DNA from: an uncultured Candidatus Saccharibacteria bacterium
GTDB lineage: Bacteria; Patescibacteriota; Minisyncoccia; Phycocordibacterales; Phycocordibacteraceae
Length of the DNA stretch: 62,469 bases
Assembly: GCA_964398865.1 (NCBI GenBank)
Contig: CAYNOO010000004.1
Coordinates: 1-62,469, forward strand
Reading direction: 5' to 3'
Part shown: one piece after another, positions 1 to 62,469 of the stretch
Position numbering within the stretch: the stretch's first letter is position 1
How the letters are laid out: each line of letters starts with the position of its first letter
Notes under the pieces: model-generated
What the model was told of the DNA's origin: nothing
The model's database searches: none
Seen by the model: the letters and a program-made list of their open reading frames with translations, nothing else
Translations under genes and position numbers: made by a program

Positions 1-529
1 ATTGGGCTAAAGTCGGCGCTTCTTCATTTCGCTTCGATACTACTGGCTCTCCTTGGAGGGGCCAGAGGATGCCGATTGCGGGGTCATTCCACAGAATGGC
101 TGCCTGACCTGTCTCCTGGTAATGTGCGCTGCATTTATATTGCACTTCGCAATCGTCGCTCAGGGTCTGAAATCCGCGTGCAAAACCTGATGTAGCGTAG
201 AGCTGTTTTTTGTTCTTCTCTGATGCCTCAATGCCAAACCATTTTCCCAGAGTAGGTGAATCTTTGCGGATATCGACGGCAACAAGAAATGCACTCCCTC
301 GAGTGACGCGCATCAACTTTGCCATCGGCGGATCAAACTGAAAATTGAGACCACGTACTGTATTTTTTACGAGCGAACGAGAATGATTGTCTTGGACGAA
401 TACGTCGTTGATTCCAGTTAATGCGAATACGTCTTGCCTATATGTTTCCATAAAAAATCCGCGTGCATCTTCTAGAACGGTCGGCGTACACACAAAGATG
501 CCTGATATGTCAGTTTTTTCTATCTTCAT
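1..529 (-). CDS. rfbC: dTDP-4-dehydrorhamnose 3,5-epimerase (RmlC/cupin) family, 3' end runs off the window
   Basis: Not in ORF track (no stop in window). My translation from ATG at 529 (ATGA overlap with upstream stop): MKIEKTDISGIFVCTPTVLEDARGFFMETY...QDNHSRS...VRGLNFQ...GFARGF...EVQYKC...ILWNDPAIGILWP, the RmlC signature set, with two His substitutions. Confidence 0.85.
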   Translation of the reverse strand, partial: MKIEKTDISGIFVCTPTVLEDARGFFMETYRQDVFALTGINDVFVQDNHSRSLVKNTVRGLNFQFDPPMAKLMRVTRGSAFLVAVDIRKDSPTLGKWFGIEASEKNKKQLYATSGFARGFQTLSDDCEVQYKCSAHYQETGQAAILWNDPAIGILWPLQGEPVVSKRNEEAPTLAQ

Positions 530-1188
530 GATTCTGTATTAGGTAGCGATGCTATTCCAAGACACTGAAAGACATGCTCCGATACCAAGGCTTGCCGTGC
601 CAAAAGTAATATCTCTTCTAGGGTCGCCCAGATGAAATTATTAGGAATGGATATAAGAGGTTCTGAGAGATTGAGCACACAAACCTGGTTCACTTTCATG
701 TACATTTGAGCGCCATCCTGCGGCACCATGAAGCGCACGCACGCTTTATCGTGATAGAGGTCTGCAAAAGGCACTGCTCCCGAAAGACCTCTGGCGATAT
801 TGCCGTAAGAGGCTTGTAGCGTTGTAGTAAGCACTACGTGATCCGATGTTCCGTTTCCAGGTTCAGCCTTTGCCTGGACGAGGTACCGTCCGTCGTACCT
901 CGCGAGCAGTGCGATTCCGTAATTTCTATCCCCTTCGGAAGCTGCGACCGGCGCGATCATAAAACGCTCTATTTCTTTCGCCCGAGCAGTTTCAAAGCTC
1001 TTCAAGAAAATTCCGCGATGATATAACCTTGAGTCCAGACCTATGTGGTGCGGCTTGCCGTTTTCTTCTATTACTTTCCATTCACGTGCATCGACCATCG
1101 CTATTTCCTCCACAGTAATTGCCAGTTTCTCTCGCTGATTCGCGAACCATGTCTCAATTTCATTTGTTGATTTTTCTGGAACAGTCAT
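526..1188 (-). CDS. NDP-hexose 2,3-dehydratase family protein (single domain, 220 aa)
   Basis: W-x-x-E...H..G motif, QAKAEPGN and TTTLQASYGN resemble the OleV/EvaA-type QPxxQAT Nudix-like domain; sits next to rmlC. Confidence 0.65.
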   Translation of the reverse strand: MTVPEKSTNEIETWFANQREKLAITVEEIAMVDAREWKVIEENGKPHHIGLDSRLYHRGIFLKSFETARAKEIERFMIAPVAASEGDRNYGIALLARYDGRYLVQAKAEPGNGTSDHVVLTTTLQASYGNIARGLSGAVPFADLYHDKACVRFMVPQDGAQMYMKVNQVCVLNLSEPLISIPNNFIWATLEEILLLARQALVSEHVFQCLGIASLPNTES

Positions 1189-2132
1189 GCTTGTTTCTTG
1201 AAAATAAAGGTCGAGGCAAATTTAAGCGTCTCCGGCTGTATGTCTGTCGGAGCAAGCTCTCCGTTCTCTTGGATTCTAAAGGCATCATATCCCTGGCTCT
1301 TGAGGAGTGCTAGCGATGCACGCGTTCGCTCTATCGCGGAAGGGGTATTGTAGATTCGGAGCGCCAAGACGGGACTGTGTGCACTGAGGAGCTTCTCCGC
1401 TCCTTGAAGCACCAGAAAATCCGCGTTCATCACATCCATCTTTATTACTTTGGGAATCGCCTGCTCGCGAGAGCAATACTCGTCTATCGTGGTGGTTGTT
1501 ACACTAATACCTTGTGCGGTTTTGGTTTCTCCGTTTTTTATATCAGGGAAAAATGAGCTCATGCCGCTCTTGTTTCCTGCGGAAATATCGTACAGCAACG
1601 CTTCTCCTGATTTTTCAGCAAGTGCGAGGGCATTAACTTTCGTGGATGGCGCGGCATTCTGTCTCGTGTAAGCGACCGCTTTCGGGTTGGGTTCAAAGCT
1701 ATGTACCTTAGCGCCAAGGGCTTCTCCAAGCGCCGTGTAGAGACCTAGGCTTGAGCCGATATCAAAGAATACGTCTCCCGTTTCAAGAGTACCAATGAGA
1801 AAACGGACGAGGAAAATTTCCGAGCCCCCTAATGAGCCGGTGTAGTAGGCCAATACGGCATCTTCATCCCACGCGGGCAACGTAAGCGGTGCGCCCCAGA
1901 ACATTGTCGCTCTAATGTCGGGTGAAGAAATCAATCCTGTCTTATAGAGAGCTACGTGTGCTACTTTTTCGGGATGGCGCAAAAACTTCTTCACGCGATT
2001 CATCAAAAGAGAGTCTTTCTCTGCGTTGAGATACAAATCTAGATCGGTTTTTGCTGCATCAAGTTTCTCCAAAAGAATCGCCTTATCAGCCACAGATGAA
2101 GATTGGAGCATGTCTTGATTATACGATGCCAA
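1185..2132 (-). CDS. FkbM-family SAM methyltransferase
   Basis: VFFDIGSSLGLYT motif I, VHSFEPNP, TTTIDEY, IKMDV. Confidence 0.8.
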   Translation of the reverse strand: MASYNQDMLQSSSVADKAILLEKLDAAKTDLDLYLNAEKDSLLMNRVKKFLRHPEKVAHVALYKTGLISSPDIRATMFWGAPLTLPAWDEDAVLAYYTGSLGGSEIFLVRFLIGTLETGDVFFDIGSSLGLYTALGEALGAKVHSFEPNPKAVAYTRQNAAPSTKVNALALAEKSGEALLYDISAGNKSGMSSFFPDIKNGETKTAQGISVTTTTIDEYCSREQAIPKVIKMDVMNADFLVLQGAEKLLSAHSPVLALRIYNTPSAIERTRASLALLKSQGYDAFRIQENGELAPTDIQPETLKFASTFIFKKQA

Positions 2133-3030
2133 GTTCCTGCTTCAGTGACGATATGCCTGCCTGAAAATCTATTGAAGGGCTCCACCCAAGCATCTGTTTT
2201 GCTTTTGAGATGTCCGCGACACGGCGTGTCGGACCTGCACGGAATCCGGCTCGCGACTCAAGGTGAATGACTTCCCCACCCACAATGGTGGCAAGATCGT
2301 TGAGTGAGGTTTCGACGCCGGAGCCAATATTGAAAACCTCTCCGCCACGGACATCATCGCGTTCAGCGGCAATTATGAAAGCCTTCACAATGTCCATAAC
2401 ATGCACATAATCGCGAGTGCTCCTGCCGTCTCCGTCTATAGTGAGAGACTGCCCCTTACGTCGCAAATCCAAGAAACGTCCAATGACGAATCCATCCGGA
2501 CCAATCAGATCTCGCGGACCATACGCATTGAATAGGCGCAACGATACGGTAGGCACTCCATAAGAGCTATCCCATAGGCGCATCGCGCACTCCCCGTAGT
2601 ATTTGTATAAACCGTATGGATCGACAGGGAGCGCCGGCAATGCTTCGTGATATGGCACAACTTCCTGGGCTCCATACACGGTAGCGGAAGAAGCGAAGAC
2701 AACCTTTTTTACGCCAAGCTCGCGTGCGACCTGAAGGAGCGTAATGGTGCCGGTCACATTCACGTCCGATGATTCTACTGGGAAATCAATGCAGTACTGA
2801 TCCGTCCGAGCAGCGAGGTGAAAAATATAATCACTTCCCTCGCATATCTTTTTCATTATCTCTCTGTCACGTATGTCGCACTGGCGCAGTGTCGTCCCTG
2901 CAACTTGTTGCGTGGCGTCGTTTATCTTCTGTGACGCGGTGACATGTACTTCAAAGCCGCGCGCCAAAAGAGCTTCCGCAAGGTGCGAGCCTATAAGACG
3001 TGTCCCTCCCGTGATGACTGCTTTCTTCAT
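2119..3030 (-). CDS. NAD-dependent epimerase/dehydratase (extended SDR)
   Basis: ITGGTRLIGSHL (GxxGxxG with middle Gly->Arg), FASSATVYG, YGLYK (YxxxK), LRLFNAYGP. Confidence 0.85.
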   Translation of the reverse strand: MKKAVITGGTRLIGSHLAEALLARGFEVHVTASQKINDATQQVAGTTLRQCDIRDREIMKKICEGSDYIFHLAARTDQYCIDFPVESSDVNVTGTITLLQVARELGVKKVVFASSATVYGAQEVVPYHEALPALPVDPYGLYKYYGECAMRLWDSSYGVPTVSLRLFNAYGPRDLIGPDGFVIGRFLDLRRKGQSLTIDGDGRSTRDYVHVMDIVKAFIIAAERDDVRGGEVFNIGSGVETSLNDLATIVGGEVIHLESRAGFRAGPTRRVADISKAKQMLGWSPSIDFQAGISSLKQELGIV

Positions 3031-3981
3031 CTAAGGTGCGGCGAGATATTCCTGTAAACCTTCCTCAACAGTATAGAGGGGCTTCCATCCGAGCTCACGA
3101 ATACGACTCGCATCCATTTGATATTTAAGATCCATACCTGGTCGCTCTGAAGGATGAGTCTGAACTGCTTTCCCTGTCACTTCCTCCACTTTCTTAATTA
3201 GATCTTTCACTATAAAACCGTCATTCAACGTAACGTTGAAGACTCCCGTTCCTCTCTCAAGAATTAAATCTATTGCGGGAGGAATGTTTTTGACATAAAT
3301 ATATTCACGGTACCCTTTCCCATCTTCGTGAAGCGGGATGGAATACCCTTCAAAGATGCTCTTCCGAATTGCCGCGATAATCTTTTCTTTTGATTGGCGT
3401 GGTCCAAAGACGTTACAAAAGCGCGTTTCTGCTGTTTTCCCCTTAAGCTCGGGATACGTATTATCGTACGTAATGCGCAAGAGAGAACCCATAGCTTTCG
3501 AGCATGAATAGGGATTTTTCGGGGCAAGCATCTCGTCTTCCCGCATGAGGTGATTGCATTCCCCGTACACTTCGTCTGTAGAAACATAGATAAATTTCTT
3601 TAGATTTGGAAGTCTGCGGCACGCCTCGAACGCATGTATATTCCCGAGATTATTCTTTCGAAGTGTACGCAAAGGCTCGCGTATTGAGTAATCAACGTCA
3701 GTAATAGCAGCGGCATGAATCACATAATCTGGATTTTCTCGAATAATCACGTCCATGACTTTTGGCTCAGCCATATGGACGTTGTGATGGAAAAATGACC
3801 CATCTATGATTTCTGGGCATGAGCCCTCCGAAAGATTGTCTATGACGACGACATTCCAGCCTTTAGCAACGAAATATTGCGTGACGTGCGAAAAAATAAA
3901 TCCCAAACCGCCCGTGATGACGATTTTTGGCACCCCTTCCTTGAGTGCAGTTTTCGATTTCCAGAGATGAGAGAGATTCAT
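3031..3981 (-). CDS. dTDP-glucose 4,6-dehydratase-like SDR
   Basis: ITGGLGFIFS, HAAAITDVDYSI, STDEVYG, YSCSK, RFCNVFGPRQ. Confidence 0.8.
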   Translation of the reverse strand: MNLSHLWKSKTALKEGVPKIVITGGLGFIFSHVTQYFVAKGWNVVVIDNLSEGSCPEIIDGSFFHHNVHMAEPKVMDVIIRENPDYVIHAAAITDVDYSIREPLRTLRKNNLGNIHAFEACRRLPNLKKFIYVSTDEVYGECNHLMREDEMLAPKNPYSCSKAMGSLLRITYDNTYPELKGKTAETRFCNVFGPRQSKEKIIAAIRKSIFEGYSIPLHEDGKGYREYIYVKNIPPAIDLILERGTGVFNVTLNDGFIVKDLIKKVEEVTGKAVQTHPSERPGMDLKYQMDASRIRELGWKPLYTVEEGLQEYLAAP

Positions 3982-5060
3982 GAGGGTCGTATATACTCGC
4001 GAAGCATATCAGAAAGGTGTTTTGAAAACGAATCAAACCTGAGATATTCACGATAGACACGACGCGCTTCTTTCTGCATCCATTCAAAGCGCTGAGGTGA
4101 TACTGATGCATGAAAATTAGCGAGTATTTCTGCGATTTTATCAGTGTCGCGCCAGTCGACGAAAACAGAGAAAGATCGATAATCGATTTTATCTTCAAGA
4201 GGCAGAACGCAGGCGGTATCAAGAAATAAAGGAATTCGCCCGAGCGAGAGCGCTTCATAAAAACGCACCGACGAATTTGCATCCCCTTTCACGCAAAGCG
4301 CGTAGTCGGATTCAAGAAGATTCTCGACGAATTCGCGGCGATTATCTTCGACACTCCCTTCAATCGTCTTCACATGACCGGAATACGTCGCACGAGTCTT
4401 GAAGTGCGGCTCTACACGAGTACTTGCCTCTAGCGCCTTGAGTGACTTCTTCCTAAACAGGATGCCTTTATGTTCAGCGCCTCGTTCATTATTAAAGATT
4501 GCAGCGAGAGTAACCGAGAGTTCCTTGAGGTGGGTTTTCAAACGCTTTTTCAATGACATTCCTGCCCATCCAGTAAAACCTACCGATGGACTCTCCGGTT
4601 TCGTTCGCAATTGAAGCTGACCGCCTGCATAGGACTCCAGAAGATCTTCGGCGACAAACGGAACAGTTACCTCATTTTGCTGTTTTGAATACCGATACTG
4701 ACTGACACGCAAGATGACAGAATTAGGTATGCGTATTGGATGCTCGATGTCGCCCGATCCGTCTATGAGAAGAGGTTTTCGAGCCATGTGCGCTTCCTCC
4801 TCTATCATGCGCACCTTGTCAGGATTTATCGCACGAAAACGATCGTACGGATATGGCATGAGAACAAAATCAGCGTCTTCAATTCTTTCGACAAGGGTAA
4901 AATCATCCTTTGAATACTGATATTGAAGTGCTGCCGCGCGTACATAGGGCATCGTTTCTTTTGCAGCAATTCCCCAAAAAGGAAACAAAAGTTCTACATG
5001 GGTAAAAATCCGCGGTTCCCGATAGCTATCAGGCGCATAGAGTTTTATAGGCTCGTTCAT
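3978..5060 (-). CDS. Exostosin-family (GT47) glycosyltransferase
   Basis: C-terminal SDYALCVKGDANSSVRFYEALSLGRIPLF..LPLED motif. Confidence 0.7.
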   Translation of the reverse strand: MNEPIKLYAPDSYREPRIFTHVELLFPFWGIAAKETMPYVRAAALQYQYSKDDFTLVERIEDADFVLMPYPYDRFRAINPDKVRMIEEEAHMARKPLLIDGSGDIEHPIRIPNSVILRVSQYRYSKQQNEVTVPFVAEDLLESYAGGQLQLRTKPESPSVGFTGWAGMSLKKRLKTHLKELSVTLAAIFNNERGAEHKGILFRKKSLKALEASTRVEPHFKTRATYSGHVKTIEGSVEDNRREFVENLLESDYALCVKGDANSSVRFYEALSLGRIPLFLDTACVLPLEDKIDYRSFSVFVDWRDTDKIAEILANFHASVSPQRFEWMQKEARRVYREYLRFDSFSKHLSDMLREYIRPS

Positions 5061-5686
5061 TGTGGTTTGAGTGCAGTTACAAGATATCCTAACGGGTAAT
5101 CAGACGGCTGGTATTTCTTTCCCAAGAGTCCCGCAAATTTCGCGAAGAGGTAATCAGAAATACGCGCAAGCGGGTTCATGAACAATGAAAGCGGTTGCAA
5201 AAATCTTGGCAACAAGCGCTCGAGTAATACCCATCGGACGGCAAACACTCCAGTTCCGAGCGGGGTCACGGAAATGTTCGAAAAACCCGAAGATAAAAGC
5301 GCTTTCGTGAGCGCTTCCCCGGAATAGCGATGAAAGTCGCTCGGCGAAGGATGGTATGGAAACAAAAACGGTACGACGATTATGATACTGCCGCCAGGCT
5401 TTAGGACTCGTGCGCTCTCGCCAATGAGCTGACGATATTCAAAGATATGTTCAAGAACATTGATGAGAAGGGCGCCATCGTATGAACTCTTAGTAAACGG
5501 AAGTGGTTTCTCCAAATCAACAACGACATCAGGCTTCGTGCCTTCAAGATTTGCGGTGGTAATGGAAAAATCTCCCTTAAAAAGCTTGTGATATTCCGAC
5601 CGAGAATCCCCACCCAGGTCAACCACGGCACCCGAAAGCGTGATGCTTTTCAGGGCTTGATATTCTGCTTTCCGAAGAATGGTCAT
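5057..5686 (-). CDS. Class I SAM-dependent methyltransferase (type 11)
   Basis: VVDLGG, NVLEHI, RVLKPGG, YHPSPSDFHRYS. Confidence 0.75.
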   Translation of the reverse strand: MTILRKAEYQALKSITLSGAVVDLGGDSRSEYHKLFKGDFSITTANLEGTKPDVVVDLEKPLPFTKSSYDGALLINVLEHIFEYRQLIGESARVLKPGGSIIIVVPFLFPYHPSPSDFHRYSGEALTKALLSSGFSNISVTPLGTGVFAVRWVLLERLLPRFLQPLSLFMNPLARISDYLFAKFAGLLGKKYQPSDYPLGYLVTALKPQ

Positions 5687-5691
5687 GACTC

Positions 5692-6717
5692 TTATAATAA
5701 CGCTTTCATGAGAGTGCTGGCTAAGGCATCCAGGCTCTGTGTTTTCTTAACCGCTTCCTCTCCGCTTCTCTGCAGTGCTTGAAATTCAGCGTCCGACATT
5801 CGTATCATTCGCTCCAGCGCATTGGCAAGCGCGCTTGAATCATTCTCAGGTACGACCCATCGAGCGGGTACGAGATCTGCAAACGCCAAACTTGAAATGA
5901 TCACAGGAGTTCCGCATGCCATCGATTCAAGAACTGACTTATCAAAATGTCCTGACGCCGCAAGATTCACCGAAACGCCCGCAGCACTGTAAAGGTTCGG
6001 TGTCTCATGATTGGGCACAGGACCTTTAAACACAACAGCGCCGGAATCTATAAGGTCCGCAAAACGATTACGAAGTTCCGGACCATACGCGCTGTCTTCT
6101 GGACCGACAAGCATGACAGTCGCAGGAAGTCGCTCGCGCAGGTGTCGGAGTGCTTCAAGTAGGATATGAACGCGCTTCGATGGCATTATCCTGCCTTGTG
6201 AGTAAATGAGTTGCCGATTGCGAACGACTTCCGGTTGCAATTTAAAAACATCAATATCGATTCCGGCTGGCATGCGGCGAGCGTGTGAAAAACCGGAGGA
6301 GCCAGCATATGGTGAAGTGAAAAAGATGATCTCCGCAAAAGAAGCAGCGATGGCGAGCCTGAGTCCTTTATGCGGATGGTTGTACCAGAGGCTTATGGGT
6401 TTTCGCCAGAGTTTCCATAAGAAACCCGCGAGCATAACATATTCTGGATTCATGTGAACAAATACCTTGTCGTACTCTTTTCGTAGATTCCACGCGAGGT
6501 ACAGAAAGCGCATCGAGTATAAGAATTTATTCCCTCCACCCTGCTCTTTTCCGATTGAGTGGACATGGACATTGGCAGGCAGCGTGTGTTTACCTTCTTT
6601 CAAACAAATAACTTCTACTTGCTCGACGTGCTTTGAAAATTCTTCAATCCATTTATGCATGAACCCGAGTATGGGGTCATCCCTATCGACAATCTGCGTG
6701 ACGATCAGCAATCTCAT
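5692..6717 (-). CDS. GT4 glycosyltransferase
   Basis: GRIMPSKRVH, FDKSVLESMACGTPVI. Confidence 0.85.
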   Translation of the reverse strand: MRLLIVTQIVDRDDPILGFMHKWIEEFSKHVEQVEVICLKEGKHTLPANVHVHSIGKEQGGGNKFLYSMRFLYLAWNLRKEYDKVFVHMNPEYVMLAGFLWKLWRKPISLWYNHPHKGLRLAIAASFAEIIFFTSPYAGSSGFSHARRMPAGIDIDVFKLQPEVVRNRQLIYSQGRIMPSKRVHILLEALRHLRERLPATVMLVGPEDSAYGPELRNRFADLIDSGAVVFKGPVPNHETPNLYSAAGVSVNLAASGHFDKSVLESMACGTPVIISSLAFADLVPARWVVPENDSSALANALERMIRMSDAEFQALQRSGEEAVKKTQSLDALASTLMKALL

Positions 6718-7286
6718 AAGAGTTCATCGAACGAGCGAATAACAGAATGAGTACCGCTACCTGGCTTCCCGTCACGCCGCATTTCATACAAAGAGACTTC
6801 TGGGCAATGTGTTCGCACAGAATCAAGCTGTGCTGCAAGATCATCGACGAACGCATACGGCGGAACGAAATCCTTTAAGAGAGGCTGGAGTGCTATCCCC
6901 TTCTCACGATCGTGCGCATAGATGACGCGTTCTATGGAAAGCCCTGCAAGAGCACTCCCGAGTTTGGATTTAATCCACGCCTCATGTCCGTAAGACAAGA
7001 TGACTGATTCATTGCCGTGAGCGCCAAGAAATCGGACGGCATCGGGAAATACGAAATGGGACAACTCACCCGGTGCAAAAACGAGTTTTCCGTCAACACA
7101 AAGCTGGTTAAGTTTCTCCCACACTTCCACACGACCGGTGCCGCCCTGTATCGTGGAATCGCGAGGCGTACTGACCAAGGCGCGTATCTCTTCTTTCAAC
7201 TCGACACATGCCGGATTATCAATCAAGGTTGGAGTGAATGAATCGGTATCAAAAAGAGTCCTATCAAAATCGAGAAAATAGGTCAT
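6714..7286 (-). CDS. HAD-superfamily hydrolase
   Basis: N-terminal DFDRTLFD (motif I), K, FVDD (motif IV). Confidence 0.65.
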   Translation of the reverse strand: MTYFLDFDRTLFDTDSFTPTLIDNPACVELKEEIRALVSTPRDSTIQGGTGRVEVWEKLNQLCVDGKLVFAPGELSHFVFPDAVRFLGAHGNESVILSYGHEAWIKSKLGSALAGLSIERVIYAHDREKGIALQPLLKDFVPPYAFVDDLAAQLDSVRTHCPEVSLYEMRRDGKPGSGTHSVIRSFDELL

Positions 7287-8383
7287 AGAAGCGATTGAAC
7301 TACGTCAGCAATTTTTTTCGGATCATGACGGATAAGACTTCGCTCAATGACATCTCCTTCAATCTTGGGGAGTGGTAACACATCAGCAAATATCCCGCGT
7401 ATCACACCAGGAGTTTTTCCTAGGTCATCAACCACGGGAAAAGCCATCTTTTTTGCATAGTACTCAAGGATGTCTTCAGGAACAGTACCCGAGTGCACGA
7501 TTACATAATCAGGTTTCCTTCCTGCATACCTTTCGATCTCTTCCAGGTGACGAGATGCACTGTAGCCACTCGTTTCAGAAGCGGTGCTAAAAATATTCAC
7601 GAAGTAGATAAGGCGCGCGCGCGATCGTCGGACAGCCTCGCGGAGTCCAGGAACAGCAAAGTTCGCGAGAGTAGATGTATACAAATCTCCTGGTCCAAGA
7701 ATGATGAAATCAGCAGAGTCCACTGCAAGCTCTGCTTCATCCGCTAAGGTTAGCTGTTCGGATATACTCAATGCAACAATTGGAGGTCCACCAGGAGCTC
7801 GTGCATTGATTGCATGCTGACCAACAATTTTCTCACCGTTTGCAAGCTCTGCAATGAGTGTCGCAGGGTAATCTGATACGGGAACTACATATCCGCGAAC
7901 CCGCAAAATCTCTGAGACGGCGCGAATTGCTGCGCCATCGGAACCCAGCTTGTCCGTGAGAGCAGTTAGAAGCAGGTTACCGAGATTATGTCCTTTGACA
8001 TCTCCTTTTGAGAATCGATACGTGAAAATGTCGCGAAGCATTGTCCCATCTTTTGCGAGCGCGACAAGCGCTTGCCTCGCGTCCCCCAACGGGAGAAAAC
8101 CATATGAGTCACGAAGTCTGCCTGTTGAGCCGCCGTCGTCTGCAACGGATACGATCGCTGAAAGCGAGATGCGCGGCAAAGATTTCAGTGCCGAAAGAAC
8201 AACGAAGGTGCCGGTACCGCCGCCGATAGTGACGACGCGTTTTGTATTCGTTATGAACCGATGACCAGAGAGAAGTGCGTTACGCACGGCATAGAGACGA
8301 CTTTCCGCACTGCGAACGGGGTCAAAAATTGCACGAAGATGCATCTTGATGCGACGAGTAATGTCTAAACGGGGTTTCTTCAT
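7283..8383 (-). CDS. YvcK/GlmR (CofD-like, UPF0052) family protein, paralog 2
   Basis: IGGGTG, VADDGGSTGRLR, GHNLGNL, LGPGDLYTS, RHDP. Confidence 0.85.
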   Translation of the reverse strand: MKKPRLDITRRIKMHLRAIFDPVRSAESRLYAVRNALLSGHRFITNTKRVVTIGGGTGTFVVLSALKSLPRISLSAIVSVADDGGSTGRLRDSYGFLPLGDARQALVALAKDGTMLRDIFTYRFSKGDVKGHNLGNLLLTALTDKLGSDGAAIRAVSEILRVRGYVVPVSDYPATLIAELANGEKIVGQHAINARAPGGPPIVALSISEQLTLADEAELAVDSADFIILGPGDLYTSTLANFAVPGLREAVRRSRARLIYFVNIFSTASETSGYSASRHLEEIERYAGRKPDYVIVHSGTVPEDILEYYAKKMAFPVVDDLGKTPGVIRGIFADVLPLPKIEGDVIERSLIRHDPKKIADVVQSLL

Positions 8384-9363
8384 AGTAATGCGGTAAGCGC
8401 GGAAGCAATTTTCTTCGAATCATGACGGATAAGGCTTCGGGGAAGGACGTCTCCCGCGACTTTCTTCGCAACGATCACGTCAGCGAATGATCCGCGAATA
8501 ATTGAAGAGTCATTCGGTAGATCATCAATGATGGGAAGTTCTTGTTCTTTCTCGTAGAGCTCCAAGACATCTTTTGGAAATGTGCCGACATGCATTATGA
8601 TCGCGTCGGGGCGTCTACCGGCATAGCGAGTAATCTCTTCGACGTGACGCGACGCACTATAGCCATCGGTCTGACCAGCCTTCGTAAATAAGTTAACAAT
8701 GTAGACAAGCCGCGCTTTCGCGCTTGCAACCGTACCAGTGAGTCCTGACACTGCGAAATTAGCGAGAGTAGAAGCGTAAAGATCACCGGGACCAAGAACA
8801 AGCATATCGGCTTCAACAACTGCTTCTGCTGCATCCTTTGATATAGAGATAGATTCTTTCGTCTCAAGAGATGTTATGGGTGATCTGCCTGGCGTACGTT
8901 CGTCTATTTTGTGTTCGCTTACTATTATCTCTCCATTCTCAAGGTGCGCCACTAGCGTCGCAGGCGTATCTGAAACTGGCACTACGTGTCCGTCAACCCG
9001 CAATATCTGCGACGCCGCCTCTATCGCTGCAGCGTCTGATCCTAATATGTCAGTCAACGCAGTTAAAAACAAATTTCCGAAGTTATGTCCGTTGATGTCG
9101 CCCTTAGGAAATCGATAATTAAAAAGTGAGCGCATGAGAGGTGCGCCGTTATCATCAGCAAGCGCAATAAGCGCTTGCCTGGCATCTCCCAACGGGAGGA
9201 AGCCGTACGAGTCACGAAGTCTGCCTGTTGAGCCGCCGTCGTCTGCAACAGAGACAATCGCTTTCAAAGATACATTCGGCACGTGCTTCAAGCCCGACAA
9301 CACGACAAACGTGCCGGTGCCGCCCCCGATGGTTACGATGCGCTTTCCTGATCCGTCCCCCAT
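8380..9363 (-). CDS. YvcK/GlmR (CofD-like, UPF0052) family protein, paralog 1
   Basis: IGGGTG, VADDGGSTGRLR, GHNFGNL, LGPGDLYAS, RHDS. Confidence 0.85.
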   Translation of the reverse strand: MGDGSGKRIVTIGGGTGTFVVLSGLKHVPNVSLKAIVSVADDGGSTGRLRDSYGFLPLGDARQALIALADDNGAPLMRSLFNYRFPKGDINGHNFGNLFLTALTDILGSDAAAIEAASQILRVDGHVVPVSDTPATLVAHLENGEIIVSEHKIDERTPGRSPITSLETKESISISKDAAEAVVEADMLVLGPGDLYASTLANFAVSGLTGTVASAKARLVYIVNLFTKAGQTDGYSASRHVEEITRYAGRRPDAIIMHVGTFPKDVLELYEKEQELPIIDDLPNDSSIIRGSFADVIVAKKVAGDVLPRSLIRHDSKKIASALTALL

Positions 9364-9375
9364 GATGATGTATTC

Positions 9376-10209
9376 CTAGCGCTCTCCGTGAACACCCTTC
9401 AATAGGTCAGTATCTTTCCCTGTGTCCTTGAGAAGTTGTATGTTCTTTTCCTGAAAGCTTTTTAGCATCTGCGCGCCCATATCATCGTCCACATTCAATG
9501 CGTAGAAATCATTGAATGCGGCAAGGTCTTTGATAAGACAATATCCGCCAGCGCCTCGCCCTCCTTCAAAATTTACGGTGAGGTGTGTTTTGCCGATCCG
9601 AGGATCTGCTCCAAAAGCATCCTTGACCTTCTCGTAGTCAGCATCGATCTTGTGGGAGAGATCGAACAACATGTTTGCAAAAACCACCTTCATCGCCAAA
9701 AAGACATTGCCGGCGTATTTCACTAACTCGCTTTCCTTAGAAGCAACGATGGTCTTGAAAGGTGCCTCGGGAAATGTGGCCAAGACTGTCTCCGCGGCTG
9801 CCCGATGTTCCGGAGTATCCTTTGGGATACCGATGATGTTTCTATCGGGCTTCCGAACATCCTCATCCGCGGAGCGGGCGCGCAAGAACTCCGGTGAGTG
9901 AAGTATCAGCCTGTCTGGATACATATCCTGAATCTTCTCCGTCATGCCAGGCAACAGCGTCGACTTGATGACCGCGATCTTCCCCGACCCCACGAGTTCC
10001 ATCACTTCCTCAACAATCGACGAATCAAAACCTTCCGGTGTTGTGGGTGTTGGAACCGCGATAATAACGATGTCACAGAGCGCAATAGCTTCTTTATTTT
10101 GTATATGCGCCTCGTCTTTCGAATAACGGGTAACAGGAAAACCACGGCGCTCATAATCGTCCGCATATGCTTTGCCAATGAAGCCTTGACCTATAAATCC
10201 AATCTTCAT
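9376..10209 (-). CDS. UDP-glucose/GDP-mannose dehydrogenase family, short form without C-terminal domain
   Basis: IGQGFIG, IAVPTP, KSTLLPG, SPEFL, SELVKY, GAGGYCLIKD (catalytic Cys). Start moved from 10218 to MKIGFIG. Confidence 0.8.
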   Translation of the reverse strand: MKIGFIGQGFIGKAYADDYERRGFPVTRYSKDEAHIQNKEAIALCDIVIIAVPTPTTPEGFDSSIVEEVMELVGSGKIAVIKSTLLPGMTEKIQDMYPDRLILHSPEFLRARSADEDVRKPDRNIIGIPKDTPEHRAAAETVLATFPEAPFKTIVASKESELVKYAGNVFLAMKVVFANMLFDLSHKIDADYEKVKDAFGADPRIGKTHLTVNFEGGRGAGGYCLIKDLAAFNDFYALNVDDDMGAQMLKSFQEKNIQLLKDTGKDTDLLKGVHGER

Positions 10210-10249
10210 AGAGCGCATAATACTAAAAGAAACACGTTAAAGCGATTCT

Positions 10250-11329
10250 TTATGTAGTACACCCTCTGAGTGCCCTTTGGTAACGGAGCAGATACTCCTC
10301 CATCGACAGAGCATGAGAAGAGGCAGATTCTTGAGCATGGTTGCCTAAACGAGTTCGAAGTGGCGCATCTTCTACAATACGCCGTATCGCCGAAGCGATT
10401 GCGCCGCTGTTTCCGGGAATCACGAGAGCGCTTTCCTCATCCTGTAATACCTCGCCGACAATCCCGACATCAGTCGTGATGATCGCGAGCCCTGCAAGCG
10501 CAGCCTCCATGAGAACCACGCCATACCCTTCGTATCGGGATGCGTGCACGAAAGCATCTGCCTCCGCGTAGTACGTCTCCGGGTTCTGCCATCCGGCAAA
10601 ATGCACTCGCTCTTCCAATCTTAGACGCTGAACCCTCGACTCTAAAGTCTTCTTCAATGGTCCATCACCAACAATGACCAACTCCGCTTGGGGTACGGTG
10701 GCTATTGCATCAATGATGAGATGAATGCGTTTTTCACTCGTCAACCGCGATACACACAAAAGTTTCAGGGCTCCCGTGGATAGCGTTTTATCGTTTCTCT
10801 CTCTTGCCGTAGCTTCGGTACGGATTGGAAGTACTATCACGGGAACACGGGTTATCTTTCGTACGCTTTTTGCGATACGCTCTGAAACAACCCGGATGCA
10901 TTGTGCGCGATTTAAGATGAACGTGGCGATAAGTGCCTCCAGCATACGACGTGGTGATTCCATTAGAAAACCTAATGAAAAACAGTCAGTGTGGAGTTGC
11001 ACTTGGAGCGGAATTTTACGTAACTTCGCAATACCAGAACCCAAGATGCCGATGAAAAAAGGATCTTGCGCTGATACAAGGTCGTACTTCGCATCACGCG
11101 TAAGAGTGTGGAGTGCACGCCGCGCACTGAAAAAGATAGCGAGCTTGTCAGTCCCGCCCGGAGCAACTGCTCGGACATTCGGCGCAACCTGTTTTTCTTC
11201 AGGCGCTCCAGCGCCGACAACTACAATCACCATCTCGTCCACAATGCCCCCGTAGCGAGCCATGCGTGCTGCAACACTCGAATGCTCATCAAAAATCTTC
11301 AGGTCGCTTGAAAGCATCAAGAGGCGCAT
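10250..11329 (-). CDS. GT4 glycosyltransferase
   Basis: VSRLTSEK, SRYEGYGVVLMEAALAG. Confidence 0.85.
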   Translation of the reverse strand: MRLLMLSSDLKIFDEHSSVAARMARYGGIVDEMVIVVVGAGAPEEKQVAPNVRAVAPGGTDKLAIFFSARRALHTLTRDAKYDLVSAQDPFFIGILGSGIAKLRKIPLQVQLHTDCFSLGFLMESPRRMLEALIATFILNRAQCIRVVSERIAKSVRKITRVPVIVLPIRTEATARERNDKTLSTGALKLLCVSRLTSEKRIHLIIDAIATVPQAELVIVGDGPLKKTLESRVQRLRLEERVHFAGWQNPETYYAEADAFVHASRYEGYGVVLMEAALAGLAIITTDVGIVGEVLQDEESALVIPGNSGAIASAIRRIVEDAPLRTRLGNHAQESASSHALSMEEYLLRYQRALRGCTT

Positions 11330-11330
11330 A

Positions 11331-12446
11331 TCACTTCGGACTCATCGATTTTAAGAGCTTCGCAATCTCGTCGATCATCCGCTCATTGGAAAATTGCTTC
11401 ACGCGCCGTTTAGCTGCAACGACTAGTTTGCCACGAAGCGTAGCGTCCCCGAGAAGCGCGAGCGTATGATTGAGTATTGCCTCTCCATCATTGGGTTTCA
11501 CCAAGTAGCCGTTTTGTGCATGTTCGATAATCTCAACATTTCCTCCAACTCTAGTGGTAATAGTTGGTACGCCGATTGCAAGTGCTTCCAAAATGAGATG
11601 TGAGAACCCTTCATAAGCAGTATTAAGTATGAAAACGTCAGACGCCCGAAGATACCGGAGCAGAATGTCCCGCTCCAAAGAACCTGCAAAGATGACATCA
11701 TCCTGAACGCCTACGTCAACAGCGAGCTGCTCAAGCATCTCTGCGTCAGGTCCGCCGCCGATGATAAGGAGCTTCGTTTCAGGAAAAGATTTCTGAATCT
11801 TCGGAAGGAGGCGTATCAGCGTATCAAAGCCTTTCCATGGCACAAGCCTCCCCACTGACACGATGAGCTTCCCATGGAATCTGATCAGTCCTCTCAAGAC
11901 CGGCTTATTGCCGGTGTCCCCCAATTCTTCGATGCCGTTGTATATGACTGAGATATTCTTATTCGACACACCCCACGTCGCGACGATTTTCCCCAAGTAT
12001 TTTGACGGCACGACAACTCGCGCGGCACGGCGCGCGACAGCGCGTTCAATCGCGCGAAAGGTTTTCGGTATCAAGGGAAGAGTCGCATGCTGGAAGGATT
12101 CAATGGTTCCCGAAAAGCCAAACCGTTGAGTCGCCTGCTCCCAGGCGTAATCGCCGACAACCTTCAAGAGAAAAGTCTTCCGCAAAAGAGACGCTGCAAG
12201 TATGGCTGGAACTCCGACAGACATTGGATCTTGCGCGTAGACGATATCTACTCCTCGAGCTTTATCGAGTACGAGGAAAAAATATGCAATGTGGCGCAAC
12301 AGCTTCGGAAGACGCCGTACTTTACTGAAAGGCAGAATGGTAGGCTCTATTGCGTATCCGGGAAGAGCTTTCTCAAGCTTTCTAGAGTAGGTCGCCGGCC
12401 CCCCAATCTCAGGCGGGTAAAGCCCTGTCGCTATAAGAACTTTCAT
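11331..12446 (-). CDS. GT4 glycosyltransferase
   Basis: MKVLIATGLYPPEIGGPATY, VGRLVPWKG, YEGFSHLILEALAIG. Start moved from 12470. Confidence 0.85.
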   Translation of the reverse strand: MKVLIATGLYPPEIGGPATYSRKLEKALPGYAIEPTILPFSKVRRLPKLLRHIAYFFLVLDKARGVDIVYAQDPMSVGVPAILAASLLRKTFLLKVVGDYAWEQATQRFGFSGTIESFQHATLPLIPKTFRAIERAVARRAARVVVPSKYLGKIVATWGVSNKNISVIYNGIEELGDTGNKPVLRGLIRFHGKLIVSVGRLVPWKGFDTLIRLLPKIQKSFPETKLLIIGGGPDAEMLEQLAVDVGVQDDVIFAGSLERDILLRYLRASDVFILNTAYEGFSHLILEALAIGVPTITTRVGGNVEIIEHAQNGYLVKPNDGEAILNHTLALLGDATLRGKLVVAAKRRVKQFSNERMIDEIAKLLKSMSPK

Positions 12447-12508
12447 GAGTGCACTATAACAAATGAGCACTGCACCATGGAGTAAACGTTTTCTTTCGAA
12501 TTCTAGAG

Positions 12509-13741
12509 TTAGAAGATAGAAAACACTTTCTCGCGCATAGCTTTTGCAATACTATCCCAGTCATAAGTCGAAAAAGCCAACGCTCGGGCGGTTTCGATAA
12601 CTTTTTTTACAGCATCAGGATTTTTAATAATCTCCATTACCGTATCCGCAATCTCTGAGGGTGAATCTTTTGAGACGGCAAATCCTGTTGTGGGTTTATC
12701 GGGATTTCGTTTCGCATCAAAGAGAAAATCAGCGAGTCCTCCTTCTTGGGTCGCAATTACCGGAATACCAGCAGCAAAAGCTTCTATGAATGAATTGCCC
12801 ATTCCTTCAGAGCGCGAAGGACGGATAAAGATGTCTGAAATCTTGAGGTATGGCGGGATGTCAGAACCCTGTACGTATCCGACGAACAGTACGCGATCTT
12901 GAAGTGTGGAATTTGTAACTTGTGATTTAAGCTTTTGCTCATCAGGACCATTTCCAAGTATAAGAAATTTTACGTGCGGCGGGAGAGACGGAAGAGCTTG
13001 AATGACGGTATCAATACCGTTTTTGTGTACCAAGCGCGATGTGGTCACTAAAAAGACGTCGCCTTCTTTTTTCCTGAGTTTTTCTTTGAGAGCGGATAAT
13101 CCGGATTCCTGGAACGTGCGCGAAGCGAAAGCTGTATCGACACCATTAGGAATAACTACCGGTTCACCCTTGTATCCCATGCGCTTTGCCCAAGCACCAA
13201 GAAAGGTAGAGATGACCTGTACTTTGTCGGCACTCGTAAAAGCACGTTTAAACAAAGGCCACGCGGGCAAGGCAAGGCGCTCAATATATTCCGGCGGGTC
13301 ACCCTCTTGGAGCGTAAGTACGTATTTTACCGGCGCGAGAAGAGTAAAGATTCCTGCCGCTATGCCGGTTGCATGTGCCATCATCGCCCATATCCCATCA
13401 TAGTGATGCTTATGGTGCAGATGAAGCGCAAACAAGGGTGCAATGATTTGAAAAGTAAATTTATTCAGTGCGAGAGGAAATTTCTTGAGATCAGCCATCG
13501 AGGGATTACGAGTCGCGAATCCGATGCGGTACACAAGTACGTTCCCTACCTGCTCAACGTTAGGCAATGTTGAATCGAAGCGGAGCGTCACCATGTGAAA
13601 CTCAATGTCCGCGGGATGTATGCGGTCAGTAATCTCCTTGATTGCCACTTCGGCGCCACCCACGTATTTCGGATAGTACGCGAGAGAAAAGATTAGAACG
13701 CGTTTCACCCCGTTAGAGGTTTTACCAGAAGAATCACTCAT
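12509..13741 (-). CDS. GT4 glycosyltransferase
   Basis: YYPKYVGGAE, SRLVHKNG, SRSEGMGNSFIEAFAAG. Confidence 0.85.
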   Translation of the reverse strand: MSDSSGKTSNGVKRVLIFSLAYYPKYVGGAEVAIKEITDRIHPADIEFHMVTLRFDSTLPNVEQVGNVLVYRIGFATRNPSMADLKKFPLALNKFTFQIIAPLFALHLHHKHHYDGIWAMMAHATGIAAGIFTLLAPVKYVLTLQEGDPPEYIERLALPAWPLFKRAFTSADKVQVISTFLGAWAKRMGYKGEPVVIPNGVDTAFASRTFQESGLSALKEKLRKKEGDVFLVTTSRLVHKNGIDTVIQALPSLPPHVKFLILGNGPDEQKLKSQVTNSTLQDRVLFVGYVQGSDIPPYLKISDIFIRPSRSEGMGNSFIEAFAAGIPVIATQEGGLADFLFDAKRNPDKPTTGFAVSKDSPSEIADTVMEIIKNPDAVKKVIETARALAFSTYDWDSIAKAMREKVFSIF

Positions 13742-13813
13742 ATAAATTATTTAGAGAATGTGCAGCAAAATATAGTATGAAGTGAATATAGTCAGAACCT
13801 CTAACGGGGTTCA

Positions 13814-14683
13814 TTATTTCTTTCCAGTGACCTCCTTGATGTATTCCTCTACCCCGTGACGAACCTTCCATCCGATTGCCTGCGCTTTGGAGGTATCGAT
13901 AGCCGAGCTCAGTCGGTTTCCTGGTCGCTCCGGCAACATTTCTATTTCACCGCCAAACATCTTGGCGATACCCAAAACCGAATATTCTCGCGTATCTCCG
14001 AGCCCATAGTTATCACCCTCACCTTTTTCACCAACGAGCGCGAGCCCTTCAACGATGTCCAAGACATGCGTGAAATACCGTTTCTGCGTGCCGGGCGTTA
14101 CCACTCCTAACGTTTCTCCGCGGAGAGTTTTCTGTCTGAATATTTCAATAAGCGTACCGTATGCTCCTGCCCGCTCCCGAGGACCGTACACGTTATAGAA
14201 GTAGGTCACGGCGAATGGCAACGAATACCATTCGCCGTAATTCTTCACGAGTTCCGTGTTCGCCGCTTTCGTCCACGCATAGGGCGTTTCAGTACGCGTA
14301 AGACCACCATCACCGAATTTCGTTGAAGATCCTGCATACACGATTTTGCATTTTCGTTTCCTCCAAAACTCAAGAACGCCAAGCGTGCCTACGGTATTCA
14401 AGTCAAACACGATTGCGGGCTCTGCAAGACTGATTTCGACTCGGGAGTATTCACCGAGATGGTAAATCAAATCGACGTTCTCGGGTACAAACTTCTCTAT
14501 GTCTTTCGTATGACCTTCCCGATATTCTACCCCCGCAACATGATTATCTTTGGAGCCGGCAAAATAATTATCAAGCGAGATAACGGTGTGCCCGTCTTTT
14601 ACCAGCCGCTCACAGAGGTGCGACCCGACGAGCCCGGCTCCGCCTGTCACGAGTATTGTTTTCTTTCCTGAATCTTGATTCAT
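13814..14683 (-). CDS. NAD-dependent epimerase/dehydratase (extended SDR)
   Basis: VTGGAGLVGSHL, YAWTK, YFYNVYGP. Confidence 0.85.
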   Translation of the reverse strand: MNQDSGKKTILVTGGAGLVGSHLCERLVKDGHTVISLDNYFAGSKDNHVAGVEYREGHTKDIEKFVPENVDLIYHLGEYSRVEISLAEPAIVFDLNTVGTLGVLEFWRKRKCKIVYAGSSTKFGDGGLTRTETPYAWTKAANTELVKNYGEWYSLPFAVTYFYNVYGPRERAGAYGTLIEIFRQKTLRGETLGVVTPGTQKRYFTHVLDIVEGLALVGEKGEGDNYGLGDTREYSVLGIAKMFGGEIEMLPERPGNRLSSAIDTSKAQAIGWKVRHGVEEYIKEVTGKK

Positions 14684-14698
14684 GTATCTTGCATCTAA

Positions 14699-16129
14699 CT
14701 ATTCTTCTTCAATGATTGTATAGCCTGTTGTCGTACCTTTGCGTGGTCGAATAAGTAACGCTGCTGCTATCCCGATTCCGATTACTGCCAAAAGCCCTAT
14801 AATCCAAGGCAGCATAGCAAATGAACTGAGTATTGGCATTGAGGTAGAACCAAGGGCGGCAATAGGGGCAGCAAGCATACTTCTTGAGGACACGCTCGTC
14901 ACCGCTTCTGAAGGTACAGAAACCCGTTCAACCTGTGAAGCCTCTTGGCTTGCTACTCCTCGCGCCGCGATGAGTTCAGTGCCATATGCCGTTGCTAAGG
15001 TGCCGTTGGGATATAAAAGTGTCACAGCGCTCGGTGACGAAGGTGCAAGACCTGTGGCGACATTTGAAATGGAAACAGATTCACGCGGGAAAAGAATGGT
15101 GTTTGCGGGAAACCTAAATGTCTTTCCATCAGCGGCAAGGAGCCACAGACCTACATTGAGCTCTATGCCGGAAGCATTCGTAATTTCTACAAACTCTTGA
15201 GTTACTTTGGTAAGTGATACGTGCGCAGGAACTACCGTCACGGTAAACCGCGCAGTCGCGCTATACGTTTCTGATGAGGCATCAAGTACTACGGCATACC
15301 GACCAGGGAATGGAAACGCATATAAGACTGAGTACCCTTCACGCACATCGCCGTTGCCGAAATTCCAGACCAGACGGGCATCTCTAATTGAGTCCCCCTT
15401 TAATCCACGCACTGATCCTTGGAATACCGTACCGGCTCCTGCAACCACTACTCTGTTCTCCCCTGCAGAGACACTAATCTGCGGCTCAACAGGATACGAG
15501 CCACCAGTTGATGTTGGAGTAGTTGACGCCACAGAAGAGGAACTAGAAGATTCTTCCTCTTCTTTTTGATTCTCAGTTTCCGTAGCACTTGAGGAACCGC
15601 TGCCAGAGCCCGATGCTGAACCTGGCGTCGGCGCAGAAGCTATAAACGACGAACCAATTTTTTGAAGAGAATTACCATCCCCGTTTGCGCCAAGAGTTGG
15701 ATTATAGGTAACGGAATCAACATCAACGGCACTGTCATTTCGAAGCGTCATTGTCTCACCATTCGTGTTATTCAAACCCCCCGAAAAGACACTATCAAAT
15801 ACGATTCCCGAAAAATTAGGCCAATCAGCCAAGAACTTTTGAGGATTATCGGCTAATACCGCGTAGCCTCCTGTTGCTAGGTTTGATCCTCCCGCGTATG
15901 CACTGATGCCGTGATTAGAGCCGCCTTCAAATAACTTCCATTTTGAAAGGTCAAAAGACTCCCCGGAATTGTAAACCTCTATCCATTCATGACCGTCATC
16001 CGTGCCAGCAGGATCATACATGATTTCAGTTATGGAAACTGCTGCGTATAAAAACGTAGGGAAAGAGATAAAGAGACTGATAAGGATAAGTTTCAATAAA
16101 ACATTTCTTGCTTTATTCATGCATGCCAC
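14699..16129 (-). CDS. Secreted/membrane-anchored lamin-tail-domain + PKD-like protein
   Basis: Signal peptide, ITEIMYDP..DGHEWIEVYN (LTD), Ser/Glu-rich linker, WNFGNG (PKD-like), C-terminal TM helix. Confidence 0.7.
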   Translation of the reverse strand: MACMNKARNVLLKLILISLFISFPTFLYAAVSITEIMYDPAGTDDGHEWIEVYNSGESFDLSKWKLFEGGSNHGISAYAGGSNLATGGYAVLADNPQKFLADWPNFSGIVFDSVFSGGLNNTNGETMTLRNDSAVDVDSVTYNPTLGANGDGNSLQKIGSSFIASAPTPGSASGSGSGSSSATETENQKEEEESSSSSSVASTTPTSTGGSYPVEPQISVSAGENRVVVAGAGTVFQGSVRGLKGDSIRDARLVWNFGNGDVREGYSVLYAFPFPGRYAVVLDASSETYSATARFTVTVVPAHVSLTKVTQEFVEITNASGIELNVGLWLLAADGKTFRFPANTILFPRESVSISNVATGLAPSSPSAVTLLYPNGTLATAYGTELIAARGVASQEASQVERVSVPSEAVTSVSSRSMLAAPIAALGSTSMPILSSFAMLPWIIGLLAVIGIGIAAALLIRPRKGTTTGYTIIEEE

Positions 16130-16181
16130 ACATGACTGCTAAAGCATTATTTTTATCACGAACTCTGACGAGAATGAGTAG

Positions 16182-17678
16182 TTATGCAGTGAGCCCAAAC
16201 TCAGACACGGGGTCTACATGAAGCATGTTTCGAAGATCCGCTTCCGGAATTTCCGCTGCTTTCTTTTCTTCTTTTTTTTCTACGGACTCTTCTTTCTTGT
16301 TTTCGTTTGTTTTTGCTTCAGGCGGTTTTTCTTTTTCCTTTGTAGGCTCTGTTGGAGAAACTTTCGAATCCGTACCTTGCCCTGGAGTCGCGGGGGGAGC
16401 ACCTGCTGCGCGCTTGTTGAAGATAGAGCGGAAGGTATCAGAAAATGAACCTGGCTCACCTTTCTCTTTGTCCTTACTCTCTTCTTTTGGAGGAGGTTTG
16501 AAAAGAGTATCTACCTTGACTCGCGATGTCGTATATTTCTCACGCGATGCCGTCTGAAGATCTTGGTACGACACGCCAGTGCGCTCTGGTCGAGGCAGTG
16601 TCATAGCAAAGAAAGGACGTGCACGCACAGAGTCGATAGTTAAGATAACGCAGACTTCCCCTTCTTTCAGTTTTGCTAAGTCTTCGGGAGAAACGTACGG
16701 ATAAAAAATACTCTCGGCAAGCGAAAAATCAGCCGGATGCGGAGCGAACGCAAGAATCGAGCCGCAACGACGAAACGTTTTCTCATAGAGAGCCTCATCC
16801 TCTTCGTTCTGAGGGGTGTTAGCGAATGCACATGCCACCTTTCGCTCTGGCAATATGCGATCAATATCTTCCTCAGAGAGATACTTCAGGCAATCATAGA
16901 AATACAAAGCTACTTTATCTCCCGCAATTCCTCGGGCGCGTGCAGCATAAGCAAACATACGCACCAAGGGCGTTATGCGGGTCGGAAACATGCGGATGCG
17001 TGACAAATCAATGACCACCACCGCACCTGGTGCGAGAGAGAATTTCGAATTTCTCTGCCCTATGACGTTACGCACCAGAGTGTCCTTAGCGATGTACCGA
17101 CCGTGTTCAGATATGACTTCAACATCCGTGTCGCTTACTTTCAAGATTTTTTCAAAACGGATGCGCTCCGGCGTATCGATACCGAGCATCTTCTCGCGCA
17201 TTCTCGGATCAACGACGGCGTTATACAAAGAGAGAGCGCTCGCGTCCTTGGAGTTAAGAGAGAATTCAGCAATGAATTCTGAAAGCGCCCCTGGAGTAAT
17301 GCGATACATGCTGGCAAGCGCTTCCGATAGCACAGACACAGCTTTCTCTTTAAGCGGACGAAATTCGTCAATGGGATTCCACGAAAAAGGATGTTCACCG
17401 TCCGATGGGTCAAGGAATACAAGTCGCTCCCGTGCGCTCTCGCTCAAGCGCTCCAAAAGCATGGGGGCGAGATTTCCTGATCCATCCAAAATAACGGTAC
17501 TTATTCCCTTTTCTATATCCTGCAATGCCATTCCCACGAAGAGAGTAGACCTGCCTGAACCCGCTTTACCCATGACAGAAAAATGCTCCAAGCGATCGGC
17601 ATCCTTGATGCCAAACGACACGACACCTTCTTTAAAAGCCGTTTTTCCTATATACGTCACCCCGCTGCCCCAATCCAT
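16182..17678 (-). CDS. VirD4/TraD/HerA-like P-loop protein with degenerate Walker motifs
   Basis: H.SVMGKAGSGRST, ILDGSG, FLDPSD.EHPFSWNP; Lys/Glu/Pro-rich C-tail. Confidence 0.6.
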   Translation of the reverse strand: MDWGSGVTYIGKTAFKEGVVSFGIKDADRLEHFSVMGKAGSGRSTLFVGMALQDIEKGISTVILDGSGNLAPMLLERLSESARERLVFLDPSDGEHPFSWNPIDEFRPLKEKAVSVLSEALASMYRITPGALSEFIAEFSLNSKDASALSLYNAVVDPRMREKMLGIDTPERIRFEKILKVSDTDVEVISEHGRYIAKDTLVRNVIGQRNSKFSLAPGAVVVIDLSRIRMFPTRITPLVRMFAYAARARGIAGDKVALYFYDCLKYLSEEDIDRILPERKVACAFANTPQNEEDEALYEKTFRRCGSILAFAPHPADFSLAESIFYPYVSPEDLAKLKEGEVCVILTIDSVRARPFFAMTLPRPERTGVSYQDLQTASREKYTTSRVKVDTLFKPPPKEESKDKEKGEPGSFSDTFRSIFNKRAAGAPPATPGQGTDSKVSPTEPTKEKEKPPEAKTNENKKEESVEKKEEKKAAEIPEADLRNMLHVDPVSEFGLTA

Positions 17679-17724
17679 GAGAGTAAGTGTACAGGTTTCA
17701 GGTTCGCGCTTCCAGGTTAACCTT

Positions 17725-18243
17725 TTACGTCAGAAAAACAGTCTTTTTAACCAAATCGTAAACAGCTTCGGGACTTAAATCGTTCGTATCTATAACTATC
17801 GCCCCCGGTCTCTCACTTTTGAACTTCTCTGCGCTCTCCCATAACTCTTCGACTTTCTGTGGCGTCAACAGGCTGTCAGCGCTATAGCCTCTCTGCGCCG
17901 CTCTTTCAACGACTTTCTGTTTATCTGCAACAAGCACGAACTCGTGTATTTCAGCCCCATACTTCTGCCCTAGGGCAGTGATGGCATTAAGAATGTCGGG
18001 AGCGTCCAAAATGACTTTATCAACGATGACGCTGTTGCCCGTTTTCAGGTAGGAATCGATAGCAGAAACGGTGTACTGATACGCGAGTTTCAAACTTTCC
18101 TCTCGATGCTCTTTGTAGGCACTAATAAATCTCCGCCACACGTCAACTTCTACTAAAAGTGAAAGAGGAATCTCCCTATGGAGCTTTTCTGCGACTGTAG
18201 ATTTTCCAACTCCCGAGGGTCCGTTTATCAGTATCAATTTCAT
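17725..18243 (-). CDS. P-loop kinase (AAA_33/AAA_18-like)
   Basis: MKLILINGPSGVGKST; start moved from 18324. Confidence 0.7.
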   Translation of the reverse strand: MKLILINGPSGVGKSTVAEKLHREIPLSLLVEVDVWRRFISAYKEHREESLKLAYQYTVSAIDSYLKTGNSVIVDKVILDAPDILNAITALGQKYGAEIHEFVLVADKQKVVERAAQRGYSADSLLTPQKVEELWESAEKFKSERPGAIVIDTNDLSPEAVYDLVKKTVFLT

Positions 18244-18265
18244 GCGTGCCTCTTGAAATGTGCTG

Positions 18266-18808
18266 CTACTGCTGTACCTCAACGAGCGTACCCTCTGAGA
18301 AACGCAAGTACTTTGAAACGCCAACCGAAGGCATCGCGGTCATAGGTTCATCCGGCTTTCTCTCGGCGTAATTCACTATCACTTCCCCTTCTCGTATCTC
18401 AGTGGTTTGCGGTGCAATACGGTCGCCCAAAAGAACGCCGTTGGTACCCATATACCCACTGTCGGTCTTGAGAGCGGCAACAATATAATAGAACGTACCG
18501 CTTCCGCCTGTGTCTTGAGTGAGAAGGAATGCGATGTCCGATACGCCATCTTCATTCAAATCTCCTTCGGCATAGTTGCCAAAATATTTCGTCGTTACTT
18601 TCGATGCAGAGCCGGGCGCCGCTTCCATTTCGGAAATGCCGCGGGTTAATGTAATTGTCTGACCATCAATTATATAACTGACATCTTTATAGGTTGGCTG
18701 AAATCCCGTATCTCCCTGCTTTTCATTGTAGATGTATGCGTTAAGTGAAAAGAAGGCAACGACAGCAAGAACAATAAACACAACAAGACCGATGAGAATT
18801 TTTTTCAT
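18266..18808 (-). CDS. Hypothetical membrane-anchored extracytoplasmic protein
   Basis: N-terminal TM helix, GDLNEDG loop; start moved from 18817 to MKKILIG. Confidence 0.55.
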   Translation of the reverse strand: MKKILIGLVVFIVLAVVAFFSLNAYIYNEKQGDTGFQPTYKDVSYIIDGQTITLTRGISEMEAAPGSASKVTTKYFGNYAEGDLNEDGVSDIAFLLTQDTGGSGTFYYIVAALKTDSGYMGTNGVLLGDRIAPQTTEIREGEVIVNYAERKPDEPMTAMPSVGVSKYLRFSEGTLVEVQQ

Positions 18809-18874
18809 AATCCCCATAATAACAAAATTTCCAAGTCACTGTTGGAATTCAATTCTGAAAGTCTATGAAGCGCT

Positions 18875-20212
18875 TTAATCCAGTGCTATGAGAGCCGCGC
18901 GAGTAATCACTCCCACGTACCCTGCGGCCGGCACTATTTTATGAGTAGTTTGAAAACTAATGACGGCTTTTTCTGTCGCAGGACCGAAAAAATCACTTTC
19001 ATTCCCCGGGGAGCCGACACCGGACTCCGCAATTATCACGCCGTAGTGATTCAATATTTTTTGGAGAGAGCGCACATCTTCACCACTAAGATTCCGATAC
19101 AAATCACGCGTGAACGTGGCTGAGGTCGGTGTCGTTGATGAAATCACAACAGTAGAATCGTTAAGAACGCGTGCCCGAGTCGCTGGACCAAAATATCCGC
19201 TTGCAGGAGTTATGCCGAGGGCTTGCTGGTACTCAATGAGAGCGGCTTCCGTCACAACTCCAAAATAACCCGTGGCACCCGCTGTAGCTAAACGCGAAGC
19301 GGCACTACCAACTGCCTTCTTGATAAGAAACTGCTGCAAGTTCGTCACGAGAACCCCCGAAGAGCCAAGTTTAAGATCACCCTCCGGAAGGGTGACATTT
19401 ACCACTCGGGCGATTACTGGTAAGGATGCGAGATATTCGACAATGACACTAGGAAGAGGAATATTGTTTGCGAGTGCAGCTTGAAATATATCTCTGAAAT
19501 TCAATACGACTAGCGCACCTAAAGCGCTTGGATCTGCAGTTTGGGTCAGAATTTTAGATAGATAGGATATTTTTTCTTGAGAAGTAAATTCTCGGGTCAG
19601 TCGCGGGAACGGGTCAGTCGCACTCCTGTCATGGCGTATTTCAAAATGAAGGTGCGCAGGTCCGCCGGCTGCGTTGCCAGTGTTTCCCACGTAACCGATA
19701 AGAGACCCAGTGTCCAACACCGTTCCTGTTGTTACTCCTTCGCCCACTTTATCAAGATGCATGTAGACGAATGTTTCTCCTCCGGGATTTGCCGTATATA
19801 CATAGTTGCCTTCTGTCTCTCCCGTACCTGTTCGAAAGACGACCGCAGCGGTTGGAGACACTATCGGCGTACCCTTTACTGCCATAATGTCTTCTCCTTC
19901 ATGGGTGCGACCGCCCGAGCGTGGGTCGCCGAAGTTTGGCGACAGGTCTTTTATTTCAACACCGAAGAGAACCGGCATAGCGACCGAAAGAACGGCAGTA
20001 CTGTCGAGAGCGTTTATTTTTTTCTGAATTTCACTCGACTGCCCTCGCCACCCTCGTATCCGCTCCTGGCGAGCAGAGCCAGTTTCAGACGCACCTTCGT
20101 TCACTAAGCCATCAGGAGTGCTCGGCGTCGTAGTCGCCGCAAGAGAAAAAATAGGAGCCGCTATCACACTCCCCAGTAAAAAAAGTAGCAGAAAAAACCT
20201 TGTTTGTTTCAC
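18875..20212 (-). CDS. M23 metallopeptidase with C-terminal peptidoglycan-binding domains
   Basis: Signal peptide, HEGEDI (HxxxD), HLHFE (HxH), two PG-binding-like repeats (V..LQ.FL...GYFG..T..A...YQ). Confidence 0.8.
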   Translation of the reverse strand: MKQTRFFLLLFLLGSVIAAPIFSLAATTTPSTPDGLVNEGASETGSARQERIRGWRGQSSEIQKKINALDSTAVLSVAMPVLFGVEIKDLSPNFGDPRSGGRTHEGEDIMAVKGTPIVSPTAAVVFRTGTGETEGNYVYTANPGGETFVYMHLDKVGEGVTTGTVLDTGSLIGYVGNTGNAAGGPAHLHFEIRHDRSATDPFPRLTREFTSQEKISYLSKILTQTADPSALGALVVLNFRDIFQAALANNIPLPSVIVEYLASLPVIARVVNVTLPEGDLKLGSSGVLVTNLQQFLIKKAVGSAASRLATAGATGYFGVVTEAALIEYQQALGITPASGYFGPATRARVLNDSTVVISSTTPTSATFTRDLYRNLSGEDVRSLQKILNHYGVIIAESGVGSPGNESDFFGPATEKAVISFQTTHKIVPAAGYVGVITRAALIALD

Positions 20213-20278
20213 ACGTACCTATGATGACGTCTCTCAAACCCCAGTCTTACAGATATAATCACCCGCCTCCTGAACATG

Positions 20279-20310
20279 AAAAAACCGCCACACGTCCGTG
20301 GCGGTTTTTT
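20279..20310. terminator. Intrinsic terminator hairpin, T-tracts on both strands
   Basis: aaaaaaccgccac-acgtcc-gtggcggtttttt downstream of the PKD/FN3 gene. Confidence 0.8.
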
Positions 20311-20332
20311 CGAGAAATAAACACCTCTCCTG

Positions 20333-21709
20333 CTACATGTTCAACGTAGTCAGTGAGAATTGAGAGGTAGCTGTTGCGTTACCATCTGCATTCTTTGACT
20401 TGATGATGAAGTAGTACGTGGTACCTGCGGCAAGATTATTCGCGGTGAGCGAATGATTTGTCGACAGAGTACCGTCAGAGAGAGCTGTTGTGTTTACCCC
20501 ACCGATGACTACTGGGGATGACGCAGAATAGTAGACCTCAGAGTTGGCAGCCACATCAGTGCTCCAATTGAGCGTGATGTGCTCGCTTCCAACAAGCGCG
20601 GTTATGCCACTCAGCACTGGAGCCGCTTGTGCCTCTGGATTCACGACAACGCTGGTCTTCGCCGTTGCGGTCAAGCCCGTATCATCCTTCACCGTAAAGG
20701 TGATGGTGTAGGTGCCGGCGGCAGCATACGTGTGAGTGAACGTTGATACTTGAGTGAAGGGCTCTGATTGAGCGAGCGCCATCATACGTGCTGCTCCGCT
20801 ATCACCCCAATCCACCGAGTATGACAATGAGCCATTCTCAGGGTCGGATGCGTTCACGGTCCAGGTGCCTTCCGTATTCACTGTGAGCGTTACTGGTCCT
20901 TCTACCTTACTAATTGAAGGAGCACTGCTTGGTGCGGCTGGAGTAGCGAAGGAAGATATGTTCGACTTAGCTATGTTGCCAGCAGCATCCTTGGATTGCA
21001 CGTAGAAGTAGTACGTCGTACCCGGGCTGAGCCGATTCAGGTTAATCTTGTGCTTAAGAACACGAGCACGCTCCGTCTCTGAGAATGCTGACGATGGGTT
21101 AACATCCGCTGATAAGCTATAGAAGACCGTTGAATCGCCCCTGACATTAGTCGCCCAACTGATGCTTGCGTGATTCTGATTTACTGCCGTGGCATTAACA
21201 TCCGAAACAGCAATAACAGGAGGCTGATCACTTGCAATCACGTGCACAGTGGCGGAAGAGGAACTGGAAAGTCCTGCTTCATCCTTGACCGTGAATTTCA
21301 CCGTGTAGGTGCCTGGCGACGTATAGGCATGCGTGAACGAGGACTCCTGCACGAAGCTCTGGGCTCCTAGCGAGAAGAGCGACTTCAACATCTGATCACC
21401 CCAATCCACCGAGTATGACAATGAGCCATTCTCAGGGTCGGATGCGTTCACGGTCCAGGTGCCAGTCGCATCCACAGTCAAAACCGTCGGAGCGGTTATA
21501 CCGGAAATAGAAGGCGGAAGGTTACGATTTGTGGTGTCGGCTAGAGCAACTTTCGTCTTTACTCCAGCACCAAACCAGCTCGCGAAGTTAGCGAATATAC
21601 CACCACGCTGCCCCTGATTGGCACTCGCTGCGAAGCTTGCAGATGGTGCAAGAATCATAGACAGGATAAGAGCTGAACCTGCAATTAGTGACGTGTATCT
21701 ATGTTTCAT
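20333..21709 (-). CDS. Secreted PKD + fibronectin-III repeat protein
   Basis: Signal peptide from MKHRYTSL (start moved from 21847); two YSVDWGD PKD-like and two LxPGTTYYF FN3-like units. Confidence 0.75.
   Translation of the reverse strand: MKHRYTSLIAGSALILSMILAPSASFAASANQGQRGGIFANFASWFGAGVKTKVALADTTNRNLPPSISGITAPTVLTVDATGTWTVNASDPENGSLSYSVDWGDQMLKSLFSLGAQSFVQESSFTHAYTSPGTYTVKFTVKDEAGLSSSSSATVHVIASDQPPVIAVSDVNATAVNQNHASISWATNVRGDSTVFYSLSADVNPSSAFSETERARVLKHKINLNRLSPGTTYYFYVQSKDAAGNIAKSNISSFATPAAPSSAPSISKVEGPVTLTVNTEGTWTVNASDPENGSLSYSVDWGDSGAARMMALAQSEPFTQVSTFTHTYAAAGTYTITFTVKDDTGLTATAKTSVVVNPEAQAAPVLSGITALVGSEHITLNWSTDVAANSEVYYSASSPVVIGGVNTTALSDGTLSTNHSLTANNLAAGTTYYFIIKSKNADGNATATSQFSLTTLNM
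20801..21463. repeat. Perfect 69-bp direct repeat (20801-20869 and 21395-21463)
   Basis: Base-by-base identity; encodes GTWTVNASDPENGSLSYSVDWGD twice. Confidence 0.95.
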
Positions 21710-21858
21710 GTTTGAGTTGTTATTTTTTAATGTATTTAGTAACGCTGATAAAGATGCGCAGAAATCTTCAATTGATATGTTGATACGACCCTGCGCTACG
21801 TTTAACAAAAGCACACGGACAATGAAAATCCCATGAGACGAGAACACGAGGGCGATTA

Positions 21859-22314
21859 TTAATTTGTATGACTGGTCTGAAACACCCTATGGATTTCTAC
21901 GACGAGACCAACTACCCGCCCAAACAAAGTGCCGAATATACCCGCAAGGAGATATGCGGTTACTGATACGGGAGAAAAATCATGTAAGAAAGTTCTGAGA
22001 CCAATTTCAAAAGCGATATATAAACCCAAAGTTACGTACCCTACCGTACCCATCCTCCCTGTTTGCACAACTTCGTCTTCCTCATTCCAATTGACAACGT
22101 TCATGCGCGAAAAGATATAGAGACCCAACAAAAACCCAATACCTGAAAGTGCCGCTGCAACCAGCCAATCTGCGTCTCTGAAAATAATATTGAAGAGAAC
22201 CACTCCTAAAAGAACGAGTGAGATGAAAAAGAGCATCCGAATCTGAAAGATAAGTTTCTTGTGGAGTTTTCCTTCTTGCCGCAATATTCCGACTTCTCTG
22301 AAAAAATGAATCAT
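21859..22314 (-). CDS. Hypothetical multi-pass membrane protein
   Basis: About 4 hydrophobic helices; TACAAT 6 nt upstream of ATG. Confidence 0.6.
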   Translation of the reverse strand: MIHFFREVGILRQEGKLHKKLIFQIRMLFFISLVLLGVVLFNIIFRDADWLVAAALSGIGFLLGLYIFSRMNVVNWNEEDEVVQTGRMGTVGYVTLGLYIAFEIGLRTFLHDFSPVSVTAYLLAGIFGTLFGRVVGLVVEIHRVFQTSHTN

Positions 22315-22367
22315 TCTTTCATTGTAGCAAAACCCTCTTTTGAAACGGGTTCTGATACTATGAGCGT

Positions 22368-22709
22368 ATGAAAACGTATACAGGTGGATGCCACTGCAAG
22401 GCGGTGCGCTACGAAGTTGAAACGGATTTGGGGAAAGTGCTCACCTGCAACTGCTCGCACTGTGAGGCGAAGGGGCTCCTCTTGAACTTTGTGGATAAAG
22501 ACAAATTCAAACTGCTTTCAGGAAAAGAACACCTGACCGATTATCGATTTAACAAGAAAGCCATCCGCCATCTGTTTTGCAACATCTGCGGAACACAATC
22601 ATTCTCGGAGGGTGTTGAGTTTCCGAAAGTGGCTATAAATGTCCGCTGCCTCGATGGCATCGATATCGCTGCGCTTACTCTCACGCCTTACAACGGAAAG
22701 GAATACTAG
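22368..22709 (+). CDS. GFA (CENP-V) family zinc protein
   Basis: GGCHC, CNCSHC, HLFCNICG, AINVRCL. Confidence 0.9.
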   Translation: MKTYTGGCHCKAVRYEVETDLGKVLTCNCSHCEAKGLLLNFVDKDKFKLLSGKEHLTDYRFNKKAIRHLFCNICGTQSFSEGVEFPKVAINVRCLDGIDIAALTLTPYNGKEY

Positions 22710-22972
22710 CTATCCTTCGTATCGTCATTCCCCCACTGCCAACGGGGTTGCTCTCCCGTCAGCCAAGCAATGAGCGTCAGAAGCAACCCCGCCCCTAGTG
22801 TTTCTATAAGAAATGGGCGGACCGTATCGCTTACAGAGTGAGAATGAGTATCGAGACGTAGAAAGTTCCAAATCGTAAAGGCTATAAACCCTGCAAGAAT
22901 CAGCCATGCTTGCCATGTTGCTGGATACCAACCCCACCCGTACGTTTTCCTTTTGAACCAAAGATGCTTCAT
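22706..22972 (-). CDS. Small hypothetical membrane protein
   Basis: WFKRKTYGWGWYPATWQAW, two TM helices. Confidence 0.6.
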   Translation of the reverse strand: MKHLWFKRKTYGWGWYPATWQAWLILAGFIAFTIWNFLRLDTHSHSVSDTVRPFLIETLGAGLLLTLIAWLTGEQPRWQWGNDDTKDS

Positions 22973-23095
22973 TCATAGTAAGTGTAACAAAGACAGCGCT
23001 TTACTAGAGTAACAGCATGAAGCAGCGTAGGTCTTCAGGATATCTTCATAGTTCGTGACGCATACTCTAACTACGACTACCTGGCTATAGCTCCC

Positions 23096-25129
23096 ATGCT
23101 CAATTTCAAAAAAAATAAAGTGCTCAAAGCAATACTGGGATCCTCAGAAGAGGGTACCGCTGTATTTAGCGCTGACCACACACTACTCTTTCTCAATGCA
23201 GCAATGACTAGCGCAACAGGCGACAATGCGACCGATATAGGTAATTCCAGCGAGAATCTCGCAAAGAAGCACCAAATAGTCACCATGGAGGGCGATTCGC
23301 TCAAACCGGAAGATTTTCCTATCAGCCGCGCGCTTAGAGGTGAGGAGACTCACAATGAACCATATGTATATATAGACTTGGACGGACGACATCGATGGCT
23401 TTCGGTTTCGTGCGTATGTATCAGAGACGAAACGGGCGCCCTTGTGTATGTAGTCAAGACCGTTCACGATGTCTGGCACATCAACTCATGCGAAGACAGG
23501 CTTCAGTTCATGCTAGGATCGGCAAAAATTCTTTCTAAGAAAATTGATTTTCGCACATGGCTTTTAGAAAAAGCAAAACTGACAGTTCCATCGCTCGCCG
23601 ACTGGTGCGCTATAGATGTCTTGAACGAGCACGGCGGCTTAGAGCGTATCGCAGTGATTCACCAAGACTCGAAGATGACCGACTATCTTTTTGAATTTGA
23701 GAAACGTTTTCCCACAACCGAAAAAAACTCAGCAGATCTCTATACCGTCATCAGGACAGGCGAAGCACAATTGGTACCTGTTGTAACCGATGAAACAACG
23801 CGGCAAGGCGCACGGTCACCTGAACATCTTGCGGCAATGCAGCGACTGGGATTGAAATCACTCATGATCATTCCCATTTTTGCACGCGGCAAAACACTTG
23901 GTGCGCTCTCGCTTGGGTACACAGACTCCGGTCGTGTGTACACGAAGGAGGACTCCGAGTTCTTCAGAGAGTTTTGCAATGACCTCGGTATCGTACTTGA
24001 GAACGGTCGCCTTGACGATGAAATAGCCGACCGCGATAAAGCTAAAGATCTCTTCCTGGCTTCCCTCTCGCACGAACTCCGGAACCCCTTGGCGCCCATC
24101 AAGAGCGCTCTCGAGCTTCTTAAACTGCGTGAGACTACCACTGATGTGCGCGAGGAATTGGACGTAATCGAACACCAATTCGATCATCTCGCGAAACTCC
24201 TCGGAGATCTTCTTGATGTCACACGCTTCACGCAGGCAAAGATTGAAATCGTGCCCCAAACCCTAGAGTTGCGTAAGCTCGTGGAGCGCGCGCTTAAAGC
24301 GAGCGAGGGCTTGTTGCATGCCTCTGACATCACCCTCCATGTTACCTATCCGAGTACGCCCTTACCCGTATGGGCGGACGACACGCGACTCGAGCAAGCC
24401 ATAACGAACGTGATGAACAACGCCGTCAAGTTTACACCTTCCGGCGGCTCCATCTGGGTAGATTTGTTAAAAGAAGGAGAATCTGCAGTCCTTAAGATTC
24501 GCGACAACGGAGCCGGCATACATCACAGCGACTTGCCTAATATCTTTGAAATGTATTATCGGGGAAACAATAGCAACAATACGAGCGGACTCGGCATCGG
24601 GCTTCTGCTCGTGCAGAAGATAGTAGAATTGCATCGGGGTACAATTTCGGCAGCAAGCGAAGGAATAGGTAGAGGGAGTGAATTTGTTATTAAGCTCCCC
24701 ATCACGGATATCCGGAGCTTCCCGTCCGAGCCCGCATCACACGGAAGCGCGAGTAAAATGAGCGGACGCGTGCTTATAGTTGATGACAACGTGCTAGCCG
24801 CAGACTCGCTCACTAAACTCTTAAATAGGTTGGGCGCACACGCGGAAGCGCGCTACTCGGGCAAAGATGCCCTTCTCCATGAGAGGCTTTCTGCTTTCGA
24901 TATCATTATTCTTGATATCGGCATGCCGCACATGGATGGATACAAGGTCGTCCAGGCTCTCCGTGCTCGCGGCGTGCAGGTGCCTATTGTCGCACTCACC
25001 GGATACGGTCTTTCGGAAGACAAGCAGAAAGCCCTCGATGCTGGTTTTACCGCACACCTCACAAAACCTATCAGCATCAAGGAACTCGACGAAACCTTCA
25101 AAGAGTTTCTGCCTCCAATACTAATTTGA
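23096..25129 (+). CDS. Hybrid sensor histidine kinase/response regulator (PAS-like, GAF, HisKA, HATPase, REC)
   Basis: SHELRNPL, NAVKFT, DNGAGI, GLGIGL, REC ILDIGMP...LTKP. Confidence 0.9.
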   Translation: MLNFKKNKVLKAILGSSEEGTAVFSADHTLLFLNAAMTSATGDNATDIGNSSENLAKKHQIVTMEGDSLKPEDFPISRALRGEETHNEPYVYIDLDGRHRWLSVSCVCIRDETGALVYVVKTVHDVWHINSCEDRLQFMLGSAKILSKKIDFRTWLLEKAKLTVPSLADWCAIDVLNEHGGLERIAVIHQDSKMTDYLFEFEKRFPTTEKNSADLYTVIRTGEAQLVPVVTDETTRQGARSPEHLAAMQRLGLKSLMIIPIFARGKTLGALSLGYTDSGRVYTKEDSEFFREFCNDLGIVLENGRLDDEIADRDKAKDLFLASLSHELRNPLAPIKSALELLKLRETTTDVREELDVIEHQFDHLAKLLGDLLDVTRFTQAKIEIVPQTLELRKLVERALKASEGLLHASDITLHVTYPSTPLPVWADDTRLEQAITNVMNNAVKFTPSGGSIWVDLLKEGESAVLKIRDNGAGIHHSDLPNIFEMYYRGNNSNNTSGLGIGLLLVQKIVELHRGTISAASEGIGRGSEFVIKLPITDIRSFPSEPASHGSASKMSGRVLIVDDNVLAADSLTKLLNRLGAHAEARYSGKDALLHERLSAFDIIILDIGMPHMDGYKVVQALRARGVQVPIVALTGYGLSEDKQKALDAGFTAHLTKPISIKELDETFKEFLPPILI

Positions 25130-25147
25130 GCAAAGTGGCTTTTTCGA

Positions 25148-25837
25148 TCAGGTTTTCAAGATCTCCGTAGTGAGCGCGCCGCCACAGTACTGAGTTACTA
25201 GCCTCGCGAGTTCTCTCGTCGCTTCCTCGACGAGGGGCGCTCCAGTCGGGGGTACAGCATCAATTACAATGACGGCGTTCACGGTCCCCTCTGTCATTTT
25301 TGTTCTCTCCGCCTCCCGCCAATTCCATCGTCTGCAGATTACTCCACTATCATCCTTGTAAATCACTTCTCCGACTTTAGGGGGTTCGTTTTCTATACCA
25401 CCTAGTCGGATGAATTCTTCTGTACCGAGAGCGGTTGCAAGGTGTAAATCTCCCTTGATAGCGTCCGTATTCTCTCCCCCTACAGGCAGCACATATTTGA
25501 GTGAGATGTAGTTATACAAATCAACAAGAGTATTTATCCGTGGCAGTATTGCACCCTTAAGCGCTCGACGCACCAGTGCTTCTGCAGAACATCGGTATTC
25601 ATGCGGGTCAGAGCCGAATTTTTTGTATGTCTGTCTCCATGCGGCAATGAAAGGATGCTTGGATGGAGACTCAAACTCTGCGAAAGATTCACGAACCGAT
25701 GCCGAAACTTCTTCGAGTAGAGCACCGACCTCCGGAATCTGTTTTGTATTATCTACGCCGCTAGCATAAATCACCCCGATAATCGGACTGAATTGTTCTT
25801 GAACTTCTTTTTGGATTAGGAGATTCATAAATATCAT
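25148..25837 (-). CDS. B3/B4 (PheRS-beta editing-like) stand-alone domain protein
   Basis: AWRQTYKKFG, SAEALVRR, INTLVDLYN, CRRWNWRE. Confidence 0.8.
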   Translation of the reverse strand: MIFMNLLIQKEVQEQFSPIIGVIYASGVDNTKQIPEVGALLEEVSASVRESFAEFESPSKHPFIAAWRQTYKKFGSDPHEYRCSAEALVRRALKGAILPRINTLVDLYNYISLKYVLPVGGENTDAIKGDLHLATALGTEEFIRLGGIENEPPKVGEVIYKDDSGVICRRWNWREAERTKMTEGTVNAVIVIDAVPPTGAPLVEEATRELARLVTQYCGGALTTEILKT

Positions 25838-25893
25838 CCGCTTTTTACTAACATCCTTGGTTTCGAATTTGTCTCAGTGAAACCTTCAGAACT

Positions 25894-26289
25894 TTATGCA
25901 CCCAATACAAACCGAGCGAGAATACCTATTGCCGCGCCGACACTCAAAATGGCAATAACAATACTGAGGCGTTTCACCACGCTCACATTTTTTATATGGA
26001 GGAAATACGCGAGCATAAGTAACACAAAAAAGTAGGAGGCACTCATAAAATACCAGTCAAAAATTTGCAGGAACGCGCGCCAAAAAGCTGAGATGCCCGC
26101 ATTATTCAATACATGCTCCTGTAGCCAAAAGTGAAGTGCGTCTGTGGGGTCGGGAGCGAGCTCGCCCAAAAATGCGCCGAGCAAGAAAATCCCCACAGGA
26201 GTCTTAAGGAACTTCTCTTCGGACTTAAACCATCTCTTAGCATGCTCAAATTTCATATAAAGAGTATATATCCCAAAATGACTCCTCAT
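25894..26289 (-). CDS. Hypothetical membrane protein
   Basis: Three hydrophobic segments; true start may be MKFEH. Confidence 0.5.
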   Translation of the reverse strand: MRSHFGIYTLYMKFEHAKRWFKSEEKFLKTPVGIFLLGAFLGELAPDPTDALHFWLQEHVLNNAGISAFWRAFLQIFDWYFMSASYFFVLLMLAYFLHIKNVSVVKRLSIVIAILSVGAAIGILARFVLGA

Positions 26290-26307
26290 CTGGGAGTAAG
26301 TTGGAAC

Positions 26308-26817
26308 CTATAACGTCTGAATCAAAGTCTTTGCTTCCCCAGGGTTCCTCAATCGTATGATTTTTTCAGCGTGTGACATTTGCTTGAGAAACTTATTCAA
26401 GTGATACACCTCCTTTTTGTCCCACACGCGCTTTAGGAAATCAAAACTAAACTTTTCCGGAGAGCCTTGCAGTTCTGGGCGCGGATTCTTGTGATGCTTT
26501 AGCCAACGCATGATGTATCTCCACGCTGCGACAGAAGACGAGTAATCCAGATAGATAATGGAATCTGCGCTATTAAGCACAGCATCAAAGGCATTCTTAT
26601 CTATAAAGCCTTCAATGATCCATGTTTCCTTCAGACTTATCTCTTTAAGCTGCCTCAAGGTCTCCTCGTTGCCTATGTAGTTCCAGCCAGACTTCCACAT
26701 GACCGTGTCGATATGCGTGACTGGGAGACCAGTTTTATCGGCAAGTTTCCTCGCGAATATTGATTTTCCCGAGGCGCTAACGCCAACAACTGCGATTCTT
26801 TTTCCAAGATTGTTCAT
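26308..26817 (-). CDS. Adenylate-kinase-like 'topology modulation' (FlaR) family protein
   Basis: RIAVVGVSASGKS, THID...W...W, WIIEG. Start moved from 26844. Confidence 0.75.
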   Translation of the reverse strand: MNNLGKRIAVVGVSASGKSIFARKLADKTGLPVTHIDTVMWKSGWNYIGNEETLRQLKEISLKETWIIEGFIDKNAFDAVLNSADSIIYLDYSSSVAAWRYIMRWLKHHKNPRPELQGSPEKFSFDFLKRVWDKKEVYHLNKFLKQMSHAEKIIRLRNPGEAKTLIQTL

Positions 26818-26899
26818 CGCGCTTATTAGAACACAAAAAAACATCGAGCCGCCGGACTTGAGCTAGAACCCTGGCGTTAAGCCCTGCTTGCTCCCTCCT

Positions 26900-27838
26900 T
26901 TATTCTTCTTTGTAGCTATTAAGATATTTCGGAAAAACCGCTTTGAACTTTTCAGCTGCTCCTATAAGCCACGGAAAATACGAACCTCTTTTAGAAAAGT
27001 CGTTTAAATCTCCCGATGAGGAAACTTTAATTCGGCTCGCCTTTCTTTCCGGTAACTCCATCCATTCAAGTGTTTCTCCAATCTCCCGTTCGATGTCACT
27101 CCGATGTTTATATAGATGTTTGTACAAATCCTTACTATTATTGATATACAATTCAACGCCAAAAAGCTTCTCCCGAGACTTGATTGTCAGAGCGATATGC
27201 GCCTGACTACTCCCAACACTTAACGTTAGCCAGTGTTGTGCGGATGGTTTTTGGAATCGGAGTGTGGAGCCGTTCTCTTTGGCATAATCTTTGAGCTGAG
27301 TCCAAAATTCCAGCTGTTTTAGATTTGTCTCAGTTCGTTCACCGCGTCCTGTTGATTCTTTGACCGTTTTTGCCCAATCGTTGGGCTTCGAAACTATGTC
27401 GAATTTCGGCGCTAGGGGAGAATTTTCAATTTGCCACACTTCTATCTTTACGAGATAAAACTCCGTGTTTTCGTCGGTATGTTCATTAAGCCAGTCCACC
27501 GCGCGACGATGTTCCTCGCGCGCATCTTTAACAACCCAGAGGACGATTTCAGCATCGTAGCCAGAAGCGTACGTGACTATTTTCCCGAGGTGGTCATGGT
27601 TGGTAATTTCAAGTTGATTTTCAATAATAATTTTTCTTCCTGTTCCTTCCTCCTCAGCAAGAATATCAACATTGAAGTCACCTACAGAAGCTTCGGTTTC
27701 AATGAGTTTTATATCGAACCCAACTTCGTTTCCCAGGAGTCGCAAGTTTTCTTCTTCGGCAAGCCAGCGGGTGAAATCACTCGCTTCGTGTTTCCATGCT
27801 TCGCGCAAATCGACTTTCTTTAGCTTCGCAAGTGCCAT
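26900..27838 (-). CDS. DUF4268-domain protein with N-terminal PD-(D/E)xK-like nuclease domain
   Basis: LREAWKHEA.DFT.WL, VDIL...IIIENQL...DHDHLG-type motif, FW..L and LEWMELP..KASRI. Confidence 0.75.
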   Translation of the reverse strand: MALAKLKKVDLREAWKHEASDFTRWLAEEENLRLLGNEVGFDIKLIETEASVGDFNVDILAEEEGTGRKIIIENQLEITNHDHLGKIVTYASGYDAEIVLWVVKDAREEHRRAVDWLNEHTDENTEFYLVKIEVWQIENSPLAPKFDIVSKPNDWAKTVKESTGRGERTETNLKQLEFWTQLKDYAKENGSTLRFQKPSAQHWLTLSVGSSQAHIALTIKSREKLFGVELYINNSKDLYKHLYKHRSDIEREIGETLEWMELPERKASRIKVSSSGDLNDFSKRGSYFPWLIGAAEKFKAVFPKYLNSYKEE

Positions 27839-27958
27839 GAGTCTTTATTATAACGTGGGGATGATTTGACTGAGGACTTGAGTTAGAAACGCGATTAGCT
27901 AAGACCCGCAAGGCAAATTAGCTGCTTACACTATCGATACGTTTGAGTGCTTTGAATT

Positions 27959-28669
27959 TTATGGATATTTAGTAATAAATTCACAGAGCTTATAACCTGA
28001 CAAGGTGAGTCGAAAATATTGGGTTCCCCTTATACTCGAAAGATCCTGATATACCCTTTTTGATATAAGAGCCAAATTTATTAGATTTTGTTCGCGCGCC
28101 TCTACCAGGCTCGGAAGATTATGTCCTATTTGTCTGGCAATCGTATGAAGCCAATCCTCCGCACTAGTACTACCAATGTTGACCGTAATTCCAGGACGCG
28201 CCTTGTCAGTAACAAGATCGAAATTTGCTTTAAGAATTAAAATATCACCGCTCGATAAATTGCGGCAAATTTGCATTAGTTCGTACGCGAGTCTTTCGTC
28301 CTCTTCTGAGCTGTTTTTTGAAATAGAAGATAGGAAAATAGATTTCATTGCCTTCATTCTCTCTTCGTCCGGCACCTCCTCATCAATAAATTCCAATAGT
28401 TCATTAAAGGACGCCTGGTTGCTGTTTGTTGCAAAATAATCTTCCTTTATTTCCCCTTTCTCTCGGTATTCGTTAAGTTCCCGTCCCAACTGTGTTAAGA
28501 GCTTAAACTTGAGAGAAGCTTGTACAAGTTTTCCTGCAGATAAAATCCACTCTTTCTTTTCTGAGGTAAGAATGCCAGTCAGAGCCTCCGCTAATTTCAG
28601 AGGGTTGCTAATGAAAGCGAGAGCGTCTTCGGGGCTGTCTAATTTAATTAGATCTTTATCTTTTGCCAT
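27959..28669 (-). CDS. Hypothetical protein, weakly Abi-alpha/DUF4393-like
   Basis: AT-rich 236-aa ORF; LS..DILIL, NL..LALI and C-terminal LTLSG..LCEFI pattern. Confidence 0.45.
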   Translation of the reverse strand: MAKDKDLIKLDSPEDALAFISNPLKLAEALTGILTSEKKEWILSAGKLVQASLKFKLLTQLGRELNEYREKGEIKEDYFATNSNQASFNELLEFIDEEVPDEERMKAMKSIFLSSISKNSSEEDERLAYELMQICRNLSSGDILILKANFDLVTDKARPGITVNIGSTSAEDWLHTIARQIGHNLPSLVEAREQNLINLALISKRVYQDLSSIRGTQYFRLTLSGYKLCEFITKYP

Positions 28670-28834
28670 AATTTATATGCCCTTCGGAGTCCAGGCTACT
28701 TCAAAAGCGCCTTCGTCAAATTTTGCTAAATTTGACGCGATTTTTACGCGCTCTCGTCTTGACGCTTAGGAAAGCATCCGCGACGTGAATTGAAGCTTTT
28801 TATAAAGCTTTGCTTTCTAAAAACATCAATTCAG

Positions 28835-28905
28835 CTGCGGGTCAGGGACTCGAACCCCAATACCTTGCTCCAGAGGCAAGTGTCCTACCATTAGACGAAC
28901 CCGCA
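28835..28905 (-). tRNA. tRNA-Gln(CTG)
   Basis: Acceptor TGCGGGT/ACCCGCA, anticodon arm CTTGC-CTCTGGA-GCAAG, T-loop TTCGAGT; CCA not encoded. Confidence 0.95.
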
Positions 28906-28978
28906 AAGATGGAGTAGCTGTCAAGTTTTAGGTGCCAGCTTCCAGCTTTAAGAGCCTACTATAAAAACAGCGTCGGTT

Positions 28979-30031
28979 CTAGTCTTCAAATACCTTTGCG
29001 AGAGAGTGCGGATTGTTCTCTTTCACGGATGCGCCCGAGACCACCATAAACTCTACGAGTCTCTCGAACTCGGGAAGTTTCTTCGCTCCCACATACCCCA
29101 TCGAAACGCGAATGCCGCCGACAAGCTTTGCCACGACGTCTTCAAGTTCTCCTGCGTAGGGCACCAATGCTGAGACGCCCTCAGGAACGATACCTTTCGA
29201 TGTTCCGAGATATCTGTCGTTCGCTTTCCCTTTTTTCAAAACTGCCATAGAGCCCATACCGCGGTACTCTTTGAATTTCTTTCCGCCTAACGTCACCATC
29301 TTTCCTGGCGCTGCATCAGTGCCTGCAAGCAAATTGCCAAGCATGACCGCAGAAGCGCCGGCGCCAAGTGCTTTCGCGATGTCTCCCGACATCCGCATGC
29401 CGCCGTCGGCAATCACTGGCACTCCGTATTTTTTAGCAACTGCTACGACATCCATAATTGCTGAGAGCTGAGGAACGCCAACGCCTGAAACGATGCGTGT
29501 GGTGCAAATGGAGCCAGGACCAATTCCAACCTTAATGCCGTCTGCGAACTTTACAAGCTCAAGTGCAGCTTCTTTTGTCGCTATGTTGCCAACCAGAAGC
29601 GGAGTCTTCCCTATCGCTTTCTTTATCTTCTTTGCGCCTGCAACTACATTCATGTTGTGACCGTGTGCTGAATCTACTGCAATAACGTCAGCCCCTGCTT
29701 TCTTGAGAGCGATAGCGCGCTCTAAATCAAATGCGCTGCATGCGGCACCTACGCGCACGCCCTGCTTTTTTGCATCCTTCACCATTTTCACTTCCTCTTC
29801 GAGCGTATTTGAGCGGTGAATGATGCCCAAACCCCCGAGCTTACCTAAAGCAACTGCCATCTTTGTTTCCGTCACTCTATCCATCGCGGCGGATATGATC
29901 GGGATAGTAAGAAAAAAGCCGCGTGCAATAGCGGTCTCCACATTGGCTTCGCGCGGCTCGACAGAGCTTTTCGCCGGGCGAATCAAGACATCATCGAAAG
30001 TGAGAAACTTCCCTGTGTGTACTTTCCCCAT
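28979..30031 (-). CDS. guaB: IMP dehydrogenase without CBS domain
   Basis: [44 protein letters not shown]. Start moved from 30262. Confidence 0.9.
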
Positions 30032-30098
30032 GCCCCAGGATACCATTGAAGGTGTGGCGGCGCCAAGTAGCGCCATTCGTGGGGAAAACATAGAAAAT

Positions 30099-30689
30099 AT
30101 GAGCTCAAAAACACCGAAAAATATAGCTGTTTTCGTCTCCGGAACCGGCTCGAACTTTGAAGCGATGTTGAAAGAGGGCGTGCCTATAGCACTCGTTATC
30201 GCCGACCGCCCATGCAAAGCATTGGAGACAGCGAAGGAAAAAGGAATCCCTGCCAAGCTCATAGAGCGGAAAAGTTTCGGGAGTGACTTTGATCGCAGCG
30301 TCTACACGGGTCAAATTCTTGAGGCACTACAGGCATATAAGATTGATCTGGTCGCGATGGCAGGATTCATGACCATTCTTGCTGACTCTCTATTTTCAAC
30401 GTACGAAGGGCACATCCTAAACACACACCCTTCCCTTCTTCCCCTTTTCAAAGGTGACCACGCTGTTAAAGATGCGCTTCAAGCTGGAACAAAAGAAACC
30501 GGCTGCACCATCCACATCGCGACAGCAGCGCTCGACGAGGGTCCCATACTCGCGCAAAAGAGTGTTCCCATATTTCCTGGCGACACGGTGGAAACTCTGC
30601 ACGAACGAATAAAAACTGAAGAAAGAAAGCTGTATCCGCAGGTTCTAAAAGATATACTTGCCGGCACCCTTGCGTTAAGCAAAGCCTAG
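30099..30689 (+). CDS. purN: Phosphoribosylglycinamide formyltransferase
   Basis: VSGTGSN, AGFM, LNTHPSLLP, GCTIH, LDEGPI. Start moved from 29820. Confidence 0.9.
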   Translation: MSSKTPKNIAVFVSGTGSNFEAMLKEGVPIALVIADRPCKALETAKEKGIPAKLIERKSFGSDFDRSVYTGQILEALQAYKIDLVAMAGFMTILADSLFSTYEGHILNTHPSLLPLFKGDHAVKDALQAGTKETGCTIHIATAALDEGPILAQKSVPIFPGDTVETLHERIKTEERKLYPQVLKDILAGTLALSKA

Positions 30690-30715
30690 GATTACAATAC
30701 CGGTTCACAACTGAA

Positions 30716-30830
30716 TACGTATCAAGAGTGCGGTATTTTCGCTTCAAGCGAAAAAGGAGTTCTGGCTCCACCCGCCGGCAACCATTCGGAAACGAAACGG
30801 TGCCCCATCCAGCCCTTCGGGGAAGATATC
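30716..30830 (+). promoter_or_regulatory. SAM-I riboswitch (variant with extra hairpin in P2)
   Basis: ATCAAGAG...GGAG-TTCTGG-CTCC...GGCAACC...GGTGC..TCC..CCC-TTCG-GGG..AAGAT directly upstream of metK. Confidence 0.85.
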
Positions 30831-30837
30831 TAAAACC

Positions 30838-30866
30838 ATCTCTCCTTTAGGAGAGATTTTTATTTA
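30838..30866 (+). terminator. Riboswitch expression-platform terminator
   Basis: atctctcc-ttta-ggagagat followed by ttttattt. Confidence 0.8.
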
Positions 30867-30889
30867 TTATTCAAGTTTTAAAAACACTC

Positions 30890-31942
30890 ATGCTTCACTT
30901 ACTTAAAACATACACAACCGAAAGCGTTACCGCAGGACATCCTGACAAAGTCTGCGACCAGATATCAGATGCAATTTTAGACGCTTGCCTCACACAAGAC
31001 CCAACAAGTCGCGTTGCAGTCGAATCGTTCGGTAGTCACGGATACATGATGCTCGGCGGTGAAGTGCGGACGAACGCGACGGTTGATTATTCAGGCATCG
31101 CGCGTCAGGTCTACAAAGACATCGGCTACACGGAGGAATTGGAAATTCTAGAGCATATAGCGAGACAATCTGGAGATATCGCGATGGGTGTTGACACAGG
31201 TGGCGCAGGCGATCAAGGAATCATGTACGGCTATGCCACGAACGAAACGAAAGAGATGCTTCCTTTAGGCGTCGTACTTTCACATGCGCTTGCACGACGC
31301 CTTGAAGTGCTCCGCCGCAACGGTACCCTTCCTTGGGCGAAACCAGACGGAAAAACACAGGTGACCATTTCAAATGGGAAAGTCATTACTGCCCTCACGT
31401 CGACCCAGCATGCAGAAGAGATTTCTCAAGAAGAGATACGTACAGGGCTTGTTGAACATCTATTCGCGCCAGTTCTTGGCGACCTTACTGGTATAGAGAT
31501 ACTGGTGAACCCCACCGGAAAATTCGTCCAGGGAGGATTTGAAGCTGATGCGGGACTCACCGGTCGCAAGATAATGGTGGACACGTATGGGGGCTTGATG
31601 CCGCACGGAGGCGGCGCATTCTCCGGTAAAGACGCTACAAAAGTCGACCGTTCAGCCGCATACATGTGCAGATTCGCCGCAAAGAATCTTGTAGCGAATG
31701 GCTACGGAACGAAAATACTCGTATCCGTCGCCTACGCAATCGGACGCGTGGAGCCAGTGATGGTAGAAGCGTTTGACGACTCCGGTAAAGACTTAAGCGA
31801 AATAGTGCAGAAAAATTTTGATTTCCGACCGCGCGCCATCATTGAACGCTTAGGTCTCACCCGCCCTATATTCAAAGAGACGGCTGCATACGGACACTTC
31901 GGTGTTGAAGGCAGACCTTGGGAAAAGATTGAAAAAATCTAA
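30890..31942 (+). CDS. metK: S-adenosylmethionine synthetase
   Basis: TESVTAGHPDK, GAGDQG, GLTGRK, GGGAFSGKD..KVDRS, YGHFG. Confidence 0.97.
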   Translation: MLHLLKTYTTESVTAGHPDKVCDQISDAILDACLTQDPTSRVAVESFGSHGYMMLGGEVRTNATVDYSGIARQVYKDIGYTEELEILEHIARQSGDIAMGVDTGGAGDQGIMYGYATNETKEMLPLGVVLSHALARRLEVLRRNGTLPWAKPDGKTQVTISNGKVITALTSTQHAEEISQEEIRTGLVEHLFAPVLGDLTGIEILVNPTGKFVQGGFEADAGLTGRKIMVDTYGGLMPHGGGAFSGKDATKVDRSAAYMCRFAAKNLVANGYGTKILVSVAYAIGRVEPVMVEAFDDSGKDLSEIVQKNFDFRPRAIIERLGLTRPIFKETAAYGHFGVEGRPWEKIEKI

Positions 31943-31963
31943 TACCGGAATAGCTAACCTTAT

Positions 31964-31993
31964 AAAAAACCCCGAGCACGCTCGGGGTTTTTT
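31964..31993. terminator. Bidirectional intrinsic terminator between convergent metK and SIMPL genes
   Basis: aaaaaaccccgag-cacg-ctcggggtttttt. Confidence 0.85.
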
Positions 31994-32014
31994 ATATTCA
32001 GAATCGTAAAAGCA

Positions 32015-32791
32015 TTAGCGTACGAAGAACGTTGCGCGAGCAGTGACCATCACATCTTTTTCGATTGACTGCGTGTCGTATGTGCCGTAGTCAGTTACCT
32101 CTATGGAGTTCGGTGCAAGTACTTGCACAACGCCCGACGAAGCCGCTTTCAAAGCACCCACCTTCTGATCACCCGCTTTTGCAAGCTCTGTCGCGCGCGC
32201 TTTCGCATCCTTCACTGCGTCTGCAAGAAGAGACACTCGTAATTCAGCCAGGTTGGAGATGTAAAATTCAAGACCGTTACCTGAAATGAATATTCCTTTA
32301 TCAGCGAGCTGAGTGATATTTTTTGATAATGCATTAATCCCCTGAACGTCCTTGGAATTTACCGTTATCTCTTCTCGAAGATTAAACTGTCGGGGACCAG
32401 TGTTTGAGTTGTAGTTATAAATTTCCTCTACGAAAACCGGTGATACATCGATAGCATCAGCCGCAACGTTGTTCCCTTTCAGAAATGCCTGAACTGCCTC
32501 CGAGTCTTTCGCAAGAAGTGGATACCCACTCTGAAGCGTACCCTCGCTTACCTTGCGTGAGATATTGATGCGCCACTTCACGGTGTCTGCAGTAACGTGA
32601 GTTTTTGCGGAGCCAGTGACAGCAATCACATTATCGAGAGAATGCACTGCATAAAAAGCGTATGAACCGATAGCGGAAGCAAGTATCAAAGATGCCCCAA
32701 CAATTATAGGAACGAATGCCGGGACTGAAATGTGAATCCGCGTCTCAGTGGATGAACCGCGAGAAGCTAAGATATTTTGTATAGAATCCAT
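32015..32791 (-). CDS. SIMPL (DUF541) domain protein
   Basis: N-terminal TM, I.VTGSAK..V.AD, A..DAKARA..LA, C-terminal V.V.A.ATF. Confidence 0.75.
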   Translation of the reverse strand: MDSIQNILASRGSSTETRIHISVPAFVPIIVGASLILASAIGSYAFYAVHSLDNVIAVTGSAKTHVTADTVKWRINISRKVSEGTLQSGYPLLAKDSEAVQAFLKGNNVAADAIDVSPVFVEEIYNYNSNTGPRQFNLREEITVNSKDVQGINALSKNITQLADKGIFISGNGLEFYISNLAELRVSLLADAVKDAKARATELAKAGDQKVGALKAASSGVVQVLAPNSIEVTDYGTYDTQSIEKDVMVTARATFFVR

Positions 32792-32831
32792 ATGCTTTAA
32801 GTATACTCCTTATCTAAATCTAAATGTCGTG

Positions 32832-34586
32832 TTAAGCATCTTTCTTCAAACACGCTTTTAAGAAAGCAGTAAAGAGTGGGTGCGGAGCGAGTGGTCGCGC
32901 TTGAAGTTCAGGATGAAATTGAGTGCCGAGCATGAATGGGTGTGTCTCGCGTGGTAACTCTGCAATCTCCATGAGAATTCCCGAAGGTGATATGCCTGAA
33001 AACACAACACCTCCCTCTTCAAATTGCGCTACGTACTCTGGATTCACTTCGTAACGATGACGATGCCGCTCTTCCACGGAATCTTCTCCGTATGCCTCTC
33101 CGGCTATGCTTCCTTTCTTAAGAAGCGCCGGATAGACGCCGAGGCGCATAGTGGCGCCATAGTCTTCCTTCGCAAGAATTGCTTTCTGTTCTGGAAGTAT
33201 ATCGATGACGGGGTGCGTAGGATTTGAGTCGATTTCTGTCGTATGAGAACCCGGTAATTTGAGCACATTTCTCGCGTACTCAATAAGCATCAACTGCATG
33301 CCGTAACAAAGACCAAAATACGGGATTTTCTGCTCGCGCGCGTACTTTATTGCTAATATCTTTCCCTCAATGCCGGTTTCCCCGAAGCCTCCCGGCACGA
33401 TGATACCGTGATACTGCTTCAAAGCTGAAACCGACTTAGGGTTCTTCTGAAAGTCTTTTGCGTTGACCCATGTAATGTCAGCACGTGCACCAACAGCAGC
33501 TGCGGAAAACTTTATTGCCTCTATGACAGAAAGATACGCGTCCGAGAGTACAAAATCCCCCGTATCAAAATACTTTCCGACGATCGCAATCTTCAATTCT
33601 TTTTTCGCACTCTTTATTTTTGCCACAAAGTTCTGCCAGTCCGCAAGACCTGATGTGGGTTTTTTGGGAAGCTTCAAGGCTTTCAAAAGCATCTCGCCTA
33701 TCTTCTCGCGCTCAAAATTCAATGGTACATCGTAAATCGATTCGACATCAGGAGCCGAAATAATGTGGTCAGCTGATACGTTGGAACTGATTGCAATCTT
33801 TTCCTTGCGTCGCTGATCAAGTCGCTGCGACGAGCGTGCGATGATGATGTTCGCTTGCACGCCGTATGAGTTCAGCTGCTGCACGGCATTCTGCGTGGGA
33901 CGAGTTTTCATCTCGCCCAAATTTCCTGGAACCGGCAAGTACGAGACGAGAATGAAAATAACATCTTCTGGATGCTCTAACTTCAACACACGGGCAGCTT
34001 CTATGAAAAGTGCGTTCTGAAAATCTCCTACCGTGCCGCCAATCTCGATAACGGAAATGTCAGAACCGTTCTCTTCGCTTGCGCGCCTGATGCGTCCTAT
34101 GATTTCATCCCGCACATGTGGTATCGCTTCGACGCATTTTCCCTTGTAACCGAGGTTTCGCTCTTTCAGAAGTACGCTCTGATACACCATGCCGCTCGTC
34201 ATGTAGTCCTCCGCATTCAATGACACATTCAAGAATCTTTCGTAATTCCCCATGTCTTGGTCAGTCTCCAGACCAGAGCGGAGCACGAACACTTCGCCGT
34301 GTTCGGTCGGATTCATCGTTCCTGCATCAACATTCAAGTACGGATCTACTTTGACCGCGTTCACTTTATATCCCTTGCTCTGAAGGATGAGTGCTACCGA
34401 AGAGGTTGCGATACCTTTGCCAACACCGCTCATCACTCCGCCGATGACGAAGATGTACTTATGGCGCTTCTTGCGAGTCGCCTTTGCGGGAGCTTCGGTT
34501 GACTGAGAGCTGCCTTCGCGGGAGCTTCGGCGAGCCGAAGGGGGGTTAGTGCCCGATCTTTTTTTAGTTGATCGAGCGTCTTCCAT
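32832..34586 (-). CDS. pyrG: CTP synthase
   Basis: GGVMSGVGKG, DPYLNVDAGTMNP.EHGE, GLCYGMQ, RHRHRYE, QFHPE. Confidence 0.97.
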   Translation of the reverse strand: MEDARSTKKRSGTNPPSARRSSREGSSQSTEAPAKATRKKRHKYIFVIGGVMSGVGKGIATSSVALILQSKGYKVNAVKVDPYLNVDAGTMNPTEHGEVFVLRSGLETDQDMGNYERFLNVSLNAEDYMTSGMVYQSVLLKERNLGYKGKCVEAIPHVRDEIIGRIRRASEENGSDISVIEIGGTVGDFQNALFIEAARVLKLEHPEDVIFILVSYLPVPGNLGEMKTRPTQNAVQQLNSYGVQANIIIARSSQRLDQRRKEKIAISSNVSADHIISAPDVESIYDVPLNFEREKIGEMLLKALKLPKKPTSGLADWQNFVAKIKSAKKELKIAIVGKYFDTGDFVLSDAYLSVIEAIKFSAAAVGARADITWVNAKDFQKNPKSVSALKQYHGIIVPGGFGETGIEGKILAIKYAREQKIPYFGLCYGMQLMLIEYARNVLKLPGSHTTEIDSNPTHPVIDILPEQKAILAKEDYGATMRLGVYPALLKKGSIAGEAYGEDSVEERHRHRYEVNPEYVAQFEEGGVVFSGISPSGILMEIAELPRETHPFMLGTQFHPELQARPLAPHPLFTAFLKACLKKDA

Positions 34587-34682
34587 ATCGGACTAGGATA
34601 GCATGGCAAGCTGCCAGGTTCCAGCTTGTAGCTTCCAGACTCTAAACCTAACAGCCGGCACCTGACAAGCTACAGTCTGTTT

Positions 34683-35603
34683 TTACACCGAAAGATACTT
34701 ACGAACTGCAAGAAACGAGGACAGGGCTCCAAGAAATGCGCCTGCGAGTATGAGCACTATGAAGAATATAGGAAACGACGAAAGGTAGTGCGCAAAGATG
34801 TCTGCGCCGAACATTTTCTGGGTAGGTCCTTTCAGAAGCCACGCCAGAGGAAAGAAAGCTATCAAGGCAATAAGACCGGAAACGATGCCATATAAGGTAC
34901 CTTCCACAACGAAGGGTCCCCGGATATACATGTTTGAAGCTCCCACCAAGCGCATGACTGATATCTCTTCGCGAGCGGTATAGATAGCCAGCCTGATGGT
35001 GTTGAACGTAATCAACACGGAAGCGGCTGAAAAGATAAAAATCATAAACCAGCCGAATTGCCGCACATACGTCGTGACATTCTCCAACTGCACTATGACA
35101 GTCTTGTTTTGCGCATAGTTTACAGAACTGATGAAAGGATTCCCATTGGAGTCATTTTGATGATCACTAAGAAAAGCGGCTATCGATTCATACTGCGACG
35201 GCTGCTTCGCTTTGATCGCAAGCGCAGCACCGAATGGGTTGTCGCTCAACTCATCAAGCGCTTGGAGCGTGAGTTGGTCGTCCTGATGGCGTGCGCGAAA
35301 TTCAGCGACAGCATCGTCCCGAGACGTGTATGTCACATAGGCAACTTCCGGAATATTCTGCAGCACCGTTTTGAAATCAAGAATTGATTGCTCGGTAGCC
35401 TCAGTAACGAAGTAGACATTCACATCAACCTTGTCTTTGACATAGGAAACGAACTCACCGACGAGCGTATTCAAGAACATCAGCGAGCCGATGATTATCA
35501 AGGTCATGGTCATCACGAAAATGGACGCGAGCGAAACGAAACTGTTTCGCATCACGTTTACGGATCCCGCCTTAAGTACTCGTCGTATTTTAGTCCACAA
35601 CAT
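34683..35603 (-). CDS. ftsX: Cell-division permease FtsX
   Basis: Four TM, NTIRLAI..REEI.VMRLVGA; follows ftsE. Confidence 0.9.
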   Translation of the reverse strand: MLWTKIRRVLKAGSVNVMRNSFVSLASIFVMTMTLIIIGSLMFLNTLVGEFVSYVKDKVDVNVYFVTEATEQSILDFKTVLQNIPEVAYVTYTSRDDAVAEFRARHQDDQLTLQALDELSDNPFGAALAIKAKQPSQYESIAAFLSDHQNDSNGNPFISSVNYAQNKTVIVQLENVTTYVRQFGWFMIFIFSAASVLITFNTIRLAIYTAREEISVMRLVGASNMYIRGPFVVEGTLYGIVSGLIALIAFFPLAWLLKGPTQKMFGADIFAHYLSSFPIFFIVLILAGAFLGALSSFLAVRKYLSV

Positions 35604-35746
35604 ATAGCTTTATTTTACGCGCGCCGCATCACTTGTCTTAGCAGTAGAAAGTTGGTGAAGAGAAATAATCATAGTCTTTATTTATTATACTTTAGGTCTG
35701 TGATCCGGCATCTAATAGAATCTAAACTCGCGGACTCGTTAAGATT

Positions 35747-36427
35747 CTATAAGACATACCTTCCTTCCTTATCATCTCGAACAACGTGCCCGTTATCCAT
35801 AGTAATCACGCGCTTCCCTAATGAATCCACCACTCCTTTATTGTGGCTCGTCAATATCACTGTAGTGCCAAGTTCATTGATGCGCTTCAAAATCTCTACT
35901 ACCTGATAGGTGTTGATAGGATCCAGGTTCCCCGTGGGCTCATCTGCAAGCAAAACTTCGGGCTGATTGACGATTGCCCGACCAATGGCGACTCGTTGAC
36001 GTTCCCCGCCTGAGAGTTCTCTTGGAAAATTCCACGCCTTATCGGCAAGATCAACGAGCTCGAGAACATGCGGCACGTCAGCCGCTATCTCATCGTCCGC
36101 CCTACCTGCTGCCTCCATCGCAAACGCGATGTTCTCGTACGCAGTCTTGTTGGGAATCAGTCGATAGTCTTGGAAAACAGTGCCTATCTTGCGACGCAAG
36201 GTATGCAATTGATTCTTCGGTATCTTATGAACATCCGTGGATTCGAAGAAGACGACACCGGACGTCGGAGTCTCTTCAGCTAAAACCATCTTAAGAAGAG
36301 TGGTCTTCCCTGCGCCCGCATGCCCCACGATAGAAGCGAACTCCTTGGGTCCAAATGAAAGTGTCACGTCTTCAAGCGCGACTGACTTGTCGTGATATAT
36401 CTTGGTGACTTTGTCGAAGTAAATCAT
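35747..36427 (-). CDS. ftsE: Cell-division ATPase FtsE
   Basis: GHAGAGKTT, FQDYRL, LSGGERQR, ADEPTGNLD. Confidence 0.9.
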   Translation of the reverse strand: MIYFDKVTKIYHDKSVALEDVTLSFGPKEFASIVGHAGAGKTTLLKMVLAEETPTSGVVFFESTDVHKIPKNQLHTLRRKIGTVFQDYRLIPNKTAYENIAFAMEAAGRADDEIAADVPHVLELVDLADKAWNFPRELSGGERQRVAIGRAIVNQPEVLLADEPTGNLDPINTYQVVEILKRINELGTTVILTSHNKGVVDSLGKRVITMDNGHVVRDDKEGRYVL

Positions 36428-36503
36428 TGTGAAACAAACCTAACTGTTCTATACATCATTCCCAAAAGAATAAAGTACGGGGAAAGACGTACTCCTAATG
36501 ATA

Positions 36504-37415
36504 CTACAAATCTTCGCCTGAACTGACAGCTTTAGAAATTTTTCCAGCTTGCATTGCATCTATAAACCCATCCAACTCTCCTGACAAAACTGCATCGGTG
36601 TCGTGCACCTCTACGCCAGTACGGTGATCTTTCACTAGCTTGTATGGGTGGAGCACGTATGAACGAATCTGACTTCCCCATTCGTTTGCGACCGTGCCTG
36701 CAATCGAGAGCCCTTTCAACTCACGTGCGCGATTCTCTTCTTCGAGAATAAACAATTTCGCACGAAGTAATGCTAGCGCGCGATCGCGGTTCGCAGCTTG
36801 TGAGCGCTCCGTCGAAGCGCGCACTGCGATATTCGTTGGCTTGTGGACAATGCGCACTGCCGTCTCTCTCTTGTTAACGTTCTGTCCGCCTGCGCCGCCC
36901 GAGCGAGTAAATTGTATTTCAATTTCATCATCCTTTATTTCTACTCCTTCTCCTGCAGCAAGCTTAGGAACCACTTCGACGAGCGCGAACGACGTCTGTC
37001 GCTTCGCATTGGCATTGAATGGCGAAATGCGCACTAGCCTATGCACACCCGCTTCGTGTTTCAAACGACCAAACGCTCCGGAACCAGCAACCTCAAAGGT
37101 GAGACTCCGGAATCCGCCGTGATCATTCTCATTTTCATCCAAAAATGTTACTGACCAACCTTTCTTAGAGGCATAACCTTGGTACATGCGAAAAAGAATG
37201 CCAGCAAAATCCTCTGCGTCATCGCCCCCTGCTCCTGCAAGAATAGTGAGTATCGCTCCACCTTTGTCGTAGCGCACCGGTCCGGCAACAACAGCCTCGA
37301 GCTCTTTCATCTCACGAATCATCTTCTGCGCCTTATCGACATCGCTCCAAAAATCAGCGCCCGCCATCGCTGCTTCAATCTCTGTGATACGCGCTTTTGC
37401 TTCGTCAGCAGTCAT
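36504..37415 (-). CDS. prfB: Peptide chain release factor 2 (shortened domain 1)
   Basis: SPF anticodon-mimic (RISPF), [14 protein letters not shown]. Confidence 0.9.
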
Positions 37416-37498
37416 TACGGATAGGATACAGGTTCTAACTCACAGGTTCCACACCCGACCTTTTGGAATGGTGCTCGTTAGAAATTTAAGGCAATTTT

Positions 37499-37574
37499 TG
37501 GAGCCGCCTCCCAGGATCGAACTGGGGACCTTTACGTTACGAATGTAATGCTCTACCAACTGAGCTAAGGCGGC
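37499..37574 (-). tRNA. tRNA-Thr(CGT)
   Basis: 76-nt cloverleaf, GCCGCCT/AGGCGGC, loop TTCGTAA, encoded CCA. Confidence 0.95.
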
Positions 37575-37598
37575 GACGCGAAAAGGATAATAGCACAA

Positions 37599-38036
37599 TC
37601 AAACGAACAAACGAGCCCTGGCAGCTCTTTTGCTTGGCGCTCTGTTTTTTCTTCCCTTTCCTTTGTTAAGAGCTGCGTAGGTAGGGTTTAGTGAATCGCA
37701 ATTCGGGCAAATCAGACGTAAATTTGATTCTGCATTGTTTTGCCAATTTCCGTCAATATGATCCGCCACGAGAGGTACACGCCCTGTTTTGAAATTCACT
37801 TTTGCCCATCCGCACAAGCAACATTTATTACCAAATTTCTTTCGTAAATATTTTTTAATCGCATTACTGACTATACCTGTACTTCGTAAACCAGTTTGTT
37901 TCCCGCGTTTCCAATTCTGGATATATATTCGATACTCATATTCGCCCTGACATATATTACTGCAATACTTGTAACCGGCACGATTAGGCTCTCTGCCGCA
38001 CGCTAAGCATGGTGTTCTGGGTTTCTTAGGATTCAC
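37599..38036 (-). CDS. HNH endonuclease with Zn-binding Cys motifs
   Basis: CxxC...YCSNIC, CCLCG, DHIDGN..NN...NL..ICPNC; GTG start; AT-rich. Confidence 0.85.
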   Translation of the reverse strand: MNPKKPRTPCLACGREPNRAGYKYCSNICQGEYEYRIYIQNWKRGKQTGLRSTGIVSNAIKKYLRKKFGNKCCLCGWAKVNFKTGRVPLVADHIDGNWQNNAESNLRLICPNCDSLNPTYAALNKGKGRKNRAPSKRAARARLFV

Positions 38037-38105
38037 CAGGTCATTTTAGCTCAACGTGTGACCTAAAAAATTTTAATTACCGGTCGTATGTTGATAAATT
38101 CTCTG

Positions 38106-38178
38106 AGCCGATGGTCGGAATTGAACCGACGACCCCGTCCTTACCATGGACGTGCTCTACCAACTGAGCTACATCGGC
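38106..38178 (-). tRNA. tRNA-Thr(GGT)
   Basis: GCCGATG/CATCGGC, CGTCC-ATGGTAA-GGACG, T-loop TTCAATT. Confidence 0.95.
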
Positions 38179-38300
38179 GAGTGAGGGAGAAAATAAAGAA
38201 CGTGTTCTTATTTTCCCCGAACGAAGCCCTTGAAAGCTTTACTTACATCGGCGAATTCTCTTTTGAGAACTGCGCTGGAAGCTTTATTTACATCGTCGCT
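38179..38300 (-). repeat. tRNA-5'-end repeat array upstream of tRNA-Thr(GGT)
   Basis: Copies of tRNA nt 1-9 at 38244-38252 and 38289-38297, each followed (sense) by A(G/A)TAAAGCTT and a hairpin. Confidence 0.75.
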
Positions 38301-38318
38301 CTCGCCCTACCTTCCCTT

Positions 38319-38927
38319 ATGGGTGGATCTTATAGTACCCACAAGCAGCCCTTTTTCCAAGTTTTGCTTGATACACTATGTTTTGTGCTGAAGCACTACC
38401 CTCGCTTCACGACTATCGCGCTTTCCTATCTCGTAGCTGGATTGCTTTTCCTATTTCTCGGAGCTCCCTTTTTCCAAAGTCTTATTTTGCCATTTGGCAT
38501 ATTAGGAGCTGCCATTGCGGGTGCTCTCTATACGTATAGTTTCACTGCATCCATTGGAGCGCTCCTTCTAGTGGCACTTGCCCCATTTCATCCTGTAGGT
38601 GTCCTTGCTGTTGTCGGCGGAGTGGGAGCGACAATTGCAGACTATACAATATTCAGATTCGTTCGCGATGACCTGAAGAAGGAAGTAAAACGCTTTGGTG
38701 CATCAAAAATGATACGGAACATATGCGCAGCCGATGGCATTCTTTGTAGGACTTGGATGCGAAATTTACTTGGCACTCTCATCATGGCTTCTCCGTTTCC
38801 GGATGAACTTGGCATCGCCATGATGAGCACAACAAAAATGAAGCAAGGTACATTCCTGCTTCTTGCGTTCATTGTAGATATGGTAGGTATCTACTTACTC
38901 GTGACAATCGCGGGATTGGTGTTTTAG
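38319..38927 (+). CDS. Hypothetical multi-pass membrane protein
   Basis: ORF-track start 38088 overlaps the tRNA; next in-frame ATG is 38319; several TM helices, SPFPDE motif. Confidence 0.6.
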   Translation: MGGSYSTHKQPFFQVLLDTLCFVLKHYPRFTTIALSYLVAGLLFLFLGAPFFQSLILPFGILGAAIAGALYTYSFTASIGALLLVALAPFHPVGVLAVVGGVGATIADYTIFRFVRDDLKKEVKRFGASKMIRNICAADGILCRTWMRNLLGTLIMASPFPDELGIAMMSTTKMKQGTFLLLAFIVDMVGIYLLVTIAGLVF

Positions 38928-38954
38928 GAACATTCTAAATGCACACCTCGCAAC

Positions 38955-39704
38955 TTAAATGATAGTAAGTTCTAAAGGACTGTGATCGGATACTCGATCA
39001 GACAGAATATGGACGCGAGAGCGTTTCGCTGTTTTCACATCTGCGAATAGATGATCAGTTTTGAACCGAAGTCCGATGCCTAGTTTCGCGAGAAAGACAG
39101 CACTGCTGTTAACTATGTTTGGATGGGGCTCGCTGTAGCGGCTATCCAATGTTGGACCGAGACGACGTGTCGTTGCGATAAATTCCGGAGACATAAGATC
39201 GCACGCGCGTTTTACCTCGCCTGGAAAGCCTAGATTAAAATCGCCTCCGACCACAAGGGGTATTTCGGTATCAGTTTCTTTTAACAGACTTTGCTTGAGC
39301 GCGATCACTTCCCTTGCGCGCACAGAGGGACGCAAACCCGAATGCAGATGCACTGATCCAACTTGAATGTCACTTCTAGTAATTCTGAATGTACCGAGTA
39401 ACATGCCAAAGCCTGGATGCTGGAGGGGTGGTGACGGATGCATGCGTCCGAAAGAATCTAAGCTGCTCTTCTTCAATGTAAATGTATCGCGATAGATAAT
39501 ACACAAGTGGCTTTGCGCCCCCATGATTTCATCGAAAGCTTGGAGTAGTTGATATGGCCCAGTGTTGCGAATCAAAGACAAAACTTTTTCATCGACTTCT
39601 TGAAGCAGAATAAAATCATACACTCCGCTCTCAAGAATACTTTTCATGAAAGCAGACAATAAGGGGTGAAAAGCCTTCTGAGTATTCAGACTGAGTATAC
39701 GCAT
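38955..39704 (-). CDS. Endonuclease/exonuclease/phosphatase (EEP) family protein
   Basis: MRILSLN, LLQEV, SVHL, GDFN, TDH, SDH.P. Start moved from 39752. Confidence 0.85.
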   Translation of the reverse strand: MRILSLNTQKAFHPLLSAFMKSILESGVYDFILLQEVDEKVLSLIRNTGPYQLLQAFDEIMGAQSHLCIIYRDTFTLKKSSLDSFGRMHPSPPLQHPGFGMLLGTFRITRSDIQVGSVHLHSGLRPSVRAREVIALKQSLLKETDTEIPLVVGGDFNLGFPGEVKRACDLMSPEFIATTRRLGPTLDSRYSEPHPNIVNSSAVFLAKLGIGLRFKTDHLFADVKTAKRSRVHILSDRVSDHSPLELTII

Positions 39705-39729
39705 GAGACTCAGTATAAGTGTTTTTGAA

Positions 39730-39907
39730 GCGCGGCTGATGAGTTTGGTCACAAATATTTCCTCGCCGCTGCTCGGAAATTTTGCGACCCCCGCTCACCT
39801 GTTTTGACTTCTGCCAAAACATGGTTCCGCCCGTCAGCACCCATACGAAAGTGAAGTAGGTCACTTTCTCAGCCGCCAAACTAAAATCCCCTTTCGGGGA
39901 TTTAAAG
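39730..39907. repeat. tRNA-3'-associated structured element, Asp copy
   Basis: Direct repeat 39730-39741 = 39910-39921; inverted copy 39833-39844 + 39870-39878 split by 25-nt hairpin 39845-39869. Confidence 0.85.
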
Positions 39908-39982
39908 TGGCGCGGCTGATGGGTGCTGACCCCACGACCTCTCGCGTGACAGGCGAGTGCTCTACCGTTGAGCTACAGCCGC
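39908..39982 (-). tRNA. tRNA-Asp(GTC), atypical T-loop
   Basis: GCGGCTG/CAGCCGC, G73, CCA, CTCGC-CTGTCAC-GCGAG, T-loop GTCAGCA. Confidence 0.9.
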
Positions 39983-40125
39983 AAGCGAGGAAGAAAATGA
40001 AAACCTATTTTCATTTTTTCCGAGTGAAGCGGCTGAAAGCTTTGCTTACAGCCGCAAGTGAAGAACTAATAAACGCCTGCGGTTATTAGTTCCGAGCGTC
40101 AACTGCATGAGTACATACAGCCCAC
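39983..40125 (-). repeat. tRNA-5'-end repeat array upstream of tRNA-Asp
   Basis: Copies of tRNA nt 1-9 at 40047-40055 and (degenerate) 40116-40125; linker AGCAAAGCTTTCA; intervening hairpins. Confidence 0.75.
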
Positions 40126-40184
40126 GTATTCGCGATTCTACCAGAAAAAGCCCTTAAAAACGAGCGCGAGCAGTCCGCTCTACA

Positions 40185-40332
40185 TTGTGTCGGGAGGAGG
40201 CTTGGTCACCTGTTCTCGCTGCGCGAGCCAGTCGACCCCACCTCGTCTGTCGCAAGCGACATGACTCCGGTTTGCAAGTCCTCCACGTCCTGTACTCAAG
40301 TACAGGACTTCCCGAACAATCGCTTCGCTTTG
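40185..40332. repeat. tRNA-3'-associated structured element, CAT copy
   Basis: 16-bp direct repeat 40185-40200 = 40330-40345; inverted copy 40273-40284 + 40310-40319 split by 25-nt hairpin 40285-40309. Confidence 0.85.
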
Positions 40333-40406
40333 TGTCGGGAGGAGGACTTGCACCTCCGACCTAGGGCTTATGAGTCCCTCGCTCTAACTACCTGAGCTAT
40401 CCCGAC
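40333..40406 (-). tRNA. tRNA with CAT anticodon (Ile2 or elongator Met), atypical T-loop
   Basis: GTCGGGA/TCCCGAC, A73, loop CTCATAA, T-loop TGCAAGT; G1:C72 pair so not initiator. Confidence 0.9.
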
Positions 40407-40454
40407 AAACACCGTCGTAGCTAACGCCCGACAATGACACTAATCTAGCACTAT

Positions 40455-41135
40455 TCAGGATTTCCTCAAAAGCGCTTCTGCACTCGCGACATCCTCTGGA
40501 TACGTAACGGTAATCCACTGATTCTGGCGTACCACTGACACTGGCTTTTCTTTTGCGATCATCGAAAGCAAGTCCGTAAGAAAGTATTCCCCTAAACGCT
40601 CATTCAAAACGGGTTCGACTGCAAAGATATCCGGCGCAAGAATCATTGCTCCTGCATTCACGAGAGAGCTCGAGGGATGCTCCGGTTTTTCAACAATCGT
40701 CCGCAACGTGCCGTCTGGGTTAAGCTCAACGACGCCGTACCGCTCCGGATGTTCGCGCTCTGCCGCAAATAGACAGTATTCATACTCCGCGCCTTTACTG
40801 AATGCTTCCTTGTCGCCAATATCATCACCATAGAGCATGATGAATTTCTCATTGATAAACTCTTTCGCTAGATACACGGCATTCCAGGTTCCTAATTGTT
40901 TTTCTTGGACAACGTAGCGGATAGACTTCCCTTTCCACTCGTCTCCGAAATATTCTCGTATTTTTTCTCCCTTGTACCCGATGATAATTACAATGTCCGT
41001 AACTGCATCTGGAAGTTGTTCTAACACATACTCCAAGACTGGCTTGCCGTTAAGCAGCACCATTCCTTTCGGGCGGTCATCGGTGAGCGGGCGCAAACGC
41101 GTTCCCTCCCCTCCTGCGAGTATCAAAGCTTGCAT
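40455..41135 (-). CDS. Sugar-phosphate nucleotidyltransferase (NTP_transferase)
   Basis: ILAGGEGTRLRPLT..PKGM, QEKQLGT, YGDD, EKP. Start moved from 41156. Confidence 0.9.
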   Translation of the reverse strand: MQALILAGGEGTRLRPLTDDRPKGMVLLNGKPVLEYVLEQLPDAVTDIVIIIGYKGEKIREYFGDEWKGKSIRYVVQEKQLGTWNAVYLAKEFINEKFIMLYGDDIGDKEAFSKGAEYEYCLFAAEREHPERYGVVELNPDGTLRTIVEKPEHPSSSLVNAGAMILAPDIFAVEPVLNERLGEYFLTDLLSMIAKEKPVSVVRQNQWITVTYPEDVASAEALLRKS

Positions 41136-41167
41136 AACTCTTCGATGATAACTCAAAAAACTAAACT

Positions 41168-41372
41168 TTGTTATACGGATCGGATTCGGTCACGAGTCAC
41201 GTAAGTATTTTTCTTCGAAAGCTCAAAAAATACTAAGTGCTCTCGACCCCGCCTCGTCTGCCGCAAACGGCATGACTCCGGCTTTCGAATCCTGACGTGA
41301 ACGAAGCAGTTCGTTCACTGCCCTCGCAAAAGCTATGAAAAAACCGGCTCAACGCCGGTTTTTTCGTGCTTG
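41168..41372. repeat. tRNA-3'-associated structured element, fMet copy
   Basis: Degenerate direct repeat 41168-41188 vs 41370-41390; inverted copy 41284-41294 + 41320-41329 split by 25-nt hairpin 41295-41319; terminator-like hairpin 41338-41364. Confidence 0.8.
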
Positions 41373-41443
41373 TTGCGGGGCCAGGATTCGAACCTGGGTC
41401 TGGAGGTTATGAGCCTCCTGAGGTACCACTCCTCCACCCCGCT
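41373..41443 (-). tRNA. Initiator tRNA-fMet(CAT)
   Basis: A1:A72 mismatch, A11:U24, GCGGGG/CCCCGC acceptor; anticodon stem GGAGG/CCTCC. Confidence 0.85.
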
Positions 41444-41528
41444 ATAGAGGGCAATAATACGCCGAATCGACCTACACTTCAAGCTAGGCGGAAATAAGAA
41501 AAAAAGCTATAGTTCGTTTCTTTCCACT

Positions 41529-41786
41529 ATGACTTCAGAAATTAATGCCCGGGAAGAATTGAAAATTCTTGGCGACGAATTGCGAACACAGCTGAATCAC
41601 TTTGCTGATCCAGAAACAGCATTGAGTCCGCACACAAGCTTAGGACGATGGGTACATAATCTAGCTGACTTAATGATAGGAATGCGCATGCGTGTTTCGG
41701 GTGGCGGAGTAGTAGAAACAGGTGAGCTACAAAATGTGCGGGCAAAACTTGCGAGGCTAAAATCAATCGCAGTTAGATACAAATAA
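41529..41786 (+). CDS. Hypothetical protein (85 aa)
   Basis: Fills intergenic gap, helical composition; no motif recognised. Confidence 0.45.
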   Translation: MTSEINAREELKILGDELRTQLNHFADPETALSPHTSLGRWVHNLADLMIGMRMRVSGGGVVETGELQNVRAKLARLKSIAVRYK

Positions 41787-41829
41787 ATAGTTGAATCGAC
41801 CTCTGATTCAAGTAGGTTATAATTTTCTG

Positions 41830-42096
41830 ATGAGCTGGCAGGATATTATTCTTTCCATCGGGCAATATGTTTTCGTCATCGCGCTCCTGCCGTCGGTCTT
41901 TGGCAAAGATAAGCCTGCTCTTTCCTCAAGTTTAATTACTGCCATCATCTTGGCAATTTTCAGCCTCGTGTATTCCACGCTTGATCTGTGGAGTTCGACG
42001 GTAGCGTCCGGCATCGTTTCCGCTACGTGGTTTCTTTTAGCGTGGCAGCAATACAGAAAGAAAAAAGTTTCGGCTTCTGATTCAACAGGGGGTTAG
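41830..42096 (+). CDS. Small membrane protein (PQ-loop-like)
   Basis: MSWQDIILSIG...LLPSV; three TM; TATAAT 6 nt upstream. Start moved from 41791. Confidence 0.6.
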   Translation: MSWQDIILSIGQYVFVIALLPSVFGKDKPALSSSLITAIILAIFSLVYSTLDLWSSTVASGIVSATWFLLAWQQYRKKKVSASDSTGG

Positions 42097-42866
42097 ATGA
42101 AATCGAATTCTTGAAATACCTGCTCGTACAATTTCATTACGCGAAAGGCTTCCTGCTGAGTAAGAATATAACTTGAAGAAGAAGCCGCGACGAAATTTCT
42201 GATGCGATGCGCTTCCCAAGCAAACGGTAGTGTCACGAATGCATTCTCAGGAACCAACCTGATTTGCTCTGAAGTTGTTTTCCCGGCATAGCCTAATTTC
42301 TCAAACATCTCTCCCAGCATCGTGTCAGCTTCAAGGATGCCCTGGCGCCAACGCTTCGGGTCATTGGATCTTGCGCCATCGAGCAAAAGCTGCCAGCGTT
42401 CTCGAAGTGGATGTACTACTGTCTCAGCAGGCGGCAAAGTTCCATACAAGGAGCCTTCACTAAAACGGAGTGAAAAAAGATACACAAGAAGCCCGACGAT
42501 AGCGACGAAAAGAAGCCCTGAAACCGTGTAGGCAATAAAACTATACAGAGACCAAATGAAAGAGATTACCGCTCCAATAAAATTTCCTACAAAAAAAATT
42601 GCGTCTGCAATAAAGCCAAATGGACCACTATGAACTATAGGTTGACCGAGGGATCCAGCTGATCCGTTTCCTCCGAAAAGCCAACTCCAAAAATCCACAT
42701 TGCCTGACGGACTTGCACCGCCTCCCGTAGACGCTCCGCTCGTTAGCGTTGCATTCACATCTCCCGTCACTAAATCAACTTCCGTACACTTTCCACCGAA
42801 AATGGAGTAGATAAGGCAATACCAATACTGGAGATTGACGTACTTAAGGTAGAGAGGTTCCATCAT
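42093..42866 (-). CDS. Conserved hypothetical membrane protein
   Basis: TM segment then W..L...S.DP..WR..ILEAD..L...G.T..E..AW.AH.IRN. Confidence 0.6.
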   Translation of the reverse strand: MMEPLYLKYVNLQYWYCLIYSIFGGKCTEVDLVTGDVNATLTSGASTGGGASPSGNVDFWSWLFGGNGSAGSLGQPIVHSGPFGFIADAIFFVGNFIGAVISFIWSLYSFIAYTVSGLLFVAIVGLLVYLFSLRFSEGSLYGTLPPAETVVHPLRERWQLLLDGARSNDPKRWRQGILEADTMLGEMFEKLGYAGKTTSEQIRLVPENAFVTLPFAWEAHRIRNFVAASSSSYILTQQEAFRVMKLYEQVFQEFDFI

Positions 42867-44278
42867 AGAGTCTCGCCCAGAAGGTCTCGAGCGATATCAA
42901 ACAGTGAGGCTTCGGTACGCTTTGGGCTCATAAACTGTATACCCACCGGCAACTCAACCCCATCCCGAGTCACTTTATTCATCGGTACTGAGATTGCCGG
43001 AATACCGGTCAAGTTTGCCGGAGCTGCAAATATGTCTTCAAGATACATAGAAACCGGGTCGCTCTTCTCCCCTATCTTGAAAGCAGGTCCCGGCGTCGTT
43101 GGAGTAGCGATGAACGCAACATCCGCAAACGCTTTTTTCAAATCATTCGCAAGAACGCTCCGAAGCGCAGTCGCTCGTTTGTAGTATGCGTCGTAATGAC
43201 CAGACGAAAGTACGTGCGCGCCCAAAATAACACGGCGTTTCGTTTCAGGACCAAAGCCCGCCGAGCGTGACTGCTCATATTCTTCAAGAAGATTTTTCCC
43301 TTCATGTGAAAGCCCGTAGCGCATGCCATCAAAGCGCGCCAGGTTAGTAGAAACTTCAGCGGGCATCACGATGTAATACGCAGCAAGCCCGTACGGAGCG
43401 GACGGAAATTCTATATCAACGATTTCATATCCCTTCCCGCGTAACGTGTCCAAAGTTTTTTCAAAATTCTCACGCACATCCGGCTGCGCATCTTTTACGA
43501 ACTCGCGCGGTATGCCGATGCGTTTATTTGAAACACGCGTCTCACCCTGGTTTGGCAATGTCGTGCCATCAAGCGGGTCAGCCCCTCGCATCACATCAAA
43601 CACGAGCTTCGCATCATGAACCGTGTGCGTAATAGGACCTATCTGATCCAGCGAAGAACCCATAGCGATGAGCCCTGAGCGCGATACCTCACCATACGTT
43701 GGCTTCAATCCCACAAGCCCACACAAACTCACTGGCTGGCGTATGGAGCCGCAGGTTTCCGATCCAAGCGCAATAGGTGCCAAGTGCGCGGCAACCGCTG
43801 CGGCAGAGCCGCCTGACGAGCCGCCAGGAACGCGCAGAGTGTCGTGGGGATTTCTTGTTGGACCATACGCGGAGTGTTCAGTAGAAGAACCCATGGCAAA
43901 CTCGTCCATGTTGGTGCGACCCAAAAAAATTGCTCCGGCATCCTTGAGGCGCGCTATCGCGGTCGCATCATAGGTTGCAACATGATTCTCAAGCATTTTG
44001 GATGCCGCGCTCGCACGCTTCCCTTTTATCAAGATATTGTCTTTGACTGCAATGGGAACACCGGTGAGAAGATGAGCAGCGTCTCCTTTCCGAGCGAGAA
44101 GCTTGTCGGCGTCCTCCGCTTTCGTCACGACGTCATCAAATACTTCAAGATACGCATTGAGCGCAGGGTTTTCTTTCTCAATACGCGCTACGTGCGCCTT
44201 CGCAACATCCACCGCAGAAAAAGTCCGCGCGCGGTAGCCTTTTGCCAATTCCTTTGCTGATAAGTCTGTGAGGTCCAT
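42863..44278 (-). CDS. gatA: Asp/Glu-tRNA amidotransferase subunit A
   Basis: AVKDN, NMDEFAMGSSTE, PGGSSGGSAAA, GSETCGSIRQP. Confidence 0.95.
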   Translation of the reverse strand: MDLTDLSAKELAKGYRARTFSAVDVAKAHVARIEKENPALNAYLEVFDDVVTKAEDADKLLARKGDAAHLLTGVPIAVKDNILIKGKRASAASKMLENHVATYDATAIARLKDAGAIFLGRTNMDEFAMGSSTEHSAYGPTRNPHDTLRVPGGSSGGSAAAVAAHLAPIALGSETCGSIRQPVSLCGLVGLKPTYGEVSRSGLIAMGSSLDQIGPITHTVHDAKLVFDVMRGADPLDGTTLPNQGETRVSNKRIGIPREFVKDAQPDVRENFEKTLDTLRGKGYEIVDIEFPSAPYGLAAYYIVMPAEVSTNLARFDGMRYGLSHEGKNLLEEYEQSRSAGFGPETKRRVILGAHVLSSGHYDAYYKRATALRSVLANDLKKAFADVAFIATPTTPGPAFKIGEKSDPVSMYLEDIFAAPANLTGIPAISVPMNKVTRDGVELPVGIQFMSPKRTEASLFDIARDLLGETL

Positions 44279-44283
44279 AAAAA

Positions 44284-44577
44284 TTAACCCAAAACTTTCT
44301 TCACCTTCACGTAATTTCCTTCCCGGCGAGGCACCTGTGCCAAAAGGTCTTCGGTATATTTTCCAGCCTCATGAGGGTTTACATCCTCCCGCATGACATT
44401 CTCTATATCCAAATGCGCAGACGAGCTATTGCTCTCTGGCAGAGGTACCTTCTGCACCACATCTATATATGAAACGATTGCATCGATTTCTCCTTGGAGC
44501 TTTGCGATTTCCTCATCCGTGAGGGAAAGACGACCCAAAACGGCGAGTTTTCGTACATCGTCAGCGCTGATTGCCAT
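44284..44577 (-). CDS. gatC: Asp/Glu-tRNA amidotransferase subunit C
   Basis: V.KLA.L.RL...E, MRED, L...P...G.YVKVKKVL. Start moved from 44619. Confidence 0.9.
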   Translation of the reverse strand: MAISADDVRKLAVLGRLSLTDEEIAKLQGEIDAIVSYIDVVQKVPLPESNSSSAHLDIENVMREDVNPHEAGKYTEDLLAQVPRREGNYVKVKKVLG

Positions 44578-44621
44578 TCCCGGCATTTTATCACGGAGCG
44601 CGCGTAGGCGCATGAACACTG

Positions 44622-46667
<2,046 letters not shown>

Positions 46668-46689
46668 CTAGAAACGTATTTCTTCAAAA

Positions 46690-46806
46690 TCAGCAATTGA
46701 AGAATAGCGAGCATACGATGCAGCATCTATTTGGCGTACTGAGCACGGCGCCACATCCTCCTTTACATGAATACTCACCCCCTGATTCAAAATTTTCAGC
46801 GTTCAT
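46690..46806 (-). CDS. Six-cysteine small peptide 2 (38 aa): MNAENFESGGEYSCKGGCGAVLSTPNRCCIVCSLFFNC
   Basis: Own translation, below ORF-track cutoff; paralog of adjacent peptide with synonymous-biased divergence. Confidence 0.75.
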   Translation of the reverse strand: MNAENFESGGEYSCKGGCGAVLSTPNRCCIVCSLFFNC

Positions 46807-46813
46807 GTATACC

Positions 46814-46924
46814 TTAGCACTTTCTTGCTATTGAACAGATGACGCAACATTTCCCTGGCGCACTGAGCATCCCACCGCATCCTCCTTTGCAGGGGAATTC
46901 ACCACCCGGACCCGTCCTATCCAT
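46814..46924 (-). CDS. Six-cysteine small peptide 1 (36 aa): MDRTGPGGEFPCKGGCGGMLSAPGKCCVICSIARKC
   Basis: Own translation; alternative in-frame ATGs at 46942 and 46954. Confidence 0.75.
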   Translation of the reverse strand: MDRTGPGGEFPCKGGCGGMLSAPGKCCVICSIARKC

Positions 46925-47038
46925 GTTCCCTTCTGCTCTCATATCAAGATGCATTGTGAAGAAAGAAATCTACTCTGGCAATTCCTCACTGAATCGATAA
47001 GGCTTGAACCCATCTAATTTAATAAAAACGCCACGATA

Positions 47039-47611
47039 TCAACTAACCGCATTTAACATTTTATTCTTCCTATACTCCCGTTCAACGCGGAAAGCAACCC
47101 AAATAGGTCCTATGCCGATTATCCAGAAAAAAATCGCACCGACATTGAAGTGCGAAGAAGAAAGGAAAAAAGTACTAGCAAACTTGTCTAGCGTGTAATA
47201 GAGACCGAGACCTGCAATCGCCCACAAATGACCTTTATAAGTAAAGTAAAGAAGCGGAATATAGATAATCAAACTCCAAAAAACATCCCAAAATGATATT
47301 TGTATATCGCTACCGACCAAGTTTATCAAAATTACGAATGTTAGACCAATTGCAAGTAGCGCAAGAATCGTGAGTACCGCGATACCTCTTGAAGACTTAG
47401 AGAACGGCAGTACATCATGTTTCTCAATCTGCAACTTTAATTCTTCGTCAGAAATATTAAACGTATTAAGAAAGCCGTTCTTTTTCTTTGATGCTTTTGT
47501 GTCTTTGGTTTCTTCAGAAGGTATCCCTGCAATTAATGCCTGACCACATTTTGCACAAAACTTCTCATGTCCTTTTTGTGCACCACCACAGTTTGAACAA
47601 TAGATATTCAT
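47039..47611 (-). CDS. Zinc-ribbon N-terminal membrane protein
   Basis: MNIYCSNCG...FCAKCG then about 4 TM. Start moved from 47668. Confidence 0.7.
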   Translation of the reverse strand: MNIYCSNCGGAQKGHEKFCAKCGQALIAGIPSEETKDTKASKKKNGFLNTFNISDEELKLQIEKHDVLPFSKSSRGIAVLTILALLAIGLTFVILINLVGSDIQISFWDVFWSLIIYIPLLYFTYKGHLWAIAGLGLYYTLDKFASTFFLSSSHFNVGAIFFWIIGIGPIWVAFRVEREYRKNKMLNAVS

Positions 47612-47621
47612 AAAAAAATAA

Positions 47622-48191
47622 TTAATATAGTTTTTTAAACTCCTTTTTCCATATCGGCTTAGTAGCAAAAACCACGTACTGTACTCCTAAACGTATAAGC
47701 TTAAGAATCGTCCAAGTCATTAACAACGCCAAAAGGCTATAGAAGAACCAAGGTCCATAATCTGCTTCATTATACGAGGGAACAAAAGTGTAGTTCTTAT
47801 AAGCAGGGGCGCTGTAGGAATAATAATTAGTCCTGTCATAAGCACAAAGTATTCTCGCCTTTTCGTCATCGTAAGAACTCAAACTATCACCGTAAAGGTA
47901 AATGCTATTGTTTCCTGGAGCATAGCTTTTGCCGTTATTACATTGGATTGTGGAGAGATTCTCATCCAAGGTACGATGTGGTATAGAAGAAAATGCAGCG
48001 ACACAAACAACTCCTATACTCCCCACATACAAAAGAATGTACGCGACCTTTAAAAGCCTATACCACCATTTTTCTCCTGATGCGGGAGTGATAAAAATAC
48101 GCTTGTTACTTTCGGAATGAACAGGTGCGCCACATTTCGTACAAAACTTATCGGAGCTATCTAATTTGTTGCCGCATTTTTCGCAAAACAT
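47622..48191 (-). CDS. Zinc-ribbon N-terminal membrane protein
   Basis: MFCEKCG...FCTKCG, TM, extracytoplasmic loop with 2 Cys, TM. Confidence 0.7.
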   Translation of the reverse strand: MFCEKCGNKLDSSDKFCTKCGAPVHSESNKRIFITPASGEKWWYRLLKVAYILLYVGSIGVVCVAAFSSIPHRTLDENLSTIQCNNGKSYAPGNNSIYLYGDSLSSYDDEKARILCAYDRTNYYSYSAPAYKNYTFVPSYNEADYGPWFFYSLLALLMTWTILKLIRLGVQYVVFATKPIWKKEFKKLY

Positions 48192-48262
48192 ATACTTAAT
48201 TTATCTACCGCCTTGCAATTGTCGGGCGAAATTGGCTTGTGTGCATTTTTGCGATTTAAATT

Positions 48263-48508
48263 TTATATCTCCGAAGACGGAGTAGGGTTTGCGAAGGAGG
48301 GACCGTTCTCGGTATAGGCGTCAGTCTTGTGTTCACCTGAGATAGCGCGCATAAGCCAGAGACGTTCTTGGCGAACGAGAAATCCTAAACCCATAACGAT
48401 AACTCCAAACAAAACTGCGAACGTCATTTTAATAACGTTAGGAAAACCAGTGAACGGCAAGAATGCGAGTAGGAGACCGAGCACTAATATGGTGGAGCCT
48501 TTTGACAT
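48263..48508 (-). CDS. Small two-TM hypothetical protein
   Basis: LG...AFLPFTGFP...K; TACACT 6 nt upstream. Confidence 0.6.
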   Translation of the reverse strand: MSKGSTILVLGLLLAFLPFTGFPNVIKMTFAVLFGVIVMGLGFLVRQERLWLMRAISGEHKTDAYTENGPSFANPTPSSEI

Positions 48509-48520
48509 ACGGCAAGTGTA

Positions 48521-49198
48521 TCAAGGAGCAAGAATGACGACAAACTCCCCCTTGCCTGAGATATCCCCTGTTTTCAAACGTCCCTGAACTTCTAGCACCG
48601 TCCCGTCGGCTATGTGCTCAAACATCTTGGTAAGTTCTTTAGCAATGACTAGATGCCTTTCTGGAACGCGAAGCGCAAGCTCTTCCATTAATTTCTCCAT
48701 ACGGTGCGGAGATTCATACATAACGACAGTGCGCTTCATTGAAACGACTTCGTCCAAGAGTTTCTGCCTTCCTTTTTTGTGAGGAAGAAAACCAAGAAAA
48801 ACGAATTCATCAGCCGGCACTCCAGCACCTGAAAGGGCTGTAACGACAGCAGAAGGTCCTGGGATGGGGACGACGGACTTCTCACCACACCTCTCCCGAA
48901 CTAGCATCACGATGACGGAGCCGGGGTCTGAAATGCCGGGAGTGCCTGCGTCTGTTACGAGAGCGAGGTTCTCCCCTGCTTCCACCATATCTGCGACCTT
49001 ATCAAACTGAGCGCGTGATGAGCGGGCGTGGAGAGAAAAAAGCGGTACGTGGATATCGTGCCTATCAAGAAGCTTCTTGGTAACACGTGTGTCTTCCGCA
49101 ACAATTCTGTTCACGCCCTTCAGTGTGGAAAGCGCGCGAAGCGTAATGTCCTGCAAATTCCCTATCGGGGTGGCTACTACATACAGTATTCCAGCCAT
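48521..49198 (-). CDS. rsmI: 16S rRNA C1402 2'-O-methyltransferase
   Basis: LYVVATPIGNL.DIT.RA, AEDTR, TDAGTP.ISDPG, YESPHR, KELTK.FE. Start moved from 49255. Confidence 0.93.
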   Translation of the reverse strand: MAGILYVVATPIGNLQDITLRALSTLKGVNRIVAEDTRVTKKLLDRHDIHVPLFSLHARSSRAQFDKVADMVEAGENLALVTDAGTPGISDPGSVIVMLVRERCGEKSVVPIPGPSAVVTALSGAGVPADEFVFLGFLPHKKGRQKLLDEVVSMKRTVVMYESPHRMEKLMEELALRVPERHLVIAKELTKMFEHIADGTVLEVQGRLKTGDISGKGEFVVILAP

Positions 49199-49214
49199 AG
49201 CGATGCGTACGAAA

Positions 49215-49346
49215 TTACCAATCTGTTTTACCAGCTTTAATTTCTCTCCGAACAATTCCAGCTGTCAAAATACCTATCGCTCTACGGAGAGGTCCTTGGT
49301 GCATAAATGACTTTCTTTTGAGATTATTTTCTCTTGTTTCTGACAT
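49215..49346 (-). CDS. Possible 43-aa basic small protein (MSETRENNLKRKSF...AGKTDW)
   Basis: Exactly fills the murC-rsmI gap on the operon strand; no homolog evidence. Confidence 0.3.
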   Translation of the reverse strand: MSETRENNLKRKSFMHQGPLRRAIGILTAGIVRREIKAGKTDW

Positions 49347-49376
49347 AAATGAAATTTACTCTCTAGGCGCTCGTTG

Positions 49377-50669
49377 TCAACTCAAGACGAGCGCGTCAGC
49401 AACCCTATAGATGTCACCCGCCCCCATCGTCATGAGAATGGTTTCGGGAGCAGAGACGGAACGGAGATACGCCTCTACCTCTTCTAGGGTTGCAAATGCG
49501 CGCGCCGGTTTCCCTTGTGCCGAAAGTTTTTCTGCAAGGGCGTAGCTCGTGACCCCCGGGACCGGATCTTCGCGAGCCGGATAGATAGGAGCAAAGACCA
49601 CTTCGTCAGCATCGGCAAATGACCTAGCAAATTCTTCCATTAAGTCACGAGTGCGCGAATAGAGATGAGGATGAAACGCGACAATTATTTTCATACCCGG
49701 AAACTCGGTACGTGCGGCTTTAAGGGTTGCGATGATTGCTGTCGGGTGATGCGCGTAGTCGTCATAGACGAGCGCGCCTTCCTTGGTCTCCCCTTTCTTT
49801 TCAAATCTTCTCCACGTTCCTTTGAATGAGGCTAGCGAGCGGTCAATAATCACCTCAGAAATTTCACCTATATATGGGTGAAATGATTTGACGGCTGATT
49901 TTGCGGCACGTGCATTGGCACGATTGAACTCACCAATAAGTTGTAGCTCGGGTACTTCTTCTTTTGTGTAATCAATAACACGGCATTTTGCATGTGCCAC
50001 AATCGGCACTATATTCGGGTCGTTCGGATTTGTGATGAGGGCACCATGCGGGGGCAACGCCGCAACGGCTTTGCCGAACATCTCTTGAAGTGCCGCGAGC
50101 GATGGAAACCAGTCCGTGTGATCCCACTCCACGTTAGTCAGAACAAGAATGGTGGGAGTGAGCTTCAGTACGTGATCGCGATACTCGCATCCTTCAACCA
50201 CAAACACATCACTCTTCCCTGCCAAAAAATTTGAACCGAACTCAGAAACTAAACTTCCGATAACCGCTGTTGGCTCTTTGCCTGTATCTTTCAAGATTTT
50301 TGCAAGCAGTGCCGTGGTGGTTGTTTTTCCGTGCGTGCCCGTCACTGCAATCGTGTACTTACCTTTTGAAACTTCTCCGAGTGCCTCAAAATATGAAATC
50401 TGCCTAAGATTCAATTCTTTCGAACGAATGCGCTCCGGATTGTCATCCCACACGGCATCTGAATACACAACCGTATCTATGTCAGCAGGAACATTCTCAG
50501 CTTTTTGTTCCAGATACACATGGATGCCTTTGCTTTCTAGAAGTTGGGTCGTGGGCGATACTTCGCGGTCAGAGCCGGTAACCGTTACGCCCTCATGCTG
50601 ATAGAGCTGCGCGAGTGCACTCATGCCAATGCCCCCAATACCTACCATGTAAATTTTCTTGGCATCCAT
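49377..50669 (-). CDS. murC: UDP-N-acetylmuramate--L-alanine ligase
   Basis: GIGGIGMS, GTHGKTTT, EGCEY, DDYAHHP, FHPH.YSRT. Confidence 0.93.
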   Translation of the reverse strand: MDAKKIYMVGIGGIGMSALAQLYQHEGVTVTGSDREVSPTTQLLESKGIHVYLEQKAENVPADIDTVVYSDAVWDDNPERIRSKELNLRQISYFEALGEVSKGKYTIAVTGTHGKTTTTALLAKILKDTGKEPTAVIGSLVSEFGSNFLAGKSDVFVVEGCEYRDHVLKLTPTILVLTNVEWDHTDWFPSLAALQEMFGKAVAALPPHGALITNPNDPNIVPIVAHAKCRVIDYTKEEVPELQLIGEFNRANARAAKSAVKSFHPYIGEISEVIIDRSLASFKGTWRRFEKKGETKEGALVYDDYAHHPTAIIATLKAARTEFPGMKIIVAFHPHLYSRTRDLMEEFARSFADADEVVFAPIYPAREDPVPGVTSYALAEKLSAQGKPARAFATLEEVEAYLRSVSAPETILMTMGAGDIYRVADALVLS

Positions 50670-50672
50670 ATG

Positions 50673-51371
50673 TTATGAAAGAAAATTATCCATCAACGTG
50701 TAGCATTGCTCTTTCATCACTGGCTCGAGCGCCTTAGCATTCTTCAAAAGATTTTCTTCATCAAGATCAAAACCAGTCCGCGCCCATGAGTCTTCTGTCG
50801 CGATATCTCGTAAGAGCTCAGGCGTTATCTCTATGTGAAACTGCAGGCCATAGGCGTTACCTCGCGAAAACGCTTGGTTGGTGCAGAGAGGAGCAGAAGC
50901 CAGAAGCGAAGCGCCAGGTGGCAGGTCAAACGTGTCTCCATGCCATTGAAGTACTTGAAAATGCGGCGGAAATCCTTTGAAAAGCGGATGTTCTGCCCCT
51001 TCAGGGGTAAGTTCTATATCGTAGTAGCCAATCTCCTTGATGCATTCGCCTCCTTTCTTTAGAGGGTATACGCGCGCACCGAGCGCATGGGCAATGAGTT
51101 GCGCGCCTAAGCATATTCCCAAGATTGGAATATTTCCGATGTTCTCTTTTATAAGAGCAAGCTCATCGTCTTTTGAGGGGAATTCTTCATAGACACCCAT
51201 GGGACCGCCAAGAATTATCAAGGCATCATAAGAAGCTATCGGAGGCAGCATGTACGGCTCCCAAAGCTTGATGACATCCAAATCAAATCCCCGCTCATTG
51301 GCATACTCCGCGATACGACTTGAGTGCTCTCTTTCTATATGTTGCAGGGCGAGAAGTTTTTTCATATTCAA
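50673..51371 (-). CDS. Class I glutamine amidotransferase (stand-alone)
   Basis: GGPMG, GICLGAQ (Cys nucleophile), WHGD, QFHIE (His-x-Glu). Confidence 0.85.
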   Translation of the reverse strand: MNMKKLLALQHIEREHSSRIAEYANERGFDLDVIKLWEPYMLPPIASYDALIILGGPMGVYEEFPSKDDELALIKENIGNIPILGICLGAQLIAHALGARVYPLKKGGECIKEIGYYDIELTPEGAEHPLFKGFPPHFQVLQWHGDTFDLPPGASLLASAPLCTNQAFSRGNAYGLQFHIEITPELLRDIATEDSWARTGFDLDEENLLKNAKALEPVMKEQCYTLMDNFLS

Positions 51372-51374
51372 CGC

Positions 51375-52703
51375 TTATAGTTTATTCACCAATTCTACAA
51401 ACTGATCTCCCCTATCAAATTCATTCTTGAACATACCAAACGATGCGAATGCAGGACTGAAAAGAATCAAATCTCCTTCTACCGCAGACGCAAGCGCATC
51501 ATTGAGGGCATCTTGCAGGCGGTCATACACGGGCGCAGCACCAAAAGAAGTTACATGATCTTGGATAAACTTTTCAGTTCCGGACCCTGCAAGGAAAATT
51601 ACTTTCTTCGCGTACGCGGGGGTGAGCGATGCAAGCTCTTCCATGTTGAGTCCTTTATCCGCACCGCCCATGATGATGATGGCGCGAGAACCTGGGATGG
51701 CGCGAAATGCCGCTATGGTTGCTTCAGGTGTTGTCGCGGTCGTGTCGTTGTATATAGCAACACCCCTAATTTCTCGTACAAACTCGAGCCTGCCCGGAAC
51801 TGGCTTGAAGTGACTCGCCACTTCCTTTATTATCTCGTCATCAATACCAAGGACGCGTGCTGCTTCTATCGCACACACTGCATTTAGAAGATTGTGCACA
51901 CCTAAGATTTGGATTTCCCAACCTGCAGGAAAATTTCCAGGGTTCGCAACAATCACGCGCGAACGGATCTTATTGCGATACTTCTCTTTTATAAGGTCCA
52001 CAATCTCGCTTCCTATGATAAGCGTATCCTCAGGAGCTTGGTTGAGGAAAATCTGCGCCTTATCTTCCAAATACGCATCACTATCATTTTTATAGTAATT
52101 CATATGGTCAGACATGAAGGAAGTGAAGACCGCAAGGTTTGGACTTATGCCCGCTTCTCCAAACCCGTGGCACTGCCAGGAATCCAACTCCATGAGCGCA
52201 ATCGAGTCTTTCTTCACCTGCGGCAAAAGAGAAAGTGTTGAAACACCGCGCACGTTGCCACCCAAGATTACATCCATGCCAGCTCGCTGCATGATTTCAT
52301 TCAATAGATGCGTGACGGTTGATTTGCCGCGGGTACCGGTAACGCCAACTGAGGGAATCTGAGCAAGCTCCAAAAACCACGATGCACTCATCTTTATGGG
52401 TATGCCGTTCTTATGTGCCTCCTTTATATACATAGAGTCGAGAGGCACCCCTGCCGCCTTCAATATGAAATCCCTGTCTTGGAAGTCAGCAAGCTCATGA
52501 CCGCCAAGGCGGTACTGGATATTAGGAAAATGTTTCAGTTCATCGAGCGAAGCGCGCAACTCTGAGTCGCTCTTAAGGTCAGTCACGATGAGCTCCGCAC
52601 CCTGCTCTGCCAGGAATCTTGCATCCCCCACTCCTCGTCCCAAAAGACCCAACCCCATGAGGGTTATTCGCTTCCCTTTAAAAAATTCTGCCGACGAATC
52701 CAC
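51375..52703 (-). CDS. murD: UDP-MurNAc-L-Ala--D-glutamate ligase
   Basis: GLGLLGRG, GTRGKST, ELDSWQ, DHMNYY, GRLE, NDT.AT, GGADK, SPAFASF. Confidence 0.93.
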   Translation of the reverse strand: MDSSAEFFKGKRITLMGLGLLGRGVGDARFLAEQGAELIVTDLKSDSELRASLDELKHFPNIQYRLGGHELADFQDRDFILKAAGVPLDSMYIKEAHKNGIPIKMSASWFLELAQIPSVGVTGTRGKSTVTHLLNEIMQRAGMDVILGGNVRGVSTLSLLPQVKKDSIALMELDSWQCHGFGEAGISPNLAVFTSFMSDHMNYYKNDSDAYLEDKAQIFLNQAPEDTLIIGSEIVDLIKEKYRNKIRSRVIVANPGNFPAGWEIQILGVHNLLNAVCAIEAARVLGIDDEIIKEVASHFKPVPGRLEFVREIRGVAIYNDTTATTPEATIAAFRAIPGSRAIIIMGGADKGLNMEELASLTPAYAKKVIFLAGSGTEKFIQDHVTSFGAAPVYDRLQDALNDALASAVEGDLILFSPAFASFGMFKNEFDRGDQFVELVNKL

Positions 52704-52752
52704 TGCGGTGCATTGTACTATTAATGACCCTCATTAGGTGCTACTCTTGCGG

Positions 52753-52790
52753 TACCAGATTATTGACATTCTGGTAGGTTTCTTTAGAAT
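52753..52790 (+). promoter_or_regulatory. Sigma70-like promoter of the polyamine cluster with overlapping palindrome
   Basis: TTGACA 52763-52768, 16-nt spacer, TAGAAT 52785-52790; TACCAGA-N10-TCTGGTA spans the -35. Confidence 0.55.
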
Positions 52791-52811
52791 AACGCGCTCT
52801 AGAAGAATCAA

Positions 52812-54191
52812 ATGCCTCGATCAAAGAAAAACTATAAGCGATTCTGGAAACTCGGCCAGGACGAGTACAACACGCAATACTTCGACATCACTCCCGAGGG
52901 AGATTTGATGGTGAAGGAAGGCAACTATCAATACAACATCCACAACCTCATCAAGAAGTACGGGTCCCCTCTTGAGGTGGTATTCCCATTCATCCTTGAA
53001 AATCGTGTTCGCAACCTCATAGACATCTTTGACGCGTACATAAAGTTGTATGGCTATAAGGGTAAGTTCTACTACCACTACGCAATGAAAGTGAACCAGA
53101 ATAAGGAATTCGTCCTGCCGGTCGTTTCCGAAGGCGGGCACTTCGACGTTGCATCGGTCAACGAGTTGTGGCTCGTAAAGAAGATGCTCTTAGAGCAGAA
53201 ATTCAATCCTAAGATTCGCGTCATCTGCAATGGTCCAAAAACTGAAGCCTACATCACCCTTATCGAAGAGTTGAAGAGCAAAGGACTCACCGTCATCCCT
53301 ATCATCGAAGACTACAACGAGCTCGAGCGATTCAAAAACTTCAAAGGTGAAACCGGGATTCGTCTCAACATGAATATCCGTGTGCAGTCGCACTGGGATA
53401 AGCGTTTTAATCGCTACGGCTTCCGTGAGGATGAAATAGTGAAGCTTGGAAAAATTAGGAACTTGAGCGTTCTTCACTACCATATCTCATCTCAACTAGA
53501 GAAAGTAGATGGGCTCGTGGAACCATTGAAGCGCGCGCTCGAAATTTATGAAAAACTTCGCGAGAAAAATCCAGGGCTCGACACTATCGACATGGGCGGC
53601 GGGGCTGGTGTCCCTTACGAGAAGAAGGGCAAGTTCTATACAGGCAAATCAGCGATAAATAAGATAGTGCGTACTGCTAAGAACTACTGTGATAAAGCGG
53701 GCATCAGGCATCCAAACCTCATTGTTGAATGGGGACGCTATGTCGCCGCTCCCGCACAATTAACGCTCTACAAGATATTGACCGAGAAGAGTGTGAGTGA
53801 AGAAGGCGCGCGCAAGTGGTACATCATCGACGGCAGCTTCATGAACGATCTTTTGGACACCTGGGCTTTGAAGCAGAAATGGCACGTCACGCCTGCTAAC
53901 AACATGAAGAATAGAAAGCTGCAGCGTATTTGGTTTGCAGGCTCCTCGTGTGACTCTGATGATAAATACACGGCAGGAGGCGGAAATATCAGCATGCCTC
54001 GCCTTGAAGACTTGGAGACCAATGACCATCAGTATGTTGCCTTCTATGACACGGGGGCATACCAAGACGCGCTCGCTTCACACCACTGCCTACTCTCCTC
54101 ACCAGCAAAGATCATCTGCCAGGACGGTGAGATAAAATTGGCACGCAGACGCGAGACATCAGAAGATGTCGGGAAACAATTCGGCTGGTAG
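52812..54191 (+). CDS. speA: Orn/DAP/Arg decarboxylase (fold III PLP), probably arginine decarboxylase
   Basis: YAMKVN (PLP Lys), CNGPK, DMGGG, EWGRY, GSSCDSDD, GAYQD; context with aguA/aguB. Confidence 0.75.
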   Translation: MPRSKKNYKRFWKLGQDEYNTQYFDITPEGDLMVKEGNYQYNIHNLIKKYGSPLEVVFPFILENRVRNLIDIFDAYIKLYGYKGKFYYHYAMKVNQNKEFVLPVVSEGGHFDVASVNELWLVKKMLLEQKFNPKIRVICNGPKTEAYITLIEELKSKGLTVIPIIEDYNELERFKNFKGETGIRLNMNIRVQSHWDKRFNRYGFREDEIVKLGKIRNLSVLHYHISSQLEKVDGLVEPLKRALEIYEKLREKNPGLDTIDMGGGAGVPYEKKGKFYTGKSAINKIVRTAKNYCDKAGIRHPNLIVEWGRYVAAPAQLTLYKILTEKSVSEEGARKWYIIDGSFMNDLLDTWALKQKWHVTPANNMKNRKLQRIWFAGSSCDSDDKYTAGGGNISMPRLEDLETNDHQYVAFYDTGAYQDALASHHCLLSSPAKIICQDGEIKLARRRETSEDVGKQFGW

Positions 54192-54205
54192 CGGGGCGCT
54201 CGCGC

Positions 54206-54317
54206 CTGCTTTCTGGAATCTCAAAACCTGTCCAGCGACAGGCTTTGTTCGTCCTCGGCGCAGTTTCGCTGAAACAGCGAACCATGCAACTGCGCCTGCG
54301 AATGTTCCAGAAAGCAG
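54206..54317. other. Branched intergenic secondary-structure element
   Basis: Perfect 13-bp closing stem plus 6-, 9- and 7-bp internal stems. Confidence 0.7.
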
Positions 54318-54388
54318 ACACTCGCTTTTAAGGTGTCTTTTGAAACGACTCTCTTGATATGCATATTTTTGGCTCATTTTGATATAGT

Positions 54389-55405
54389 ATGGAAGATATG
54401 AAAAAAGCACCGGGAAAGAAAAAAGTAACAAAAAAGACCGGACCCATTCGGGCATTCATTGATCATAATTATCGGCACTTCAACGCAGCGGCTTTGAGGG
54501 ATGCAGCCATCGGATACGAGAAGCACATTGATGCAGGAGGAAAGATGATGGTCACCTTGGCTGGCGCGATGAGCACAGCGGAACTTGGCATCTCGCTTGC
54601 GGAGATGATTCGGAAAGGTAAAGTAGACATCATTTCATGCACGGGAGCTAACCTTGAAGAAGACTTGATGAATTTGGTTGCGCACAGTCACTACAAGCGC
54701 GTTCCTCATTACCGAGACCTTAGTCCCGAAGACGAGCGCGACCTTTTGGATAACCATTACAATCGCGTTACCGACACCTGCATCCCTGAAGAAGAAGCAT
54801 TCAGAAGACTTCAGAAACATATATTCAAACTTTGGAAGAAGGCGGACGATGCGGGCAAGCGATTCTTGCCTCACGAATACATGTACCAGCTCATCAAAAG
54901 CGGTGTTTTAAAGCAATACTACGAGATTGATCCGCAAGATAGCTGGATGATAGCTGCTGCTGAGAAAAATATTCCCATCGTGGTGGGCGGCTGGGAAGAC
55001 AGCACTATGGGCAATATCTTCGCCTCCTACGTCATCAAGAAGGAACTCAAAGCTTCAACGATGAAAAGCGGCATTGAGTACATGATTTACCTTACTGAGT
55101 GGTACCGAAAGAACTCCGGCGGCAAAGGTGTTGGATTCTTCCAGATAGGTGGTGGTATAGCTGGCGACTTCCCTATCTGTGTTGTGCCTATGATGTACCA
55201 GGATTTGGAATGGCACGACGTACCATTCTGGAGTTACTTCTGTCAGATAAGCGATTCCACCACCTCATACGGCTCCTATTCGGGCGCGGTACCTAATGAA
55301 AAAATAACGTGGGGCAAGTTGGATATAGATACCCCCAAATACATCATTGAATCCGACGCGACAATTGTCGCGCCGCTTATCTTCTCGTATATCCTCGGAA
55401 AATGA
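54389..55405 (+). CDS. Deoxyhypusine-synthase-like protein (probable homospermidine synthase, SpeY-type)
   Basis: HFNAA, TLAGAM, TGANLEED, YNRV.D, WEDST, IGGG, SYSGA..NEKITWGK, DAT. Start may be 54398. Confidence 0.85.
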   Translation: MEDMKKAPGKKKVTKKTGPIRAFIDHNYRHFNAAALRDAAIGYEKHIDAGGKMMVTLAGAMSTAELGISLAEMIRKGKVDIISCTGANLEEDLMNLVAHSHYKRVPHYRDLSPEDERDLLDNHYNRVTDTCIPEEEAFRRLQKHIFKLWKKADDAGKRFLPHEYMYQLIKSGVLKQYYEIDPQDSWMIAAAEKNIPIVVGGWEDSTMGNIFASYVIKKELKASTMKSGIEYMIYLTEWYRKNSGGKGVGFFQIGGGIAGDFPICVVPMMYQDLEWHDVPFWSYFCQISDSTTSYGSYSGAVPNEKITWGKLDIDTPKYIIESDATIVAPLIFSYILGK

Positions 55406-56256
55406 AAAAGAAAGTCACTGTTGCCGCGATACAAAGCAAGGTCTCTAAGGACGAACACGCGAACCTGAAACATACGCTCGCGCTCGTTCGCCGTGCCGCA
55501 AAGAAGGGCGCGAAGATAATCTCGCTTCAGGAGCTGTATCGGACGACATACTTCCCCCAGTATAAGAAGCAGGCCTTCGATAAATACTCAGAGACGATTC
55601 CTGGGGAGTCCACCAAAGCTTTCAGCGCGCTCGCGAAAGAGCTCGGGGTCATCATCATCGTTCCTTTGTTTGAGAAAGCGAAAGACGACCACTACTATAA
55701 TTCAGCCGTCGTCATCGACCACACCGGAAAGCTCCTGCCGACATACCGCAAGATTCATATTCCGCAGGATGCCTTATTTTATGAAAAGAATTACTTCAAA
55801 GAAAGTACCGACGGCTATAAAATCTACAAGACAAAATTTGGCACCTTCGCCGTTCTCATCTGCTATGACCAGTGGTTTCCTGAGGCTGCGCGCATGGCGA
55901 CCTTGGCGGGCGCTGACATCATCTTCTACCCCACCGCCATCGGGTATGTGCGCGGATACAATTCACCTGACGGCGATTGGCACGACGCGTGGGAAACAAT
56001 CATGCGTGGACACGCTATCGCAAACGGCGTTCATATTGTTGCAATCAATCGCACGGGGCGTGAAGATAAACTGAATTTCTGGGGGCAATCATTTGCCTGT
56101 GACTCATTCGGCAAGGTTCTGAAGCGCGCCAGTGCTACCAAAGAAGAGGTGCTCGTTGCAACGCTCGACCTCAGTCACAACAAACGCATTCGTGAGGGGT
56201 GGGGATTTTTCCGTAATCGCCGTCCAGAAACGTATAAATTTGATCCGACTACGTAA
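55402..56256 (+). CDS. aguB: N-carbamoylputrescine amidase (carbon-nitrogen hydrolase)
   Basis: LQEL (Glu), YRKIHIP (Lys), ICYDQWFPE (Cys), RGHAIANG. Confidence 0.85.
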   Translation: MKKKVTVAAIQSKVSKDEHANLKHTLALVRRAAKKGAKIISLQELYRTTYFPQYKKQAFDKYSETIPGESTKAFSALAKELGVIIIVPLFEKAKDDHYYNSAVVIDHTGKLLPTYRKIHIPQDALFYEKNYFKESTDGYKIYKTKFGTFAVLICYDQWFPEAARMATLAGADIIFYPTAIGYVRGYNSPDGDWHDAWETIMRGHAIANGVHIVAINRTGREDKLNFWGQSFACDSFGKVLKRASATKEEVLVATLDLSHNKRIREGWGFFRNRRPETYKFDPTT

Positions 56257-56258
56257 CA

Positions 56259-57293
56259 ATGCAAACACCAAAAGAGTTAGGTTTTTCAATGCCCGCGGAG
56301 TGGGAAAGGCACACGGCAGTCTGGCTCTCGTGGCCTCACGACACCACCTCATTCCCCCACCTCAAAGAAGCAGAAGAGTCTTTTGCTGAATTTATAAAAG
56401 AGATTTCCACTTCAGAAAAAGTAGAGCTCCAGGTCTTGAATGAAGTGATGCTCGACCACGTAACTGAAATACTTGAGGCGCGAGGTGTTGATATGAGCAG
56501 AATCACCTTTCATCCGGCTAATTACGCGGATATATGGTTTCGCGACTATGGTCCCTTGTTCATCGTGAACCGCGAGACGAAGGAGCTCGCGATGACAAAG
56601 TGGATTTTCAATGCCTGGGGCGATAAGTACCAAACACTACTTAAAGACAACGCCACACCTCATCGGATGAATGAGGCAATGAAGCTCAAAGTATTCGAGC
56701 CCGGAATCGTGATGGAGGGCGGCTCTATAGAGGTGAATGGAAAAGGTACCTTAATGACAACGGAGCAGTGTCTCTTAAATAAGAACCGAAATCCGGAACT
56801 CTCTCGGGAGCAGATCGAAGCTTCACTCCGTGATTACTTAGGTGTACGGCATTTCGTCTGGCTTAAAGAAGGAATAGAGGGAGATGATACCGATGGACAC
56901 ATAGACGACATCGCGCGCTTCGTGAACGACACGACAGTCTTATGCGCCTACGAAGAAGATACGACGAGTGCAGACTATGCGACTTTGAAAGAAAATTTTC
57001 AGATTCTACAGCGCTCTGTCGACCAGAGCGGTACGCCACTTACTGTCATTAAGCTTCCAACGCCTGGGGCAATCTCCGCTCACAAGGAGCGTTTGCCCGC
57101 AAGCTACGCAAACTTTTATATTGGCAATACGAAAGTGTTGGTGCCCATCTTCGGCACACTCAACGACCAAAAAGCTTTAGGCATTATTCAGTCGGTTTTC
57201 CCTGACCGGAAAGTAATCGGCATCGATGCAACTTACCTTGTATACGGCATGGGCACTTTCCACTGTATGAGCCAGCAGCAACCGGAGGTTTAA
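56259..57293 (+). CDS. aguA: Agmatine deiminase (PPAD family)
   Basis: MPAEW, W.RDYGP, EGGSIEVNG, DTDGHIDD, SYANFY, G.FHC.SQQQP. Confidence 0.92.
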   Translation: MQTPKELGFSMPAEWERHTAVWLSWPHDTTSFPHLKEAEESFAEFIKEISTSEKVELQVLNEVMLDHVTEILEARGVDMSRITFHPANYADIWFRDYGPLFIVNRETKELAMTKWIFNAWGDKYQTLLKDNATPHRMNEAMKLKVFEPGIVMEGGSIEVNGKGTLMTTEQCLLNKNRNPELSREQIEASLRDYLGVRHFVWLKEGIEGDDTDGHIDDIARFVNDTTVLCAYEEDTTSADYATLKENFQILQRSVDQSGTPLTVIKLPTPGAISAHKERLPASYANFYIGNTKVLVPIFGTLNDQKALGIIQSVFPDRKVIGIDATYLVYGMGTFHCMSQQQPEV

Positions 57294-57376
57294 CCGTCGC
57301 AAAGTTCCTTATTTTTGTTCGGTCGCACAGAAGTGCGACACCCTACGAAACATACTCACTACGTTCGTTGTTTCTG

Positions 57377-57458
57377 TGGGCGCGGGGAGACTCGAACTCC
57401 CAACCCTTGCAGGATACGCTTCTGAGGCGTACGCGTATACCAGTTCCGCCACGCGCCC
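57377..57458 (-). tRNA. tRNA-Leu(CAG)
   Basis: GGGCGCG/CGCGCCC, TACGC-CTCAGAA-GCGTA, long variable arm. Confidence 0.95.
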
Positions 57459-57499
57459 TTGAACGGAGACTATAACAAATTAAGGATTTCTTTGCTGCT

Positions 57500-58582
57500 C
57501 TAGATTGATTCAAGTGCTTTGCACAACCTTTCAAATTCTTCTTCGGAGTGAGCTGGAAAATTTCCGATGCGAATATGATTTTCTTTGTGGAATCCGTAGC
57601 CCGAGCTCACTACTATTCCCCTCTCCTTAAGGGCTTGGATTACCGGAAGCGATCCTCCTTTTACAGTAGCTACAAGCGTGGTGACTGAGCGAGCACTAGG
57701 GTCTTGGACGAACGGATTTAAAACAGAGCTTTCCTCAAACAAATTGTAGAGCTGCCCCGCGCGCACCTTAGTGGTACTTCGCAACTCTTGGATTTCTTCT
57801 GCCATCTCGCCGGCAACTTTCATAAGAAGATAGAGCCCAAGAACATTTGGCGTCTCCGGAGTTTGATTGCGCTCCGCATATTTCTTAAGCTCAAGGAAAC
57901 TATGAAAACTGCCTATTGATGTCTTGGCAGAGAGATCTTCCGCTTTTGCAAGCGCCCGAGGGCTCACGATCAATGCGCCTAAGCCCGCCGGCAGACCGAA
58001 GCATTTTTGGACTGAAAAGAACGCGCAATCGATATCCTTGAACTCAACTTCAGCGATGGGGGCTGAGGAAACGATATCTACCCCGATGAGCACGTCCGGA
58101 TACTTAGCGCGAAGCATTTCTATGGCTGAAGGACGGATTGCACTACCCATGCTCGTTTCATTCTGGGTAACACAGATTATTTCTGCTGCATCAGAAAAAG
58201 AAACATTCTGTAAATCAGGAACTGCCCCATCAGCTGCTGTGAGTGTCTCAGTCTTCCTACCTAATTCTTTACTTATGACCTCCCATCGCTTAGAGAAAGC
58301 TCCATATACAATATGAGCGCTCGTCTCACGAACGATATTCTCAATAATACGCTCCATCCCTTCCGTACCAGAAGACAGAAAAAAAATCTCATAATCGGCA
58401 GGGACACCAAGGAGTTTCCTCAAGGACACAATGGTAGCAGCGACTATGTCTTGAAAACCTTTACTGCGGTGCGAGATAGATGGAATGCCAAGCGAAAACG
58501 CTTCTGCTACATATCCAGATACGGATGGAAAGAGCGCGGAAGGACCGACAGTCCAGATATCAGATGTGGATTCACTTGGCAT
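57500..58582 (-). CDS. serC: Class V aminotransferase, probable phosphoserine aminotransferase
   Basis: GPS, SHRS..F, NETS.G, D.VSS, FSVQK.FG (PLP Lys), TPN; co-oriented with serB-serA. Confidence 0.75.
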   Translation of the reverse strand: MPSESTSDIWTVGPSALFPSVSGYVAEAFSLGIPSISHRSKGFQDIVAATIVSLRKLLGVPADYEIFFLSSGTEGMERIIENIVRETSAHIVYGAFSKRWEVISKELGRKTETLTAADGAVPDLQNVSFSDAAEIICVTQNETSMGSAIRPSAIEMLRAKYPDVLIGVDIVSSAPIAEVEFKDIDCAFFSVQKCFGLPAGLGALIVSPRALAKAEDLSAKTSIGSFHSFLELKKYAERNQTPETPNVLGLYLLMKVAGEMAEEIQELRSTTKVRAGQLYNLFEESSVLNPFVQDPSARSVTTLVATVKGGSLPVIQALKERGIVVSSGYGFHKENHIRIGNFPAHSEEEFERLCKALESI

Positions 58583-58585
58583 ACA

Positions 58586-60505
58586 TTAGTAAAGAATGCG
58601 GAGTCTGATAGTCTCAGACATCTTTTTGAGTGTCTCTACGATACCTGGTTTATATTTGTCTTCAACGTCGGTGATAACATAGCCCACGTCATTCATCGTG
58701 CCGAGATACTGACCGAGAATATTAACGCCCTCCTGACCCATGAGCGTGTTGATTTTCGCTAACACGCCAGGCACATTTTTATGTATATGAATGAGACGGT
58801 GTGCGTGATTCAAAACTGGTAATTGTAAATTAGGCAGGTTGACTGAAAGCATTGTGCCGCCGGTGTCGATGAATGAGGCGAGCTTATTAGAGAGAAAGCG
58901 AGCAATACTTTCCTGCGCTTCTTCGGTAGAACCACCAACGTGTGGTGTAAGGATGACGTTAGATAATCCTTGCAGAGACGATACAAACTTCCCAGGGCTC
59001 TCTTTAGGCTCTTCCGGGAAGACATCGAGTGCCGCTCCTCCGAGGTGCCCGCTTTTAAGCGCCTCTGCGAGAGCAGATACGTCCACGACCGCTCCCCTGC
59101 TGATATTGAGGAAAAGCGCTCCTGGTTTCATTAGACTGAACTGCTCGCTTCCTATAAGCCCTTTGTTGAATGAGCGACCGTCTACATGAAGCGTAACAAT
59201 GTCGCTTTTCCTCAGAAGTTCTTCTAAAGACTCAACGCGCGTTGCGTTTCCGATGGCGGGTCGCTCAACAATATCGTAGAAACAAACGTTTAATCCCAAA
59301 CTTTCAGCAATCACCGAGAGCTGCGAGCCGATATTTCCATATCCTACAATACCCAAAGTCTTCCCACGTATCTCGTATGCCCCTTTTGCTGATTTGCCCC
59401 ATTGCCCTTCGTGAAGCGCGAGACTTTTATCAAAAACGCGCCTGGCAAGCATAATGATAAGACCGATAGTGAGCTCAACAACACTGCGACCATTACTGAA
59501 AGGAGCGTTGAACACCGCGACTCCCCGTTTGGTTGCAGCGTGCTGATCTATCTGGTTCGTACCGATGCAGAATGCACCTACAGTTAGAAGATTCGTTGCT
59601 TTCGCGAGAACCGCATCAGACACATGCGTGGAAGAACGGATACCTAAGATGGCGACGCCCTTTATTTTTTCTGCGAGCGCCGTCTCTGAAAGTGCCTTAG
59701 GGGAAGTCTCTACCTGGTAGCCTTGGGATCTAAAATATTCTGCAGCGAACGGATGAATATTCTCAAGTAACAGGATCTTAAGCCGACTTTTTGGGTACGA
59801 GACCGCGCGTGGCATATTCAAAGCAAACAAGAGTTCATCAAAATTAGCTATAGCGAGATCTGCCTTTTCAACTACCTGAGCGCGAGAAACATTTTCCGTG
59901 AAAGCAACAAACTTGTCAGCGACTCCAAGAATTCTAATTTCAAGATCAGTCGCACCATCTCCGATCGCAAGAACCTGACCTTTGAGCTTAAGATTTTTTA
60001 CTGCAAGCGCTTTCCCTTTATCTTTCGTCAATATACCGGGACTCACTCCCTGAATAACACCTTTCTTATTAAAACGAAGTTCGTTGGCGAGAACGTGGGA
60101 TGGAAAGATGCCGAACTCTTTCACTATGGGAACGATGCATTCTTTGAACCCGCCTGACACGATGTAGATGCAGTCGCGGTTCTTCTGGAAGAAATCGCGA
60201 TTCCGCACTACCGAGGGCGTTATTCGGCTTTTCAGATACTCAACCGTCTCTTGTACGTGAGAGCGATTAGGAGAAAACAAAGCAAGACGTTGTTTCAGTG
60301 AGTCCGAAAAAGGCAATTTCCCTTCCATTCCCTTGGAAGTAATAGCTTCTATCTTTTTCAAAATTGCCTCTTTGCGAGGATTATCTTTAAGAGCGAAAGC
60401 GGCAAGCACATCAATGGTCTCGTCACGAATGAACGTGCTATCAAAATCAATGATGAAAAATGTCTTGGGGATCTTAACTGTCTTCCGTTTCTGAATTTGT
60501 GCCAT
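58586..60505 (-). CDS. serA: Phosphoserine phosphatase (HAD) / D-3-phosphoglycerate dehydrogenase / ACT fusion
   Basis: N-terminal DFDST..E.ID, SGGF, K, GDG.TD (SerB); GIRS, CIG.NQ, GYGNIG, DVFP.EP, PHVGGST.EAQ, HKNVPG.L (SerA + ACT). Confidence 0.92.
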   Translation of the reverse strand: MAQIQKRKTVKIPKTFFIIDFDSTFIRDETIDVLAAFALKDNPRKEAILKKIEAITSKGMEGKLPFSDSLKQRLALFSPNRSHVQETVEYLKSRITPSVVRNRDFFQKNRDCIYIVSGGFKECIVPIVKEFGIFPSHVLANELRFNKKGVIQGVSPGILTKDKGKALAVKNLKLKGQVLAIGDGATDLEIRILGVADKFVAFTENVSRAQVVEKADLAIANFDELLFALNMPRAVSYPKSRLKILLLENIHPFAAEYFRSQGYQVETSPKALSETALAEKIKGVAILGIRSSTHVSDAVLAKATNLLTVGAFCIGTNQIDQHAATKRGVAVFNAPFSNGRSVVELTIGLIIMLARRVFDKSLALHEGQWGKSAKGAYEIRGKTLGIVGYGNIGSQLSVIAESLGLNVCFYDIVERPAIGNATRVESLEELLRKSDIVTLHVDGRSFNKGLIGSEQFSLMKPGALFLNISRGAVVDVSALAEALKSGHLGGAALDVFPEEPKESPGKFVSSLQGLSNVILTPHVGGSTEEAQESIARFLSNKLASFIDTGGTMLSVNLPNLQLPVLNHAHRLIHIHKNVPGVLAKINTLMGQEGVNILGQYLGTMNDVGYVITDVEDKYKPGIVETLKKMSETIRLRILY

Positions 60506-60545
60506 AGGTATAAAAATTCATTATAGCGGGAACGCCCAGCTATAC

Positions 60546-60570
60546 AAAAACCGGCATACGCCGGTTATTT
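60546..60570 (-). terminator. Hairpin/terminator ending the tRNA-Ile element
   Basis: aaaaaccggc-atac-gccggttattt. Confidence 0.6.
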
Positions 60571-60571
60571 T

Positions 60572-60731
60572 GTGCGAGTGGAAGGAATCTCTCCTTACAG
60601 GAGCTGTACACCTTTGCGGTTTTCTCACGCAAAAGCCGCTCGTAAACATCGCAAAGGACTCCGATTCCTTCACGTACGCCAAGCCGTTGGCGTACTCACT
60701 CGCATACAAAAAGCCGGTATGAACCGGCTTC
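60572..60731. repeat. tRNA-3'-associated structured element, Ile copy
   Basis: 18-bp direct repeat 60572-60589 = 60734-60751; inverted copy 60660-60671 + 60697-60704 split by 25-nt hairpin 60672-60696. Confidence 0.85.
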
Positions 60732-60806
60732 TGGTGCGAGTGGAAGGAATCGGACCTTCGACCTCTGTCTTATCAGGACAGCGTTCTACCACTGAACTAC
60801 ACTCGC
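60732..60806 (-). tRNA. tRNA-Ile(GAT), atypical T-loop
   Basis: GCGAGTG/CACTCGC, A73, CCA, CTGTC-CTGATAA-GACAG, T-loop TCCGATT. Confidence 0.93.
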
Positions 60807-60953
60807 GAGCGAGAAAGAAAGTATGTGCGAAGCACCGTTTCAGTGGAGCAGAGACAGAGGAAAGATCACTTTCATTCTGGCTCGCCGACACGGAAACGTA
60901 AGCGACAGCGTACTTTTTGCGAGCGACCCGAGTGAAAGCCCTGCTTACACTCG
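60807..60953 (-). repeat. tRNA-5'-end repeat unit upstream of tRNA-Ile
   Basis: Copy of tRNA nt 2-9 at 60946-60953, then AGCAGGGCTTT-CACTCG (acceptor 3' mimic). Confidence 0.7.
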
Positions 60954-61040
60954 TCCCTCTCTTCTTCCGCGTCCGCAGATACTAGCAAAAATAAGCCCTT
61001 AAAACAACGACATCAGAATATCGCCATTAAAAAATTACTT

Positions 61041-61298
61041 CTATGAACCTTTAGCGCCTCTAATACCTGGGACGAGCATGGGTCCCTCAACCGTCCCTGC
61101 AAAAATTCCCCCAACTTTCCTAGTAAAATCTTCCGTTTCCCTTGCCTCTGGAGTCAGAGCAAGTCGCCTCAAGAATTCACGCACAGAGGGCGGGGGTGTC
61201 GCATGTTCGCTTCCCTCCGTAGCACGCACCGCAGCTCGAATACCTTCCCGACCCGGATCCCGCTTGGAACGCTTGTTGAATTTTTCCCTCGCCATAAA
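61041..61298 (-). CDS. Hypothetical protein
   Basis: MAREKFNK...; TAGTAT 7 nt upstream of this ATG; no motif recognised. Confidence 0.35.
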   Translation of the reverse strand, partial: FMAREKFNKRSKRDPGREGIRAAVRATEGSEHATPPPSVREFLRRLALTPEARETEDFTRKVGGIFAGTVEGPMLVPGIRGAKGS

Positions 61299-61528
61299 AC
61301 GCATACTATGACTTCTCTTCGCGCATGTCAAAAAGCCACCTTTTTAAGGCAGCTTTTCTCAAACCAAAGCAGTAAACCAAGATTCCTCTCTTTCTTCTGT
61401 TCCGCATATCCCCGTTTCGACAATCGGGGTGCCGGATGCCATTTAGAGTTGTGCATCAATACTCTGTACTTAGACAATCGACCGGATTAGTTGAGACACA
61501 GAATGAATTCTGTGCAAAACATTTTCCG

Positions 61529-62469
61529 CATGGAATTGTTCCACGACCAGCTTCCGCTAGCCGTGCCTTGTTACAACTTACTCCCTGTTACCGAGCTTAC
61601 CGTAGACCGTGATAAACACGGGCGTCGGGTCCTCCCGGCTCCCTTGAGTTGATGGGCGGTGAGTACAAAATTCGAGAACGTATTCACCGTAGTATAGCTG
61701 ACCTACGATTACTAGCGATTCCAGCTTCAAGAGGTCGAGTTGCAGACCTCTATCCGTACTGAGGACGCGTTTTGGGATTTGCTCCACCTTACGGTATTGC
61801 TTCCTTTTGTCGCGCCCATTGTATCACGTGTGCAGCCCAGGGCATCAGAGGGACATGCTGATCTGGCGTCATCCCCTCCTTCCTCTCCCGTGAGGGAGCA
61901 GTCTCGTCTGACATATAAAACAGACAACGGGGGTTGCGTTCGTTTCCCCACTTAAGGGAACAGCTCAAGCCACGAACTGACGACGACCATGCATCACCTG
62001 CCATACACCCTCGAAGGCTCCCAACGTTTCTGCTGGGATGCAGTATGGTTTCAAGCCCTGGTAAGGTTCTTCGTTTACCGACGAATTAAGCCACATGATC
62101 CACCGCTTGTGCGAATTCCCGTCTATTCCTTTGAGTTTTAGTCTTGCGACCGTACTACCCAGGCGGTTCCCTTAACGCGTTAGCTACGCCACGAAGAGGG
62201 TCGATACTCCTCATAGCTAGGGAACATGGTTTAGGGCGTGGACTACAAGGGTATCTAATCCTTTTCGCTACCCACGCTTTCGTGCCTCAGTGTCAGGAAT
62301 GTCCCAGTATGCTGCCTTCGCATTTGGTGTTCCCCTAGATATCAACGGATTTCACCCCTACACCTAGAGTTCCACATACCTCTCACAGATTCAAGCATTG
62401 CCGTTTCGTATGCCGCCCCCGGGTTGAGCCCGGGTCTTTGACATACGACTAACAACGCCACCTACGCAC
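61529..62469 (-). rRNA. rrs: 16S rRNA, 3' ~940 nt (5' part outside the window)
   Basis: Conserved blocks GATTAGATACCC, AAACTCAAAGGAAT, AACGCAACCC, TGTAACAAGG; h45 GGAA loop; 3' end approximate. Confidence 0.98.

Follow-up and report, generated by a model that had tools for sequence, protein, structure and literature searches.

Two-hairpin cassettes with tRNA-matched arms on the 5' side of tRNA genes in a tiny groundwater bacterium and its genus

REP sequences and REPINs are small, ORF-less imperfect hairpins that occur in many dispersed intergenic copies, in both orientations, and flanking a RAYT gene. Bases carried by an element that are complementary to its target are a known principle of the IS200/IS605 group, whose derived miniatures insert 3' of a fixed 4-5-nt target, make no duplication and have sub-terminal hairpins at both ends. 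The tRNA-linked repeats (TLRs) of E. coli are short non-coding units in tRNA and rRNA operons, single or in short arrays, which repeat terminal nucleotides of the stable-RNA gene beside them; they lie downstream of that gene, their last 18-19 bp repeat its 3' end, and they are mostly without known function (PMC8144298). Template switching that creates or perfects hairpins is, in turn, a documented mutational process (PMC8794818). Here we describe a cassette for which we found neither an Rfam family nor a describing paper: a small two-hairpin DNA unit, lacking any ORF, on the 5' side of many tRNA genes in a tiny groundwater bacterium of the Kaiserbacteria type (795-kb genome, 46 tRNA genes) and in its genus. 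It looks like an undescribed small insertion element lodged within the discarded part of a tRNA transcript.

The window, that is the whole stretch of 62,469 nucleotides that was analysed (contig CAYNOO010000004.1), contains the three units quoted in the original prediction, at tRNA-Asp, tRNA-Thr(GGT) and tRNA-Ile, all on the minus strand, and their association with tRNAs is far beyond chance. The linker pattern is enriched in the window, with 4 matches against 0.63 expected, and a census with a covariance model of the unit (R1) over the 795-kb genome found 13 copies, 11 of which lie at most 160 nt upstream of a same-strand tRNA while two form an orphan array without a tRNA. The cassette is present at 10-11 of the host's 46 tRNA genes and extends past the three tRNAs first quoted. 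When hairpins were defined only by the linker and the 3' flank, 29 of 43 showed an identity of at least 6/7 to nucleotides 1-7 of the downstream tRNA, whereas permuted tRNAs gave 3.7 on average and 9 at most. Generic hairpin scans and loose motif scans were too unspecific for use, and matches to the linker pattern in Melainabacteria turned out to be unrelated, unpaired sequences.

A short unit measures about 73 nt, long forms about 145 nt, and the order is 5' arm, linker, 3' arm, TCRCTCG, a bulged hairpin (hairpin B), CTCRCTY and then the tRNA. The 7-bp arm pair consists of tRNA nucleotides 1-7 and the Watson-Crick complement of nucleotides 1-7, and the arms are tRNA-specific across 24 tRNA kinds. 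The linker adds a U.U mismatch, an AAGC/GCUU stem and a triloop (AAGC-AAA-GCUU), giving a mini-helix of 7 bp, U.U and 4 bp. Among 103 distinct units the linker has 13 nt in 90, pairing is found in 91.7% of helix cells versus 67% in shuffles, and double changes occur at all 11 mini-helix pairs. The linker, proposed to be shared by all loci, is indeed common but not universal, as relatives carry other 4-bp extensions. The leader consensus CTCRCTY was derived across 43 cassettes, the hairpin-B bulge is conserved, and in a test of strand asymmetry and wobble the antisense strand of hairpin B folds differently from the sense strand. Cassettes serving different tRNAs, for example the pairs Pro/Ala and Arg/Thr, can have constant parts that are 88-96% identical, with arms that differ.

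At tRNA-Thr(GGT) the array has the following parts:
38105..38178, minus strand: tRNA-Thr(GGT), the gene served by array 1 (ARAGORN; Rfam tRNA, 69.2 bits)
38179..38184, minus strand: pyrimidine leader motif TCACTC, abutting tRNA-Thr +1 (sequence; CTCRCTY consensus)
38185..38218, minus strand: Thr hairpin B, GGGGAAAATAAGAAC...TTATTTTCTCCC, which contains a bulged C (sequence)
38219..38225, minus strand: motif TTCGTTC, 3' of the Thr mini-helix (sequence)
38226..38252, minus strand: mini-helix of Thr unit 1, GCCGATG-TAAGTAAAGCTTT-CAAGGGC (covariance model, 46.2 bits)
38253..38271, minus strand: short spacer hairpin between Thr units 2 and 1, agTTCTCaaaaGAGAAttc (sequence)
38272..38297, minus strand: decayed Thr unit 2, GACGATG-TAAATAAAGCTTC-CAGCGC (sequence)
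38332..38340, minus strand: -10-like box GGGTACTAT, probable Thr array promoter (putative; homologous box in relative G045)
In unit 1 the 5' arm equals tRNA nucleotides 1-7 and the 3' arm has two mismatches. The closest relative, G045, has none of the host's two units: its homologous -10 box is followed by 10 nt and then a cassette-free tRNA-Thr(GGT).

The array at tRNA-Asp(GTC) is made up as follows:
39908..39982, minus strand: tRNA-Asp(GTC) (ARAGORN; Rfam)
39983..39988, minus strand: leader motif TCGCTT before tRNA-Asp +1 (sequence)
39989..40021, minus strand: hairpin B of the Asp cassette (sequence and ortholog comparison)
40022..40028, minus strand: motif TTCACTC, 3' of the Asp mini-helix (sequence)
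40029..40055, minus strand: Asp mini-helix GCGGCTG-TAAGCAAAGCTTT-CAGCCGC (covariance model, 57.6 bits)
40056..40062, minus strand: motif TTCACTT, 5' of the Asp mini-helix (sequence)
40063..40093, minus strand: hairpin A, from an older Asp cassette farther from the gene (sequence, fold)
40103..40123, minus strand: decayed third copy, GGGCTGTATGTACTCATGCAG (compare the distal unit of G019, GGCTGTATGAGTAGCTACAGCC)
40135..40143, minus strand: extended -10 box TGGTAGAAT (conserved in G045 and G019)
Pairing in this mini-helix is perfect, with 7 + 4 bp around the U.U mismatch, and three compensatory A-T to G-C changes separate its hairpin B from that of the G045 ortholog. The third copy begins 11 nt past the -10 box. 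It and Thr unit 2 agree with the expectation that outer units are decayed.

The Ile locus, 3' of the 16S rRNA gene, represents a class with long leaders of about 148 nt:
60732..60806, minus strand: tRNA-Ile(GAT), 3' of the 16S rRNA gene (ARAGORN; Rfam)
60807..60927, minus strand: long-class leader L1 before tRNA-Ile (sequence comparison)
60928..60954, minus strand: Ile mini-helix (A)CGAGTG-TAAGCAGGGCTTT-CACTCG(G) (covariance model, 48.8 bits)
60979..60987, minus strand: putative extended -10-like box TGCTAGTAT in the 16S-tRNA-Ile spacer
The Ile mini-helix pairs over 6 bp (CGAGTG/CACTCG). L1 is an enlarged, branched hairpin B, one element of which is a UUCG-type hairpin, and the same leader stands 5' of Lys(TTT), Lys(CTT) and, in one relative, Thr(GGT).

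Repeat boundaries are sharp at +1 and +7/8, with identity at background at -1 and 1/46 at +10. The first nine tRNA nucleotides had been thought to be copied; the direct repeat instead comprises nucleotides 1-7 and the universal U8. Position 9 is a linker base (A in 44 of 46 units), and where a tRNA has C or G there, that base is copied in 0/10 cases. The 5' arm is a perfect copy in 34 of 57 units, while the 3' arm equals tRNA nucleotides 66-72 in only 15 of 57. At G.U sites of the tRNA stem, the base of the 3' arm complements the 5' strand in 19/19 cases and equals the tRNA's own 3' base in 0/19, and G.U pairs, including G3:U70 of Ala, are always G-C in the mini-helix. The 3' arm, originally taken for a mimic of the acceptor 3' strand, therefore never copies that strand of the tRNA; it complements the 5' strand. 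Since it never retains the G.U pairs of the acceptor stem, the mini-helix is neither a faithful replica of that stem nor an identity mimic.

The cassette is restricted to the genus. It occurs in 23 of 25 genomes sampled from this genus of more than 100 species, at 0-15 copies each, and in 0 of 16 genomes from other families of the order; a tRNA-anchored census of three other families gave 4/46 versus 4.75 for permuted tRNAs, which is background. As anticipated, unit number at orthologous tRNAs varies, with 0, 1, 2 or 3 units; tRNA-Asp has 0, 1 or 2 among species, with differing linkers. Units without a tRNA exist as orphan arrays, and a split tRNA considered behind one such array was rejected when the intron mode of ARAGORN gave only false positives. 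Within strains, no joints of unit size were seen at Thr, Asp, Pro or Arg in low-depth contigs from the source study.

Promoters were assigned by conserved extended -10 boxes; a sigma-70 consensus scan called neither the Thr box nor the other cassette promoters. An extended -10 box lies at most 45 nt from the distal-most unit in 19 of 92 cases, as opposed to 2.5% at random positions, and in 10 of these 19 the outermost 5' arm follows 8-12 nt behind the box. This is the spacing of tRNA +1 in the host's cassette-free genes, which argues that material was added downstream of the original first 7 nt. No run containing the Asp leader was found among the RNA runs searched, and groundwater metatranscriptomes matched only conserved 16S parts of other organisms, with the spacer, cassette and tRNA-Ile uncovered. 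Rfam returned only tRNA and rRNA matches, both for the window at the gathering score and for seven cassette loci at E<=1. A full-length RNase P RNA is present in the genome (C25:2630-3004, 72 bits).

Starting from the observed anatomy, tRNA-specific arms, repeat boundaries, Watson-Crick 3' arm, variable copy number and promoter spacing, we infer insertion as the mode of origin. Our preferred reading, to which we give an even chance, is that the cassette is a lineage-specific, non-autonomous insertion or duplication unit with polymerase-templated arms, rendered harmless by RNase P removal. A genus-specific non-coding cassette would have been added at the 7/8 junction of tRNA genes, its constant part being the linker hairpin, a 7-nt arm, TCRCTCG, the bulged hairpin and CTCRCTY. 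Nucleotides 1-7(8) of the tRNA would end up on both sides, the upstream copy as the 5' arm and the downstream copy as the restored tRNA 5' end, and the 3' arm would be a polymerase-type Watson-Crick copy of the 5' strand, made by fold-back or template-switch synthesis probably nucleated by the 4-bp linker stem. The promoter of the tRNA would then drive transcription of the cassette as a structured leader, which RNase P would discard by cutting at tRNA +1, so that the gene would keep working and tolerate the insertion. Arrays may grow by repeated events at the arm/U8 junction or by slippage between direct repeats spaced 73 nt apart, outer units would decay, and whole arrays could be lost precisely via the repeats. 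The original prediction offered iterative insertion at position 9/10 besides a decoy or processing role; the former is the better supported of the two, with the junction moved to 7/8 by the repeat boundaries. The cassette has no clear terminal inverted repeats, which counts against insertion, as does the lack of unit-sized joints in the low-depth contigs. The near-identical constant parts at different tRNAs could reflect gene conversion between old cassettes rather than recent movement, and we dropped them as proof of rapid re-tailoring, as gene conversion explains them equally well.

The strongest alternative, possible but on balance doubtful in our view, is that the leader itself is selected as a cis-acting RNA device, with both the mini-helix and the bulged hairpin taking part in maturation of the pre-tRNA. 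The mini-helix could serve as a pseudo-substrate or entry site for RNase P, or its arms could exchange strands with the acceptor stem and thereby control folding. The mini-helix has 12 stacked layers, like the stack of acceptor and T arm, with a pyrimidine leader on its 5' side and a T at -1 in 25 of 33 outermost units; units are always in sense, always abut tRNA +1 and lie within the putative transcript. Folding predicts a series of hairpins plus the cloverleaf, with an alternative pairing of a 3' arm and the next 5' arm, and of the 10 genus genomes in which the tRNA-Asp locus was recovered, 8 keep the cassette there. Strong covariation, including the three hairpin-B changes between the Asp orthologs of G000 and G045, and the constant helix geometry with its 13-nt linker fit this alternative as well: compensatory changes in both helices, fixed helix length and the conserved bulge could equally mean selection on RNA, and the exact coincidence of the arms with the acceptor helix makes an RNA-level constraint more natural than a DNA-level cut. 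Yet the cassette is dispensable, given its 0-15 copies per genome, its absence outside the genus and its absence at Thr(GGT) of G045; it lacks a T-loop, distal units decay and orphan arrays occur. The 3' arm is, moreover, less faithful than the 5' arm, the mini-helix never has the stem's G.U pairs, and mismatches (23 G.T versus 33 A.C) carry no RNA wobble signature. At first the 3' arm had seemed to favour pairing with the tRNA over pairing with its own 5' arm, but in the full set the two pairings are equally frequent (10 versus 7, with 40 ties).

A stronger form of the insertion reading, which we consider rather improbable as it stands, is a new miniature mobile element that enters at the junction of acceptor stem and U8, rebuilds both arms from its target, one as a direct and the other as a Watson-Crick fold-back copy, and always regenerates an intact tRNA 5' end together with a target-matched hairpin. 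It is unlikely that the cassette is a single-strand DNA element moved by the RAYT-like Y1 (HUH) transposases of the genus, with the 3' arm as a guide that would pair with the 5' acceptor strand of the tRNA gene and with cutting and rejoining at arm/T sites. Genes of PF01797, whose products carry the HUH motif and Pfam Y1_Tnp, are found in 31/31 genus genomes (three copies in the host, among them C20:941-1618 and one on C9 near 18.1 kb) versus 9/16 genomes of other families, and their copy number is weakly correlated with unit number (rho 0.46, p 0.02); these Y1 genes are, however, also common where cassettes are absent, and in the host genome no cassette lies at their sites or on their contigs. 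Bulged hairpins also occur in REP and at IS200 ends, the loss at Thr(GGT) in G045 is precise, and an A-B-A array in G010 fits insertion at any arm/T junction, but HUH transposition gives no target duplication, and a pre-existing guide cannot explain arms that match 24 different tRNAs. Nor is there REP-like dispersal, and the complete genome G013 has units on both strands within 80 kb, which speaks against a strictly strand-biased single-strand mechanism. Finally, decayed tandem tRNA duplicates that lost body nucleotides 9-65, suggested by arms that look like two acceptor strands and by arrays that resemble tandem tRNA genes with the same leader motif, are hardly credible and effectively refuted by the 0/19 G.U sites with the tRNA's own 3'-strand base. 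The recurrence of the same 13-nt linker and constant part at unrelated tRNAs and the lack of tRNA body remnants also speak against them, with neither Rfam nor ARAGORN calling a tRNA in units.

If the cassettes are insertions, they follow a safe-harbour strategy not described before, in which the first seven tRNA bases are restored and RNase P erases the element from the product. Their arms would be re-templated for each target, a natural example of target-copied hairpins that bears on how repeats are tolerated and spread in ultra-small CPR genomes. Should an arm-rebuilding mobile element prove true, it and the 3'-end elements of these genomes would jointly amount to target-templated colonisation of stable-RNA genes. 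An RNA role would instead mean a lineage-specific layer of control on tRNA maturation in organisms with minimal RNA-processing machinery. Under either reading, the cassette hairpins and orphan arrays should not be annotated as tRNA fragments or pseudogenes.

Integrase islands at tRNA genes are kb-scale, encode an integrase and repeat the 3' part of the tRNA, whereas the cassette has 73 nt, no ORF and a 5' position. Like REP sequences and REPINs, the cassette has small, ORF-less, bulged hairpins in genomes that each have a Y1 HUH gene, but it sits in sense at tRNA 5' edges and in a few orphan arrays, single to triple, and is not dispersed. Measured against IS200/IS605 miniatures, it has two hairpins, a 'target' that differs for each tRNA and a 7-8-nt direct repeat flanking the unit; its complement, unlike those of REP and IS200 elements, is 7 nt long and tRNA-specific. 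RNase P minihelix substrates and plant mitochondrial t-elements (PMC1920247) share with it an acceptor-like helix of about 12 layers and a single-stranded leader inside a (here putative) precursor; the cassette differs in having a triloop in place of a T-loop, no CCA and a helix tied to the next tRNA, and in flanking a tRNA that needs no extra signal. Template-switch mutations likewise yield a perfect arm in one polymerase-templated step, which fits the 19/19 Watson-Crick sites, but they are generic and untargeted and leave the constant core, the direct repeat and the restriction to tRNAs unexplained (PMC8794818). The resemblance to TLRs lies in short, non-coding units, single or in short arrays, that copy terminal letters of the adjoining gene; the cassettes depart from them in lying, without exception, upstream of the matched tRNA, in copying its 5' nucleotides 1-7(8) together with their complement as a hairpin, and in sharing a constant two-hairpin core across 24 tRNA kinds.

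All three structures quoted in the original prediction, at tRNA-Asp, tRNA-Thr(GGT) and tRNA-Ile, were found on the minus strand of the window, which is contig C4 of a source genome of 795 kb, 27 contigs and 46 tRNA genes. In each unit, or cassette, a mini-helix (two 7-nt arms joined by a linker) is followed by hairpin B, which is bulged, and then by the tRNA; at tRNA-Asp the order read from the sequence is hairpin A, TTCACTT, mini-helix, TTCACTC, hairpin B, TCGCTT, tRNA (5' to 3', minus strand). The decayed extra units predicted at Thr and Asp are present too, the Asp one as a third copy. The DNA runs containing the window are groundwater metagenomes, and public genomes carrying the same element bear the labels Candidatus Kaiserbacteria, Paceibacterota or Parcubacteria.

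Cassette features in the window
39908-39982, minus strand: tRNA-Asp
40029-40055, minus strand: Asp mini-helix, GCGGCTG-TAAGCAAAGCTTT-CAGCCGC
between TTCACTC and TCGCTT, minus strand: Asp hairpin B, bulged, 33 nt
38226-38252, minus strand: tRNA-Thr(GGT) unit, layout as at Asp
38272-38297, minus strand: additional decayed unit of tRNA-Thr(GGT)
60928-60954, minus strand: tRNA-Ile mini-helix, then a 121-nt leader, in the spacer that separates the tRNA from the 16S gene

A scan of tRNA leaders, as proposed originally, extended the arrangement well beyond these three tRNAs, to Arg(GCG), Arg(CCG, two units), Lys(TTT), Lys(CTT), Pro(TGG), Pro(CGG), Cys and, as a variant, Val(GAC). A covariance model trained on nine units finds 13 copies in the genome, 11 immediately 5' of a same-strand tRNA and 2 in an orphan array, with no tRNA downstream (C6:55987-56102). 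It matches 23 of 25 same-genus genomes, at 0 to 15 copies per genome, and none of 16 genomes of other families in the order; a linker-independent, tRNA-anchored census of three other families stayed at background (4/46 tRNAs vs 4.75 with permuted tRNAs). Among 103 distinct units collected from 89 loci, 85 are followed by a tRNA no more than 330 nt away, representing 24 tRNA kinds and 15 amino acids; units most often start 73-76 nt before tRNA +1, and others cluster at 143-160 nt. The linker, previously described as shared, is indeed 13 nt long in 90 of the 103 units, but its sequence varies at tRNA-Asp among species (TAAGCAAAGCTTT, TATGGGTACATA, TATTATTAAATA, TGAGCCTAGCTCC).

These tRNA-matched units are a family, beyond chance. 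When 43 hairpins were picked by linker and 3' flank only, 29 agreed with the first 7 nucleotides of the following tRNA at 6/7 positions or better; with permuted tRNAs the count averaged 3.7 and never exceeded 9. In the unit set, 91.7% of helix cells are paired (67% in shuffles), and two-sided changes occur at all 11 helix pairs, a signal that collapses in slid controls. Orthologs covary as well: tRNA-Asp begins GCGGCTG in the source genome, GCGGGTG in G041 and GCGGGGG in G015 (both relatives), and the unit tracks each.

Where the original prediction had the array repeating the first 9 nt of the tRNA, the copied segment turns out to be the 7-nt acceptor strand, as identity limits and a fixed A at position 9 indicate. 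The direct repeat has sharp limits: at -1, agreement with the tRNA flank falls to background (12/33, units without upstream cassette), and at +10 it is 1/46. Nearly all tRNAs and units have T at position 8; 44/46 units have A at position 9 irrespective of the tRNA, a C or G there being copied in 0/10. The two arms differ in fidelity: 34/57 proximal units copy the tRNA perfectly in the 5' arm, and just 15/57 match tRNA 66-72 exactly in the 3' arm. At G.U sites of tRNA acceptor stems, including G3:U70 of tRNA-Ala, the 3' arm is the Watson-Crick complement of the 5' strand at 19/19 and carries the tRNA's own 3' base at 0/19, and thus does not derive from the tRNA 3' strand. To a synthetase, the hairpin would therefore not read as a faithful copy of the real acceptor stem. 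The linker folds as U.U, AAGC/GCUU and a triloop, giving a whole hairpin of 12 stacked layers. Hairpin B retains a single bulged C after the fourth base pair and differs by three A-T to G-C double changes when the Asp cassettes of the source genome and its relative G045 are compared. Long leaders are of two types: L1 (Ile, Lys; Thr in G019), in which the expanded hairpin B is branched and includes a UUCG-type hairpin, and L2 (Arg(GCG) in the source genome; Met, Asp, Arg(TCT) and Thr in relatives).

Unit number varies among relatives, as the earlier analysis had suggested looking for: tRNA-Asp has 0, 1 or 2 across species, and tRNA-Thr(GGT) has two in the source genome. The closest relative found, G045 (74% identity across the Asp-Met spacer), has none at this tRNA, which there begins 10 nt after the homologous -10 box. 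An A-B-A array precedes tRNA-Lys in G010, with the same 3'-arm mismatch in both A units. Constant parts are 88-96% identical at different tRNAs with different arms (Pro/Ala; Arg(GCG)/Thr(CGT)), and deviant 3'-arm bases recur in the cassette with the most similar constant part in 21/44 cases (12 expected). Orphan arrays terminate in an arm-like heptamer plus TA, then non-tRNA sequence. In the two-unit one at C6:55987-56150 (plus strand; arms GTCGTTG/CAGCGAC and GTCGCTG/CAGCAGC), every 3' arm exactly complements the next 5' arm, not its own; GCTGCTGTAACACAC... and a protein gene follow, with no tRNA, and G005 has an ortholog (L088). The source assembly yielded neither tRNA-Asn nor tRNA-Gly(GCC). 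An orphan long-leader cassette, L080 (G013:C1 ~60.0 kb), ends GCGCCCG...GGGGGCGG, then TTTTT, a terminator-like stem on the arm heptamer, and may yield a small stand-alone RNA.

At most stand-alone, cassette-free tRNA genes of the source genome, an extended -10 box (TGNTANNNT), not detected by a standard sigma-70 -35/-10 scan, ends 9-12 nt 5' of +1, so that the natural leaders of primary transcripts are merely a few nt. Such a box lies within 45 nt of the outermost unit in 19/92 cases (2.5% at random positions), 8-12 nt away in 10 of the 19, and the decayed third Asp copy begins 11 nt past TGGTAGAAT. This spacing suggests that units lie inside the tRNA transcript and places the outermost 5' arm at the ancestral tRNA +1, with the added material between nucleotides 7/8 and the gene remainder. 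The proposed iterative insertion thus fits promoter spacing, but with its junction at 7/8 rather than 9/10.

A history at the DNA level fits best, and we hold it with middling confidence. A small non-autonomous cassette would insert at the 7/8 junction of a tRNA gene, its entry duplicating nucleotides 1-7(8); the 3' arm would be written as the complement of the duplicated strand, for example by template switching, a documented process (PMC8794818), and RNase P, whose full-length RNA is present in the source genome, would render the insertion harmless. This reading is favoured by confinement to one genus, a copy number that is patchy and varies, clean absence from a close relative, decay of the outer units and the existence of orphan arrays. 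Also in its favour are the asymmetry of the arms, their Watson-Crick behaviour at G.U sites, promoter spacing and the lack of a wobble signature. Wobble pairs are expected to be favoured in RNA under pairing selection; mini-helix mismatches comprise 23 G.T and 33 A.C. It is possible, if rather less probable, that the leader acts as RNA, as a processing signal, RNase P pseudo-substrate or folding switch, a role with which strictly conserved orientation, tRNA adjacency and helix length, compensatory change in both helices, and T at -1 in most outermost mini-helices would agree. A tandem tRNA pseudogene is ruled out by the G.U sites, where the 3' arm in no case keeps the 3' base of the tRNA itself.

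RAYT-like Y1 genes occur in 31/31 genus genomes sampled and also in 9/16 cassette-free genomes; their copy number correlates weakly with unit number, and no flanking cassette was found. The source genome has three (HUH transposases, Pfam PF01797, ~225 aa). The two on C20 are one residue apart in sequence and 3.3 kb apart in position, the first beginning ~230 nt 3' of tRNA-Met and its trailer element.

Y1 genes in the source genome
C20:941-1618, plus strand
C20:4284-4961, plus strand
C9 ~17.9-18.6 kb, minus strand

Many tRNA 3' trailers carry a copy, inverted as a rule, of the tRNA 3' end (T-arm 3' strand and acceptor 3' strand), a family separate from the 5' cassettes. The tRNA-Ile trailer reads TGCGAGTG-[25-nt hairpin]-GAAGGAATCGGA, the tRNA-Met trailer has the direct repeat CCTCCTCCCGACACA, and CCGGAGYCATG...GACGAGGYGGGGTCG is a conserved module 3' of Met, Met and Cys tRNAs.

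3' trailer elements
60650-60731, 40186-40331 and 41255-41371 of the window, minus strand
outside the window: C1 His/Gly and C6 Gly/Leu trailers

Between tRNA-Thr(GGT) and tRNA-Thr(CGT) lies an HNH-like ORF of 145 aa (window 37599-38036, minus strand; motif DHIDGN...N...CPNCD; Pfam HNH_3 20.7 bits, under cut-off). In the relative G016, tRNA-Thr(GGT) is broken directly 3' of the anticodon (L032, C4 ~267.5 kb: ..CATGGT, then GGGTCGCAGACC.., an interruption with no Rfam match), and a 3'-type element interrupts tRNA-Lys(CTT) in its T-arm (L073, C8 ~96.5 kb); both have an intact 5' cassette.

The cassette matches no Rfam family, and literature text searches found no description of it. The closest functional analogies are plant mitochondrial t-elements (PMC1920247) and RNase P minihelix substrates, and the closest mechanistic ones REP/RAYT and IS200/IS605; the defining features of the compared systems were mostly not seen in the cassettes. 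The nearest published counterpart is the tRNA-linked repeats of E. coli, mostly without known function, which lie 3' of tRNA/rRNA genes and whose last 18-19 bp repeat the gene 3' end (PMC8144298). The cassettes are a mirror-image variant of these, with a complementary arm in addition and a two-hairpin core that they share.

Follow-up and report, generated by a model that had tools for sequence, protein, structure and literature searches.

Of eight tRNA genes in the window, by which we mean the whole 62,469-nt stretch analysed here, four are each trailed by a folded, gene-less element of 150-200 bases. The tRNAs concerned are Asp, a CAT-anticodon tRNA, fMet and Ile, and all four lie, together with their elements, on the minus strand. 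What kind of unit carries pieces of the neighboring tRNA in both orientations, and does it serve that tRNA or use it as a landing site? The explanation we consider best, although at about even confidence, is that the units are protein-less miniature insertion elements, part of a large family in Patescibacteria that has not been described before; they would be guided to tRNA gene 3' ends by base pairing and moved by an unlinked enzyme.

Layout of the four elements

A sequence-only reading had placed elements 3' of these four tRNAs, and all were re-found at the coordinates given there. When the last 32 nt of each tRNA were used in a k-mer test, inverted and direct copies appeared downstream of exactly Asp, CAT, fMet and Ile, and none was found in the window behind Gln, Thr(CGU), Thr(GGU) or Leu. 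The assembly at this region is supported by contigs of four independent DNA runs, which are identical (0 differences, no alternative joints). Proceeding 3' from the tRNA, each unit consists of an antisense copy of the acceptor strand, an A-[9-bp hairpin]-GU insert, an antisense copy of the T-stem and T-loop, a core, and the tRNA 3' end once more in direct orientation.

Element 1 follows tRNA-Asp(GUC) (39908-39982), whose T-loop reads GUCAGCA and whose CCA is encoded. A terminator-like hairpin (AAATCCCCGAAAGGGGATTT, then TAGTTT; 39884-39903) stands between the two. The distal guide arm (39870-39877), antisense to positions 66-72 of the acceptor 3' strand, is followed by the hairpin insert (39845-39869; AG AAAGTGAC CTAC TTCACTTT CGT) and the proximal guide arm (39833-39844), which matches tRNA positions 54-65 at 12 of 12 bases. 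The core comprises helix P2 (39792-39832; NNC-G-GA-RYC-A-UG [hairpin A] CA-GRY-GA-GNN) and a GG linker with helix P3 (39747-39791), in which GGUCG...UGACC closes a variable hairpin. At 39730-39741 the 3' end of tRNA-Asp recurs in direct orientation as CATCAGCCGCGC. An ORF of the endonuclease/exonuclease/phosphatase family lies directly downstream of this element, possibly by coincidence.

Element 2 (40185-40316) belongs to the same core family, with a covariance-model match at 40227-40309 (E 6.9e-13). Its target is a tRNA-Met-type (CAU) gene (40332-40406) with T-loop UGCAAGU and trailer CAA, not CCA. Arms at 40310-40316 and 40273-40284 flank the hairpin insert (40285-40309), and P2 (40240-40272), P3 (40204-40239) and the direct repeat (40185-40203) follow; as previously observed, the repeat includes the genomic trailer CAA. 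Element 3 (41166-41364), also of family 1 (match 41238-41319, E 3.5e-18), trails an initiator-type tRNA-Met (CAU; 41372-41443) and has an orthologous copy in locus L074. It is composed of a bidirectional terminator (41338-41364), an arm (41320-41329), the insert (41295-41319), a second arm (41284-41294), P2 (41251-41283), P3 (41188-41250) and a degenerate direct repeat (41166-41187). Element 4 (60572-60730) follows tRNA-Ile(GAU) (60732-60806; T-loop UCCGAUU). Its left module is that of elements 1-3, with a terminator (60706-60730), arm (60697-60703), insert (60672-60696) and arm (60660-60671), and this module reaches no more than 14.8 bits with the family-1 model. The core (60590-60659), ending in ...AAGGUGUACAG CUCC UGUAA GGAG A, is of a second family; a direct repeat (60572-60589) and a second terminator (60544-60566) complete the right side.

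The core-adjacent arm thus pairs with tRNA positions 54-65 (54-64 in fMet) and the arm beyond the hairpin with positions 66-72, so the insert splits the antisense copy at 65/66 (64/65 in fMet), in agreement with the sequence-only reading. The invariance claimed there for the 25-nt hairpin holds for geometry, namely A, nine base pairs including a closing G:C, a 4-nt loop and GU, but not for sequence. The window loops are CUAC, UUGA, CUGC and CGGC, and the family consensus is CUGC.

A family with guide arms and a folding core

The pattern shared by the cores of elements 1-3 recurs three times in the window, against 0.00 expected from 100 shuffles. Searches with one exact pattern returned at least 118 loci, nearly all in Patescibacteria, and 0 matches among viral contigs. 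A covariance model derived from copies outside the window recovered 139 copies in 100 loci; its matches within the window were elements 1-3 and no others (E 1e-12 to 1e-18). The Ile core, previously taken for a divergent copy, instead represents the second core family, which is present in 9 further loci. A same-strand tRNA lies at most 320 nt upstream in 83 of 123 copies (120 from the fetched loci and three from the window), and the copies in the fetched loci span about 31 anticodons. As suspected, no named family matches: Rfam gave no match for the elements, and no description of such a family was found in the literature searched.

On the tRNA-sense strand, a unit contains the 9-bp hairpin, a core-adjacent guide of about 12 nt, a conserved, covarying folded core, for which there are at least two unrelated types, and a direct copy of the target; a second guide arm of 7-13 nt is often present beyond the hairpin. 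Together the arms are complementary, in Watson-Crick fashion, to a single uninterrupted stretch of the target strand. Their longest exact complement to the tRNA is mostly 8-12 nt, versus 4-8 nt in re-paired controls, and 37 of 46 guide mismatches fall in positions 8-12, far from the core. Arms and adjacent tRNA match across the anticodons sampled, as anticipated, except that one copy aims at the 3' end of topA. An A opposite U65 of Asp and a U opposite A72 of fMet show that the arms truly complement the 3' strand of the tRNA and are not copied from its own 5' strands. The distance from hairpin to core is 17-19 nt. What sets the hairpin position is that the guide, measured outward from the core, is constant at about 12 nt, and not tRNA geometry as such, to which it had been ascribed.

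Wobble pairs are nearly absent from the hairpin (7 G.U among 801 pairs), in which each position accepts all Watson-Crick pairs, and the arms avoid them too. Between orthologs, 4-6 of 8 bp of the stem have changed, always with compensation, within flanks that are 75-85% identical; arm-to-tRNA pairing remains perfect in the orthologs, although the fMet copy has a decayed direct repeat. The arms on either side of the hairpin are not mutually complementary in copies whose guide is directed at the T-loop. Where the hairpin stands directly behind the tRNA, it continues as a perfect palindrome that has CTGC at its centre and measures up to about 50 bp.

Strong covariation characterizes the core. Paired cells reach 96.3% (72.7% shuffled), and the covariation score is 0.672, a value attained by 0 of 500 shuffles, versus 0.212 when shuffled and 0.05-0.15 in slid controls; the middle pair of P2a, for example, is CG in 46 copies, GC in 41, UA in 15 and AU in 15. 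The tRNA-sense strand is the one that folds, since it carries 175 G.U pairs versus 52 on the antisense strand, and in 93% of copies it gives the more stable fold. This asymmetry makes it scarcely credible that the units are opposite-strand tRNA mimics, an earlier suggestion prompted by the plus strand of the Asp copy (GCGGCTG...CAGCCGCCA). On that strand the conserved G.U pairs become A.C mismatches, and the CCA, which other copies lack, arises by chance from the Asp arm.

The core combines tandem G.A internal loops, an invariant linker and a P3 that accepts G.U with GNA triloops and apical loops that differ from the usual RNA tetraloops. An intrinsic terminator always lies between tRNA and core; in copies that pair with the 3' end and trailer, the unit's own hairpin is that terminator (T-run of at least 4 in 60%). 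Because the core is always behind a terminator, GNA triloops are used and perfect palindromes occur, we lean towards DNA rather than RNA as the folded single-strand substrate. The near absence of wobble in the hairpin, its compensated stem changes and a roughly 7-10-fold enrichment of GCNNAGC mini-hairpins point in the same direction.

Cargo and signs of insertion and spread

The direct copy starts 3 nt inside the paired stretch, in tRNAs at T-loop position 57 or at the discriminator, and therefore leaves the upstream gene intact. This +3 offset is seen in 26 of 37 T-loop-type copies, and the target duplication ranges from 4 to 66 nt. The copy at the topA 3' end (L035), whose guide matches 10-11 nt of topA, keeps the ORF through a 66-nt duplication. 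In four loci (L115, L110, L028 and L073) the element lies 0.9-2.4 kb past its tRNA or repeat partner with ORFs between. The cargo ORFs are ordinary accessory genes. No ORF was found inside any unit. A family-2 unit is nested within a family-1 core in L108. Two Asp units follow each other in tandem in the orthologous locus L074, compared with one in the window, and its cores are exchanged between sites.

Cores resemble one another by genome, not by tRNA. In one genome those at tRNA-Gly, tRNA-Val and tRNA-Met are 88-94% identical, whereas the median between genomes is 65%, as it is for same-tRNA pairs across genomes; the within-genome similarity would also be expected from gene conversion among old copies. 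The most similar copies have imperfect repeats. Cores in the window are only 59-64% alike, which is the background level, and this genome shows no recent element activity. Neither an empty or filled allele nor an excised form was seen in the assembler contigs of the window organism.

Of the three options that the sequence-only reading had ranked, its first, a non-autonomous site-specific element with a split guide, is best supported by the arms that track the adjacent tRNA, the topA copy, the tandem, nested and cargo-separated copies and the clustering of cores by genome, but no enzyme was identified. Under this preferred reading, the folded single strand would be the substrate of an unlinked enzyme. 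The guide would pair with the exposed tRNA-sense strand and set the element 3' end (GUGACC) at the joining point, and a second break at a variable place downstream would yield the 4 to 66 nt duplication. The universally conserved T-loop may act as an 8-nt landing seed that lets copies move between different tRNAs. Purely by inference, we suggest that the distal arm is later brought into register with its new target, likely through strand-internal correction against the paired duplicated copy.

Competing explanations and related systems

An unlikely but substantive alternative is a host RNA device, in which the guide of a read-through transcript would bind the T-arm and acceptor strand of the (pre-)tRNA, or else fold onto the transcript's tail copy as a tRNA-like minihelix, and the core would recruit a processing, quality-control or modification activity. 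Folding of the tRNA-sense strand, G.U tolerance in P3 and the G.A loops, linker and covariation are typical of functional RNA, and phylum-wide conservation of the core with many copies in very small genomes fits a host function, as do ortholog arms that stay perfect beside a decayed repeat. Against this, the terminator always parts tRNA from core, and in copies directly behind the tRNA the unit's own hairpin is the terminator. Moreover, some copies target topA or another element or sit kilobases away beyond cargo, one arm module serves two unrelated cores, arms and hairpin avoid G.U, and the apical loops differ from the common RNA tetraloops. The cis antisense switch proposed earlier is disfavoured because the terminator precedes the core and the topA and cargo cases misfit a tRNA-specific device.

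Rather doubtful is a more specific version of the preferred explanation with a defined enzyme class, for which large serine recombinases are one candidate. The units would be folded recombination sites of a cassette system, guide and tail copy forming a duplex replica of the tRNA end, with a recombinase encoded elsewhere that lines up cassettes behind tRNA genes and the window units as empty cassettes. Strand-specific folding, units and cargo in series behind tRNAs and the palindromes of up to about 50 bp are consistent with it; serine-integrase att sites are about 50 bp in size. However, no recombinase gene or serine-recombinase catalytic motif was found in the 118 eight-kb loci or the 62-kb window, a protein-read att site should be conserved in sequence whereas stems and arms vary freely with pairing kept, and the arms of T-loop-pairing copies do not complement each other.

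A SINE-like retroelement, copied from RNA by target-primed reverse transcription, is improbable. The guide would open the target, an opposite-strand nick at the paired site would prime from the element 3' end, and a second nick at a variable place would give a variable duplication. The precise 3' junction (+3) beside a variable, sometimes long duplication agrees with this, as do the sense-strand fold with G.U pairs and perhaps the nuclease-family ORF beside the Asp element. Yet an unsystematic look noticed no reverse transcriptase at any locus, neither a 5'-truncated series nor an A-tail was seen, the terminator is upstream of the core, and perfect palindromes favour DNA-level copying. That the units are inert attL/attR scars of classical integrase-borne islands with lost cargo is very improbable. 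Direct tRNA 3'-end copies starting in the T-loop are the classical island signature, but at least 139 copies share a covarying core in which certain unpaired bases never change, which contradicts inertness, and such scars lack an antisense target copy split by a fixed hairpin.

Islands and prophages in tRNA or tmRNA genes likewise target the 3' part, keep the gene intact with their own tail copy, have direct attL/attR repeats that begin in the T-loop, as in integrase T-loop sublocation, and may carry cargo. The present units differ in their size (110-200 nt), lack of integrase, split antisense copy, covarying single-strand core, many tRNAs per core family and 4 to 66 nt duplications. As in integron attC and CTX phage attP(+), structure outweighs sequence, one strand folds, and units stand in series with a gene between or none; R''/L''-L'/R' boxes, the GTTRRRY core and a nearby integrase are nevertheless absent, and attC arms do not copy a target.

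A split guide pairing the flank just upstream of insertion recalls group II EBS1/EBS2-IBS1/IBS2, the group I internal guide and the IS200/IS605 guide tetranucleotides, and the PATEs of the IS200/IS605 group are likewise non-autonomous and hairpin-bearing. Here the guide is 12 plus 7-13 nt instead of 4-6 nt, there is no TnpA, intron catalytic core (no Rfam match) or intron-encoded protein, and the target is duplicated rather than spliced. IS110/IS1111 bridge (seek) RNAs are also structured nucleic acids of about 150-180 nt with programmable guide segments around a stem-loop, but they carry a target loop and a donor loop, the halves of each reading opposite strands, and lie next to a DEDD recombinase gene, as opposed to one split guide on one strand and no DEDD gene. 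The RtT RNA, or 178-bp tyrT repeats, of E. coli (Rfam RF00391) are non-coding repeats behind a tRNA that each end in a tRNA 3'-end copy; they match the present units in neither sequence nor structure, lack an antisense arm and occupy one locus only.

Four tRNA-tailored units in the window

ARAGORN identifies eight tRNA genes in the window, all on the minus strand. Those for tRNA-Asp, tRNA-CAT, initiator tRNA-Met and tRNA-Ile are followed on their 3' side by units of common order, comprising a terminator-like hairpin, a distal arm, an insert, a proximal arm, a core, and a direct copy of the tRNA 3' end. The terminator-like hairpin is weak or absent behind tRNA-CAT and opens the layout at the other three. 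The distal arm, 7-10 nt long, is complementary to the acceptor 3' strand (positions 66-72), and the proximal arm, 11-12 nt long, to the T-loop and the T-stem 3' strand (positions 54-65; 54-64 for fMet). Between them lies the insert, A-[9-bp stem, 4-nt loop]-GU. The direct repeat of the tRNA 3' end bounds the insertion and spans 12-22 nt: 12 nt for Asp, 19 nt for CAT (trailer CAA included), a degenerate 22 nt for fMet, and 18 nt for Ile.

A k-mer test across the window found inverted and direct tail copies behind exactly four of the eight tRNAs and behind none of the other four. Assembler contigs of four DNA runs reproduce the region with zero differences and no alternative joints, so that the tRNA-tailored units described behind these four genes in the sequence-only reading are confirmed and the assembly itself is supported. 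These contigs showed neither excised circles nor empty alleles. An A stands opposite U65 of tRNA-Asp, and a U opposite A72 of the initiator tRNA. Hence, the arms are complements of the tRNA 3' strand; the alternative that they are copies of the tRNA's own 5' strands is excluded by these wobble and mismatch positions. A derivation of the hairpin stem from the tRNA or its flanks was dropped for lack of any match.

Non-canonical T-loops (GUCAGCA, UGCAAGU, and UCCGAUU, which lack U54-U55 or U55) occur in three of the four element-bearing tRNAs (39908-39982, 40332-40406, and 60732-60806), and normal TTCRANY T-loops in all four window tRNAs without elements. The Asp and CAT tRNAs are 100% identical between the window and L074, a syntenic 8-kb locus from another genome. 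This link may be coincidental, since most element-bearing tRNAs in other genomes have normal T-loops.

Core structure and distribution

The Asp, CAT and fMet units share one core type (family 1), NNC-G-GA-RYC-A-UG-[hairpin A]-CA-GRY-GA-GNN-GG-GGUCG-[hairpin B]-YGUGACC, for which the window holds three matches against 0.00 expected. The Ile unit carries the same arm-and-hairpin module and a different core (family 2), which ends in ...AAGGUGUACAG-CUCC-UGUAA-GGAG-A. Nine other loci contain this second core, which often stands in tandem with units of family 1.

An exact pattern scan of one genome per species returned at least 118 loci, almost all in Patescibacteria (Paceibacteria, Kaiser-, Zambryskii-, Nomura-, Campbell-, Vogel-, Taylor- and Giovannonibacteria). 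IMG/VR viral contigs gave no matches. A covariance model was built from 50 foreign copies with the window sequence excluded. Run on the window with filters off, it recovered only the three family-1 units (88.9, 65.3 and 60.6 bits; E 3.5e-18 to 7.9e-12; minus strand), the next-best match being the left module of the Ile unit at 14.8 bits. Across 100 loci it found 139 copies, with a maximum of five per 8 kb; the family proposed from the window thus extends well beyond it. These counts under-sample the diversity, because the loci were chosen by a strict pattern, and variants in L074 and in a further locus, L075, indicate that the family is broader than that pattern. Two chance-like pattern matches, in Kitasatospora and Dehalococcoidia, were not recovered by the model. 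Several genuine copies were also found in MAGs that bear non-CPR labels, Patiriisocius sp. (L004/L090; five model matches in L004) and Acidimicrobiales (L096; two matches), contigs that are probably mis-binned Patescibacteria DNA.

The consensus from 120 copies has the architecture of a three-way junction with a branch hairpin. Paired cells make up 96.3% of the alignment, compared with 72.7% after shuffling, and 16 of 20 pairs vary on both sides. The covariation score of 0.672 contrasts with 0.212 for shuffled alignments (none of 500 shuffles reached the observed value) and 0.05-0.15 for slid controls. At the middle pair of P2a, in one of the two core helices (P2 and P3), a position left free by the search pattern, CG occurs 46 times, GC 41, UA 15 and AU 15. 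The internal loop of P2, G + GA / GA, combines one bulged G with tandem G.A pairs; a K-turn was dropped as its interpretation, the bulge being 1 nt and not 3.

The unit is a folded single strand, the tRNA-sense one. Hairpin B, which lies within P3, shows 175 G.U pairs on that strand versus 52 on the other, and the tRNA-sense fold is the more stable in 93% of copies (by a mean of 5.2 kcal/mol). Both observations argue against the opposite-strand tRNA mimic that had been considered from the sequence. In T-loop-type copies, where the guide pairs from the start of the T-loop, the guide and the tail copy can form an acceptor/T-like helix of 7 + 5-9 bp on the sense strand, with the core in the position of the T-loop. 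This helix is missing from copies whose pairing is confined to the trailer and the 3' end of the tRNA. Recognised tRNA mimics (tmRNA-like, YrlA, viral TLS) present, on the folding strand, an acceptor-like stem with a free 3' NCCA together with a T-loop/elbow.

Guide rules and insertion-like behaviour

Across loci, the arms follow the neighbouring tRNA. A same-strand tRNA lies within 320 nt upstream in 83 of 123 copies (120 from fetched loci and three from the window), and about 31 anticodons are represented among the tRNAs upstream of the loci copies. Exact complements to the neighbouring tRNA in the 22 nt before the core are mostly 8-12 nt long, with a maximum of 20, versus 4-8 nt in re-paired controls; the correspondence between arms and adjacent tRNA first noticed in the window therefore holds across genomes.

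Two arrangements can be distinguished. The T-loop type is that of all four window units. In the 3'-end type, the guide is complementary to the trailer and the final few bases of the tRNA, and the hairpin comes immediately after the tRNA; here, hairpin and guide merge into one perfect palindrome, which reaches up to 24 bp per side and also serves as the tRNA terminator. T-runs of at least four occur in 60% of 3'-end-type copies versus 13.5% of the T-loop type. The hairpin-to-core distance is fixed at 17-19 nt in both, so that the hairpin falls at tRNA position 65/66 because of guide length and not of tRNA geometry. Guide mismatches concentrate far from the core (37 of 46 in positions 8-12); the 8 nt nearest to the core are paired with the T-loop, which is nearly universal. 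This portion looks like a seed allowing copies to move between tRNAs.

In 26 of 37 T-loop-type copies, the direct repeat sets in 3 nt into the segment paired with the guide, at the boundary of C56 and R57; in the 3'-end type, it begins at about the discriminator. One target is a protein gene. In L035 (DKBN01000056.1, Patescibacteria UBA6899; minus strand, about 1100-1400 of the locus), a family-1 unit sits at the 3' end of topA, encoding topoisomerase I. Its guide matches 10-11 nt of topA. A second copy of the terminal 66 nt of the gene, with the stop codon, follows the unit, and the ORF is intact. Nesting also occurs: in L108 (plus strand, about 2060-2400), a family-2 unit lies within a family-1 core, between GAGGCGGG and GGGTCG, and its terminal UGUAA hairpin rebuilds the interrupted GGGTCG. 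In four further loci (L115, L110, L028 and L073), the unit is 0.9-2.4 kb from the tRNA or repeat partner, with small accessory ORFs between them (an SDH-type protease, a DUF6122 protein and unknowns). No serine-recombinase motif was detected in the 118 listed 8-kb loci or the 62-kb window.

L074 shares three 100% identical tRNAs with the window, with flanks at 75-85%, and the arms are retained. It carries two tandem Asp units versus one in the window; these two have terminator and distal arm in common and differ in hairpin and core. Hairpin B of the window Asp unit is 88% identical to that of the L074 CAT unit, which indicates that cores have been exchanged between sites. In one genome, the cores at tRNA-Gly, tRNA-Val and tRNA-Met are 88-94% identical, compared with a between-genome median of 65% (95th percentile 77%); same-tRNA pairs across genomes also reach 65%. 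Judged by these identities, cores track the genome and not the tRNA; instead of recent spread, gene conversion could underlie this likeness. The window copies, 59-64% alike, are old.

Similar terminator hairpins at 60544-60566 and 60706-60730 (AAGCCGG..CCGGCTTTTTGT and AACCGG..CCGGTTTTTGT) bracket the Ile unit, the first following its direct repeat and the second preceding the unit. Apparently, duplication of the tRNA tail included the terminator, as it did in two other loci (L025 and L076).

Interpretation, rival readings and neighbouring features

Known families offer no close counterpart. Rfam 15 at gathering score matches only tRNAs and 16S rRNA in the window, and the four elements give no credible match at E up to 10, including tRNA-like, HEARO, group I/II intron, RtT, tmRNA and skipping-rope families; the impression that no named family fits was thus upheld. 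Full-text literature searches returned no description of the element. No unit contains an ORF, and none was found inside long P3 variants. Group I/II introns possess a catalytic core (P3-P9 or domains I-VI) and yield an exon-ligated product, whereas the core of these units has two helices and a length of only about 90 nt, and no splicing is needed to complete the upstream gene. IS110 bridge RNAs adjoin a DEDD/RuvC-like recombinase gene and contain two internal loops, in which the halves of each guide are directed at opposite strands in target and donor; here, no such ORF is adjacent and a single split guide reads one strand. PATE elements derived from IS200/IS605 have a 4-5-nt guide, subterminal hairpins at both ends, and insertion 3' of a fixed tetra- or pentanucleotide with no target duplication, in contrast to the 12 + 7-nt guide, variable target and 4-66-nt duplication of the present units. 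Two further candidates were dropped: a hammerhead, because CUGAUGAG in the Asp copy is antisense of tRNA-Asp, and a C/D-box or H/ACA-type guide, as there are no boxes and no unpaired target base.

The folded strand may act as DNA or as RNA. DNA is favoured by the position of the core, always behind a terminator (the hairpin being weak or absent in the window CAT unit), and by the 9-bp hairpin, in which most positions accept each of the four Watson-Crick pairs but only 7 of 801 pairs are G.U. Between orthologs, 4-6 of the 8 variable hairpin pairs differ. Every such difference affects both partners, and some are transversions for which no wobble intermediate exists; copying of one arm from its opposite explains this more easily than compensation in steps. 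C(GNA)G triloops (16 elements versus 1.6 expected) and GCNNAGC (24 versus 3.7) abound in the apical loops and represent the classic extra-stable DNA mini-hairpin; the usual RNA tetraloops are GNRA and UUCG. RNA is favoured by the wobble pairs of hairpin B, the tandem G.A motifs, and the deep conservation. In four groundwater metatranscriptomes, matches were confined to conserved 16S and tRNA parts, and three lake metatranscriptomes, from the study containing locus L015, gave no matches. Neither the window's organism nor L019 turned up in any RNA run.

The leading reading, to which we give about an even chance, is an insertion element that encodes no protein and relies on an unlinked enzyme to act on its folded sense strand. 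The split guide would pair with the exposed sense strand of the target, and the 3' end of the element would be joined 3 nt inside the guide-target duplex. A second, variably placed break would produce the 4-66-nt duplication, by which the target gene would stay whole. Rewriting of the distal arm after a jump would, we suggest, occur inside the folded strand, where the arm would be corrected to fit the duplicated copy with which it pairs. More tentative, and rather doubtful, is the broader proposal of a new class of gene-less mobile elements, in which a split guide of about 20 nt on the folded strand picks the site by pairing, with a T-loop seed and a guide rewritten for each target, bringing one core of roughly 90 nt to any tRNA gene and occasionally to protein genes. 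Insertion by such elements would be naturally programmable and guided by nucleic acid.

An RNA device that serves the host and targets the tRNA T-arm and acceptor is unlikely; if real, it would represent phylum-wide guide RNAs against these parts, for which we know of no bacterial precedent. A slighter chance goes to attC-like recombination sites served by a recombinase encoded elsewhere: the absence of a serine-recombinase motif from the listed loci and the window counts against it, and the R''/R' boxes (RYYYAAC / GTTRRRY) that integron attC sites carry, along with extrahelical bases, in a single imperfect hairpin are missing from the 120-copy consensus. A SINE-like retroelement is improbable. 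Inert att scars are very improbable. Islands integrated at tRNA genes by a tyrosine or serine integrase share with the units the tRNA 3'-end direct repeat, which starts at T-loop position 57 in most family members; such islands carry their integrase gene inside, next to an att site, and no unit contains an ORF. The opposite-strand mimic, disfavoured by its G.U deficit and lower fold stability, is scarcely credible.

If the arms direct insertion, the units would be a compact, naturally reprogrammable targeting module without a linked protein gene, conceptually akin to bridge RNAs and group II intron retargeting. They would also explain much of the intergenic DNA behind tRNA genes in the Patescibacteria superphylum, which holds a large share of bacterial diversity. 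Under either reading, insertion element or RNA device, the units offer a testable object: the core is defined, the guide follows a 12-nt rule, and joining follows a +3 rule. The units matter for annotation as well, because island finders can be misled by their tail copies, which look like att sites or broken tRNAs.

Three neighbouring features deserve mention. An ORF starting right after the Asp direct repeat (38955-39752, minus strand) belongs to the endonuclease/exonuclease/phosphatase family (PF03372, E 7e-07, 29.6 bits), whose fold is that of the LINE nicking endonuclease; this ORF could also be a normal housekeeping gene. A 145-aa ORF (37599-38036, minus strand) that lies between the two tRNA-Thr genes, immediately downstream of tRNA-Thr(GGU), matches HNH endonucleases weakly (PF13392, E 3e-4, short of the curated cut-off). 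The third feature (40029-40058, minus strand) lies about 45 nt upstream of tRNA-Asp and is a mini-hairpin composed of the acceptor strands of that tRNA; it reads CTTGCGGCTGTA (three leader bases and tRNA positions 1-9), then AGCAAAGCTTT, then CAGCCGC. It looks like a tRNA-Asp with the whole middle deleted, and a diverged counterpart occupies the equivalent place in L074.

Follow-up and report, generated by a model that had tools for sequence, protein, structure and literature searches.

Patescibacteria have tiny genomes in which about half of the genes are without known function, and small open reading frames (ORFs) are systematically missed by gene callers; the small ORF of MymT was once overlooked as well. 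Known RiPPs have the precursor gene beside that of its maturase. Knottins follow the consensus CX3-7CX3-6CX0-5CX1-4CX4-13C, with a C-C-CC-C-C framework, and to our knowledge they are very rare in bacteria. A fixed cysteine scaffold with variable loops and quick turnover is typical of conflict and communication peptides. A vicinal CC near a third cysteine is a typical site for thiophilic metals, as in Cu(I)-, As(III)- and Hg(II)-binding proteins. One-domain zinc-finger micro-proteins are an established kind of small protein, studied in Haloferax volcanii under the motif C(P)XCG (PMC11241148, PMC10716476).

The DNA analyzed here, a stretch of 62,469 nucleotides, is called the window throughout. 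A first-pass annotation had singled out two adjacent six-cysteine peptide genes in it, which we call pep1 and pep2, and had read them as a new micro-protein family. That reading has held up, in that no relative was found beyond a narrow clade of Paceibacteria, and a cytoplasmic metal-binding role is the one that we tentatively favor for the products.

Results

Arrangement of the gene pair and its orthologues

The two ORFs lie in tandem on the minus strand, 5' of ligA. The upstream ORF, pep1 (46814..46942), is predicted to encode a six-cysteine microprotein of 42 amino acids, MRAEGNMDRTGPGGEFPCKGGCGGMLSAPGKCCVICSIARKC, and ends in TAA. Its paralogue pep2 (46690..46806) is predicted to encode 38 amino acids, MNAENFESGGEYSCKGGCGAVLSTPNRCCIVCSLFFNC, and ends in TGA. 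The stop codon of pep1 is separated from the ATG of pep2 by the 7 nt GGTATAC (46807..46813, minus strand), which places pep2 in the +1 frame relative to pep1, and 46 nt lie between the end of pep2 and ligA. Both products share the framework C-x3-C-x9-CC-x2-C-x5-C and have Cys as the last residue. The initial description of two minus-strand ORFs, 7 nt apart and Cys-terminal, is thus confirmed by the ORF coordinates and the sequence. The tandem junction was identical, with zero differences, in independent Logan assemblies of four groundwater samples. The organism, a CPR bacterium of the Paceibacteria type, is present in the groundwater runs X1-X4. Tryptic peptides expected from pep1 and pep2 include TGPGGEFPCK, GGCGGMLSAPGK and GGCGAVLSTPNR.

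Relatives were located by using LigA as a synteny anchor. Three MAGs, in which LigA is 83-84% identical, carry a single-copy orthologue directly upstream of ligA. These are Parcubacteria bacterium Greene0714_7 (L001) and Gw_Eff_bin_311 (L023), both with the allele that we call A, and Paceibacterota SO_2017_GW3_33 (L002), with allele B. The assemblies VMHB01, JBBAAE01 and JAGOSG01 are among those that contain the peptide gene. Exact look-ups of an 81-aa transmembrane (TM) protein encoded at the same locus retrieved about 15 more public contigs from independent samples, and the peptide is never listed in their gene tables. The peptide gene is intact in about 10 further public contigs.

Besides the ATG at 46942, pep1 has in-frame ATGs at 46954 (46 aa; the longest ORF, 46814..46954) and at 46924 (36 aa). 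The 36-aa form reported at first pass is a real ORF, but its start did not stand: the ATG at 46942 matches the starts of the orthologues in L001, L002 and L023 column for column, and for this reason we prefer it. The orthologue sequences aligned at this start are MRAEGNMDRTGP, MNEDVSIARTGP and MKEVVNIDRTGP. A Shine-Dalgarno motif was dropped as a guide to the start of pep1 because the genome has almost none; among 54 long ORFs of the window the motif is nearly absent, and in many of these ORFs the start is preceded, at a distance of 6-10 nt, by a box resembling TAnnAT. A promoter-like element, TTGCCA-17 nt-CACAAT (46953..46981, minus strand), lies upstream of pep1 as a consensus match only, with 10 nt between the end of its -10 box and the ATG at 46942.

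Coding status and selection

By alignment, the likeness of pep1 to pep2 is far beyond chance. BLASTP gave E = 2e-14, and the Smith-Waterman score was 123, whereas 20000 shuffles gave 26.3 +/- 5.3 with a maximum of 69, so that 0/20000 reached the observed score. From the GGE motif to the end, 17 of 30 residues are identical, and 8 of these 17 use different synonymous codons; a hand recount agrees with these numbers, which had been offered initially as a signature of selection on the protein. Such selection is borne out by the wider comparison. Between copies, pN was 0.13-0.33 and pS 0.62-0.82, with saturated synonymous sites, and dN/dS was 0.13-0.26 where dS could be estimated. For pep1 against its orthologues dN/dS was 0.13 or lower.

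The pattern is the same among the single-copy genes. Changes between L001 and L002 are distributed 4/7/25 over the three codon positions, the third position dominating, and all four changes that separate the peptide gene of L001 from that of L023 are synonymous. Allele A was found as five DNA haplotypes in different SRA samples and sequencing projects, with six variable sites that are all synonymous, and run X5 contained two further synonymous variants of it. The two copies in the window do not evolve at the same pace. Against the orthologues, pN was 0.28-0.33 for pep2 and 0.15-0.20 for pep1, which makes pep2 the faster copy, with a non-synonymous rate about twice that of pep1, yet every invariant residue is kept in it.

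The invariant positions in the alignment of copies are the six Cys together with G14, G20, G21, G23, S27, P29 and S37. The conserved module spans residues 14-42, G-x3-C-x-G-G-C-G-x3-S-x-P-x2-C-C-x2-C-S-x4-C(COOH). Conservation is lowest over the first 8-13 residues, with 0-7 of 8-12 residues identical between copies, and in this part pep2 has a four-codon deletion, so that its length differs from that of pep1. Frameshifts or internal stops, named at the outset as what would speak against the genes, occur in none of the homologous loci found, all of which are intact.

The plus strand of the window has antisense ORFs at 46697..46834 and 46839..47000, which are open and in which the third codon positions fall on those of the peptide genes. 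In L001 and L023 there is a stop in the antisense frame, and coding on that strand was rejected. Because the antisense frame is broken in these relatives and the Cys frame is open in all copies, we take the Cys frame to be the coding frame.

None of the RNA runs holds the locus of the window, and three bioreactor metatranscriptomes and a fourth RNA-Seq run were uninformative, with even ligA uncovered. In two runs of presumed RNA type, whose library type is unconfirmed, contigs span from the two-TM gene into the peptide gene; we did not count these as transcription. The very short length of the ORFs, their never having been called by gene finders and the lack of transcript or peptide evidence would suit ORFs that arose by chance or sequence that makes no protein, such as a structured RNA. 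This view is contradicted by the intact sense frame, the low dN/dS, the paralogy score and the all-synonymous haplotypes, and Rfam gave no match at E <= 1; we consider it highly improbable. On the evidence of sequence evolution, pep1 and pep2 are almost certainly real protein-coding genes under purifying selection.

Family searches and distribution

Scans of the peptides with hmmscan against Pfam and NCBIfam (the latter with three versions of the peptide) gave 0 families at E <= 10. PADLOC had no match for pep1 or pep2, no chain among the PDB sequences was matched at E <= 10, and tblastn against phage records found no match. In PHROGs only phrog_31548 appeared, at E = 0.13-0.63, which we treated as noise. 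A word-based protein search of 5.8 billion clusters, with the 46-aa peptide and a five-sequence alignment as queries, yielded no candidate. An exhaustive HMMER profile search of 1.84 billion representative proteins returned two matches, both spurious, since in these long, repetitive proteins the score builds up from weak repeats. The same search shows no longer domain of which the peptides could be the decayed C-terminus, a possibility that had been raised at first pass.

The two genes had also been called unannotated. Six exact sequences, comprising start variants and orthologues, are absent from 15 billion predicted proteins, and the slot is empty in public gene tables, in agreement with that description. 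We found no published paper on such peptides in CPR bacteria.

Contigs were also scanned with patterns derived from a two-sequence profile. The scan of genome contigs gave no match, with patterns so narrow that they missed L001 and L002; the scan of metagenome contigs found only the contig already known as L002, and that of viral contigs found none. More distant members may have escaped, because the back-translated patterns are narrow and missed true members, and the family may be wider than the one seen here. The searches support a new microprotein family without detectable relative outside a narrow clade of groundwater Paceibacteria/Parcubacteria.

Duplication and loss of the peptide gene upstream of ligA

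The peptide gene is duplicated in the genome of the window, single-copy in the three relatives and deleted in a fourth lineage. The second copy, pep2, is specific to the lineage of the window. A clean deletion of about 124 nt was found in L004, whose LigA is 85% identical, and in seven contigs (L055 and L059-L064). What remains of the gene is its first eight codons, now without the ATG, and the spacer before ligA is intact. The lineage with the deletion corresponds to SCTS01 and FW305_bin.14 and is present in many samples. Because the gene has been cleanly deleted in a sister lineage, it is dispensable or accessory. In L003 (LigA identity 79%) and in more distant relatives a pilin-like gene abuts ligA and there is no peptide gene. 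As judged from these comparisons, the peptide family is young and unstable.

The flanks of the gene differ between the window and its relatives. In the relatives, the stop codon of the gene for the 81-aa two-TM protein lies 9 nt before the ATG of the peptide gene. In the window this gene (48263..48508, minus strand) is split from pep1 by two inserted genes for zinc-ribbon membrane proteins (47039..47668 and 47622..48191). On the other side, ligA (44622..46643, minus strand), identified by Pfam as encoding an NAD-dependent DNA ligase, is the downstream neighbor and is followed by gatC and gatA.

The 46-nt spacer between pep2 and ligA (46644..46689, minus strand) contains a TACAAT element that overlaps the first ATG of ligA and lies seven nt before a conserved ATG at the fourth codon of ligA. 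This spacer is conserved across the clade far above the level of synonymous sites (alignment columns 373-406 are invariant) and is kept in lineages in which the peptide gene is deleted. These features suggest that ligA probably has its own promoter in the spacer.

This bears on whether pep1 and pep2 might be translated uORFs or leader peptides that regulate ligA-gatCA, with products that are irrelevant in themselves. They do lie on the same strand immediately 5' of ligA, with no terminator between. A promoter-like element belonging to ligA itself argues against a merely regulatory role, however, all the more as it survives deletion of the peptide gene. Moreover, Gly, Ser and Pro positions are under purifying selection along with the Cys positions across saturated synonymous divergence, the deletion lineage persists in many samples, and Cys supply has no logical connection with ligA or gatCAB. 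We give such a regulatory role very little chance.

Genes around the peptide genes

Pfam analysis of about 50 ORFs of the window identified sugar-nucleotide and glycosyltransferase genes, two CofD paralogues, PKD/LTD surface proteins, an M23 peptidase, a hybrid histidine kinase, IMPDH, MetK, CTP synthase, FtsEX, RF, gatCA, ligA, rsmI, Mur ligases and a class-V aminotransferase. No gene for a radical-SAM/SPASM protein, YcaO, a lanthipeptide enzyme, HFCD, C39-ABC or Dsb/VKOR was present among these ORFs of the 62-kb window, in which FtsE/FtsX is the sole ABC system. The initial remark that the window has no radical SAM enzyme, peptidase or transporter holds for radical SAM enzymes, C39 peptidases and dedicated exporters, FtsEX and the M23 peptidase being all that it offers. 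In the syntenic contigs the neighbors are all housekeeping genes (rsmI, the two-TM protein gene, ligA and gatC/A), and the gene tables of these contigs list no rSAM, YcaO, Lan or C39-ABC gene. The search for rSAM/SPASM or C39 exporters in the neighborhood, proposed at first pass, thus came back empty both in the window and in the gene tables of the syntenic contigs.

These neighborhoods weigh on the possibility that the peptides are RiPP precursors of the ranthipeptide/sactipeptide, LAP or AviCys type, with a maturase elsewhere in the genome. In that case the variable N-terminus would serve as a short leader, and the core would consist of residues 14-42. The Cys-rich core, with GGCG as in SCIFF or in sites of the microcin-B17 type, and the invariant Ser37...Cys42-COOH are in keeping with this. 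But only housekeeping genes (rsmI, the two-TM protein gene, ligA and gatCA) adjoin the peptide gene in four different genomic contexts, and HMMs of SCIFF and other precursors gave no match at E <= 10. The putative leader, of 8-13 aa, is also poorly conserved and differs in length between the paralogues, and its GG is not conserved. The resemblance to SCIFF noted in the first-pass annotation accordingly failed in the precursor HMM (E <= 10) as well as in the neighborhood search. The double-glycine leader suggested there fared no better, since allele A has EG at positions 13-14, where pep1, pep2 and allele B have GG, and the locus has no linked C39 transporter. We regard a RiPP precursor as distinctly unlikely.

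Two divergent alleles

Between alleles A (the type of L001 and L023) and B (the type of L002), codons 1-32 show 35 differences in 96 nt, and 24 of the 32 third positions are among them. In codons 33-43 a single nt out of 33 differs, and the flanking genes differ by 3-8% (Fisher p = 7e-15). In the comparison of the same genomes, carriers of alleles A and B, pS was 0.34 for ligA and 0.14 for the TM gene. A third, B-like variant occurs in run X6. A diversity-generating retroelement was rejected as the source of the divergence between A and B, because the changes are mostly at synonymous third positions and are not adenine-specific. The distribution of differences points to an A/B mosaic that may have come about through introgression, sorting of old tandem paralogues or long-maintained alleles.

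Rapid turnover of this kind, seen in the duplication, the deletion and the deep divergence of A from B over codons 1-32 only, would fit an exported disulfide-rich peptide resembling knottins or inhibitor cystine knots (ICK), acting outside the cell as a bacteriocin, a signal or a host-directed effector and leaving through an unlinked transporter in the style of leaderless bacteriocins. The scaffold cysteines are fixed while the loops and the N-terminus vary, the peptides agree with the inhibitor-cystine-knot consensus in the length of four loops out of five, and they end in Cys. Several observations weigh against export. There is no signal peptide or conserved leader, the window holds no exporter, immunity gene or Dsb/VKOR, and loop 2 has 9 residues where 3-6 are usual. 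In addition, dN/dS is well below 1, with no sign of diversifying selection, and AF2 shows no knot. An exported knottin-like peptide is, in our judgment, unlikely.

A more specific proposal is that pep1 and pep2 would be the first known examples of a peptide family restricted to CPR bacteria, exported without a signal peptide and similar to cystine knots, which would serve in kin or pherotype recognition or act on the host of the episymbiont. We think this improbable. If true, such a role in cell-cell interaction would explain the A/B dimorphism, the presence/absence polymorphism and the tandem duplication with a fast copy.

Proposed role in cytoplasmic metal binding

Among the readings considered, the most likely, at a probability of roughly 0.4, is that the peptide is a cytoplasmic mini-domain that binds metal through thiolates and resembles a zinc ribbon. 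Residence in the cytoplasm is proposed because the peptide lacks a signal peptide and a conserved leader, and because neither an exporter nor a maturase is linked to its gene; inspection of the sequences found no hydrophobic N-terminus in any copy. Metal is proposed because a peptide of such composition is unlikely to fold without cross-links, and the usual cross-link in the cytoplasm is a metal. The peptide would fold only around metal bound by its own thiolates. At its core, C18-x3-C22(G) and C33-x2-C36(S) would probably make up a Cys4 site like that of a zinc ribbon. Two more ligands could come from C32, which is vicinal, and from C42 at the C-terminus, for a second metal or small cluster, or for a site that takes thiophilic metals such as Cu(I), As(III) or Hg(II). 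The peptide may thus act as a small accessory protein that buffers metal or binds a partner.

Several features of the peptides are consistent with this role. The spacing C22-x10-C33-x2-C36 is that of the zinc ribbons in the neighboring genes. In an hhalign comparison, residues 21-37 came into register with CG-x9-C-x2-CG, KCGNKLDSSDKFCTKCG, of the adjacent zinc-ribbon protein (47622..48191), a weak match with P = 0.0026 and a probability of 11.5%, and a second hhalign comparison was weaker still. The six Cys are invariant, and so is the Gly or Ser after the second Cys of each pair, as in knuckles of the CPxCG type. AF2, run on the five-sequence alignment with no ligand, gave no confident fold (pLDDT 47.6), a result that is compatible with metal-dependent folding but not diagnostic of it. 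Speaking against metal binding, no HMM of a zinc ribbon, rubredoxin, desulforedoxin or metallothionein matched at E <= 10.

Other features sit less easily with a zinc ribbon or a housekeeping metalloprotein. The first knuckle is C-x3-C and not C-x2-C, and since a zinc ribbon needs only four Cys, it does not account for C32 and C42 being invariant as well. The duplication, clean loss and two deep alleles resemble a locus of conflict or communication. The C-C-CC-C-C framework with its C-terminal Cys is typical of disulfide-rich secreted peptides.

Discussion

The peptides are absent from 15 billion predicted proteins, although strong selection at the protein level can be demonstrated for them from sequence evolution alone. 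CPR genomes thus need smORF discovery that works in six frames and is based on selection. If metal binding is true, the peptides would represent a new minimal Cys6 scaffold among small metalloproteins; if they are exported or modified, they would offer a rare handle on communication and competition in ultra-small episymbionts. The natural variants with presence, absence or duplication of the gene, in strains that are otherwise near-identical, are useful for comparative tests.

pep1 and pep2 are not members of the SCIFF, zinc-ribbon Pfam, metallothionein, desulforedoxin or double-glycine bacteriocin families, because a feature that defines each family was looked for in them and found to be lacking. 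They share with double-glycine bacteriocins and competence pheromones the short peptide, the tandem paralogues and deep alleles that recall pherotypes. In that class, however, the leader is conserved and 15-30 aa long, whereas here it is variable and 8-13 aa long, the GG is not conserved, and no C39-ABC exporter, immunity gene or two-component partner adjoins the genes. With SCIFF or ranthipeptide precursors (TIGR03973; maturase TIGR03974) they have in common six Cys within a length of about 40-45 residues, a motif similar to GGCG and a core rich in Cys at the C-terminal end. They differ from these in Cys spacing, in having a short, unconserved leader, in the failure of TIGR03973 to match at E <= 10, and in that no radical-SAM/SPASM maturase adjoins them in the contexts examined.

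Knottins are similar in the order of the six Cys with a CC pair, in the ranges of loops 1, 3, 4 and 5, and in having Cys last. The loops between the Cys of the peptides are 3, 9, 0, 2 and 5 residues long, of which loop 2 exceeds the knottin consensus. Unlike knottins, pep1 and pep2 are bacterial, have no signal peptide and show no predicted knot (pLDDT 47.6). Metallothioneins and proteins with vicinal-Cys sites (MymT, SmtA/BmtA PF02069, desulforedoxin PF06397 and ArsD with CC-x4-C) are likewise very small, Cys-dense and cytoplasmic, the last being a presumed property of pep1 and pep2. In contrast to these, our peptides have other Cys motifs, no similarity in sequence or HMM and no genomic context of metal resistance.

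From zinc-finger micro-proteins and Zn_Ribbon_1 (PF13240), pep1 and pep2 differ in that they have no HMM match and a first pair of C-x3-C instead of C(P)xC, and contain two extra invariant Cys, one vicinal and one C-terminal. These known proteins resemble the peptides in size (<70 aa), in the lack of a signal peptide and in Cys pairs that are followed by a small residue, and zinc-finger micro-proteins too are often unannotated and accessory. By analogy, the nearest functional counterpart of pep1 and pep2 is the group of one-domain zinc-finger micro-proteins of Haloferax.

Divergence of the peptide gene between two alleles

Comparison of the single-copy peptide gene 5' of ligA in relatives carrying allele A (L001 and L023) or allele B (L002) revealed a divergent patch at 5825-5920 of L001 and L002, orthologous to window positions 46847-46942. 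Between the alleles, 35 of 96 nt were mismatched in codons 1-32 but only 1 of 33 in codons 33-43, and the genes flanking the peptide gene differed by 3-8% between the A and B genomes (Fisher p = 7e-15). The patch is sharp-edged and anciently diverged, and introgression, paralogue sorting or balancing selection may have produced it.

Gene content around ligA

Two overlapping genes in the window (47039-48191, minus strand) encode membrane proteins of 209 and 189 aa with N-terminal zinc ribbons. Both constitute an insertion between the gene for the 81-aa two-TM protein and pep1, the first of the tandem peptide genes, and the pair was missing from the corresponding position in L001, L002, L004 and L023.

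In more distant MAGs labelled Parcubacteria or Saccharibacteria, the gene immediately upstream of ligA encodes a type-IV-pilin-like protein (L003, L005-L007, L009-L011, L013, L017-L020, L022, L024, L027, L030 and L049), with the N-terminus RGFTLLLAVLVSS... and the C-terminus ...NPLRLERAIRV.Y. This pilin-ligA adjacency is widely conserved. Between ligA and gatC, an extra 84-aa ORF without a Pfam match was found in L052 and L054 (5533-5787), of the L002-type lineage, and was absent from L001 and L004.

Translation starts

When all long ORF starts in the window were scanned, a Shine-Dalgarno motif was nearly absent, and many genes carried a TAnnAT-like box 6-10 nt 5' of the start codon, which suggests that the mRNAs are leaderless or have very short leaders. 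In the ligA 5' region (46632-46689, minus strand), the first ATG, at 46643, shares bases with a conserved TACAAT, so that ligA probably starts instead at 46634, where its fourth codon is a conserved ATG.

Other genes in the window

A GFA-family gene (22368-22709, plus strand), encoding a cysteine-rich, zinc, glutathione-dependent formaldehyde-activating-like protein, adjoins a hybrid histidine kinase gene (23096-25129, plus strand) whose product has PAS, GAF and receiver domains. Signalling genes of this sort seem rare in such reduced genomes. Two side-by-side CofD-family (2-phospho-L-lactate transferase-like) paralogues (7283-9363, minus strand) are embedded in a glycosyltransferase and sugar-nucleotide cluster, an odd setting for CofD in a CPR genome.
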